Of a stretch of DNA of 64,000 nt, positions 1 to 64,000 are shown piece by piece. Under the pieces are notes generated by a model. It made no database searches and had not been told where the DNA came from. It was given only the letters and a program-made list of their open reading frames with translations. Source of the DNA: Eledone cirrhosa (Eukaryota); assembly GCA_964016885.1 (NCBI GenBank), contig OZ024744.1, positions 104,160,001 through 104,224,000 of the forward strand. The letters are read 5' to 3'. The translations under genes were made by a program, and so were the position numbers. How positions within the stretch are numbered: the first letter of the stretch is position 1; the number at the start of each line of letters is the position of its first letter.

Positions 1-3000
1 ACTGTCTAGAGATATATAGGAAGGGATAGCTGACAGGATATGGTTTATAACAGTTGAAGGTAGAATGTCTAGAGATATATAGGAAGGGATAGCTTACAGA
101 ATAAGGTTTATAACAGTTGAAGTTAGACTGTCTAGAGATATATAGGAAGGGATAGCTCACAGAATATGTTTTATAACAGTTGAAGGTAGACTCTCCAGAG
201 ATGTATGGGAAGGGATAACTTACATAATATGGTTTATAACAGTTGAAGGCAGACTATCTATAGGTGTATATGAAGGGATAGCTCACAGAATATGGTTTAT
301 AACAGTTGAAGGTAGACTGTCTAGAGATGTATAGGAAGGGCTAGCTCACATAATATGGTTTATAACAGTTGAAGGTAGACTGTCTAGAGATGTATAGGAA
401 GGGCTAGCTCACATAATATGGTTGATAACAGTTGAAGGCAGACTATCTATAGGTGTATATGAAGGGATAGCTCACAGAATATGGTTTATAACAGTTGAAG
501 GTAGACTATCTATAGGTGTATAGGAAGAGATAGCTCACAGAATATGGTTTATAACAGTTGAAGGTAGACTGTCTAGAGATGTATAGGAAGGGAGAGCTCC
601 CAGAATATAGTTTATAAGAGTTGAAGGTAGACTGTCTAGAGGTATATAGGAAGCGATAGCTCACAGAATATGGTTTATAACAGTTGAAGGTAGACTGTTT
701 AGAGATATATAGGAAGGGATAGCTGACAGGATATGTTTTATAACAGTTGAAGGTAGAATGTCTAGAGATATATAGGAAGGGATAGCTTACAGAATAAGGT
801 TTATAACAGTTGAAGTTAGACTGTCTAGAGATCTATAGGAAGGGATAGCTCACAGAATATGTTTTATAACAGTTGAAGGTAGACTCTCCAGACATGTATG
901 GGAAGGGATAACTTACATAATATGGTTTATAACAGTTGAAGGCAGACTATCTATAGGTGTATATGAAGGGATAGCTCACAGAATATGGTTTATAGCAGTT
1001 GAAGGTAGACTGTCTAGAGATGTATAGGAAGGGCTAGCTCACATAATATGGTTTATAACAGTTGAAGGTAGACTGTAGTGGTATATAGGAAGGGATAGAT
1101 TACAGAATATGGTTATTAACAGTTGAAGGTAGACTGTCTAGAGGTATATAGGATGGGATAGCTCACATAATATGGTTCATAACAGTTGAAGGTAGACTCT
1201 GTCTTGAGGTATATAGGAAGGGATAGCTTACAGAATATGGTTTATAACAGTTGAAAGTAGACTGTCTAGAGATATATAGGAAGGGATAGCTGACAGAATA
1301 TGGTTTATAACAGTTGAAGGTAGACTGTCGAGAGATATATAGGAAGGGATAGCTGACAGAATTTGGTTTATAACAGTTGAAGGTAGACTGCCTAGAGATG
1401 TATAGGAAGGGCTAGCTCACATAATATGGTTTATAACAGTTGAAGGTAGACTGTCTAGTGGTATATAGGAAGGGATAGATTACAGAATATGGTTATTAAC
1501 AGTTGAAGGTAGACCGTCTAGAGGTATATAGGATAGGATAGCTCACAGAATATGGTTTATAACAGTTGAAGGTAGACTGTCTAGAGATATATAGGAAGGG
1601 ATAGCTCACATAATATGGTTTATAACAGTTGAAGGTAGACTCTGTCTTGAGGTATATAGGAAGGGGTAGCTGACAGAATATGGTTTATAACAGTTGAAGG
1701 TAGACTCTGTCTAGAGATGTATAGGAAGGGATAGTTTACAGAATATGGTTTATAACAGTTGAAGGTAGACTGTCTAGAGATATATAGGAAGGGATAGCTG
1801 ACAGGATATGGTTTATAACAGTTGAAGGTAGAATGTCTATAGATATATAGGAAGGGATAGCTTACAGAATAAGCTTTATAACAGTTGAATTTAGACTGTC
1901 TAGAGATCTATAGGAAGGGATAGCTGACAGGATATGGTTTATAACAGTTGAAGGTAGAATGTCTAGAGATATATAGGAAGGGATAGCTTACAGAATAAGC
2001 TTTATAACAGTTGAAGGTAGACTGTCTAGAAGTATATAGGATCGGATAGCTCACATAATATGTTTTATAACAGTTGAAGGTAGACTCTGTCTTGAGGTAT
2101 ATAGGAAGGGATAGCTTACAGAATATGGTTTATAACAGTTGAAAGTAGACTGTCTAGTGATGTATAGGAAGGGATAGCTCACAGAATATGGTTTATAACA
2201 GTTGAATGTAGACTGTCTAGAGGTGTAGGGGAAGGGATAACTTACATAATATGGTTTATAACAGTTTAAGGTAGACTGTCTAGAGGTATATAGGAAGGGA
2301 TAGCTCACAGAATATGGTTTATAACAGTTGAAGGTAGACTGTCTCTAGAGCTGTACAGGAAGGGATAGCTGACAGAATATGGTTTATAACAGTTGAAGGT
2401 AGACTGTCTAGTGGTATATAGGAAGGGATAGCTCACAGAATATGGTTTATAACAGTTGAAGGTAGACTGTCTAGTGGTATATAGGAAGGGATAGCTCCCA
2501 GAATATGGTTTATAACAGTTGAAGGTAGACTGTCTAGAGGTGTAGGGGAAGGGATAACTTACATAATATGGTTTATAACAGTTGAAGGTAGACTGTCTAG
2601 AGGTGTATGGGAAGGGATAGCTTACAGAATATGGTTTATAACAGTTGAAGGTAGACTGTCTAGAGGTATATAGGAAGTGATAGCTCACAGAATATGGTTT
2701 ATAACAGTTGAAGGTAGACTGTCTAGAGGTATATAGGATGGGATAGCTCACAGAATATGGTTTATAACAGTTGAAGGTAGACTGTCTAGAGGTATATAGG
2801 AAGGGATAGCTGACAGAATATGGTTTATAACAGTTGAAGGTAGACTGTTTAGAGATATATAGGAAGGGATAGCTCACAGAATATGGTTTATGACAGTTGA
2901 AGGTAGACTGTCGAGAGATATATAGGAAGGGATAGCTGACGGAATATGGTTTATAACAGTTGAAGGTAGACTGTCGAGAGATATATAGGAAGGGATAGCT

Positions 3001-3779
3001 GACAGAATTTGGTTTATAACAGTTGAAGGTAGACTGTCTAGAGATGTATAGGAAGGGCTAGCTCACATAATATGGTTTATAACAGTTGAAGGTAGACTGT
3101 CTAGTGGTATATAGGAAGGGATAGATTACAGAATATGGTTATTAACAGTTGAAGGTAGACTGTCTAGAGATATATAGGAAGGGATAGCTCACAGAATATG
3201 GTTTATAACAGTTGAAGGTAGACTGTCTAGAGATATATAGGAAGGGATAGCTCACATAATATGGTTTATAACAGTTGAAGGTAGACTCTGTCTTGAGGTA
3301 TATAGGAAGGGGTAGCTGACAGAATATGGTTTATAACAGTTGAAGGTAGACTCTGTCTAGAGATGTATAGGAAGGGATAGTTTACAGAATATGGTTTATA
3401 ACAGTTGAAGGTAGACTGTCTAGTGATGTATAGGAAGGGATAGCTCACAGAATATGGTTTATAACAGTTGAAGGTAGACTCTGTCTAGAGGTATATAGGA
3501 AGGGATAGCTCACAGAATATGGTTTATAACAGTTGAATGTAGACTGTCTAGAGGTGTAGGGGAAGGGATAACTTACATAATATGGTTTATAACAGTTTAA
3601 GGTAGACTGTCTAGAGGTATATAGGAAGGGATAGCTCACAGAATATGGTTTATAACAGTTGAAGGTAGACTGTCTAGAGATATATAGGAAGGGATAGCTG
3701 ACAGGATATGGTTTATAACAGTTGAAGGTAGAATGTCTAGAGATATATAGGAAGGGATAGCTTACAGAATAAGCTTTAT

Positions 3780-6500
3780 AACAGTTGAAGTTAGACTGTC
3801 TAGAGATCTATAGGAAGGGATAGCTCACAGAATATGTTTTATAACAGTTGAAGGTAGACTGTCCAGAGATGTATGGGAAGGGATAACTTACATAATATGG
3901 TTTATAACAGTTGAAGGCAGACTATCTCTAGGTGTATAGGAAGGGATAGCTCACAGAATATGGTTTATAACAGTTGAAGGTAGACTTTCTAGAGATGTAT
4001 AGGAAGGGCTAGCTCACATAATATGGTTTATAACAGTTGAAGGTAGACTGTAGTGGTATATAGGAAGGGATAGATTACAGAATATGGTTATTAACAGTTG
4101 AAGGTAGACTGTCTAGAGGTATATAGGATGGGATAGCTCACATAATATGGTTTATAACAGTTGAAGGTAGACTCTGTCTTGAGGTATATAGGAAGGGATA
4201 GCTTACAGAATATGGTTTATAACAGTTCAAAGTAGACTGTCTAGAGATATATAGGAAGGGATAGCTGACAGAATATGGTTTATAACAGTTGAAGGTAGAC
4301 TCTCTCTAGAGCTGTACAGGAAGGGATAGCTGACAGAATATGGTTTATAACAGTTGAAGGTAGACTGTCTAGTGGTATATAGGAAGGGATAGCTGACAGA
4401 ATATGGTTTATAACAGTTGAAGGTAGACTGTCTAGAGGTATATAGGATGGGATAGCTGACAGAATATGGTTTATAACAGTTGAAGGTAGACTGTCTAGAG
4501 GTATATAGGATGGGATTGCTCACAGAATATGGTTTATAACAGTTGAAGGTAGAATGTCTAGAGATATATAGGATGGGATAGGTTACAGAATATGGTTTAT
4601 AACTGTTGAAGGTAGACTGTCTAAATATGTATAGGAAGGGATAGCTTACAGAATATGGTTTATAACAGTTGAAAGTAGACTGTCTAGAGAAGTATAGGAA
4701 GGGATAGCTCACAGAATATGGTTTATAACAGTTGAAGGTAGACTGTCTAGAGATGTATAGGAAGGGATAGCTTACAGAATATGGTTTATAACAGTTGAAG
4801 GTAGACTGTCTAGAGATGTATAGGAAGGGATAGCTCACAGAATATGGTTTATAACAGTTGAAAGTAGACTGTCTAGAGATGTATAGGAAGGGATAGCTCA
4901 CAGAATATGGTTTATAACAGTTGAAGGTAGACTGTCTAGAGATGTATAGGAAGGGATAGCTCACAGAATATGGTTTATGACAGTTGAAAGTAGACTGTCT
5001 AGAGATGTATAGGAAGGGATAGCTCACAGAATATGGTTTATAACAGTTGAAGGTAGACTGTCTAGAGATATATAGGAAGGGATAGCTCACAGAATATTGT
5101 TTATGACAGTTGAAAGTAGACTGTCTAGAGATGTATAGGAAGGGATAGCTCACAGAATATGGTTTATAACAGTTGAAGGTAGACTGTCTAGAGATGTATA
5201 AGAAGGGATAGCTTACAGAATATGGTTTATAACAGTTGAAGTTAGACTGTCTAGAGATCTATAGGAAGGGATAGCTCACAGAATATGTTTTATAACAGTT
5301 GAAGGTAGACTGTCCAGAGATGTATGGGAAGGGATAACTTACATAATATGGTTTATAACAGTTGAAGGCAGACTATCTCTAGGTGTATAGGAAGGGATAG
5401 CTCACAGAATATGGTTTATAACAGTTGAAGGTAGACTTTCTAGAGATGTATAGGAAGGGCTAGCTCACATAATATGGTTTATAACAGTTGAAGGTAGACT
5501 GTAGTGGTATATAGGAAGGGATAGATTACAGAATATGGTTATTAACAGTTGAAGGTAGACTGTCTAGAGGTATATAGGATGGGATAGCTCACATAATATG
5601 GTTTATAACAGTTGAAGGTAGACTCTGTCTTGAGGTATATAGGAATGGATAGCTTACAGAATATGGTTTATAACAGTTCAAAGTAGACTGTCTAGAGATA
5701 TATAGGAAGGGATAGCTGACAGAATATGGTTTATAACAGTTGAAGGTAGACTCTCTCTAGAGCTGTACAGGAAGGGATAGCTGACAGAATATGGTTTATA
5801 ACAGTTGAAGGTAGACTGTCTAGTGGTATATAGGAAGGGATAGCTGACAGAATATGGTTTATAACAGTTGAAGGTAGACTGTCTAGAGGTATATAGGATG
5901 GGATAGCTGACAGAATATGGTTTATAACAGTTGAAGGTAGACTGTCTAGAGGTATATAGGATGGGATTGCTCACAGAATATGGTTTATAACAGTTGAAGG
6001 TAGAATGTCTAGAGATATATAGGATGGGATAGGTTACAGAATATGGTTTATAACTGTTGAAGGTAGACTGTCTAAATATGTATAGGAAGGGATAGCTTAC
6101 AGAATATGGTTTATAACAGTTGAAAGTAGACTGTCTAGAGAAGTATAGGAAGGGATAGCTCACAGAATATGGTTTATAACAGTTGAAGGTAGACTGTCTA
6201 GAGATGTATAGGAAGGGATAGCTTACAGAATATGGTTTATAACAGTTGAAGGTAGACTGTCTAGAGATGTATAGGAAGGGATAGCTCACAGAATATGGTT
6301 TATAACAGTTGAAAGTAGACTGTCTAGAGATGTATAGGAAGGGATAGCTCACAGAATATGGTTTATAACAGTTGAAGGTAGACTGTCTAGAGATGTATAG
6401 GAAGGGATAGCTCACAGAATATGGTTTATGACAGTTGAAAGTAGACTGTCTAGAGATGTATAGGAAGGGATAGCTCACAGAATATGGTTTATAACAGTTG
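3780..6500. repeat. Higher-order duplication within the satellite, period 1451 bp (~23 monomers)
   Basis: ORFs ending at 4227 and 5678 share an identical C-terminal sequence (offset 1451). Shared rare variants include GTTCAAAG, CTCTCTAGAGCTGTAC and GACTGTAGTGG. Boundaries are approximate. Confidence 0.85.
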
Positions 6501-7084
6501 AAGGTAGACTATCTAGAGATATATAGGAAGGGATAGCTCACAGAATATGGTTTATGACAGTTGAAAGTAGACTGTCTAGAGATGTATAGGAAGGGATAGC
6601 TCACAGAATATGGTTTATAACAGTTGAAGGTAGACTGTCTAGAGATGTATAGGAAGGGATAGCTTACAGAATATGGTTTATAACAGTTGAAGGTAGACTG
6701 TCTAGAGATGTATAGGAAGGGATAGCTCACATAATATGGTTTATAACAGTTGAAGGTAGACTGTCTAGAGATGTATAGGAAGGGATAGCTCACAGAATAT
6801 GGTTTATAACAGTTGAAGGTAGACTGTCTAGAGATGTATAGGAAGGGATAGCTCACAGAATATGGTTTATAATAGTTGAAGGTAGACGCTGTCTAGAGGT
6901 ATATAGGAAGGGATAGCTTACAGAATATGGTTTATAACAGTTGAAGGTAGACTGTCTAGTGATGTATAGGAAGGGATAGCTCACAGAATATGGTTTGTAA
7001 CAGTTGAAGGTAGACTCTGTCTAGAGGTATATAGGAAGGGATAGCTCACAGAATATGGTTTATAAGAGTTGAAGGAAGACTGTC

Positions 7085-10000
7085 TAGAGGTGTAGGGGAA
7101 GGGATAACTTACATAATATGGTTTATAACAATTTAAGGTAGACTGTCTAGAGGTATATAGGAAGGGATAGCTCACAGAATATGGTTTATAACAGTTGAAG
7201 GTAGACTGTCTAGAGATCTATAGGAAGGGATAGCTCACAGAATATGGTTTATAACAGTTGAAAGTAGACTGTCTAGAGGTGTAGGGGAAGGGATAACTTA
7301 CATAATATGGTTTATAACAGTTTAAGGTAGAATGTCTAGAGATATATAGGTTGGGATAGCTTACAGAATAAGGTTTATAACAGTTGAAGTTAGACTGTCT
7401 AGAGATGTATAGGAATGGATAGCTCACAAAATATGGTTTATAACAGTTGAAGGTAGACTCTGTCTAGAGATATATAGGAAGGGATAGCTCACAGAATATG
7501 GTTTATAACAGTTGAAGGTAGACTGTCTAGAGGTATATAGGAAGGGATAACTCACAGAATATGGTTTATAACAGTTGAAGGTAGAATGTCTAGATATGTA
7601 TAGGAAGGGATAGCTCACATAATATGGTTTATAACAGTTGAAGGTAGACTGTCTAGAGATGTATAGGAAGGGATAGCTTACAGAATATGGTTTATAACAG
7701 TTGAAGGTAGACGCTGTCTAGAGGTATATAGGAAGGGATAGCTTACAGAATATGGTTTATAACTGTTGAAGGTAGACTGTCTAAATATGTATAGGAAGGG
7801 ATAGCTGACAGAATATGGTTTATAACAGTTGAAGGTAGACTGTCTAGAGATATATAGGAAGGGATAGCTCACAGAATATGGTTTATAACAGTTGAAGGTA
7901 GACTGTCTAGAGATATACAGGAAGGGATAGCTGACAGAATATGGTTTATAACAGTTGAAGGTAGACTGTCTAGAGATGTACAGGAAGGGATAGCTGACAG
8001 AATATGGTTTATAACAGTTGAAGTTAGACTGTCTAGAGGTATATAGGAAGCGATAGCTCACATAATATGGTTTATAACAGTTGAAGGTAGACTGTCTAGA
8101 GATGTACAGGGTGGGATAGCTGACAGAATATGGTTATTAACAGTTGAAGGTAGACTGTCTAGAGATATATAGGAAGGGATAGCTCACAGATTATGGTTTA
8201 TAACAGTTGAAGGTAGACTGTCTAGAGATATATAGGAAGGGATAGCTCCCAGAATATGGTTTATAACAGTTGAAGGTAGACTGTCTAGAGATGTATAGGA
8301 AGTGATAGCTCACAGAATATGGTTTATAACAGTTGAAGGTAGACTGTCTAGAGGTGTAGGGGAAGGGATAACTTACATAATATGGTTTATAACAGTTGAA
8401 GGTAGACTGTCTAGAGGTGTATGGGAAGGGATAGCTTACAGAATATGGTTTATAACAGTTGAAGGTAGACTGTCTAGAGGTATATAGGAAGGGATAGCTC
8501 ACAGAATATGGTTTATAACAGTTGAAGGTAGACTGTCTAGAGGTGTATGGGAAGGGATAGCTTACAGAATATGGTTTATAACAGTTGAAGGTAGACTGTC
8601 TAGAGGTATATAGGAAGGGATAGCTCACAGAATATGGTTTATAACAGTTGAAGGTAGACTGTCTAGAGATGTATAGGAAGGGATAGCTCACAGAATATGG
8701 TTTATAACAGTTGAAGGTAGAATGTCTAGAGGTATATAGGAAGGGATAGCTCACAGAATATGGTTTATAACAGTTGAAGGTAGAATGTCTAGAGGTATAT
8801 AGGAAGGGATAGCTCACAGAATATGGTTTATAACAGTCGAAGGTAGAATGTCTAGAGGTATATAGGAAGGGATAGCTCACAGAATATGGTTTATAACAGT
8901 TGAAGGTAGAATGTCTAGAGATATATAGGATGGGATAGGTTACAGAATATGGTTTATAACTGTTGATGGTAGACTGTCTAAATATGTATAGGAAGGGATA
9001 GCTTACAGAATATGGTTTATAACAGTTAAAGGTAGACTGTCTAGAGATGTATAGGAAGGGACAGCTCACAGAATATGGTTTATAACAGTTGAAAGTAAAC
9101 TGTCTAGAGAAGTATAGGAAGGGATAGCTCACAGAATATGGTTTATAACAGTTGAAGGTAGACTGTCTAGAGATGTATAGGAAGGGATAGCTTACAGAAT
9201 ATGGTTTATAACAGTTGAAGGTAGACTGTCTAGAGATGTATAGGAAGGGATAGCTCACAGAATATGGTTTATAACAGTTGACGGTAGACTGTCTAGAGAT
9301 ATATAGGAAGGGATAGCTCACAGAATATGGTTTATAACAGTTGAAAGTAGACTGTCTAGAGATGTATAGGAAGGGATAGCTCACAGAATATGGTTTATAA
9401 CAGTTGAAGGTAGACTGTCTAGAGATATATAGGAAGGGATAGCTTACAGAATATGGTTTATAACAGTTGCAGGTAGACTGTCTAGAGGTATATAGGAAGG
9501 GATAGCTCACAGAATATGGTTTATAACAGTTGAAGGTAGACTCTGTCTAGAGATGTAGAGCAAGGGATAGCTTACAGAATAAGGTTTATAACAGTTGAAG
9601 GTAGACTCTGTCCAGAGATGTATAGTAAGAGATAGCTCGCTGAATATGGTTTATAACAGTTGAAGGTAGACTGTCTAGAGATATATAAGAAGGGATAGCT
9701 GACAGAATATGGTTTATAACAGTTAAAGGTAGACTGTCTATAGATATATAGGAAGGAATAGCTTACAGAATATGGTTTATAACAGTTGAAGGTAGACTGT
9801 CTAGAGATATATAGGAAGGGATAGCTCACAGAATATGGTTTATAACAGTTGAAGGTAGACTGTCTAGAGATATATAGGAAGGGATAGCTCACAGAATATG
9901 GTTTATAACAGTTGAAGGTAGACTGTCTAGAGATATATAGGAAGGGATAGCTGACAGAATTTGGTTTATAACAGTTGAAGGTAGACTGTCTAGAGATGTA

Positions 10001-13000
10001 TAGGAAGTGCTAGCTCACATAATATGGTTTATAACAGTTGAAGGTAGACTGTCTAGTGGTATATAGGAAGGGATATATTACAGAATATGGTTATTAACAG
10101 TTGAAGATAGACTGTCTAGAGGTATATAGGATGGGATAGCTCACAGAATATGGTGTATAACAGTTGAAGGCAGACTATCTATAGGTGTATAGGAAGGGAT
10201 AGCTCACAGAATATGGTTTATAACAGTTGAAGGTAGACTGTCTAGAGATGTATAGGAAGGGCTAGCTCACATAATATGGTTTATAACAGTTGAAGGTAGA
10301 CTGTCTAGTGGTATATAGGAGGGATAGATTACAGAATATGGTTATTAACAGTTGAAGGTAGACTGTCTAGAGTATATAGGATGGGATAGCTCACATAATA
10401 TGGTTTATAACAGTTGAAGGTAGACTGTCTAGAGATATATAGGAAGGGATAGCTCACAGAATATGGTTTATGACAGTTGAAAGTAGACTGTCTAGTGGTA
10501 TATAGGAAGGGATAGCTCACAGAATATGGTTTATAACAGTTGAAGGTAGAATATCTAGAGATATATAGGAAGGGATAGATTACAGAATAAGGTTTATAAC
10601 AGTTGAAGGTAGACTGTCTAGAGTATATACGATGGGATAGCTCACATAATATGGTTTATAACAGTTGAAGGTAGACTGTCTAGAGATATATAGGAAGGGA
10701 TAGCTCACAGAATATGGTTTATGACAGTTGAAAGTAGACTGTCTAGAGATGTATAGGAAGGGATAGCTCACAGAATATGGTTTATAACAGTTGAAGGTAG
10801 ACTGTCTAGAGATATATAGGAAGGGATAGCTCACAGAATATGGTTTATGACAGTTGAAAGTAGACTGTCTAGAGATGTATAGGAAGGGATAGCTCACAGA
10901 ATATGGTTTATAACAGTTGAAGGTAGACTGTCTAGAGATATATAGGAAGGGATAGCTCACAGAATATGGTTTATGACAGTTGAAGGTAGACTGTCTAGAG
11001 GTATATAGAAAGGGATAGCTCACAGAATATGGTTTATAACAGTTGAAGGTAGAATGTCTAGAGATATATAGGATGGGATAGGTTTCAGAATATGGTTTAT
11101 AACAGTTGAAGGTAGACTGTCTAGAGATATATAGGAAGGGATAGCTCACAGATTATGGTTTATAACAGTTGAAAGTAGAATGTGTAGAGATGTATAGGAA
11201 GGGATAGCTCACAGAATATGGTTTATAACAGTTGAAGGTAGACTGTCTAGAGATGTATAGGAAGGGATAGCTTACAGAATATGGTTTATAACAGTTGAAG
11301 GTAGACTGTCTAGAGATGTATAGGGTGGGATAGGTTACAGAATATGGTTTATAACAGTTGAAGGTAGACGCTGTCTAGAGGTATATAGGAAGGGATAGCT
11401 TACAGAATATGGTTTATAACAGTTGAAGGTAGACTGTCTAGTGATGTATAGGAAGGGATAGCTCACAGAATATGGTTTATAACAGTTGAAGGTAGACTCT
11501 GTCTAGAGGTATATAGGAAGGGATAGCTTACAGAATATGGTTTATAACAGTTGAAGTTAGAATGTCTAGAGATCTATAGGAAGGGATAGCTCACAGAATA
11601 TGGTTTATAACAGTTGAAGGTAGACTTTCTACAGATATATAGGAAGGGATAGCTCACAGAATATGGTTTATAACAGTTGAAGGTAGACTGTCTAGAGGTG
11701 TAGGGGAAGGGATAACTTACATAATATTGTTTATAACAGATTAAGGTAGACTGTCTAGAGGTATATAGGAAGGGATAGCTTACAGAATAAGGTTTATAAC
11801 AGTTGAAGGTAGACTGTTTTGTGGTATATAGTAAGGGATAGCTCCCAGAATATTGTTTATAACAGTTGAAAGTAGACTCTGTCTAGAGGAATATAGGAAG
11901 GGATTGCTTACAGAATATGGTTTATAACAGTTGAAGGTAGACCGTCTAGAGGTATATAGGATGGGATAGCTCACAGGATATGGTTTATAACAGTTGAAAG
12001 TAGAATGTCTAGAGATATTGAGGAAGGGATAGCTCACAGAATATGGTTCATAACAGTTGAAGGTAGACTCTGTCTGGAGGTGTAGAGCAAGGGATAGCTT
12101 ACAGTATATGGTTTATAACAGTTGAAGGTAGACTCTGTCCAGAGATGTATAGGAAGAGATAGCTCACAGAATATGGTTTATAACAGTTGAAGGTAGACTG
12201 TCTAGAGATATATAGGAAGGGATAGCTCACAGAATATGGTTTATAACAGTTGAAGGTAGACTCTGTCTAGAGGTATATAGGAAGGGATAGCTTACAGAAT
12301 ATGGTTTATAACGGTTGAAGGTAGACTGTCTAGAGATGTAGAGCAAGGGATAGCTTACAGAATATGGTTTATAACAGTTGAAGGTAGACTGTCTAGAGAT
12401 CTATAGGAAGGGATAGCTCACAGAATATAGTTTATAACAGTTGAAAGTAGACTGTCTAGAGGTGTAGGGGAAGGGATAACTTACATAATATGGTTTATAA
12501 CAGTTTAAGGTAGACTGTCTAGATTTATATAGGAAGGGATAGCTGACAGGATATGGTTTATAACAGTTGAAGGTAGAATGTCTAGAGATATATAGGTTGG
12601 GATAGCTTACAGAATAAGGTTTATAACAGTTGAAGTTAGACTGTCTAGAGATCTATAGGAAGGGATAGCTCACAGAATATGGTTTATGACAGTTGAAAGT
12701 AGACTGTCTAGAGATGTATAGGAAGGGATAGCTCACAGAATATGGTTTATAACAGTTGAAGGTAGACTGTCTAGAGATATATAGGAAGGGATAGCTCACA
12801 GAATATGGTTTATGACAGTTGAAAGTAGACTGTCTAGAGATGTATAGGAAGGGATAGCTCACAGAATATGGTTTATAACAGTTGAAGGTAGACTGTCTAG
12901 AGATATATAGGAAGGGATAGCTCACAGAATATGGTTTATGACAGTTGAAAGTAGACTGTCTAGAGATGTATAGGAAGGGATAGCTCACAGAATATGGTTT

Positions 13001-16000
13001 ATAACAGTTGAAGGTAGACTGTCTAGAGATGTATAGGAAGGGATTGCTTACAGAATATGGTTTATAACAGTTGAAGGTAGAATGTCTAGAGATATATAGG
13101 AAGGGATAGCTTACAGAATATGGTTTATAACAGTTGAAGGTAGACTGTCTAGTGATGTATAGGAAGGGATAGCTCACAGAATATGGTTTATAACAGTTGA
13201 AGGTAGACTCTGTCTAGTGGTGTATAGGAAGGGATAGCTTACAGAATATGGTTTATAACAGTTGAAGTTAGAATGTCTAGAGATCTATAGGAAGGGATAG
13301 CTCACAGAATATGGTTTATAACAGTTGAAGGTAGACTTTCTACAGATATATAGGAAGGGATAGCTCACAGAATATGGTTTATAACAGTTGAAGGTAGACT
13401 GTCTAGAGGTGTAGGGGAAGGGATAACTTACATAATATTGTTTATAACAGATTAAGGTAGACTGTCTAGAGGTATATAGGAAGGGATAGCTTACAGAATA
13501 AGGTTTATAACAGTTGAAGGTAGACTGTTTTGTGGTATATAGTAAGGGATAGCTCCCAGAATATTGTTTATAACAGTTGAAGGTAGACTCTGTCTAGAGG
13601 AATATAGGAAGGGATTGCTTACAGAATATGGTTTATAACAGTTGAAGGTAGACCGTCTAGAGGTATATAGGATGGGATAGCTCACAGGATATTGTTTATA
13701 ACAGTTGAAAGTAGAATGTCTAGAGATATTGAGGAAGGGATAGCTCACAGAATATGGTTCATAACAGTTGAAGGTAGACTCTGTCTGGAGGTGTAGAGCA
13801 AGGGATAGCTTACAGTATATGGTTTATAACAGTTGAAGGTAGACTCTGTCCAGAGATGTATAGGAAGAGATAGCTCACAGAATATGGTTTATAACAGTTG
13901 AAGGTAGACTGTCTAGAGATATATAGGAAGGGATAGCTCACAGAATATGGTTTATAACAGTTGAAGGTAGACTCTGTCTAGAGGTATATAGGAAGGGATA
14001 GCTTACAGAATATGGTTTATAACGGTTGAAGGTAGACTGTCTAGAGATGTAGAGCAAGGGATAGCTTACAGAATATGGTTTATAACAGTTGAAGGTAGAC
14101 TGTCTAGAGATCTATAGGAAGGGATAGCTCACAGAATATAGTTTATAACAGTTGAAAGTAGACTGTCTAGAGGTGTAGGGGAAGGGATAACTTACATAAT
14201 ATGGTTTATAACAGTTTAAGGTAGACTGTCTAGATTTATATAGGAAGGGATAGCTGACAGGATATGGTTTATAACAGTTGAAGGTAGAATGTCTAGAGAT
14301 ATATAGGTTGGGATAGCTTACAGAATAAGTTTTATAACAGTTGAAGTTAGACTGTCTAGAGATCTATAGGAAGGGATAGCTCACAGAATATGGTTTATGA
14401 CAGTTGAAAGTAGACTGTCTAGAGATGTATAGGAAGGGATAGCTCACAGAATATGGTTTATAACAGTTGAAGGTAGACTGTCTAGAGATATATAGGAAGG
14501 GATAGCTCACAGAATACGGTTTATGACAGTTGAAAGTAGACTGTCTAGAGATGTATAGGAAGGGATAGCTCACAGAATATGGTTTATAACAGTTGAAGGT
14601 AGACTGTCTAGAGATATATAGGAAGGGATAGCTCACAGAATATGGTTTATGACAGTTGAAAGTAGACTGTCTAGAGATGTATAGGAAGGGATAGCTCACA
14701 GAATATGGTTTATAACAGTTGAAGGAAGACTGTCTAGAGATGTATAGGAAGGGATAGCTTACAGAATATGGTTTATAACAGTTGAAGGTAGAATGTCTAG
14801 AGATATATAGGAAGGGATAGCTTACAGAATATGGTTTATAACAGTTGAAGGTAGACTGTCTAGTGATGTATAGGAAGGGATAGCTCACAGAATATGGTTT
14901 ATAACAGTTGAAGGTAGACTCTGTCTAGAGGTATATAGGAAGGGATAGCTTACAGAATATGGTTTATAACAGTTGAAGTTAGAATGTCTAGAGATCTATA
15001 GGAAGGGATAGCTCACAGAATATGGTTTATAACAGTTGAAGGTAGACTTTCTACAGATATATAGGAAGGGATAGCTCACAGAATATGGTTTATAACAGTT
15101 GAAGGTAGACTGTCTAGAGGTGTAGGGGAAGGGATAACTTACATAATATTGTTTATAACAGATTAAGGTAGACTGTCTAGAGGTATATAGGAAGGGATAG
15201 CTTACAGAATAAGGTTTATAACACTTGAAGGTAGACTGTTTTGTGGTATATAGTAAGGGATAGCTCCCAGAATATTGTTTATAACAGTTGAAGGTAGACT
15301 CTGTCTAGAGGAATATAGGAAGGGATTGCTTACAGAATATGGTTTATAACAGTTGAAGGTAGACCGTCTAGAGGTATATAGGATGGGATAGCTCACAGGA
15401 TATTGTTTATAACAGTTGAAAGTAGAATGTCTAGAGATATTGAGGAAGGGATAGCTCACAGAATATGGTTCATAACAGTTGAAGGTAGACTCTGTCTAGA
15501 GATGTAGAGCAAGGGATAGCTTACAGAATAAGGTTTATAACAGTTGAAGGTAGACTCTGTCCAGAGATGTATAGTAAGAGATAGCTCGCTGAATATGGTT
15601 TATAACAGTTGAAGGTAGACTGTCTAGAGATATATAAGAAGGGATAGCTGACAGAATATGGTTTATAACAGTTAAAGGTAGACTGTCTATAGATATATAG
15701 GAAGGAATAGCTTACAGAATATGGTTTATAACAGTTGAAGGTAGACTGTCTAGAGATATATAGGAAGGGATAGCTCACAGAATATGGTTTATAACAGTTG
15801 AAGGTAGACTGTCTAGAGATATATAGGAAGGGATAGCTCACAGAATATGGTTTATAACAGTTGAAGGTAGACTGTCTAGAGATATATAGGAAGGGATAGC
15901 TGACAGAATTTGGTTTATAACAGTTGAAGGTAGACTGTCTAGAGATGTATAGGAAGTGCTAGCTCACATAATATGGTTTATAACAGTTGAAGGTAGACTG

Positions 16001-19000
16001 TCTAGTGGTATATAGGAAGGGATATATTACAGAATATGGTTATTAACAGTTGAAGATAGACTGTCTAGAGGTATATAGGATGGGATAGCTCACAGAATAT
16101 GGTGTATAACAGTTGAAGGCAGACTATCTATAGGTGTATAGGAAGGGATAGCTCACAGAATATGGTTTATAACAGTTGAAGGTAGACTGTCTAGAGATGT
16201 ATAGGAAGGGATAGCTCACAGAATATGGTTTATAACAGTTGAAGGTAGAATGTCTAGAGATATATAGGTTGGGATAGCTTACAGAATAAGGTTTATAACA
16301 GTTGAAGTTAGACTGTCTAGAGGTGTAGGGGAAGGGATAACTTACATAATATGGTTTATAACAATTTAAGGTAGACTGTCTAGAGGTATATAGGAAGGGA
16401 TAGCTCACAGAATATGGTTTATAACAGTTGAAGGTAGACTGTCTAGAGATCTATAGGAAGGGATAGCTCACAGAATATGGTTTATAACAGTTGAAAGTAG
16501 ACTGTCTAGAGGTGTAGGGGAAGGGATAACTTACATAATATGGTTTATAACAGTTTAAGGTAGAATGTCTAGAGATATATAGGTTGGGATAGCTTACAGA
16601 ATAAGGTTTATAACAGTTGAAGTTAGACTGTCTAGAGATGTATAGGAATGGATAGCTCACAGAATATGGTTTATAACAGTTGAAGGTAGACTCTGTCTAG
16701 AGATATATAGGAAGGGATAGCTCACAGAATATGGTTTATAACAGTTGAAGGTAGAATGTCTAGATATGTATAGGAAGGGATAGCTCACATAATATGGTTT
16801 ATAACAGTTGAAGGTAGACTGTCTAGAGATGTATAGGAAGGGATAGCTTACAGAATATGGTTTATAACAGTTGAAGGTAGACGCTGTCTAGAGGTATATA
16901 GGAAGGGATAGCTTACAGAATATGGTTTATAACTGTTGAAGGTAGACTGTCTAAATATGTATAGGAAGGGATAGCTGACAGAATATGGTTTATAACAGTT
17001 GAAGGTAGACTGTCTAGAGATATATAGGAAGGGATAGCTCACAGAATATGGTTTATAACAGTTGAAGGTAGACTGTCTAGAGATATACAGGAAGGGATAG
17101 CTGACAGAATATGGTTTATAACAGTTGAAGGTAGACTGTCTAGAGATGTACAGGAAGGGATAGCTGACAGAATATGGTTTATAACAGTTGAAGTTAGACT
17201 GTCTAGAGGTATATAGGAAGCGATAGCTCACATAATATGGTTTATAACAGTTGAAGGTAGACTGTCTAGAGATGTATAGGGTGGGATAGCTGACAGAATA
17301 TGGTTATTAACAGTTGAAGGTAGACTGTCTAGAGATATATAGGAAGGGATAGCTCACAGATTATGGTTTATAACAGTTGAAGGTAGACTGTCTAGAGATA
17401 TATTGGAAGGGATAGCTCCCAGAATATGGTTTATAACAGTTGAAGGTAGACTGTCTAGGGATGTATAGGAAGTGATAGCTCACAGAATATGGTTTATAAC
17501 AGTTGAAGGTAGACTGTCTAGAGGTGTAGGGGAAGGGATAACTTACATAATATGGTTTATAACAGTTGAAGGTAGACTGTCTAGAGGTGTATGGGAAGGG
17601 ATAGCTTACAGAATATGGTTTATAACAGTTGAAGGTAGACTGTCTAGAGGTATATAGGAAGGGATAGCTCACAGAATATGGTTTATAACAGTTGAAGGTA
17701 GACTGTCTAGAGGTGTATGGGAAGGGATAGCTTACAGAATATGGTTTATAACAGTTGAAGGTAGACTGTCTAGAGGTATATAGGAAGGGATAGCTCACAG
17801 AATATGGTTTATAACAGTTGAAGGTAGACTGTCTAGAGATGTATAGGAAGGGATAGCTCACAGAATATGGTTTATAACAGTTGAAGGTAGAATGTCTAGA
17901 GGTATATAGGAAGGGATAGCTCACAGAATATGGTTTATAACAGTTGAAGGTAGAATGTCTAGAGGTATATAGGAAGGGATAGCTCACAGAATATGGTTTA
18001 TAACAGTCGAAGGTAGAATGTCTAGAGGTATATAGGAAGGGATAGCTCACAGAATATGGTTTATAACAGTTGAAGGTAGAATGTCTAGAGATATATAGGA
18101 TGGGATAGGTTACAGAATATGGTTTATAACTGTTGATGGTAGACTGTCTAAATATGTATAGGAAGGGATAGCTTACAGAATATGGTTTATAACAGTTAAA
18201 GGTAGACTGTCTAGAGATGTATAGGAAGGGACAGCTCACAGAATATGGTTTATAACAGTTGAAAGTAGACTGTCTAGAGAAGTATAGGAAGGGATAGCTC
18301 ACAGAATATGGTTTATAACAGTTGAAGGTAGACTGTCTAGAGATGTATAGGAAGGGATAGCTTACAGAATATGGTTTATAACAGTTGAAGGTAGACTGTC
18401 TAGAGATGTATAGGAAGGGATAGCTCACAGAATATGGTTTATAACAGTTGACGGTAGACTGTCTAGAGATATATAGGAAGGGATAGCTCACAGAATATGG
18501 TTTATAACAGTTGAAAGTAGACTGTCTAGAGATGTATAGGAAGGGATAGCTCACAGAATATGGTTTATAACAGTTGAAGGTAGACTGTCTAGAGATATAT
18601 AGGAAGGGATAGCTTACAGAATATGGTTTATAACAGTTGCAGGTAGACTGTCTAGAGGTATATAGGAAGGGATAGCTCACAGAATATGGTTTATAACAGT
18701 TGAAGGTAGACTCTGTCTAGAGATGTAGAGCAAGGGATAGCTTACAGAATAAGGTTTATAACAGTTGAAGGTAGACTCTGTCCAGAGATGTATAGTAAGA
18801 GATAGCTCGCTGAATATGGTTTATAACAGTTGAAGGTAGACTGTCTATAGATATATAGGAAGGAATAGCTTACAGAATATGGTTTATAACAGTTGAAGGT
18901 AGACTGTCTATAGATATATAGGAAGGAATAGCTTACAGAATATGGTTTATAACAGTTGAAGGTAGACTGTCTAGAGATATATAGGAAGGGATAGCTCACA

Positions 19001-19660
19001 GAATATGGTTTATAACAGTTGAAGGTAGACTGTCTAGAGATATATAGGAAGGGATAGCTCACAGAATATGGTTTATAACAGTTGAAGGTAGACTGTCTAG
19101 AGATATATAGGAAGGGATAGCTGACAGAATTTGGTTTATAACAGTTGAAGGTAGACTGTCTAGAGATGTATAGGAAGTGCTAGCTCACATAATATGGTTT
19201 ATAACAGTTGAAGGTAGACTGTCTAGTGGTATATAGGAAGGGATATATTACAGAATATGGTTATTAACAGTTGAAGATAGACTGTCTAGAGGTATATAGG
19301 ATGGGATAGCTCACAGAATATGGTGTATAACAGTTGAAGGCAGACTATCTATAGGTGTATAGGAAGGGATAGCTCACAGAATATGGTTTATAACAGTTGA
19401 AGGTAGACTGTCTAGAGATGTATAGGAAGGGCTAGCTCACATAATATGGTTTATAACAGTTGAAGGTAGACTGTCTAGTGGTATATAGGAGGGATAGATT
19501 ACAGAATATGGTTATTAACAGTTGAAGGTAGACTGTCTAGAGTATATAGGATGGGATAGCTCACATAATATGGTTTATAACAGTTGAAGGTAGACTGTCT
19601 AGAGATATATAGGAAGGGATAGCTCACAGAATATGGTTTATGACAGTTGAAAGTAGACTG
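7085..19660. repeat. Non-adjacent ~3.3-kb block duplication (about 7085-10490 and 16318-19660), offset 9170 bp
   Basis: ORF pairs 7678/16848, 8191/17361 (both 439 aa), 8302/17472 and 9572/18742 are all offset by 9170. Pair 7218/16451 is offset by 9233, one monomer more. Confidence 0.9.
11380..15490. repeat. 1711-bp higher-order repeat (27 monomers), ~2.4 tandem copies; recurs at about 22.1-25.0 kb and 27.6-32.6 kb
   Basis: The 85-aa ORF marker occurs at 11780/13491/15202, 22529/24240 and 27972/29683/31393. The 174-aa ORF occurs at 12653/14364. 1711 = 27x63 + 10. Confidence 0.9.
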
Positions 19661-22600
19661 TCTAGAGATGTATAGGAAGGGATAGCTCACAGAATATGGT
19701 TTATAACAGTTGAAGGTAGACTGTCTAGAGATGTATAGGAAGGGATAGCTTACAGAATATGGTTTATAACAGTTGAAGGTAGACTGTCTAGAGATGTATA
19801 GGAAGGGATAGCTCACAGAATATGGTTTATAACAGTTGAAGGTAGACTGTCTAGAGATGTATAGGAAGGGATAGCTCACAGAATATGGTTTATAACAGTT
19901 GAAGGTAGACGCTGTCTAGAGGTATATAGGAAGGGATAGCTTACAGAATATGGTTTATAACAGTTGAACGTAGACTGTCTAGTGATGTATAGGAAGGGAT
20001 AGCTCACAGAATATGGTTTGTAACAGTTGAAGGTAGACTCTGTCTAGAGGTATATAGGAAGGGATAGCTCACAGAATATGGTTTATAACAGTTGAAGGTA
20101 GACTTTCTACAGATATATAGGAAGGGATAGCCCACAGAATATGGTTTACGACAGTTGAAAGTAGACTGTCTAGAGATGTATAGGAAGGGATAGCTCACAG
20201 AATATGGTTTATAACAGTTGAAGGTAGACTGTCTAGAGATATATAGGAAGGGATAGCTCACAGAATATGGTTTATGACAGTTGAAACTAGACTGTCTAGA
20301 GATATATAGGAAGGGATAGCTCACAGAATATGGTTTATGACAGTTGAAAGTAGACTGTCTAGAGATGTATAGGAAGGGATAGCTCACAGAATATGGTTTA
20401 TAACAGTTGAAGGTAGACTGTCTAGAGATGTATAGGAAGGGATAGCTTACAGAATATGGTTTATAACAGTTGAAGGTAGACTGTCTAGAGGTGTATGGGA
20501 AGGGATAACTTACATAATATGGTTTATAACAATTTAAGGTAGACTGTCTAGAGTTATATAGGAAGGGATAGCTCACAGAATATGGTTTATAACAGTTGAA
20601 GGTAGACTGTCTAGAGATCTATAGGAAGGGATAGCTCACAGAATATAGTTTATAACAGTTGAAAGTAGACTGTCTAGAGGTGTAGGGGAAGGGATAACTT
20701 ACATAATATGGTTTATAACAGTTTAAGGTAGACTGTCTAGAGGTATATAGGAAGGGATAGCTGACAGGATATGGTTTATAACAGTTGAAGGTAGAATGTC
20801 TAGAGATATATAGGTTGGGATAGCTTACAGAAAAAGGTTTATAACAGTTGAAGTTAGACTGTCTAGAGATCTATAGGAAGGGATAGCTCACAGAATATGG
20901 TTTATAACAGTTGAAGGTAGACTGTCTAGAGATGTATGGGAAGGGATAACTTACATAATATGGTTTATAACAGTTGAAGGCAGACTATCTATAGGTGTAT
21001 AGGAAGGGATAGCTCACAGAATATGGTTTATAACAGTTGAAGGTAGACTGTCTAGAGATGTATAGGAAGGGCTAGCTCACATAATATGGTTTATAACAGT
21101 TGAAGGTAGACTGTCTAGTGGTATATAGGAAGGGATAGATTACAGAATATGGTTATTAACAGTTGAAGGTAGACTGTCTAGAGTATATACGATGGGATAG
21201 CTCACATAATATGGTTTATAACAGTTGAAGGTAGACTGTCTAGAGATATATAGGAAGGGATAGCTCACAGAATATGGTTTATGACAGTTGAAAGTAGACT
21301 GTCTAGAGATGTATAGGAAGGGATAGCTCACAGAATATGGTTTATAACAGTTGAAGGTAGACTGTCTAGAGATATATAGGAAGGGATAGCTCACAGAATA
21401 TGGTTTATGACAGTTGAAAGTAGACTGTCTAGAGATGTATAGGAAGGGATAGCTCACAGAATATGGTTTATAACAGTTGAAGGTAGACTGTCTAGAGATA
21501 TATAGGAAGGGATAGCTCACAGAATATGGTTTATGACAGTTGAAGGTAGACTGTCTAGAGGTATATAGAAAGGGATAGCTCACAGAATATGGTTTATAAC
21601 AGTTGAAGGTAGAATGTCTAGAGATATATAGGATGGGATAGGTTTCAGAATATGGTTTATAACAGTTGAAGGTAGACTGTCTAGAGATATATAGGAAGGG
21701 ATAGCTCACAGATTATGGTTTATAACAGTTGAAAGTAGAATGTGTAGAGATGTATAGGAAGGGATAGCTCACAGAATATGGTTTATAACAGTTGAAGGTA
21801 GACTGTCTAGAGATGTATAGGAAGGGATAGCTTACAGAATATGGTTTATAACAGTTGAAGGTAGACTGTCTAGAGATGTATAGGGTGGGATAGGTTACAG
21901 AATATGGTTTATAACAGTTGAAGGTAGACTGTCTAGAGGTATATAGGAAGGGATAGCTTACAGAATATGGTTTATAACAGTTGAAGGTAGACTGTCTAGA
22001 GGTATATAGGAAGGGATAGCTCACAGAATATGGTTTATAACAGTTGAAGGTAGACTGTCTAGAGATGTATAGGAATGGATAGCTCACAGAATATGGTTTA
22101 TAACAGTTGAAGGTAGACGCTGTCTAGAGGTATATAGGAAGGGATAGCTTACAGAATATGGTTTATAACAGTTGAAGGTAGACTGTCTAGTGATGTATAG
22201 GAAGGGATAGCTCACAGAATATGGTTTATAACAGTTGAAGGTAGACTCTGTCTAGAGGTATATAGGAAGGGATAGCTTACAGAATATGGTTTATAACAGT
22301 TGAAGTTAGAATGTCTAGAGATCTATAGGAAGGGATAGCTCACAGAATATGGTTTATAACAGTTGAAGGTAGACTTTCTACAGATATATAGGAAGGGATA
22401 GCTCACAGAATATGGTTTATAACAGTTGAAGGTAGACTGTCTAGAGGTGTAGGGGAAGGGATAACTTACATAATATTGTTTATAACAGATTAAGGTAGAC
22501 TGTCTAGAGGTATATAGGAAGGGATAGCTTACAGAATAAGGTTTATAACAGTTGAAGGTAGACTGTTTTGTGGTATATAGTAAGGGATAGCTCCCAGAAT

Positions 22601-25600
22601 ATTGTTTATAACAGTTGAAGGTAGACTCTGTCTAGAGGAATATAGGAAGGGATTGCTTACAGAATATGGTTTATAACAGTTGAAGGTAGACCGTCTAGAG
22701 GTATATAGGATGGGATAGCTCACAGGATATGGTTTATAACAGTTGAAAGTAGAATGTCTAGAGATATTGAGGAAGGGATAGCTCACAGAATATGGTTCAT
22801 AACAGTTGAAGGTAGACTCTGTCTGGAGGTGTAGAGCAAGGGATAGCTTACAGTATATGGTTTATAACAGTTGAAGGTAGACTCTGTCCAGAGGTGTATA
22901 GGAAGAGATAGCTCACAGAATATGGTTTATGACAGTTGAAGGTAGACTGTCTAGAGATATATAGGAAGGGATAGCTCACAGAATATGGTTTATAACAGTT
23001 GAAGGTAGACTCTGTCTAGAGGTATATAGGAAGGGATAGCTTACAGAATATGGTTTATAACGGTTGAAGGTAGACTGTCTAGAGATGTAGAGCAAGGGAT
23101 AGCTTACAGAATATGGTTTATAACAGTTGAAGGTAGACTGTCTAGAGATCTATAGGAAGGGATAGCTCACAGAATATAGTTTATAACAGTTGAAAGTAGA
23201 CTGTCTAGAGGTGTAGGGGAAGGGATAACTTACATAATATGGTTTATAACAGTTTAAGGTAGACTGTCTAGAGGTATATATGAAGGGATAGCTGACAGGA
23301 TATGGTTTATAACAGTTGAAGGTAGAATGTCTAGAGATATATAGGTTGGGATAGCTTACAGAATAAGGTTTATAACAGTTGAAGTTAGACTGTCTAGAGA
23401 TCTATAGGAAGGGATAGCTCACAGAATATGGTTTATGACAGTTGAAAGTAGACTGTCTAGAGATGTATAGGAAGGGATAGCTCACAGAATATGGTTTATA
23501 ACAGTTGAAGGTAGACTGTCTAGAGATATATAGGAAGGGATAGCTCACAGAATATGGTTTATGACAGTTGAAAGTAGACTGTCTAGAGATGTATAGGAAG
23601 GGATAGCTCACAGAATATGGTTTATAACAGTTGAAGGTAGACTGTCTAGAGATATATAGGAAGGGATAGCTCACAGAATATGGTTTATGACAGTTGAAAG
23701 TAGACTGTCTAGAGATGTATAGGAAGGGATAGCTCACAGAATATGGTTTATAACAGTTGAAGGTAGACTGTCTAGAGATGTATAGGAAGGGATAGCTTAC
23801 AGAATATGGTTTATAACAGTTGAAGGTAGAATGTCTAGAGATATATAGGAAGGGATAGCTTACAGAATATGGTTTATAACAGTTGACGGTAGACTGTCTA
23901 GTGATGTATAGGAAGGGATAGCTCACAGAATATGGTTTATAACAGTTGAAGGTAGACTCTGTCTAGAGGTATATAGGAAGGGATAGCTTACAGAATATGG
24001 TTTATAACAGTTGAAGTTAGAATGTCTAGAGATCTATAGGAAGGGATAGCTCACAGAATATGGTTTATAACAGTTGAAGGTAGACTTTCTACAGATATAT
24101 AGGAAGGGATAGCTCACAGAATATGGTTTATAACAGTTGAAGGTAGACTGTCTAGAGGTGTAGGGGAAGGGATAACTTACATAATATTGTTTATAACAGA
24201 TTAAGGTAGACTGTCTAGAGGTATATAGGAAGGGATAGCTTACAGAATAAGGTTTATAACAGTTGAAGGTAGACTGTTTTGTGGTATATAGTAAGGGATA
24301 GCTCCCAGAATATTGTTTATAACAGTTGAAGGTAGACTCTGTCTAGAGGAATATAGGAAGGGATTGCTTACAGAATATGGTTTATAACAGTTGAAGGTAG
24401 ACCGTCTAGAGGTATATAGGATGGGATAGCTCACAGGATATTGTTTATAACAGTTGAAAGTAGAATGTCTAGAGATATTGAGGAAGGGATAGCTCACAGA
24501 ATATGGTTCATAACAGTTGAAGGTAGACTCTGTCTGGAGGTGTAGAGCAAGGGATAGCTTACAGTATATGGTTTATAACAGTTGAATGTAGACTCTGTCC
24601 AGAGATGTATAGGAAGAGATAGCTCACAGAATATGGTTTATAACAGTTGAAGGTAGACTGTCTAGAGATATATAGGAAGGGATAGCTCACAGAATATGGT
24701 TTATAACAGTTGAAGGTAGACTCTGTCTAGAGGTATATAGGAAGGGATAGCTTACAGAATATGGTTTATAACGGTTGAAGGTAGACTGTCTAGAGATGTA
24801 GAGCAAGGGATAGCTTACAGAATATGGTTTATAACAGTTGAAGGTAGACTGTCTAGAGATCTATAGGAAGGGATAGCTCACAGAATATAGTTTATAACAG
24901 TTGAAAGTAGACTGTCTAGAGGTGTAGGGGAAGGGATAACTTACATAATATGGTTTATAACAGTTTAAGGTAGACTGTCTAGAGGTATATAGGAAGGGAT
25001 AGCTGACAGGATATGGTTTATAACAGTTGAAGGTAGAATGTCTAGAGATATATAGGAAGGGATAGCTCACAGAATATGGTTTATGACAGTTGAAAGTAGA
25101 CTGTCTAGAGATGTATAGGAAGGGATAGCTCACAGAATATGGTTTATAACAGTTGAAGGTAGACTGTCTAGAGATGTATAGGAAGGGATAGCTTACAGAA
25201 TATGGTTTATAACAGTTGAAGGTAGACTGTCTAGAGATGTATAGGAAGGGATAGCTCACAGAATATGGTTTATAACAGTTGAAGGTAGACTGTCTAGAGA
25301 TGTATAGGAAGGGATAGCTCACAGAATATGGTTTATAACAGTTGAAGGTAGACGCTGTCTAGAGGTATATAGGAAGGGATAGCTTACAGAATATGGTTTA
25401 TAACAGTTGAACGTAGACTGTCTAGTGATGTATAGGAAGGGATAGCTCACAGAATATGGTTTGTAACAGTTGAAGGTAGACTCTGTCTAGAGGTATATAG
25501 GAAGGGATAGCTCACAGAATATGGTTTATAACAGTTGAAGGTAGACTTTCTACAGATATATAGGAAGGGATAGCCCACAGAATATGGTTTACGACAGTTG

Positions 25601-28600
25601 AAAGTAGACTGTCTAGAGATGTATAGGAAGGGATAGCTCACAGAATATGGTTTATAACAGTTGAAGGTAGACTGTCTAGAGATATATAGGAAGGGATAGC
25701 TCACAGAATATGGTTTATGACAGTTGAAACTAGACTGTCTAGAGATATATAGGAAGGGATAGCTCACAGAATATGGTTTATGACAGTTGAAAGTAGACTG
25801 TCTAGAGATGTATAGGAAGGGATAGCTCACAGAATATGGTTTATAACAGTTGAAGGTAGACTGTCTAGAGATGTATAGGAAGGGATAGCTTACAGAATAT
25901 GGTTTATAACAGTTGAAGGTAGACTGTCTAGAGGTGTATGGGAAGGGATAACTTACATAATATGGTTTATAACAATTTAAGGTAGACTGTCTAGAGTTAT
26001 ATAGGAAGGGATAGCTCACAGAATATGGTTTATAACAGTTGAAGGTAGACTGTCTAGAGATCTATAGGAAGGGATAGCTCACAGAATATAGTTTATAACA
26101 GTTGAAAGTAGACTGTCTAGAGGTGTAGGGGAAGGGATAACTTACATAATATGGTTTATAACAGTTTAAGGTAGACTGTCTAGAGGTATATAGGAAGGGA
26201 TAGCTGACAGGATATGGTTTATAACAGTTGAAGGTAGAATGTCTAGAGATATATAGGTTGGGATAGCTTACAGAAAAAGGTTTATAACAGTTGAAGTTAG
26301 ACTGTCTAGAGATCTATAGGAAGGGATAGCTCACAGAATATGGTTTATAACAGTTGAAGGTAGACTGTCTAGAGATGTATGGGAAGGGATAACTTACATA
26401 ATATGGTTTATAACAGTTGAAGGCAGACTATCTATAGGTGTATAGGAAGGGATAGCTCACAGAATATGGTTTATAACAGTTGAAGGTAGACTGTCTAGAG
26501 ATGTATAGGAAGGGCTAGCTCACATAATATGGTTTATAACAGTTGAAGGTAGACTGTCTAGTGGTATATAGGAAGGGATAGATTACAGAATATGGTTATT
26601 AACAGTTGAAGGTAGACTGTCTAGAGTATATACGATGGGATAGCTCACATAATATGGTTTATAACAGTTGAAGGTAGACTGTCTAGAGATATATAGGAAG
26701 GGATAGCTCACAGAATATGGTTTATGACAGTTGAAAGTAGACTGTCTAGAGATGTATAGGAAGGGATAGCTCACAGAATATGGTTTATAACAGTTGAAGG
26801 TAGACTGTCTAGAGATATATAGGAAGGGATAGCTCACAGAATATGGTTTATGACAGTTGAAAGTAGACTGTCTAGAGATGTATAGGAAGGGATAGCTCAC
26901 AGAATATGGTTTATAACAGTTGAAGGTAGACTGTCTAGAGATATATAGGAAGGGATAGCTCACAGAATATGGTTTATGACAGTTGAAGGTAGACTGTCTA
27001 GAAGTATATAGAAAGGGATAGCTCACAGAATATGGTTTATAACAGTTGAAGGTAGAATGTCTAGAGATATATAGGATGGGATAGGTTTCAGAATATGGTT
27101 TATAACAGTTGAAGGTAGACTGTCTAGAGATATATAGGAAGGGATAGCTCACAGATTATGGTTTATAACAGTTGAAAGTAGAATGTGTAGAGATGTATAG
27201 GAAGGGATAGCTCACAGAATATGGTTTATAACAGTTGAAGGTAGACTGTCTAGAGATGTATAGGAAGGGATAGCTTACAGAATATGGTTTATAACAGTTG
27301 AAGGTAGACTGTCTAGAGATGTATAGGGTGGGATAGGTTACAGAATATGGTTTATAACAGTTGAAGGTAGACTGTCTAGAGGTATATAGGAAGGGATAGC
27401 TTACAGAATATGGTTTATAACAGTTGAAGGTAGACTGTCTAGAGGTATATAGGAAGGGATAGCTCACAGAATATGGTTTATAACAGTTGAAGGTAGACTG
27501 TCTAGAGATGTATAGGAATGGATAGCTCACAGAATATGGTTTATAACAGTTGAAGGTAGACGCTGTCTAGAGGTATATAGGAAGGGATAGCTTACAGAAT
27601 ATGGTTTATAACAGTTGAAGGTAGACTGTCTAGTGATGTATAGGAAGGGATAGCTCACAGAATATGGTTTATAACAGTTGAAGGTAGACTCTGTCTAGAG
27701 GTATATAGGAAGGGATAGCTTACAGAATATGGTTTATAACAGTTGAAGTTAGAATGTCTAGAGATCTATAGGAAGGGATAGCTCACAGAATATGGTTTAT
27801 AACAGTTGAAGGTAGACTTTCTACAGATATATAGGAAGGGATAGCTCACAGAATATGGTTTATAACAGTTGAAGGTAGACTGTCTAGAGGTGTAGGGGAA
27901 GGGATAACTTACATAATATTGTTTATAACAGATTAAGGTAGACTGTCTAGAGGTATATAGGAAGGGATAGCTTACAGAATAAGGTTTATAACAGTTGAAG
28001 GTAGACTGTTTTGTGGTATATAGTAAGGGATAGCTCCCAGAATATTGTTTATAACAGTTGAAGGTAGACTCTGTCTAGAGGAATATAGGAAGGGATTGCT
28101 TACAGAATATGGTTTATAACAGTTGAAGGTAGACCGTCTAGAGGTATATAGGATGGGATAGCTCACAGGATATGGTTTATAACAGTTGAAAGTAGAATGT
28201 CTAGAGATATTGAGGAAGGGATAGCTCACAGAATATGGTTCATAACAGTTGAAGGTAGACTCTGTCTGGAGGTGTAGAGCAAGGGATAGCTTACAGTATA
28301 TGGTTTATAACAGTTGAAGGTAGACTCTGTCCAGAGGTGTATAGGAAGAGATAGCTCACAGAATATGGTTTATAACAGTTGAAGGTAGACTGTCTAGAGA
28401 TATATAGGAAGGGATAGCTCACAGAATATGGTTTATAACAGTTGAAGGTAGACTCTGTCTAGAGGTATATAGGAAGGGATAGCTTACAGAATATGGTTTA
28501 TAACGGTTGAAGGTAGACTGTCTAGAGATGTAGAGCAAGGGATAGCTTACAGAATATGGTTTATAACAGTTGAAGGTAGACTGTCTAGAGATCTATAGGA

Positions 28601-30498
28601 AGGGATAGCTCACAGAATATAGTTTATAACAGTTGAAAGTAGACTGTCTAGAGGTGTAGGGGAAGGGATAACTTACATAATATGGTTTATAACAGTTTAA
28701 GGTAGACTGTCTAGAGGTATATAGGAAGGGATAGCTGACAGGATATGGTTTATAACAGTTGAAGGTAGAATGTCTAGAGATATATAGGTTGGGATAGCTT
28801 ACAGAATAAGGTTTATAACAGTTGAAGTTAGACTGTCTAGAGATCTATAGGAAGGGATAGCTCACAGAATATGGTTTATGACAGTTGAAAGTAGACTGTC
28901 TAGAGATGTATAGGAAGGGATAGCTCACAGAATATGGTTTATAACAGTTGAAGGTAGACTGTCTAGAGATATATAGGAAGGGATAGCTCACAGAATATGG
29001 TTTATGACAGTTGAAAGTAGACTGTCTAGAGATGTATAGGAAGGGATAGCTCACAGAATATGGTTTATAACAGTTGAAGGTAGACTGTCTAGAGATATAT
29101 AGGAAGGGATAGCTCACAGAATATGGTTTATGACAGTTGAAAGTAGACTGTCTAGAGATGTATAGGAAGGGATAGCTCACAGAATATGGTTTATAACAGT
29201 TGAAGGTAGACTGTCTAGAGATGTATAGGAAGGGATAGCTTACAGAATATGGTTTATAACAGTTGAAGGTAGAATGTCTAGAGATATATAGGAAGGGATA
29301 GCTTACAGAATATGGTTTATAACAGTTGACGGTAGACTGTCTAGTGATGTATAGGAAGGGATAGCTCACAGAATATGGTTTATAACAGTTGAAGGTAGAC
29401 TCTGTCTAGAGGTATATAGGAAGGGATAGCTTACAGAATATGGTTTATAACAGTTGAAGTTAGAATGTCTAGAGATCTATAGGAAGGGATAGCTCACAGA
29501 ATATGGTTTATAACAGTTGAAGGTAGACTTTCTACAGATATATAGGAAGGGATAGCTCACAGAATATGGTTTATAACAGTTGAAGGTAGACTGTCTAGAG
29601 GTGTAGGGGAAGGGATAACTTACATAATATTGTTTATAACAGATTAAGGTAGACTGTCTAGAGGTATATAGGAAGGGATAGCTTACAGAATAAGGTTTAT
29701 AACAGTTGAAGGTAGACTGTTTTGTGGTATATAGTAAGGGATAGCTCCCAGAATATTGTTTATAACAGTTGAAGGTAGACTCTGTCTAGAGGAATATAGG
29801 AAGGGATTGCTTACAGAATATGGTTTATAACAGTTGAAGGTAGACCGTCTAGAGGTATATAGGATGGGATAGCTCACAGGATATTGTTTATAACAGTTGA
29901 AAGTAGAATGTCTAGAGATATTGAGGAAGGGATAGCTCACAGAATATGGTTCATAACAGTTGAAGGTAGACTCTGTCTGGAGGTGTAGAGCAAGGGATAG
30001 CTTACAGTATATGGTTTATAACAGTTGAATGTAGACTCTGTCCAGAGATGTATAGGAAGAGATAGCTCACAGAATATGGTTTATAACAGTTGAAGGTAGA
30101 CTGTCTAGATATATATAGGAAGGGATAGCTCACAGAATATGGTTTATAACAGTTGAAGGTAGACTCTGTCTAGAGGTATATAGGAAGGGATAGCTTACAG
30201 AATATGGTTTATAACGGTTGAAGGTAGACTGTCTAGAGATGTAGAGCAAGGGATAGCTTACAGAATATGGTTTATAACAGTTGAAGGTAGACTGTCTAGA
30301 GATCTATAGGAAGGGATAGCTCACAGAATATAGTTTATAACAGTTGAAAGTAGACTGTCTAGAGGTGTAGGGGAAGGGATAACTTACATAATATGGTTTA
30401 TAACAGTTTAAGGTAGACTGTCTAGAGGTATATAGGAAGGGATAGCTGACAGGATATGGTTTATAACAGTTGAAGGTAGAATGTCTAGAGATATATAG
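19597..30498. repeat. Tandem duplication, period 5443 bp (~86 monomers), containing nested 1711-bp units
   Basis: ORF pairs 20004/25447, 21140/26583, 21713/27156, 22529/27972, 23402/28845 and 24240/29683 are all offset by 5443. The junction is near 25040-25056. Confidence 0.92.
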
Positions 30499-33400
30499 GT
30501 TGGGATAGCTTACAGAATAAGGTTTATAACAGTTGAAGTTAGACTGTCTAGAGATCTATAGGAAGGGATAGCTCACAGAATATGGTTTATGACAGTTGAA
30601 AGTAGACTGTCTAGAGATGTATAGGAAGGGATAGCTCACAGAATATGGTTTATAACAGTTGAAGGTAGACTGTCTAGAGATATATAGGAAGGGATAGCTC
30701 ACAGAATATGGTTTATGACAGTTGAAAGTAGACTGTCTAGAGATGTATAGGAAGGGATAGCTCATAGAATATGGTTTATAACAGTTGAAGGTAGACTGTC
30801 TAGAGATATATAGGAAGGGATAGCTCACAGAATATGGTTTATGACAGTTGAAAGTAGACTGTCTAGAGATGTATAGGAAGGGATAGCTCACAGAATATGG
30901 TTTATAACAGTTGAAGGTAGACTGTCTAGAGATGTATAGGAAGGGATAGCTTACAGAATATGGTTTTAACAGTTGAAGGTAGAATGTCTAGAGATATATA
31001 GGAAGGGATAGCTTACAGAATATGGTTTATAACAGTTGAAGGTAGACTGTCTAGTGATGTATAGGAAGGGATAGCTCACAGAATATGGTTTATAACAGTT
31101 GAAGGTAGACTCTGTCTAGAGGTATATAGGAAGGGATAGCTTACAGAATATGGTTTATAACAGTTGAAGTTAGAATGTCTAGAGATCTATAGGAAGGGAT
31201 AGCTCACAGAATATGGTTTATAACAGTTGAAGGTAGACTTTCTACAGATATATAGGAAGGGATAGCTCACAGAATATGGTTTATAACAGTTGAAGGTAGA
31301 CTGTCTAGAGGTGTAGGGGAAGGGATAACTTACATAATATTGTTTATAACAGATTAAGGTAGACTGTCTAGAGGTATATAGGAAGGGATAGCTTACAGAA
31401 TATGGTTTATAACAGTTGAAGGTAGACTGTTTTGTGGTATATAGTAAGGGATAGCTCCCAGAATATTGTTTATAACAGTTGAAGGTAGACTCTGTCTAGA
31501 GGAATATAGGAAGGGATTGCTTACAGAATATGGTTTATAACAGTTGAAGGTAGACCGTCTAGAGGTATATAGGATGGGATAGCTCACAGGATATTGTTTA
31601 TAACAGTTGAAAGTAGAATGTCTAGAGATATTGAGGAAGGGATAGCTCACAGAATATGGTTCATAACAGTTGAAGGTAGACTCTGTCTGGAGGTGTAGAG
31701 CAAGGGATAGCTTACAGTATATGGTTTATAACAGTTGAAGGTAGACTCTGTCCAGAGATGTATAGGAAGAGATAGCTCACAGAATATGGTTTATAACAGT
31801 TGAAGGTAGACTGTCTAGAGATATATAGGAAGGGATAGCTCACAGAATATGGTTTATAACGGTTGAAGGTAGACTGTCTAGAGATGTAGAGCAAGGGATA
31901 GCTTACAGAATATGGTTTATAACAGTTGAAGGTAGACTGTCTAGAGATCTATAGGAAGGGATAGCTCACAGAATATAGTTTATAACAGTTGAAAGTAGAC
32001 TGTCTAGAGGTGTAGGGGAAGGGATAACTTACATAATATGGTTTATAACAGTTTAAGGTAGACTGTCTAGAGGTATATAGGAAGGGATAGCTGACAGGAT
32101 ATGGTTTATAACAGTTGAAGGTAGAATGTCTAGAGATATATAGGTTGGGATAGCTTACAGAATAAGGTTTATAACAGTTGAAGTTAGACTGTCTAGAGAT
32201 CTATAGGAAGGGATAGCTCACAGAATATGGTTTATGACAGTTGAAAGTAGACTGTCTAGAGATGTTTAGGAAGGGATAGCTCACAGAATATGGTTTATAA
32301 CAGTTGAAGGTAGACTGTCTAGAGATATATAGGAAGGGATAGCTCACAGAATATGGTTTATGACAGTTGAAAGTAGACTGTCTAGAGATGTATAGGAAGG
32401 GATAGCTCACAGAATATGGTTTATAACAGTTGAAGGTAGACTGTCTAGAGATATATAGGAAGGGATAGCTCACAGAATATGGTTTATGACAGTTGAAAGT
32501 AGACTGTCTAGAGATGTATAGGAAGGGATAGCTCACAGAATATGGTTTATAACAGTTGAAGGTAGACTGTCTAGAGATGTATAGGAAGGGATAGCTTACA
32601 GAATATGGTTTATAACAGTTGAAGGTAGACTGTCTAGAGATGTATAGGAAGGGATAGCTCACAGAATATGGTTTATAACAGTTGAAGGTAGACTCTGTCT
32701 AGAGGTATATAGGAAGGGATAGCTCACAGAATATGGTTTATAACAGTTGAAGGTAGAATGTTTAGAGATATATAGGATGGGATAGCTTACAGAATATGGT
32801 TTATAACAGTTGAAGGTAGACTGTCTAGAGGTATATAGGATGGGATAGCTCACAGAATATGGTTTATAACAGTTGAAGGTAGAATGTCTAGAGATATATA
32901 GGATGGGATAGGTTTCAGAATATGGTTTATAACAGTTGAAGGTAGACTGTCTAGAGATATATAGGAAGGGATAGCTCACAGATTATGGTTTATAACAGTT
33001 GAAACTAGAATGTGTAGAGATGTATAGGAAGGGATAGCTCACAGAATATGGTTTATAACAGTTGAAGGTAGACTGTCTAGAGATGTATAGGAAGGGATAG
33101 CTTACAGAATATGGTTTAAAACAGTTGAAGGTAGACTGTCTAGAGATGTATAGGGTGGGATAGGTTACAGAATATGGTTTATAACAGTTGAAGGTAGACT
33201 GTCTAGAGGTATATAGGAAGGGATAGCTTACAGAATATGGTTTATAACAGTTGAAGGTAGACTGTCTAGAGGTATATAGGAAGGGATAGCTCACAGAATA
33301 TGGTTTATAACAGTTGAAGGTAGACTGTCTAGAGATGTATAGGAATGGATAGCTCACAGAATATGGTTTATAACAGTTGAAGGTAGACGCTGTCTAGAGG

Positions 33401-36400
33401 TATATAGGAAGGGATAGCTTACAGAATATGGTTTATAACAGTTGAAGGTAGACTGTCTAGTGATGTATAGGAAGGGATAGCTCACAGAATATGGTTTATA
33501 ACAGTTGAAGGTAGACTCTGTCTAGAGGTATATAGGAAGGGATAGCTCACAGAATATGGTTTATAACAGTTGAAGGTAGACTTTCTACAGATATATAGGA
33601 AGGGATAGCTCACAGAATATGGTTTACGACAGTTGAAAGTAGACTGTCTAGAGATGTATAGGAAGGGATAGCTCACAGAATATGGTTTATAACAGTTGAA
33701 GGTAGACTGTCTAGAGATATATAGGAAGGGATAGCTCACAGAATATGGTTTATAACAGTTGAAGGTAGACTGTCTAGAGATCTATAGGAAGGGATAGCTC
33801 ACAGAATATAGTTTATAACAGTTGAAAGTAGACTGTCTAGAGGTGTAGGGGAAGGGATAACTTACATAATATGGTTTATAACAGTTTAAGGTAGACTGTC
33901 TAGAGGTATATAGGAAGGGATAGCTGACAGGATATGGTTTATAACAGTTGAAGGTAGAATGTCTAGAGATATATAGGTTGGGATAGCTTACAGAATAAGG
34001 TTTATAACAGTTGAAGTTAGACTGTCTAGAGATCTATAGGAAGGGATAGCTCACAGAATATGGTTTATAACAGTTGAAGGTAGACTGTCTAGAGATGTAT
34101 GGGAAGGGATAACTTACATAATATGGTTTATAACAGTTGAAGGCAGACTATCTATAGGTGTATAGGAAGGGATAGCTCACAGAATATGGTTTATAACAGT
34201 TGAAGGTAGACTGTCTAGAGATGTATAGGAAGGGCTAGCTCACATAATATGGTTTATAACAGTTGAAGGTAGACTGTCTAGTGGTATATAGGAAGGGATA
34301 GATTACAGAATATGGTTATTAACAGTTGAAGGTAGACTGTCTAGAGTATATACGATGGGATAGCTCACATAATATGGTTTATAACAGTTGAAGGTAGACT
34401 GTCTAGAGATATATAGGAAGGGATAGCTCACAGAATATGGTTTATGACAGTTGAAAGTAGACTGTCTAGAGATGTATAGGAAGGGATAGCTCACAGAATA
34501 TGGTTTATAACAGTTGAAGGTAGACTGTCTAGAGATATATAGGAAGGGATAGCTCACAGAATATGGTTTATGACAGTTGAAAGTAGACTGTCTAGAGATG
34601 TATAGGAAGGGATAGCTCACAGAATATGGTTTATAACAGTTGAAGGTAGACTGTCTAGAGATATATAGGAAGGGATAGCTCACAGAATATGGTTTATGAC
34701 AGTTGAAGGTAGACTGTCTAGAGGTATATAGAAAGGGATAGCTCACAGAATATGGTTTATAACAGTTGAAGGTAGAATGTCTAGAGATATATAGGATGGG
34801 ATAGGTTTCAGAATATGGTTTATAACAGTTGAAGGTAGACTGTCTAGAGATATATAGGAAGGGATAGCTCACAGATTATGGTTTATAACAGTTGAAAGTA
34901 GAATGTGTAGAGATGTATAGGAAGGGATAGCTCACAGAATATGGTTTATAACAGTTGAAGGTAGACTGTCTAGAGATGTATAGGAAGGGATAGCTTACAG
35001 AATATGGTTTATAACAGTTGAAGGTAGACTGTCTAGAGATGTATAGGGTGGGATAGGTTACAGAATATGGTTTATAACAGTTGAAGGTAGACTGTCTAGA
35101 GGTATATAGGAAGGGATAGCTTACAGAATATGGTTTATAACAGTTGAAGGTAGACTGTCTAGAGGTATATAGGAAGGGATAGCTCACAGAATATGGTTTA
35201 TAACAGTTGAAGGTAGACTGTCTAGAGATGTATAGGAATGGATAGCTCACAGAATATGGTTTATAACAGTTGAAGGTAGACGCTGTCTAGAGGTATATAG
35301 GAAGGGATAGCTTACAGAATATGGTTTATAACAGTTGAAGGTAGACTGTCTAGAGGTGTAGGGGAAAGGATAACTTACATAATATGGTTTATAACAATTT
35401 AAGGTAGACTGTCTAGAGGTATATAGGAAGGGATAGCTCACAGAATATGGTTTATAACAGTTGAAGGTAGACTGTCGAGAGATCTATAGGAAGGGATAGC
35501 TCACAGAATATGGTTTATAACAGTTGAAAGTAGACTGTCTAGAGGTGTAGGGGAAAGGATAACTTACATAATATGGTTTATAACAGTTTCAGGTAGACTG
35601 TCTAGAGGTATATAGGAAGGGATAGCTGACAGGATATGGTTTATAACAGTTGAAGGTAGAATGTCGAGAGATATATAGGTTGGGATAGCTTACAGAATAA
35701 GGTTTATAACAGTTGAAAGTAGACTGTCTAGAGATATACAGGAAGGGATAGCTGACAGAATATGGTTTATAACAGTTGAAGGTAGACTCTGTCTAGAGAT
35801 ATATAGGAAGGGATAGCTCACAGAATATGGTTTATGACAGTTGAAGGTAGACTGTCTAGAGGTATATAGGAAGGGATAGCTCACAGAATATGGTTTATAA
35901 CAGTTGAAGGTAGAATGTTTAGAGATATATAGGATGGGATAGCTTACAGAATATGGTTTATAACAGTTGAAGGTAGACTGTCTAGAGGTATATAGGATGG
36001 GATAGCTCACAGAATATGGTTTATAACAGTTGAAGGTAGAATGTCTAGAGATATATAGGATGGGATAGGTTTCAGAATATGGTTTATAACAGTTGAAGGT
36101 AGACTGTCTAGAGATATATAGGAAGGGATAGCTCACAGATTATGGTTTATAACAGTTGAAAGTAGAATGTGTAGAGATGTATAGGAAGGGATAGCTCACA
36201 GAATATGGTTTATAACAGTTGAAGGTAGACTGTCTAGAGATGTATAGGAAGGGATAGCTTACAGAATATGGTTTAAAACAGTTGAAGGTAGACTGTCTAG
36301 AGATGTATAGGGTGGGATAGGTTACAGAATATGGTTTATAACAGTTGAAGGTAGACTGTCTAGAGGTATATAGGAAGGGATAGCTTACAGAATATGGTTT

Positions 36401-37599
36401 ATAACAGTTGAAGGTAGACTGTCTAGAGGTATATAGGAAGGGATAGCTCACAGAATATGGTTTATAACAGTTGAAGGTAGACTGTCTAGAGATGTATAGG
36501 AATGGATAGCTCACAGAATATGGTTTATAACAGTTGAAGGTAGACGCTGTCTAGAGGTATATAGGAAGGGATAGCTTACAGAATATGGTTTATAACAGTT
36601 GAAGGTAGACTGTCTAGTGATGTATAGGAAGGGATAGCTCACAGAATATGGTTTATAACAGTTGAAGGTAGACTGTCTAGAGATGTATAGGAAGGGATAG
36701 CTCACAGAATATGGTTTATAACAGTTGAAGGTAGACGCTGTCTAGAGGTATATAGGAAGGGATAGCTTACAGAATATGGTTTATAACAGTTGAAGGTAGA
36801 CTGTCTAGTGATGTATAGGAAGGGATAGCTCACAGAATATGGTTTGTAACAGTTGAAGGTAGACTCTGTCTAGAGGTATATAGGAAGGGATAGCTCACAG
36901 AATATGGTTTATAACAGTTGAAGGTAGACTTTCTACAGATATATAGGAAGGGATAGCTCACAGAATATGGTTTACGACAGTTGAAAGTAGACTGTCTAGA
37001 GATGTATAGGAAGGGATAGCTCACAGAATATGGTTTATAACAGTTGAAGGTAGACTGTCTAGAGATATATAGGAAGGGATAGCTCACAGAATATGGTTTA
37101 TGACAGTTGAAAGTAGACTGTCTAGAGATGTATAGGAAGGGATAGCTCACAGAATATGGTTTATAACAGTTGAAGGTAGACTGTCTAGAGATGTATAGGA
37201 AGGGATAGCTTACAGAATATGGTTTATAACAGTTGAAGGTAGACTGTCTAGAGATGTATAGGAAGGGATAGCTCACAGAATATGGTTTATAACAGTTGAA
37301 GGTAGACTGTCTAGAGATGTATAGGAAGGGATAGCTCACAGAATATGGTTTGTAACAGTTGAAGGTAGACTCTGTCTAGAGGTATATAGGAAGGGATAGC
37401 TCACAGAATATGGTTTATAACAGTTGAAGGTAGACTGTCTAGAGGTGTATGGGAAGGGATAACTTACATAATATGGTTTATAACAATTTAAGGTAGACTG
37501 TCTAGAGTTATATAGGAAGGGATAGCTCACAGAATATGGTTTATAACAGTTGAAGGTAGACTGTCTAGAGATCTATAGGAAGGGATAGCTCACAGAATA

Positions 37600-40500
37600 T
37601 AGTTTATAACAGTTGAAAGTAGACTGTCTAGAGGTGTAGGGGAAGGGATAACTTACATAATATGGTTTATAACAGTTTAAGGTAGACTGTCTAGAGGTAT
37701 ATAGGAAGGGATAGCTGACAGGATATGGTTTATAACAGTTGAAGGTAGAATGTCTAGAGATATATAGGTTGGGATAGCTTACAGAATAAGGTTTATAACA
37801 GTTGAAGTTAGACTGTCTAGAGATTTATAGGAAGGGATAGCTCACAGAATATGGTTTATAACAGTTGAAGGTAGACTGTCTAGAGATGTATGGGAAGGGA
37901 TAACTTACATAATATGGTTTATAACAGTTGAAGGCAGACTATCTATAGGTGTATAGGAAGGGATAGCTCACAGAATATGGTTTATAACAGTTGAAGGTAG
38001 ACTGTCTAGAGATGTATAGGAAGGGCTAGCTCACATAATATGGTTTATAACAGTTGAAGGTAGACTGTCTAGTGGTATATAGGAAGGGATAGATTACAGA
38101 ATATGGTTATTAACAGTTGAAGGTAGACTGTCTAGAGTATATACGATGGGATAGCTCACATAATATGGTTTATAACAGTTGAAGGTAGACTGTCTAGAGA
38201 TATATAGGAAGGGATAGCTCACAGAATATGGTTTATGACAGTTGAAAGTAGACTGTCTAGAGATGTATAGGAAGGGATAGCTCACAGAATATGGTTTATA
38301 ACAGTTGAAGGTAGACTGTCTAGAGATATATAGGAAGGGATAGCTCACAGAATATGGTTTATGACAGTTGAAAGTAGACTGTCTAGAGATGTATAGGAAG
38401 GGATAGCTCACAGAATATGGTTTATAACAGTTGAAGGTAGACTGTCTAGAGATATATAGGAAGGGATAGCTCACAGAATATGGTTTATGACAGTTGAAGG
38501 TAGACTGTCTAGAGGTATATAGAAAGGGATAGCTCACAGAATATGGTTTATAACAGTTGAAGGTAGAATGTCTAGAGATATATAGGATGGGATAGGTTTC
38601 AGAATATGGTTTATAACAGTTGAAGGTAGACTGTCTAGAGATATATAGGAAGGGATAGCTCACAGATTATGGTTTATAACAGTTGAAAGTAGAATGTGTA
38701 GAGATGTATAGGAAGGGATAGCTCACAGAATATGGTTTATAACAGTTGAAGGTAGACTGTCTAGAGATGTATAGGAAGGGATAGCTTACAGAATATGGTT
38801 TATAACAGTTGAAGGTAGACTGTCTAGAGATGTATAGGGTGGGATAGGTTACAGAATATGGTTTATAACAGTTGAAGGTAGACTGTCTAGAGGTATATAG
38901 GAAGGGATAGCTTACAGAATATGGTTTATAACAGTTGAAGGTAGACTGTCTAGAGGTATATAGGAAGGGATAGCTCACAGAATATGGTTTATAACAGTTG
39001 AAGGTAGACTGTCTAGAGATGTATAGGAATGGATAGCTCACAGAATATGGTTTATAACAGTTGAAGGTAGACGCTGTCTAGAGGTATATAGGAAGGGATA
39101 GCTTACAGAATATGGTTTATAACAGTTGAAGGTAGACTGTCTAGTGATGTATAGGAAGGGATAGCTCACAGAATATGGTTTATAACAGTTGAAGGTAGAC
39201 TCTGTCTAGAGGTATATAGGAAGGGATAGCTTACAGAATATGGTTTATAACAGTTGAAGTTAGAATGTCTAGAGATCTATAGGAAGGGATAGCTCACAGA
39301 ATATGGTTTATAACAGTTGAAGGTAGACTTTCTACAGATATATAGGAAGGGATAGCTCACAGAATATGGTTTATAACAGTTGAAGGTAGACTGTCTAGAG
39401 GTGTAGGGGAAGGGATAACTTACATAATATTGTTTATAACAGATTAAGGTAGACTGTCTAGAGGTATATAGGAAGGGATAGCTTACAGAATAAGGTTTAT
39501 AACAGTTGAAGGTAGACTGTTTTGTGGTATATAGTAAGGGATAGCTCCCAGAATATTGTTTATAACAGTTGAAAGTAGACTGTCTAGAGGTGTAGGGGAA
39601 GGGATAACTTACATAATATGGTTTATAACAGTTTAAGGTAGACTGTCTAGAGGTATATAGGAAGGGATAGCTGACAGGATATGGTTTATAACAGTTGAAG
39701 GTAGAATGTCTAGAGATATATAGGTTGGGATAGCTTACAGAATAAGGTTTATAACAGTTGAAGTTAGACTGTCTAGAGATTTATAGGAAGGGATAGCTCA
39801 CAGAATATGGTTTATAACAGTTGAAGGTAGACTGTCTAGAGATGTATGGGAAGGGATAACTTACATAATATGGTTTATAACAGTTGAAGGCAGACTATCT
39901 ATAGGTGTATAGGAAGGGATAGCTCACAGAATATGGTTTATAACAGTTGAAGGTAGACTGTCTAGAGATGTATAGGAAGGGCTAGCTCACATAATATGGT
40001 TTATAACAGTTGAAGGTAGACTGTCTAGTGGTATATAGGAAGGGATAGATTACAGAATATGGTTATTAACAGTTGAAGGTAGACTGTCTAGAGTATATAC
40101 GATGGGATAGCTCACATAATATGGTTTATAACAGTTGAAGGTAGACTGTCTAGAGATATATAGGAAGGGATAGCTCACAGAATATGGTTTATGACAGTTG
40201 AAAGTAGACTGTCTAGAGATGTATAGGAAGGGATAGCTCACAGAATATGGTTTATAACAGTTGAAGGTAGACTGTCTAGAGATATATAGGAAGGGATAGC
40301 TCACAGAATATGGTTTATGACAGTTGAAAGTAGACTGTCTAGAGATGTATAGGAAGGGATAGCTCACAGAATATGGTTTATAACAGTTGAAGGTAGACTG
40401 TCTAGAGATATATAGGAAGGGATAGCTCACAGAATATGGTTTATGACAGTTGAAGGTAGACTGTCTAGAGGTATATAGAAAGGGATAGCTCACAGAATAT

Positions 40501-41760
40501 GGTTTATAACAGTTGAAGGTAGAATGTCTAGAGATATATAGGATGGGATAGGTTTCAGAATATGGTTTATAACAGTTGAAGGTAGACTGTCTAGAGATAT
40601 ATAGGAAGGGATAGCTCACAGATTATGGTTTATAACAGTTGAAAGTAGAATGTGTAGAGATGTATAGGAAGGGATAGCTCACAGAATATGGTTTATAACA
40701 GTTGAAGGTAGACTGTCTAGAGATGTATAGGAAGGGATAGCTTACAGAATATGGTTTATAACAGTTGAAGGTAGACTGTCTAGAGATGTATAGGGTGGGA
40801 TAGGTTACAGAATATGGTTTATAACAGTTGAAGGTAGACTGTCTAGAGGTATATAGGAAGGGATAGCTTACAGAATATGGTTTATAACAGTTGAAGGTAG
40901 ACTGTCTAGAGGTATATAGGAAGGGATAGCTCACAGAATATGGTTTATAACAGTTGAAGGTAGACTGTCTAGAGATGTATAAGAATGGATAGCTCACAGA
41001 ATATGGTTTATAACAGTTGAAGGTAGACGCTGTCTAGAGGTATATAGGAAGGGATAGCTTACAGAATATGGTTTATAACAGTTGAAGGTAGACTGTCTAG
41101 TGATGTATAGGAAGGGATAGCTCACAGAATATGGTTTATAACAGTTGAAGGTAGACTCTGTCTAGAGGTATATAGGAAGGGATAGCTTACAGAATATGGT
41201 TTATAACAGTTGAAGTTAGAATGTCTAGAGATCTATAGGAAGGGATAGCTCACAGAATATGGTTTATAACAGTTGAAGGTAGACTTTCTACAGATATATA
41301 GGAAGGGATAGCTCACAGAATATGGTTTATAACAGTTGAAGGTAGACTGTCTAGAGGTGTAGGGGAAGGGATAACTTACATAATATTGTTTATAACAGAT
41401 TAAGGTAGACTGTCTAGAGGTATATAGGAAGGGATAGCTTACAGAATAAGGTTTATAACAGTTGAAGGTAGACTGTTTTGTGGTATATAGTAAGGGATAG
41501 CTCCCAGAATATTGTTTATAACAGTTGAAAGTAGACTGTCTAGAGGTGTAGGGGAAGGGATAACTTACGTAATATGGTTTATAACAGTTTAAGGTAGACT
41601 GTCTAGAGGTATATAGGAAGGGATAGCTGACAGGATATGGTTTATAACAGTTGAAGGTAGAATGTCTAGAGATATATAGGTTGGGATAGCTTACAGAATA
41701 AGGTTTATAACAGTTGAAGTTAGACTGTCTAGAGATCTATAGGAAGGGATAGCTCACAGA
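37600..41760. repeat. Tandem duplication, period 1956 bp (~31 monomers)
   Basis: ORF pairs 38094/40050 and 38667/40623 are offset by 1956, and both copies carry the private variant GAGATTTATAGG. Confidence 0.85.
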
Positions 41761-44084
41761 ATATGGTTTATGACAGTTGAAAGTAGACTGTCTAGAGATG
41801 TTTAGGAAGGGATAGCTCACAGAATATGGTTTATAACAGTTGAAGGTAGACTGTCTAGAGATATATAGGAAGGGATAGCTCACAGAATATGGTTTATGAC
41901 AGTTGAAAGTAGACTGTCTAGAGATGTATAGGAAGGGATAGCTCACAGAATATGGTTTATAACAGTTGAAGGTAGACTGTCTAGAGATATATAGGAAGGG
42001 ATAGCTCACAGAATATGGTTTATGACAGTTGAAAGTAGACTGTCTAGCGATGTATAGGAAGGGATAGCTCACAGAATATGGTTTATAACAGTTGAAGGTA
42101 GACTGTCTAGAGATGTATAGGAAGGGATAGCTTACAGAATATGGTTTATAACAGTTGAAGGTAGACTGTCTAGAGATGTATAGGAAGGGCTAGCTCACAT
42201 GATATGGTTTATAACAGTTGAAGGTAGACTGTCTAGTGGTATATAGGAAGGGATAGATTACAGAATATGGTTATTAACAGTTGAAGGTAGACTGTCTAGA
42301 GTATATACGATGGGATAGCTCACAGAATATGGTTTATAACAGTTGAAGGTAGACTGTCTAGAGATATATAGGAAGGGATAGCTCACAGAATATGGTTTAT
42401 GACAGTTGAAAGTAGACTGTCTAGAGATGTATAGGAAGGGATAGCTCACAGAATATGGTTTATAACAGTTGAAGGTAGACTGTCTAGAGATATATAGGAA
42501 GGGATAGCTCACAGAATATGGTTTATGACAGTTGAAAGTAGACTGTCTAGAGATGTATAGGAAGGGATAGCTCACAGAATATGGTTTATAACAGTTGAAG
42601 GTAGACTGTCTAGAGATATATAGGAAGGGATAGCTCACAGAATATGGTTTATGACAGTTGAAAGTAGACTGTCTAGAGATGTATAGGAAGGGATAGCTCA
42701 CAGAATATGGTTTATAACAGTTGAAGGTAGACTGTCTAGAGATGTATAGGAAGGGATAGCTTACAGAATATGGTTTATAACAGTTGAAGGTAGACTGTCT
42801 AGAGATGTATAGGAAGGGATAGCTCACAGAATATGGTTTATAACAGTTGAAGGTAGACTGTCTAGAGATGTATAGGAAGGGATAGCTCACAGAATATGGT
42901 TTATAACAGTTGAAGGTAGACTCTGTCTAGAGGTATATAGGAAGGGATAGCTCACAGAATATGGTTTATAAGAGTTGCAGGTAGACTGTATAGAGGTGTA
43001 GGGGAAGGGATAACTTACATAATATGGTTTATAACAATTTAAGGTAGACTGTCTAGAGGTATATAGGAAGGGATAGCTCACCGAATATGGTTTATAACAG
43101 TTGAAGGTAGACTGTCTAGAGATCTATAGGAAGGGATAGCTCACAGAATATGGTTTATAACAGTTGAAAGTAGACTGTCTAGAGGTGTAGGGGAAAGGAT
43201 AACTTACATAATATGGTTTATAACAGTTTCAGGTAGACTGTCTAGAGGTATATAGGAAGGGATAGCTGACAGGATATGGTTTATAACAGTTGAAGGTAGA
43301 ATGTCGAGAGATATATAGTTTGGGATAGCTTACAGAATAAGGTTTATAACAGTTGAAAGTAGACTGTCTAGAGATATACAGGAAGGGATAGCTGACAGAA
43401 TATGGTTTATAACAGTTGAAGGTAGACTCTGTCTAGAGATATATAGGAAGGGATAGCTCACAGAATATGGTTTATGACAGTTGAAGGTAGACTGTCTAGA
43501 GGTATATAGGAAGGGATAGCTCACAGAATATGGTTTATAACAGTTGAAGGTAGAATGTTTAGAGATATATAGGATGGGATAGCTTACAGAATATGGTTTA
43601 TAACAGTTGAAGGTAGACTGTCTAGAGGTATATAGGATGGGATAGCTCACAGAATATGGTTTATAACAGTTGAAGGTAGAATGTCTAGAGATATATAGGA
43701 TGGGATAGGTTTCAGAATATGGTTTATAACAGTTGAAGGTAGACTGTCTAGAGATATATAGGAAGGGATAGCTCACAGATTATGGTTTATAACAGTTGAA
43801 AGTAGAATGTGTAGAGATGTATAGGAAGGGATAGCTCACAGAATATGGTTTATAACAGTTGAAGGTAGACTGTCTAGAGATGTATAGGAAGGGATAGCTT
43901 ACAGAATATGGTTTAAAACAGTTGAAGGTAGACTGTCTAGAGATGTATAGGGTGGGATAGGTTACAGAATATGGTTTATAACAGTTGAAGGTAGACTGTC
44001 TAGAGGTATATAGGAAGGGATAGCTTACAGAATATGGTTTATAACAGTTGAAGGTAGACTGTCTAGAGGTATATAGGAAGGGAT

Positions 44085-47000
44085 AGCTCACAGAATATGG
44101 TTTATAACAGTTGAAGGTAGACTGTCTAGAGATGTATAGGAATGGATAGCTCACAGAATATGGTTTATAACAGTTGAAGGTAGACACTGTCTAGAGGTAT
44201 ACAGGAAGGGATAGCTTACAGAATATGGTTTATAACAGTTGAAGGTAGACTGTCTAGTGATGTATAGGAAGGGATAGCTCACAGAATATGGTTTATAACA
44301 GTTGAAGGTAGACTCTGTCTAGAGGTATATAGGAAGGGATAGCTCACAGAATATGGTTTATAACAGTTGAAAGTAGACTGTCTAGAGATATATAGGAAGG
44401 GATAGCTCACAGAATATGGTTTATGACAGTTGAAAGTAGACTGTCTAGAGATGTATAGGAAGGGATAGCTCACAGAATATGGTTTATAACAGTTGAAGGT
44501 AGACTGTCTAGAGATATATAGGAAGGGATAGCTCACAGAATATGGTTTATGACAGTTGAAAGTAGACTGTCTAGAGATGTATAGGAAGGGATAGCTCACA
44601 GAATATGGTTTATAACAGTTGAAGGTAGACTGTCTAGAGATATATAGGAAGGGATAGCTCACAGAATATGGTTTATGACAGTTGAAAGTAGACTGTCTAG
44701 AGATGTATAGGAAGGGATAGCTCACAGAATATGGTTTATAACAGTTGAAGGTAGACTGTCTAGAGATGTATAGGAAGGGATAGCTTACAGAATATGGTTT
44801 ATAACAGTTGAAGCTAGACTGTCTAGAGATGTATAGGAAGGGATAGCTCACAGAATATGGTTTATAACAGTTGAAGGTAGACTGTCTAGAGATGTATAGG
44901 AAGGGATAGCTCACAGAATATGGTTTATAACAGTTGAAGGTAGACTCTGTCTAGAGGTATATAGGAAGGGATAGCTCACAGAATATGGTTTATAAGAGTT
45001 GAAAGTAGAATGTGTAGAGATGTATAGGAAGGGATAGCTCACAGAATATGGTTTATAACAGTTGAAGGTAGACTGTCTAGAGGTATATAGGAAGGGATAG
45101 CTCACAGAATATGGTTTATGACAGTTGAAAGTAGACTGTCTAGAGATGTATAGGAAGGGATAGCTCACAGAATATGGTTTATAACAGTTGAAGGTAGACT
45201 GTCTAGAGATGTATAGGAAGGGATAGCTCACAGAATATGGTTTATAACAGTTGAAGGTAGACTCTGTCTATAGATATATAGGAAGGGATAGCTCACAGAT
45301 TATGGTTTATAACAGTTGAAAGTAGAATGTGTAGAGATGTATAGGAAGGGATAGCTCACAGAATATGGTTTATAACAGTTGAAGGTAGACTGTCTAGAGG
45401 TATATAGGAAGGGATAGCTTACAGAATATGGTTTATAACAGTTGAAGGTAGACACTGTCTAGAGGTATATAGGAAGGGATAGCTTACAGAATATGGTTTA
45501 TAACAGTTGAAGGTAGACTGTCTAGTGATGTATAGGAAGGGATAGCTCACAGAATATGGTTTATAACAGTTGAAGGTAGACTCTGTCTAGAGGTATATAG
45601 GAAGGGATAGCTCACAGAATATGGTTTATAACAGTTGAAAGTAGACTGTCTAGAGATATATAGGAAGGGATAGCTCACAGAATATGGTTTATGACAGTTG
45701 AAAGTAGACTGTCTAGAGATGTATAGGAAGGGATAGCTCACAGAATATGGTTTATAACAGTTGAAGGTAGACTGTCTAGAGATATATAGGAAGGGATAGC
45801 TCACAGAATATGGTTTATGACAGTTGAAAGTAGACTGTCTAGAGATGTATAGGAAGGGATAGCTCACAGAATATGGTTTATAACAGTTGAAGGTAGACTG
45901 TCTAGAGATATATAGGAAGGGATAGCTCACAGAATATGGTTTATGACAGTTGAAAGTAGACTGTCTAGAGATGTATAGGAAGGGATAGCTCACAGAATAT
46001 GGTTTATAACAGTTGAAGGTAGACTGTCTAGAGATGTATAGGAAGGGATAGCTTACAGAATATGGTTTATAACAGTTGAAGGTAGACTGTCTAGAGATGT
46101 ATAGGAAGGGATAGCTCACAGAATATGGTTTATAACAGTTGAAGGTAGACTGTCTAGAGATGTATAGGAAGGGATAGCTCACAGAATATGGTTTATAACA
46201 GTTGAAGGTAGACTCTGTCTAGAGGTATATAGGAAGGGATAGCTCACAGAATATGGTTTATAAGAGTTGCAGGTAGACTGTATAGAGGTGTAGGGGAAGG
46301 GATAACTTACATAATATGGTTTATAACAATTTAAGGTAGACTGTCTAGAGGTATATAGGAAGGGATAGCTCACAGAATATGGTTTATAACAGTTGAAGGT
46401 AGACTGTCTAGAGATCTATAGGAAGGGATAGCTCACAGAATATGGTTTATAACAGTTGAAAGTAGACTGTCTAGAGGTGTAGGGGAAAGGATAACTTACA
46501 TAATATGGTTTATAACAGTTTCAGGTAGACTGTCTAGAGGTATATAGGAAGGGATAGCTGACAGGATATGGTTTATAACAGTTGAAGGTAGAATGTCGAG
46601 AGATATATAGGTTGGGATAGCTTACAGAATAAGGTTTATAACAGTTGAAAGTAGACTGTCTAGAGATATACAGGAAGGGATAGCTGACAGAATATGGTTT
46701 ATAACAGTTGAAGGTAGACTCTGTCTAGAGATATATAGGAAGGGATAGCTCACAGAATATGGTTTATAACAGTTGAAGGTAGACTGTCTAGAGATGTATA
46801 GGAATGGATAGCTCACAGAATATGGTTTATAACAGTTGAAGGTAGACACTGTCTAGAGGTATATAGGAAGGGATAGCTTACAGAATATGGTTTATAACAG
46901 TTGAAGGTAGACTGTCTAGTGATGTATAGGAAGGGATAGCTCACAGAATATGGTTTATAACAGTTGAAGGTAGACTCTGTCTAGAGGTATATAGGAAGGG

Positions 47001-49425
47001 ATAGCTCACAGAATATGGTTTATAACAGTTGAAAGTAGACTGTCTAGAGATATATAGGAAGGGATAGCTCACAGAATATGGTTTATGACAGTTGAAAGTA
47101 GACTGTCTAGAGATGTATAGGAAGGGATAGCTCACAGAATATGGTTTATAACAGTTGAAGGTAGACTGTCTAGAGATATATAGGAAGGGATAGCTCACAG
47201 AATATGGTTTATGACAGTTGAAAGTAGACTGTCTAGAGATGTATAGGAAGGGATAGCTCACAGAATATGGTTTATAACAGTTGAAGGTAGACTGTCTAGA
47301 GATATATAGGAAGGGATAGCTCACAGAATATGGTTTATGACAGTTGAAAGTAGACTGTCTAGAGATGTATAGGAAGGGATAGCTCACAGAATATGGTTTA
47401 TAACAGTTGAAGGTAGACTGTCTAGAGATGTATAGGAAGGGATAGCTTACAGAATATGGTTTATAACAGTTGAAGCTAGACTGTCTAGAGATGTATAGGA
47501 AGGGATAGCTCACAGAATATGGTTTATAACAGTTGAAGGTAGACTGTCTAGAGATGTATAGGAAGGGATAGCTCACAGAATATGGTTTATAACAGTTGAA
47601 GGTAGACTCTGTCTAGAGGTATATAGGAAGGGATAGCTCACAGAATATGGTTTATAAGAGTTGAAAGTAGAATGTGTAGAGATGTATAGGAAGGGATAGC
47701 TCACAGAATATGGTTTATAACAGTTGAAGGTAGACTGTCTAGAGGTATATAGGAAGGGATAGCTCACAGAATATGGTTTATGACAGTTGAAAGTAGACTG
47801 TCTAGAGATGTATAGGAAGGGATAGCTCACAGAATATGGTTTATAACAGTTGAAGGTAGACTGTCTAGAGATGTATAGGAAGGGATAGCTCACAGAATAT
47901 GGTTTATAACAGTTGAAGGTAGACTCTGTCTAGAGATATATAGGAAGGGATAGCTCACAGATTATGGTTTATAACAGTTGAAAGTAGAATGTGTAGAGAT
48001 GTATAGGAAGGGATAGCTCACAGAATATGGTTTATAACAGTTGAAGGTAGACTGTCTAGAGGTATATAGGAAGGGATAGCTTACAGAATATGGTTTATAA
48101 CAGTTGAAGGTAGACACTGTCTAGAGGTATATAGGAAGGGATAGCTTACAGAATATGGTTTATAACAGTTGAAGGTAGACTGTCTAGTGATGTATAGGAA
48201 GGGATAGCTCACAGAATATGGTTTATAACAGTTGAAGGTAGACTCTGTCTAGAGGTATATAGGAAGGGATAGCTCACAGAATATGGTTTATAACAGTTGA
48301 AAGTAGACTGTCTAGAGATATATAGGAAGGGATAGCTCACAGAATATGGTTTATGACAGTTGAAAGTAGACTGTCTAGAGATGTATAGGAAGGGATAGCT
48401 CACAGAATATGGTTTATAACAGTTGAAGGTAGACTGTCTAGAGATATATAGGAAGGGATAGCTCACAGAATATGGTTTATGACAGTTGAAAGTAGACTGT
48501 CTAGAGATGTATAGGAAGGGATAGCTCACAGAATATGGTTTATAACAGTTGAAGGTAGACTGTCTAGAGATATATAGGAAGGGATAGCTCACAGAATATG
48601 GTTTATGACAGTTGAAAGTAGACTGTCTAGAGATGTATAGGAAGGGATAGCTCACAGAATATGGTTTATAACAGTTGAAGGTAGACTGTCTAGAGATGTA
48701 TAGGAAGGGATAGCTTACAGAATATGGTTTATAACAGTTGAAGGTAGACTGTCTAGAGATGTATAGGAAGGGATAGCTCACAGAATATGGTTTATAACAG
48801 TTGAAGGTAGACTGTCTAGAGATGTATAGGAAGGGATAGCTCACAGAATATGGTTTATAACAGTTGAAGGTAGACTCTGTCTAGAGGTATATAGGAAGGG
48901 ATAGCTCACAGAATATGGTTTATAAGAGTTGCAGGTAGACTGTATAGAGGTGTAGGGGAAGGGATAACTTACATAATATGGTTTATAACAATTTAAGGTA
49001 GACTGTCTAGAGGTATATAGGAAGGGATAGCTCACAGAATATGGTTTATAACAGTTGAAGGTAGACTGTCTAGAGATCTATAGGAAGGGATAGCTCACAG
49101 AATATGGTTTATAACAGTTGAAAGTAGACTGTCTAGAGGTGTAGGGGAAAGGATAACTTACATAATATGGTTTATAACAGTTTCAGGTAGACTGTCTAGA
49201 GGTATATAGGAAGGGATAGCTGACAGGATATGGTTTATAACAGTTGAAGGTAGAATGTCGAGAGATATATAGGTTGGGATAGCTTACAGAATAAGGTTTA
49301 TAACAGTTGAAAGTAGACTGTCTAGAGATATACAGGAAGGGATAGCTGACAGAATATGGTTTATAACAGTTGAAGGTAGACTCTGTCTAGAGATATATAG
49401 GAAGGGATAGCTCACAGAATATGGT
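44085..49425. repeat. Tandem duplication, period 2662 bp (~42 monomers), with a nested 1268-bp sub-repeat
   Basis: ORF pairs 44279/46941, 44911/47573, 45547/48209, 46179/48841 and 46622/49284 are offset by 2662. Pair 44279/45547 is offset by 1268. Confidence 0.9.
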
Positions 49426-51169
49426 TTATGACAATTGAAGGTAGACTGTCTAGAGGTATATAGGAAGGGATAGCTCACAGAATATGGTTTATAACAGTTG
49501 AAGGTAGAATGTTTAGAGATATATAGGATGGGATAGCTTACAGAATATGGTTTATAACAGTTGAAGGTAGACTGTCTAGAGGTATATAGGATGGGATAGC
49601 TCACAGAATATGGTTTATAACAGTTGAAGGTAGAATGTCTAGAGATATATAGGATGGGATAGGTTTCAGAATATGGTTTATAACAGTTGAAGGTAGACTG
49701 TCTAGAGATATATAGGAAGGGATAGCTCACAGATTATGGTTTATAACAGTTGAAAGTAGAATGTGTAGAGATGTATAGGAAGGGATAGCTCACAGAATAT
49801 GGTTTATAACAGTTGAAGGTAGACTGTCTAGAGATGTATAGGAAGGGATAGCTTACAGAATATGGTTTAAAACAGTTGAAGGTAGACTGTCTAGAGATGT
49901 ATAGGGTGGGATAGGTTACAGAATATGGTTTATAACAGTTGAAGGTAGACTGTCTAGAGATATATAGGAAGGGATAGCTCACAGATTATGGTTTATAACA
50001 GTTGAAAGTAGAATGTGTAGAGATGTATAGGAAGGGATAGCTCACAGAATATGGTTTATAACAGTTGAAGGTAGACTGTCTAGAGATGTATAGGAAGGGA
50101 TAGCTTACAGAATATGGTTTAAAACAGTTGAAGGTAGACTGTCTAGAGATGTATAGGGTGGGATAGGTTACAGAATATGGTTTATAACAGTTGAAGGTAG
50201 ACTGTCTAGAGGTATATAGGAAGGGATAGCTTACAGAATATGGTTTATAACAGTTGAAGGTAGACTGTCTAGAGGTATATAGGAAGGGATAGCTCACAGA
50301 ATATGGTTTATAACAGTTGAAGGTAGACTGTCTAGAGATGTATAGGAAGGGATAGCTCACAGAATATGGTTTATAACAGTTGAAGGTAGACACTGTCTAG
50401 AGGTATATAGGAAGGGATAGCTTACAGAATATGGTTTATAACAGTTGAAGGTAGACTGTCTAGTGATGTATAGGAAGGGATAGCTCACAGAATATGGTTT
50501 ATAACAGTTGAAGGTAGACTCTGTCTAGAGGTATATAGGAAGGGATAGCTCACAGAATATGGTTTATAACAGTTGAAAGTAGACTGTCTAGAGATATATA
50601 GGAAGGGATAGCTCACAGAATATGGTTTATGACAGTTGAAAGTAGACTGTCTAGAGATGTATAGGAAGGGATAGCTCACAGAATATGGTTTATAACAGTT
50701 GAAGGTAGACTGTCTAGAGATATATAGGAAGGGATAGCTCACAGAATATGGTTTATGACAGTTGAAAGTAGACTGTCTAGAGATGTATAGGAAGGGATAG
50801 CTCACAGAATATGGTTTATAACAGTTGAAGGTAGACTGTCTAGAGATATATAGGAAGGGATAGCTCACAGAATATGGTTTATGACAGTTGAAAGTAGACT
50901 GTCTAGAGATGTATAGGAAGGGATAGCTCACAGAATATGGTTTATAACAGTTGAAGGTAGACTGTCTAGAGATGTATAGGAAGGGATAGCTTACAGAATA
51001 TGGTTTATAACAGTTGAAGGTAGACTGTCTAGAGATGTATAGGAAGGGATAGCTCACAGAATATGGTTTATAACAGTTGAAGGTAGACTGTCTAGAGATG
51101 TATAGGAAGGGATAGCTCACAGAATATGGTTTATAACAGTTGAAGGTAGACTCTGTCTAGAGGTATATA

Positions 51170-54100
51170 GGAAGGGATAGCTCACAGAATATGGTTTATA
51201 AGAGTTGCAGGTAGACTGTATAGAGGTGTAGGGGAAGGGATAACTTACATAATATGGTTTATAACAATTTAAGGTAGACTGTCTAGAGGTATATAGGAAG
51301 GGATAGCTCACAGAATATGGTTTATAACAGTTGAAGGTAGAATGTCGAGAGATATATAGGTTGGGATAGCTTACAGAATAAGGTTTATAACAGTTGAAAG
51401 TAGACTGTCTAGAGATATACAGGAAGGGATAGCTGACAGAATATGGTTTATAACAGTTGAAGGTAGACTCTGTCTAGAGATATATAGGAAGGGATAGCTC
51501 ACAGAATATGGTTTATGACAGTTGAAGGTAGACTGTCTAGAGGTATATAGGAAGGGATAGCTCACAGAATATGGTTTATAACAGTTGAAGGTAGAATGTT
51601 TAGAGATATATAGGATGGGATAGCTTACAGAATATGGTTTATAACAGTTGAAGGTAGACTGTCTAGAGGTATATAGGATGGGATAGCTCACAGAATATGG
51701 TTTATAACAGTTGAAGGTAGAATGTCTAGAGATATATAGGATGGGATAGGTTTCAGAATATGGTTTATAACAGTTGAAGGTAGACTGTCTAGAGATATAT
51801 AGGAAGGGATAGCTCACAGATTATGGTTTATAACAGTTGAAAGTAGAATGTGTAGAGATGTATAGGAAGGGATAGCTCACAGAATATGGTTTATAACAGT
51901 TGAAGGTAGACTGTCTAGAGATGTATAGGAAGGGATAGCTTACAGAATGTGGTTTAAAACAGTTGAAGGTAGACTGTCTAGAGATGTATAGGGTGGGATA
52001 GGTTACAGAATATGGTTTATAACAGTTGAAGGTAGACTGTCTAGAGGTATATAGGAAGGGATAGCTTACAGAATATGGTTTATAACAGTTGAAGGTAGAC
52101 TGTCTAGAGGTATATAGGAAGGGATAGCTCACAGAATATGGTTTATAACAGTTGAAGGTAGACTGTCTAGAGATGTATAGGAATGGATAGCTCACAGAAT
52201 ATGGTTTATAACAGTTGAAGGTAGACGCTGTCTAGAGGTATATAGGAAGGGATAGCTTACAGAATATGGTTTATAACAGTTGAAGGTAGACTGTCTAGTG
52301 ATGTATAGGAAGGGATAGCTCACAGAATATGGTTTATAACAGTTGAAGTTAGAATGTCTAGAGATCTATAGGAAGGGATAGCTCACAGAATATGGTTTAT
52401 AACAGTTGAAGGTAGACTTTCTACAGATATATAGGAAGGGATAGCTCACAGAATATGGTTTATAACAGTTGAAGGTAGACTGTCTAGAGATATATAGGAA
52501 GGGATAGCTCACAGAATATGGTTTATGACAGTTGAAAGTAGACTGTCTAGAGATGTATAGGAAGGGATAGCTCACAGAATATGGTTTATAACAGTTGAAG
52601 GTAGACTGTCTAGAGATATATAGGAAGGGATAGCTCACAGAATATGGTTTATGACAGTTGAAAGTAGACTGTCTAGAGATGTATAGGAAGGGATAGCTCA
52701 CAGAATATGGTTTATAACAGTTGAAGGTAGACTGTCTAGAGATGTATAGGAAGGGATAGCTTACAGAATATGGTTTATAACAGTTGAAGGTAGACTGTCT
52801 AGAGATGTATAGGAAGGGATAGCTCACAGAATATGGTTTATAACAGTTGAAGGTAGACTGTCTAGAGATGTATAGGAAGGGATAGCTCACAGAATATGGT
52901 TTATAACAGTTGAAGGTAGACGCTGTCTAGAGGTATATAGGAAGGGATAGCTTACAGAATATGGTTTATAACAGTTGAAGGTAGACTGTCTAGTGATGTA
53001 TAGGAAGGGATAGCTCACAGAATATGGTTTGTAACAGTTGAAGGTAGACTCTGTCTAGAGGTATATAGGAAGGGATAGCTCACAGAATATGGTTTATAAG
53101 AGTTGCAGGTAGACTGTATAGAGGTGTAGGGGAAGGGATAACTTACATAATATGGTTTATAACAATTTAAGGTAGACTGTCTAGAGGTATATAGGAAGGG
53201 ATAGCTCACAGAATATGGTTTATAACAGTTGAAGGTAGACTGTCTAGAGATCTATAGGAAGGGATAGCTCACAGAATATGGTTTATAACAGTTGAAAGTA
53301 GACTGTCTAGAGGTGTAGGGGAAGGGATAACTTACATAATATGGTTTATAACAGTTTCAGGTAGACTGTCTAGAGATGTATAGGAAGGGATAGCTGACAG
53401 GATATGGTTTATAACAGTTGAAGGTAGAATGTCGAGAGATATATAGGTTGGGATAGCTTACAGAATAAGGTTTATAACAGTTGAAAGTAGACTGTCTAGA
53501 GATATACAGGAAGGGATAGCTGACAGAATATGGTTTATAACAGTTGAAGGTAGACTCTGTCTAGAGATATATAGGAAGGGATAGCTCACAGAATATGGTT
53601 TATGACAGTTGAAGGTAGACTGTCTAGAGGTATATAGGAAGGGATAGCTCACAGAATATGGTTTATAACAGTTGAAGGTAGAATGTTTAGAGATATATAG
53701 GATGGGATAGCTTACAGAATATGGTTTATAACAGTTGAAGGTAGACTGTCTAGAGGTATATAGGATGGGATAGCTCACAGAATATGGTTTATAACAGTTG
53801 AAGGTAGAATGTCTAGAGATATATAGGATGGGATAGGTTTCAGAATATGGTTTATAACAGTTGAAGGTAGACTGTCTAGAGATATATAGGAAGGGATAGC
53901 TCACAGATTATGGTTTATAACAGTTGAAAGTAGAATGTGTAGAGATGTATAGGAAGGGATAGCTCACAGAATATGGTTTATAACAGTTGAAGGTAGACTG
54001 TCTAGAGATGTATAGGAAGGGATAGCTTACAGAATATGGTTTAAAACAGTTGAAGGTAGACTGTCTAGAGATGTATAGGGTGGGATAGGTTACAGAATAT

Positions 54101-57100
54101 GGTTTATAACAGTTGAAGGTAGACTGTCTAGAGGTATATAGGAAGGGATAGCTTACAGAATATGGTTTATAACAGTTGAAGGTAGACTGTCTAGAGGTAT
54201 ATAGGAAGGGATAGCTCACAGAATATGGTTTATAACAGTTGAAGGTAGACTGTCTAGAGATGTATAGGAATGGATAGCTCACAGAATATGGTTTATAACA
54301 GTTGAAGGTAGACGCTGTCTAGAGGTATATAGGAAGGGATAGCTTACAGAATATGGTTTATAACAGTTGAAGGTAGACTGTCTAGTGATGTATAGGAAGG
54401 GATAGCTCACAGAATATGGTTTATAACAGTTGAAGGTAGACTCTGTCTAGAGGTATATAGGAAGGGATAGCTCACAGAATATGGTTTATAACAGTTGAAG
54501 TTAGAATGTCTAGAGATCTATAGGAAGGGATAGCTCACAGAATATGGTTTATAACAGTTGAAGGTAGACTTTCTACAGATATATAGGAAGGGATAGCTCA
54601 CAGAATATGGTTTATAACAGTTGAAGGTAGACTGTCTAGAGATATATAGGAAGGGATAGCTCACAGAATATGGTTTATGACAGTTGAAAGTAGACTGTCT
54701 AGAGATGTATAGGAAGGGATAGCTCACAGAATATGGTTTATAACAGTTGAAGGTAGACTGTCTAGAGATATATAGGAAGGGATAGCTCACAGAATATGGT
54801 TTATGACAGTTGAAAGTAGACTGTCTAGAGATGTATAGGAAGGGATAGCTCACAGAATATGGTTTATAACAGTTGAAGGTAGACTGTCTAGAGATGTATA
54901 GGAAGGGATAGCTTACAGAATATGGTTTATAACAGTTGAAGGTAGACTGTCTAGAGATGTATAGGAAGGGATAGCTCACAGAATATGGTTTATAACAGTT
55001 GAAGGTAGACTGTCTAGAGATGTATAGGAAGGGATAGCTCACAGAATATGGTTTATAAGAGTTGCAGGTAGACTGTATAGAGGTGTAGGGGAAGGGATAA
55101 CATACATAATATGGTTTATAACAATTTAAGGTAGACTGTCTAGAGGTATATAGGAAGGGATAGCTCACAGAATATGGTTTATAACAGTTGAAGGTAGAAT
55201 GTCGAGAGATATATAGGTTGGGATAGCTTACAGAATAAGGTTTATAACAGTTGAAAGTAGACTGTCTAGAGATATACAGGAAGGGATAGCTGACAGAATA
55301 TGGTTTATAACAGTTGAAGGTAGACTCTGTCTAGAGATATATAGGAAGGGATAGCTCACAGAATATGGTTTATGACAGTTGAAGGTAGACTGTCTAGAGG
55401 TATATAGGAAGGGATAGCTCACAGAATATGGTTTATAACAGTTGAAGGTAGAATGTTTAGAGATATATAGGATGGGATAGCTTACAGAATATGGTTTATA
55501 ACAGTTGAAGGTAGACTGTCTAGAGGTATATAGGATGGGATAGCTCACAGAATATGGTTTATAACAGTTGAAGGTAGAATGTCTAGAGATATATAGGATG
55601 GGATAGGTTTCAGAATATGGTTTATAACAGTTGAAGGTAGACTGTCTAGAGATATATAGGAAGGGATAGCTCACAGATTATGGTTTATAACAGTTGAAAG
55701 TAGAATGTGTAGAGATGTATAGGAAGGGATAGCTCACAGAATATGGTTTATAACAGTTGAAGGTAGACTGTCTAGAGATGTATAGGAAGGGATAGCTTAC
55801 AGAATGTGGTTTAAAACAGTTGAAGGTAGACTGTCTAGAGATGTATAGGGTGGGATAGGTTACAGAATATGGTTTATAACAGTTGAAGGTAGACTGTCTA
55901 GAGGTATATAGGAAGGGATAGCTTACAGAATATGGTTTATAACAGTTGAAGGTAGACTGTCTAGAGGTATATAGGAAGGGATAGCTCACAGAATATGGTT
56001 TATAACAGTTGAAGGTAGACTGTCTAGAGATGTATAGGAATGGATAGCTCACAGAATATGGTTTATAACAGTTGAAGGTAGACGCTGTCTAGAGGTATAT
56101 AGGAAGGGATAGCTTACAGAATATGGTTTATAACAGTTGAAGGTAGACTGTCTAGTGATGTATAGGAAGGGATAGCTCACAGAATATGGTTTATAACAGT
56201 TGAAGTTAGAATGTCTAGAGATCTATAGGAAGGGATAGCTCACAGAATATGGTTTATAACAGTTGAAGGTAGACTTTCTACAGATATATAGGAAGGGATA
56301 GCTCACAGAATATGGTTTATAACAGTTGAAGGTAGACTGTCTAGAGATATATAGGAAGGGATAGCTCACAGAATATGGTTTATGACAGTTGAAAGTAGAC
56401 TGTCTAGAGATGTATAGGAAGGGATAGCTCACAGAATATGGTTTATAACAGTTGAAGGTAGACTGTCTAGAGATATATAGGAAGGGATAGCTCACAGAAT
56501 ATGGTTTATGACAGTTGAAAGTAGACTGTCTAGAGATGTATAGGAAGGGATAGCTCACAGAATATGGTTTATAACAGTTGAAGGTAGACTGTCTAGAGAT
56601 GTATAGGAAGGGATAGCTTACAGAATATGGTTTATAACAGTTGAAGGTAGACTGTCTAGAGATGTATAGGAAGGGATAGCTCACAGAATATGGTTTATAA
56701 CAGTTGAAGGTAGACTGTCTAGAGATGTATAGGAAGGGATAGCTCACAGAATATGGTTTATAACAGTTGAAGGTAGACGCTGTCTAGAGGTATATAGGAA
56801 GGGATAGCTTACAGAATATGGTTTATAACAGTTGAAGGTAGACTGTCTAGTGATGTATAGGAAGGGATAGCTCACAGAATATGGTTTGTAACAGTTGAAG
56901 GTAGACTCTGTCTAGAGGTATATAGGAAGGGATAGCTCACAGAATATGGTTTATAAGAGTTGCAGGTAGACTGTATAGAGGTGTAGGGGAAGGGATAACT
57001 TACATAATATGGTTTATAACAATTTAAGGTAGACTGTCTAGAGGTATATAGGAAGGGATAGCTCACAGAATATGGTTTATAACAGTTGAAGGTAGACTGT

Positions 57101-58910
57101 CTAGAGATCTATAGGAAGGGATAGCTCACAGAATATGGTTTATAACAGTTGAAAGTAGACTGTCTAGAGGTGTAGGGGAAGGGATAACTTACATAATATG
57201 GTTTATAACAGTTTCAGGTAGACTGTCTAGAGATGTATAGGAAGGGATAGCTGACAGGATATGGTTTATAACAGTTGAAGGTAGAATGTCGAGAGATATA
57301 TAGGTTGGGATAGCTTACAGAATAAGGTTTATAACAGTTGAAAGTAGACTGTCTAGAGATATACAGGAAGGGATAGCTGACAGAATATGGTTTATAACAG
57401 TTGAAGGTAGACTCTGTCTAGAGATATATAGGAAGGGATAGCTCACAGAATATGGTTTATGACAGTTGAAGGTAGACTGTCTAGAGGTATATAGGAAGGG
57501 ATAGCTCACAGAATATGGTTTATAACAGTTGAAGGTAGAATGTTTAGAGATATATAGGATGGGATAGCTTACAGAATATGGTTTATAACAGTTGAAGGTA
57601 GACTGTCTAGAGGTATATAGGATGGGATAGCTCACAGAATATGGTTTATAACAGTTGAAGGTAGAATGTCTAGAGATATATAGGATGGGATAGGTTTCAG
57701 AATATGGTTTATAACAGTTGAAGGTAGACTGTCTAGAGATATATAGGAAGGGATAGCTCACAGATTATGGTTTATAACAGTTGAAAGTAGAATGTGTAGA
57801 GATGTATAGGAAGGGATAGCTCACAGAATATGGTTTATAACAGTTGAAGGTAGACTGTCTAGAGATGTATAGGAAGGGATAGCTTACAGAATATGGTTTA
57901 AAACAGTTGAAGGTAGACTGTCTAGAGATGTATAGGGTGGGATAGGTTACAGAATATGGTTTATAACAGTTGAAGGTAGACTGTCTAGAGGTATATAGGA
58001 AGGGATAGCTTACAGAATATGGTTTATAACAGTTGAAGGTAGACTGTCTAGAGGTATATAGGAAGGGATAGCTCACAGAATATGGTTTATAACAGTTGAA
58101 GGTAGACTGTCTAGAGATGTATAGGAATGGATAGCTCACAGAATATGGTTTATAACAGTTGAAGGTAGACGCTGTCTAGAGGTATATAGGAAGGGATAGC
58201 TTACAGAATATGGTTTATAACAGTTGAAGGTAGACTGTCTAGTGATGTATAGGAAGGGATAGCTCACAGAATATGGTTTATAACAGTTGAAGGTAGACTC
58301 TGTCTAGAGGTATATAGGAAGGGATAGCTCACAGAATATGGTTTATAACAGTTGAAGTTAGAATGTCTAGAGATCTATAGGAAGGGATAGCTCACAGAAT
58401 ATGGTTTATAACAGTTGAAGGTAGACTTTCTACAGATATATAGGAAGGGATAGCTCACAGAATATGGTTTATAACAGTTGAAGGTAGACTGTCTAGAGAT
58501 ATATAGGAAGGGATAGCTCACAGAATATGGTTTATGACAGTTGAAAGTAGACTGTCTAGAGATGTATAGGAAGGGATAGCTCACAGAATATGGTTTATAA
58601 CAGTTGAAGGTAGACTGTCTAGAGATATATAGGAAGGGATAGCTCACAGAATATGGTTTATGACAGTTGAAAGTAGACTGTCTAGAGATGTATAGGAAGG
58701 GATAGCTCACAGAATATGGTTTATAACAGTTGAAGGTAGACTGTCTAGAGATGTATAGGAAGGGATAGCTTACAGAATATGGTTTATAACAGTTGAAGGT
58801 AGACTGTCTAGAGATGTATAGGAAGGGATAGCTCACAGAATATGGTTTATAACAGTTGAAGGTAGACTGTCTAGAGATGTATAGGAAGGGATAGCTCACA
58901 GAATATGGTT
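51170..58910. repeat. Tandem duplication, period 3857 bp (~61 monomers = 2087 + 1770 sub-units)
   Basis: ORF pairs 51371/55228, 51821/55678 (both with the private FKPH variant), 52366/56223, 53015/56872, 53458/57315, 53908/57765 and 54518/58375 are all offset by 3857. Confidence 0.92.
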
Positions 58911-61900
58911 TATAACAGTTGAAGGTAGACGCTGTCTAGAGGTATATAGGAAGGGATAGCTTACAGAATATGGTTTATAACAGTTGAAGGTAGACTGTCT
59001 AGTGATGTATAGGAAGGGATAGCTCACAGAATATGGTTTGTAACAGTTGAAGGTAGACTCTGTCTAGAGGTATATAGGAAGGGATAGCTCACAGAATATG
59101 GTTTATAAGAGTTGCAGGTAGACTGTATAGAGGTGTAGGGGAAGGGATAACTTACATAATATGGTTTATAACAATTTAAGGTAGACTGTCTAGAGGTATA
59201 TAGGTAGGGATAGCTCACAGAATATGGTTTATAACAGTTGAAGGTAGACTGTCTAGAGATCTATAGGAAGGGATAGCTCACAGAATATGGTTTATAACAG
59301 TTGAAAGTAGACTGTCTAGAGGTGTAGGGGAAGGGATAACTTACATAATATGGTTTATAACAGTTTCAGGTAGACTGTCTAGAGGTATATAGGAAGGGAT
59401 AGCTGACAGGATATGGTTTATAACAGTTGAAGGTAGAATGTCGAGAGATATATAGGTTGGGATAGCTTACAATATAAGGTTTATAACAGTTGAAAGTAGA
59501 CTGTCTAGAGATATACAGGAAGGGATAGCTGACAGAATATGGTTTATAACAGTTGAAGGTAGACTCTGTCTAGAGATATATAGGAAGGGATAGCTCACAG
59601 AATATGGTTTATGACAGTTGAAGGTAGACTGTCTAGAGGTATATAGGAAGGGATAGCTCACAGAATATGGTTTATGACAGTTGAAGGTAGACTGTCTAGA
59701 GGTATATAGGAAGGGATAGCTCACAGAATATGGTTTATAACAGTTGAAGGTAGACTGTCTAGAGGTATATAGGAAGGGATAGCTCACAGAATATGGTTTA
59801 TAACAGTTGAAGGTAGAATGTTTAGAGATATATAGGATGGGATAGCTTACAGAATATGGTTTATAACAGTTGAAGGTAGACTGTCTAGAGGTATATAGGA
59901 TGGGATAGCTCACAGAATATGGTTTATAACAGTTGAAGGTAGAATGTCTAGAGATATATAGGATGGGATAGGTTTCAGAATATGGTTTATAACAGTTGAA
60001 GGTAGACTGTCTAGAGATATATAGGAAGGGATAGCTCACAGATTATGGTTTATAACAGTTGAAAGTAGAATGTGTAGAGATGTATAGGAAGGGATAGCTC
60101 ACAGAATATGGTTTATAACAGTTGAAGGTAGACTGTCTAGAGATGTATAGGAAGGGATAGCTTACAGAATATGGTTTAAAACAGTTGAAGGTAGACTGTC
60201 TAGAGATGTATATGGTGGGATAGGTTACAGAATATGGTTTATAACAGTTGAAGGTAGACTGTCTAGAGGTATATAGGAAGGGATAGCTTACAGAATATGG
60301 TTTATAACAGTTGAAGGTAGACTGTCTAGAGGTATATAGGAAGGGATAGCTCACAGAATATGGTTTATAACAGTTGAAGGTAGACTGTCTAGAGATGTAT
60401 AGGAATGGATAGCTCACAGAATATGGTTTATAACAGTTGAAGGTAGACTGTCTAGAGGTGTAGGGGAAGGGATAACTTACAGAATATGGTTTATAACAGT
60501 TGAAGGTAGACTGTCTAGTGATGTATAGGAAGGGATAGCTCACAGAATATGGTTTATAACAGTTGAAGGTAGACTCTGTCTAGAGGTATATAGGAAGGGA
60601 TAGCTCACAGAATATGGTTTATAACAGTTGAAGTTAGAATGTCTAGAGATCTATAGGAAGGGATAGCTCACAGAATATGGTTTATAACAGTTGAAGGTAG
60701 ACTGTCTAGAGGTGTAGGGGAAGGGATAACTTACATAATATTGTTTATAACAGATTAAGGTAGACTGTCTAGAGGTATATAGGAAGGGATAGCTTACAGA
60801 ATAAGGTTTATAACAGTTGAAGGTAGACTGTTTTGTGGTATATAGTAAGGGATAGCTCCCAGAATATGGTTTATAACAGTTGAAGGTAGACTCTGTCTAG
60901 AGGAATATAGGAAGGGATTGCTTACAGAATATGGTTTATAACAGTTGAAGGTAGACCGTCTAGAGGTATATAGGATGGGATAGCTCACAGGATATGGTTT
61001 ATAACAGTTGAAAGTAGAATGTCTAGAGATATTGAGGAAGGGATAGCTCACAGAATATGGTTCATAACAGTTGAAGGTAGACTCTGTCTAGAGGTGTCGA
61101 GGAAGGGATAGCTTACAGTATATGGTTTATAACAGTTGAAGGTAGACTCTGTCCAGAGATGTATAGGAAGAGATAGCTCACAGAATATGGTTTATAACAG
61201 TTGAAGGTAGACTGTCTAGAGATATATAGGAAGGGATAGCTCACAGAATATGGTTTATAACAGTTGAAGGTAGACTCTGTCTAGAGGTATATAGGAAGGG
61301 ATAGCTTACAGAATATGGTTTATAACAGTTGAAGGTAGACTGTCTAGAGTTATATAGGAAGGGATAGCTTACAGAATATGGTTTATAACAGTTGAAGGTA
61401 GACTGTCTAGAGATATATAGGAAGGGATAGCTTACAGAATATGGTTTATAACAGTTGAAGGTAGACTGTCTAGAGATATATAGGAAGGGATAGCTCACAG
61501 AATATGGTTTATAACAGTTGAAGTTAGACTGTCTAGAGATATATAGGAAGGGATAGCTTACAGGATATGGTTTATAACAGCTGAAGGTAGACTTTCTACA
61601 GATATATAGGAAGGGATAGCTCACAGAATATGGTTTATAACAGTTGAAGGTAGACTGTCTAGAGGTATATAGGAAGGGATAGCTCACAGAATATGGTTTA
61701 TAACAGCTGAAGGTAGACTGTCTAGAGGTATATAGGAAGGGATAGCTTACAGAATATGGTTTATAACAGCTGAAGGTAGACTGTCTAGAGGTATATAGGA
61801 AGGGATAGCTCACAGAATATGGTTTATAATAGTTGAAGTTAGACTGTCTGCAGATGTACAGGAAGGGATAGCTCACAGAATATGCAAATGAACCTCTCCA

Positions 61901-61915
61901 ACATGTAGTATGCAG

Positions 61916-62160
61916 TAATAATAATAAAAATAATAATAATGAAATTAATGTGTAAAGTGCTCAGGTGCACTTCAACTTGTCAAAGGTGCATGTGTAGTAC
62001 ATAGAATTATATATAAATGTCAGGGAAGTGAACAGTGTATGAGTCATGATATACATGTGTGCATGTGTGTGGAGGGGGAACATTAGGTGTAGTGTTGGCG
62101 AATCTTGGGAAGCATGGAGGTTTTAAAGGATGCAGAGTCTCGACAGCTAACAACTGATGT
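61916..62160 (-). mobile_element. 5'-truncated non-LTR retrotransposon 3' end (CR1/L2-group-like): last ORF2 codons, 3' UTR and (TTA)n tail
   Basis: The minus strand from 62160 to 62083 reads TSVVSCRDSASFKTSMLPKIRQHYT*, resembling the CR1-group ORF2 C-terminal 'VV...S..SFK..L' motif. About 140 bp of UTR follows, then a (TTA)n-type tail (AATAATAAT on + at 61916-61940). Family call is from recall, not a search. Confidence 0.65.
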
Positions 62161-62449
62161 GTTAGTATGTTATAATGTGTTAGTATGTAGTAATGTGTTA
62201 GTATGTGGTAGTGTGTTAGTATGTAGTAATGTGTTAGTATGTTGTAGTGTGTTAGTATGTTATAATGTATTAGTATGTTGTAATCTGTTAGTATGTAGTA
62301 ATGTGTTAGTATGTTGTAGTGTGTTAGTATGTTATAATGTATTAGTATGTTGTAGTGTGTTAGTATGTAGTAATGTGTTAGTATGTTGTAGTGTGTTAGT
62401 ATGTAGTAATGTGTTAGTATGTAGTAATGTTGTAGCATGTTATAATGTG
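62157..62449. repeat. 18-bp minisatellite, ~16 copies (GTGTTAGTATG + TTATAAT/TAGTAAT/TTGTAGT)
   Basis: GTTAGTATG recurs every 18 bp. It produces the spurious THYNIL and VLVCSN hexapeptide ORFs. Confidence 0.97.
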
Positions 62450-62555
62450 ATGTAGTGTACCGTTGTATTGAAGTGAGATGTTGATATGGTGACAATTGTT
62501 TCAGTGAACATTATGCAACTACTATCTAAATAGTTTTAATACTTCTTTATTGTAG

Positions 62556-62662
62556 GAGGTAAAAGTTTGGGATGTTTTAACTGGAGCCTTTATCTCCCAG
62601 TTTGGCCATGCACATGGAGAAAAGTCTATCACTTGTATGAATTTTGATGAAAGTTTGAGAAG
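62556..62662 (+). CDS. Internal coding exon (107 bp, phase 0 to phase 2) of a WD40-repeat protein, most like the WDR49/WDR95/WDY-type (EF-hand/WD, ciliary/testis) family
   Basis: Acceptor ACTTCTTTATTGTAG ends at 62555 and donor AG|GTATGA starts at 62663. The stop-free translation is EVKVWDVLTGAFISQFGHAHGEKSITCMNFDESLR(R), which has the VKVWD end of one WD repeat, then AHG..ITCM.FD...RR starting the next. It has no start or stop codon. Subfamily call is from recall. Confidence 0.88.
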
Positions 62663-62732
62663 GTATGAATCACCATTTACAAACTCTGTCTATTCTGTTT
62701 ATATCTCTTAACATTTATCAATTGTATCTACA

Positions 62733-63049
62733 GGAGGCACATGGCTTAGTGGTTAGAGCATTGGCCTTGCAATCGAAAGGTTGTGAGTTCAATTCTCAGA
62801 CCGGGTGATGTGTTGTTTCCTTGAGCAAGACACTTTATTTCACATTGCTCCAGTTTACTCAGCTGTAGAAATGAGATGATAGGGACTGGGGTCCCTATCA
62901 TTCCACTGCAAAGTGGTCGTGGAGGTGCCACGGCAAAAAAGCACCCAGTACTAAATGGCATTCAGCTGTAGAAATCAAGCCAGCATCAGTTCCCGTCCCA
63001 CCCTTGTAGGCAGGGAAAAAGCGGACGTAAAATGAAATGATGATGATGA
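62733..63049 (+). mobile_element. tRNA-derived SINE with (ATG)n tail, resembling octopus SINE families
   Basis: Pol III A box TGGCTTAGTGG (62742-62752) and B box GTTCAATTC (62787-62795). A central CCTTGAGCAAGACACTT motif of the kind seen in conserved SINE central domains is present. The 3' end is GGACGTAAAATGAAATGATGATGATGA. Confidence 0.88.
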
Positions 63050-63188
63050 GGCAATGTGTTTCTAGTCAATATTGGTAAATTAAATCTATTAATTCAATAT
63101 TTATTGATTATATTTACCTAGTCAACATATATAAACTCTACTTATCTTGCTTTACACTGCACCTATGCAATTAACATAGGTAGATTAA

Positions 63189-63358
63189 CTCTTAACATCC
63201 TGTAATGATTTGTCAGAAGATATCTAAAAACAGGTTTGTTAGTTCAAATGTTTATAGTATCTTTACTGGTGGACAGATTGTTGTGAAAAGTCACAGTATT
63301 AGAATAAAGACTTTAATATCTAATTAATGTGGTTTCATGTGGTACAGGATGTTAAGAG
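63189..63358. mobile_element. 170-bp MITE with perfect 16-bp TIRs, flanked by TTAA (piggyBac-like)
   Basis: TTAA(63185-63188)|CTCTTAACATCCTGTA(63189-63204) ... TACAGGATGTTAAGAG(63343-63358)|TTAA(63359-63362). The arms are exact reverse complements and the interior is AT-rich with no ORF. Confidence 0.8.
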
Positions 63359-63376
63359 TTAATTATCTAGAAAACA

Positions 63377-63712
63377 TTTATTGACTGCATATATCCACCT
63401 TCAGTGACTATAGCCTTGACGAGGAGGAGTTGATGTCATTAGACAGTGTTCAACTTTAATTGTGTGTTAGACCCTGGATCATAACACATTCTCAGTGGGC
63501 TGGCAGTGATGGCCAAATCACTTCTAATCTCCCCCTGGCTTCTAGCTTAACTCATCTCTTCTGATCTTTTTGATGTCTTCCCCATCTTGCAAGCTGTTGC
63601 TTTCTCCTTGTCATTGTAATGCCAAAGAACATTCTCCATACTGATTCAGTTGGGAGTCCTCTGCAGCCCACCTCAACTGGAAATAACCACACTTTCCTTA
63701 CACTATTGCACA
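63377..63712 (-). mobile_element. Decayed 3' end of a restriction-like-endonuclease non-LTR retrotransposon (HERO-clade-like)
   Basis: The minus-strand ORF 63552-63785 contains KVWLFPVEVGCRGLPTESVWRMFFGIT, matching the 'W.FPVEVGCRGF...S.WR...LGI.G' C-terminal RLE motif. It is followed by frameshifted sequence, a 3' UTR and AATAAA (TTTATT on + at 63377-63382). Confidence 0.72.
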
Positions 63713-63777
63713 ATATTAGTAAAGAGGGATTGGATAAGCTACAATTTGTATATTTATTCAAATATTTATCAATATAT

Positions 63778-64000
63778 TCTATCAACAGGTATACCCTGTA
63801 CCTGTATATCTCATCAACAGGTATACCCTATACCTGTATATCTAATCAACAGGTATACCCTGTATATCCAATCGACAGGTATACCCTGTATCTCTATATC
63901 TAATCAACAGCTATACCCTGTATATCTAATCAACAGGTATACCCTGTATATCTAATCAACAAGTATACCCTGTATCTCTATATCTAATCAACAAGTATAC
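63778..64000. repeat. 26/32-bp minisatellite (AATCAACAGGTATACCCTGTATATCT with optional 6-bp insert), runs off the right edge
   Basis: ATCAACAGGTATACCCTGTA recurs about 8 times at 26- or 32-bp spacing. Confidence 0.95.

What the first reader, a model, noticed from the sequence alone, without database searches (positions are those of the whole stretch)
1..62662. A >62-kb satellite array probably fills one giant intron of a WD40 (WDR49/WDY-like) gene
Seen: the exon at 62556-62662 is internal. It has a 3' splice site, starts mid-WD repeat and lacks an ATG. Everything 5' of it on the + strand is satellite, LINE remnant, minisatellite or short AT-rich spacer, with no other credible exon. Inference: the preceding exon lies left of the window, so Pol II must transcribe about 1000 or more satellite monomers. 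Established parallel: Drosophila Y-linked fertility genes (kl-3, kl-5, ORY) have satellite-filled giant introns that form lampbrush-like Y-loops and need dedicated RNA-binding proteins, and WDY is a Y-linked WD40 fertility gene. A similar arrangement in a ciliary/testis-type WD gene of a probable cephalopod would be convergent intron gigantism.
Basis: partly seen in the sequence, partly recalled or inferred. Interest (0 to 1): 0.75.

Follow-up and report, generated by a model that had tools for sequence, protein, structure and literature searches.

The report
Satellite-filled intron on octopus Z chromosome
In an octopus-type genome, a 71,000-base predicted intron of an intact cilia and sperm-tail gene is almost wholly one repeat found nowhere else, but a housekeeping gene on the same chromosome, likely the Z sex chromosome, has a six-fold larger one, so this likely reflects repeat growth across that chromosome rather than a sperm-specific control like the fly Y loops.

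Summary
The 63-bp array spans 69.7 kb (1,103 copies, 7.8 kb left of the window) and fills 99% of a 70,969-bp GT-AG intron. The upstream exon lies 8.4 kb left of the window and joins 62556 in frame. The gene is CFAP337/WDR49, the family of fly WDY: 972 codons without a stop, 85% identical to the Octopus bimaculoides protein, spread over 300 kb, with three more introns swollen by different repeats. The chromosome carries four known cephalopod Z genes, so it is likely the Z. The Y-loop reading is only partly supported. 12 of 27 samples of this chromosome are pure tandem array (7 of 61 on autosomes), the housekeeping gene VPS15 there has a ~421-kb satellite intron, and the 19 dynein heavy chains, none on this chromosome, have a median span of 110 kb. 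Best reading: local repeat growth tolerated in introns, strongest on the Z arms, like avian 'sequence stuttering'. Splicing and transcription across the array were not observed. This scan has noted the same build before in other genes of this genome (VPS15, ALDH5A1, REXO5, CCDC42, DCP2).

The parts
1..62555 (+). Window part of predicted intron 14 of CFAP337/WDR49. The whole intron is 70,969 bp (C28:104151587-104222555), phase 0, GT..AG, 99% tandem repeat; it starts 8,414 bases left of the window, after exon 14 (109 bp, C28:104151478-104151586, donor GTAAGT)
   Evidence: tblastn with the O. bimaculoides protein and gene model; no RNA junction seen
1..61884 (.). Window part of the 63-bp satellite array; whole array 69,723 bp, 1,102.6 copies (C28:104152162-104221884), private to this locus
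   Evidence: all 374 exact genome-wide hits of a 30-base probe lie in it
61924..62159 (-). 3' end remnant of a LINE, antisense to the gene
   Evidence: matches 19 of 120 fetched loci; 85% identical to the stretch just downstream of an RVT_1 frame in L102
62157..62449 (.). 18-bp minisatellite, 16 copies
62556..62662 (+). CFAP337/WDR49 exon 15 (107 bp, phase 0 to phase 2), acceptor TTGTAG, donor GTATGA
62729..63050 (+). tRNA-derived SINE in intron 15
   Evidence: about 40 dispersed copies listed at 84-100%, a lower bound; weak tRNA model match at 62742-62799, E 0.007, below gathering score
63773..64000 (.). 26/32-bp minisatellite in intron 15, running on ~160 bases past the window

Best explanation
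The 63-bp array is a repeat private to this locus that fills 99% of a predicted 71-kb intron of an intact CFAP337/WDR49 gene, and it likely grew in place by repeated block duplication and is likely tolerated, not used, as one of many such arrays on what is likely the octopus Z chromosome. Steps. (1) Shown: the unit occurs only here, and the array is built of nested, near-identical blocks of 1-5.5 kb. (2) Inferred: a 63-bp piece of ordinary intron doubled, then grew by unequal exchange or replication slippage, recently and perhaps still. (3) Shown: growth stopped 576 bp from the donor and 672 bp from the acceptor, and the sense strand has no AATAAA or ATTAAA and no strong acceptor. (4) Inferred: polymerase II therefore reads through and the exons are joined by exon definition at a cost of extra time, so selection removes only arrays that break splicing. 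(5) Shown by sampling: such arrays are about four times commoner on this chromosome than on autosomes and lie on its two arms. (6) Inferred: weaker selection or less recombination on a Z that is unpaired in ZO females lets them build up whatever the gene does.
For: Private unit: 374 of 374 genome-wide probe hits in this array. Each swollen intron of the gene has its own unit: intron 5 69,115 bp with a 21-mer, intron 12 37,193 bp with another 21-mer and a 58-mer, intron 3 17,241 bp. Block duplications: 5,461 bp with 4 mismatches, 3,813 bp with 0, while monomers differ ~9% pairwise. Gene intact: 23 modelled exons, 972 codons, no stop, 85% identity. Z: EIF5, PRPS1-type, OCIAD1 and amnionless on C28 at 55-59 Mb, listed as Z-linked in PMC10925132 Table S6 and bioRxiv 2024.12.09.627507. 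Baseline: 10-kb samples wholly array 12 of 27 on C28, 7 of 61 on autosomes, Fisher p=0.0013; arrays of 5 kb or more in 13 of 18 arm samples and 0 of 9 central ones. Housekeeping control: PIK3R4/VPS15 on C28 has consecutive exons ~420.7 kb apart with one 41-mer at both ends and in the middle. Ciliary control: 19 dynein heavy chains, none on C28, median span 110 kb. The autosomal paralogue on C15 spans ~12 kb.
Against: The junction is predicted, not observed. C28 against autosome ends alone is not significant (12 of 27 vs 3 of 20, p=0.056), so a chromosome-arm effect may matter as much as Z status. Samples were hand-placed at round coordinates, not random. The gene (65% tandem repeat) is richer than its 100-kb flanks (30% and 50%). 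Some ciliary genes on autosomes are also large: DNAH12-like 453 kb, DNAH6-like 408 kb, DNAH5/8-type 248 kb, though only 1 of 6 samples inside the two largest was array. Hemizygosity of C28 was not measured. Only about 26 of ~421 kb of the VPS15 intron was read.
Confidence: 0.72

Rival explanations
1. Y-loop-like functional gigantism: the Z is enriched in males, and sperm-tail genes on it have acquired or kept satellite introns that act as a timer or form lampbrush-like loops with dedicated RNA-binding proteins in spermatocytes.
For: The gene is in the family of fly WDY, a Y-linked fertility gene (PMC6761771; PMC10786823); four introns are swollen and 65% of 300 kb is tandem repeat; the gene is more repeat-rich than its flanks; it lies on a likely sex chromosome, while the autosomal paralogue is compact.
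Against: 71 kb is far below the fly megabase class, and genes with 50-100-kb introns behaved as controls in PMC11207136. VPS15 on the same chromosome has a larger satellite intron. The outer-arm beta dynein checked spans 48 kb. The unit is private, so no shared sequence exists for one protein to bind across genes.
Confidence: 0.1
2. The array is real but its length is inflated by assembly error (blocks assembled twice, or two haplotypes laid in tandem).
For: A 3,813-bp block is repeated with 0 mismatches and a 5,461-bp block with 4; 24% of the array (16.7 kb) lies in exact 1,000-base words seen earlier in it.
Against: No N in 364 kb; exons stay colinear on both sides; 308 distinct monomers and many overlapping duplications of graded divergence (0-0.9%) fit stepwise growth; removing all exact 1-kb repeats still leaves ~53 kb.
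Confidence: 0.12
3. The array impairs the gene: transcripts stall or mis-splice in intron 14, and the gene is silent or decaying.
For: 243 donor-like sites on the sense strand of the array score at least as well as the real donor in a small matrix; identity to the O. bimaculoides protein (85%) is lower than that of the best-matched VPS15 exons (95-98%).
Against: 972 codons without a stop, AG/GT at the modelled sites around introns 1-22, and well-conserved exons on both sides of the array; no strong acceptor in the array to pair with the decoy donors; no second close copy of the gene was found.
Confidence: 0.06

Closest known systems
Avian intronic 'sequence stuttering' on dot chromosomes (PMC12954441; abstract, first parts of sections 7 and 9 read)
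   Same: Each intron holds its own locally expanded unit of tens of bases; exons stay intact; the effect follows the chromosome, and paralogues elsewhere are spared (here C28 copy 300 kb, C15 paralogue 12 kb).
   Different: Here a large, AT-rich, likely Z chromosome with SINEs and LINEs, not small GC-rich dot chromosomes without interspersed repeats; arrays reach 60-420 kb; no exon-derived units found in this gene; length variation among individuals untested.
Drosophila Y-loop genes kl-3, kl-5, ORY and Y-linked WDY (PMC6508621, 12 passages; PMC11207136, 12 passages; PMC10786823, 6 passages)
   Same: Axonemal gene on a sex chromosome with satellite-filled introns; same protein family as WDY.
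   Different: Fly genes exceed 4 Mb with simple 5-bp satellites; this gene is 0.3 Mb with 21-63-bp units; Z (present in both sexes) rather than Y; housekeeping genes on the chromosome are affected too; no loop or binding protein shown. The passages read tie the three loops to kl-5, kl-3 and ORY, not WDY.
CFAP337/FAP337/WDR49 axonemal protein (bioRxiv 2023.05.31.543107, 6 passages; PMC6761771, 8 passages)
   Same: Orthologue-level similarity over nearly the whole length; WD40 propeller protein that in Tetrahymena and Chlamydomonas sits with CFAP57 and CCDC96/113 and supports inner-arm dyneins.
   Different: Function and expression in octopus untested; gene is ~300 kb and likely Z-linked.
Cephalopod Z chromosome (PMC10925132, parts 1-2 of 5 and supplement passages)
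   Same: Carries EIF5, PRPS1, OCIAD1 and amnionless.
   Different: Reported signature is LINE enrichment on a chromosome plotted to about 55 Mb; here 136.5 Mb, with 13 of 27 samples holding arrays of 5 kb or more.

Membership tests
CFAP337/WDR49 (FAP337 family) | Full-length similarity to named CFAP337/WDR49 proteins, closer than to WDR64 | tested here: met
   The O. bimaculoides orthologue hits molluscan and vertebrate CFAP337-named proteins at about 41-52% over 95-100%; the solved WDR64 chain only E 2e-36; 6 of 6 test proteins, 5 of them named CFAP337, score 1.8-2.8 times higher on C28 than on the C15 paralogue
CFAP337/WDR49 (FAP337 family) | Intact frame with WD40 repeats | tested here: met
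   972 codons, no stop; WD40 hit on the O. vulgaris orthologue
CFAP337/WDR49 (FAP337 family) | One-to-one orthology with fly WDY | not tested
   Taken from PMC6761771; no tree built, and this genome has a second family member on C15
Drosophila Y-loop gigantic genes | Introns of hundreds of kb to Mb; gene of several Mb | tested here: not met
   Largest intron 70,969 bp, gene 299.7 kb against >4 Mb (PMC11207136)
Drosophila Y-loop gigantic genes | Introns filled by satellite DNA | tested here: met
   99%, 90%, 85% and 79% tandem repeat in four introns
Drosophila Y-loop gigantic genes | On a male-limited chromosome and confined to fertility genes | tested here: not met
   Likely Z, present in both sexes; VPS15 there has a ~421-kb satellite intron
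Drosophila Y-loop gigantic genes | Lampbrush-like loops and dedicated RNA-binding proteins in spermatocytes | not testable with these tools
   Needs RNA-FISH and protein work
Intronic sequence stuttering | Units of local origin, different in each intron, exons intact | tested here: met
   genome-wide privacy tested for the 63-mer only, the two 21-mers only among 120 fetched loci
Intronic sequence stuttering | Concentrated on particular chromosomes, paralogue elsewhere spared | tested here: met
   12 of 27 vs 7 of 61 samples; C15 paralogue ~12 kb; weaker against autosome ends (p=0.056)
Intronic sequence stuttering | Large length variation among individuals | not testable with these tools
   No long reads of other individuals were listed
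Intronic sequence stuttering | Occasional exon-derived units; GC-rich setting | tested here: not met
   16 exons tested, none amplified in introns; region is 37% GC
Cephalopod Z chromosome | Carries the conserved Z gene block | tested here: met
   4 of 5 markers searched map to C28; the SPAG9 domain model found nothing anywhere
Cephalopod Z chromosome | Half coverage in females | not tested
   No sexed coverage comparison was run

The most novel reading that the evidence does not exclude
In this octopod lineage the ancient Z chromosome has more than doubled (about 57 to 136 Mb) through intron-private satellites, and the WDY-family gene has independently ended up on a male-enriched sex chromosome with satellite-swollen introns; in spermatocytes such Z genes form lampbrush-like loops and depend on a gigantic-gene expression programme, a Z-chromosome counterpart of the fly Y loops.
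Probability: 0.1. Interest if true: 0.75.

Novelty: new member of a known kind. Interest (0 to 1): 0.38.

Why it matters
Taken alone this is one more satellite-filled intron. Its value is as a test case: it puts the WDY-family gene on a second, independently evolved sex chromosome and shows with controls that its gigantism likely follows the chromosome and not the gene class. That supports the view that giant satellite introns arise passively on sex chromosomes, with any regulation coming later. The chromosome-wide pattern (a cephalopod Z swollen by intron-private repeats) was not found in four paper searches and is the part worth a systematic study; short-read assemblies would miss it.

Tried and rejected
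RNA evidence: no RNA holder listed for window 61500-63700; run X4 (kind not on record) gave no cover of exon 15 or exon 14; X1 and X2 cover them but may be the source DNA; X5, X6, X8 and X21 gave nothing on the exons laid. None of this counts for or against expression. A coding role for the array: + strand frames stop within 62 codons; - strand frames run up to 451 codons of pure 21-residue repeat, not followed up as a gene. Exon stuttering: none among 16 exons. Strand-biased avoidance of splice signals: a motif count suggested it (GTRAG 14 sense vs 929 antisense) but a matrix built from the gene's own sites found about 240 donor-like sites on the sense strand against 67, so it was dropped. 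Lack of poly(A) signals is expected by chance for one 63-bp unit, and another array in the gene has 54 on the sense strand. No common strand skew among 11 arrays. Recursive splicing: AGGT is frequent (1,282) but has no pyrimidine tract before it. A fixed higher-order repeat: only a weak dimer signal. Centromeric or genome-wide satellite family: rejected, the unit is private. SPAG9 as Z marker: the Pfam model found nothing. Rfam on 60000-64000: only the SINE's tRNA-like head. Supplements of the bioRxiv dosage-compensation preprint were not seen and may list this gene's linkage and sex-biased expression.

Full report
What is in the window. Positions 1-61884 are one tandem array of a 63-bp unit, 978.7 copies at 91% matches, with flat 37% GC and a GC skew near +0.5. 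977 monomers were placed by sliding match; 840 spacings are 63 bp and 123 are 65 bp, and nothing foreign interrupts the array. After it come a 236-bp antisense LINE 3' remnant (85% identical to the stretch just downstream of an RVT_1 frame elsewhere on the chromosome), an 18-bp minisatellite, the 107-bp exon at 62556-62662, a tRNA-derived SINE and a further minisatellite.

The missing exon exists. The window is G000:C28:104160001-104224000 in a 3.0-Gb genome. The array starts about 7.8 kb left of the window and totals 69,723 bp, 1,102.6 copies. The window peptide is 89% identical to residues 444-478 of an O. bimaculoides protein whose cluster is named WD repeat-containing protein 49. Its exons map in order on the + strand on both sides of the array. 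An alignment-guided model gives 23 exons, 972 codons without a stop, 85% identical to the O. bimaculoides and 83% to the O. vulgaris protein. The donor of exon 23 is uncertain, residues 874-901 of the orthologue were not placed, and a terminal exon lies at C28:104294487-104294672. Exon 14 (C28:104151478-104151586) ends before GTAAGT, 70,969 bp before the window exon, in phase 0, and the junction peptide aligns without a gap. The junction is predicted; no RNA read was seen.

The gene. Best relatives are molluscan and vertebrate proteins named CFAP337, WDR49 or WDY-like, a few WDR64-like; the solved WDR64 chain is distant. Six test proteins, five named CFAP337, score about twice as high here as on the paralogue at C15:1.905-1.918 Mb. 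FAP337 works with FAP57 to stabilise inner-arm dyneins, and PMC6761771 names WDY as its fly orthologue (passages; also bioRxiv 2023.05.31.543107, passages). The gene spans 299.7 kb, 65% tandem repeat. The median of 22 introns is 3.6 kb, but four repeat-filled ones are 71.0, 69.1, 37.2 and 17.2 kb, each with different units; a fifth large intron (20.5 kb) is only 9% tandem repeat. The C15 paralogue's matched exons span ~12 kb.

How the array grew. A 30-base probe has 374 exact hits in the genome, all on one strand, and the fetched region holds 374, so the unit is private. Monomers differ ~9% pairwise at all distances, yet blocks of 1-5.5 kb recur at 0-0.9% divergence at irregular offsets. That is the pattern expected of stepwise block duplication (inference). 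It also means the exact length could be inflated by assembly: 16.7 kb lies in exact 1,000-base repeats. The array stops 576 bp from the donor and 672 bp from the acceptor, has no AATAAA or ATTAAA on the sense strand, and no AG site in it reaches the median of the gene's acceptors, although 243 GT sites match the real donor's score (matrix from only 22 sites). So nothing in the sequence should define a false exon or end the transcript. At a recalled elongation rate of 1-2 kb per minute the intron would add roughly an hour.

The chromosome is likely the Z. C28 is 136.5 Mb but is numbered after C26 (23.8 Mb) and C27 (22.4 Mb), and C29 and C30 are ~50 kb; numbering is not strictly by size (C16 is 0.8 Mb). 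EIF5, a PRPS1-type C-terminal exon, OCIAD1 and amnionless map to C28:55-59 Mb (EIF5 and PRPS1 told from their paralogues by recalled motifs). The first three are in the conserved Z block of PMC10925132 Table S6; amnionless is Z-linked in bioRxiv 2024.12.09.627507 (passages). A fifth marker model (SPAG9) found nothing anywhere. In O. bimaculoides this gene and PIK3R4 are both recorded on a contig of 57,524,431 bp, in keeping with the Z axis of Fig. S8, whose ticks run to 55 Mb. Hemizygosity was not measured, and a fusion with an autosome is not excluded.

Is the gene special? Three controls say mostly not. (1) Baseline: of 27 hand-spaced 10-kb samples of C28, 12 are wholly one array and 13 hold one of 5 kb or more; of 61 autosomal samples, 7 and 11 (p=0.0013 and 0.008). 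Against 20 autosome-end samples alone the gap is not significant (p=0.056). Stretches fetched for marker genes were left out of these counts. On C28 the arrays lie on the arms: 6 of 9, 0 of 9 and 7 of 9 samples. (2) Housekeeping gene: following a lead from this scan's notes, I confirmed that consecutive PIK3R4/VPS15 exons on C28 lie ~420.7 kb apart with the same 41-mer at both ends and at a middle sample. (3) Ciliary genes: 19 dynein heavy-chain loci were paired from two domain searches (one lone C-terminal hit on C19 left out). None is on C28; spans between the two domains are 36-453 kb, median 110 kb, for about three times the coding length. One DNAH9/17-type gene (kl-5 class, recalled) spans 48 kb; a DNAH5/8-type gene (kl-3 class, recalled) 248 kb; the two largest are DNAH12-like and DNAH6-like, with 1 of 6 inner samples array. 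Five of 19 were classified. Against the passive reading, the gene is richer in repeats than its flanks (65% vs 30% and 50%).

Comparison. Fly Y-linked giants exceed 4 Mb, and in PMC11207136 genes with 50-100-kb introns did not respond as giants (passages); the loops need Blanks and Heph and belong to kl-5, kl-3 and ORY (PMC6508621, passages). This locus meets one Y-loop criterion (satellite fill), fails two (size, confinement to fertility genes on a male-limited chromosome) and leaves the cytology untested. It fits chicken 'sequence stuttering' better (PMC12954441): intron-private units, intact exons, chromosome-bound, paralogue spared; it differs in base composition, scale and the lack of exon-derived units, and polymorphism is untested, so it works like stuttering without being filed as a member. 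Four searches found no paper on satellite-filled introns or a satellite-swollen Z in cephalopods (listings only; the library lacks most subscription papers). PMC13122204 (9 passages) added nothing on this gene.

Verdict. A real array in a predicted 71-kb intron of an intact, likely Z-linked CFAP337 gene; most likely passive local growth typical of this chromosome's arms (0.72). The Y-loop parallel stays possible (0.10) and is directly testable. The scan has already recorded the same build in several other genes of this genome. Interest 0.38.

Noticed in passing
G000:C28:104024670-104085508 (L021-L024, L008-L010): A second 60.8-kb array (21-bp unit, 2,894 copies) starts 33 bp after the donor of exon 5 of the same gene.
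   Followed up: partly
G000:C28:104127402-104148448 (L002-L004): A 21-kb array of another 21-mer ends 80 bp before the acceptor of exon 13, leaving just the pyrimidine tract; a 58-mer array starts 120 bp after exon 12.
   Followed up: partly
L001:1-1040, window 62113-62159 and L011:3624-3871: One 61-bp piece of the LINE 3' end has been tandemly amplified independently in intron 13 (24 copies) and intron 15 (4 copies, opposite orientation), a likely stutter-prone seed.
   Followed up: partly
G000:C28 130 Mb and 135 Mb; C18 10 Mb (L118, L060, L157): The same 16-bp telomere-like unit fills whole 10-kb samples on two chromosomes, so not every array is private.
   Followed up: no
G000:C19:6705821-6811056: Two dynein heavy-chain genes (one classified as outer-arm beta type) lie tail to tail with near-identical domain scores, a recent inverted duplication or an assembly duplicate; a further C-terminal piece lies at 6840816.
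   Followed up: no
G000:C15:1905297-1917609 (L033-L034): A compact second FAP337-family gene; it lacks an intron at the position of intron 14.
   Followed up: partly
G000:C28 45-90 Mb: The central part of C28, which holds the conserved Z genes, had no array of 5 kb or more in 9 of 9 samples, whereas both arms are array-rich.
   Followed up: partly
G000:C1256:10099-11494: A PRPP-synthetase-family match on an unplaced contig, possibly a stray copy or foreign DNA.
   Followed up: no
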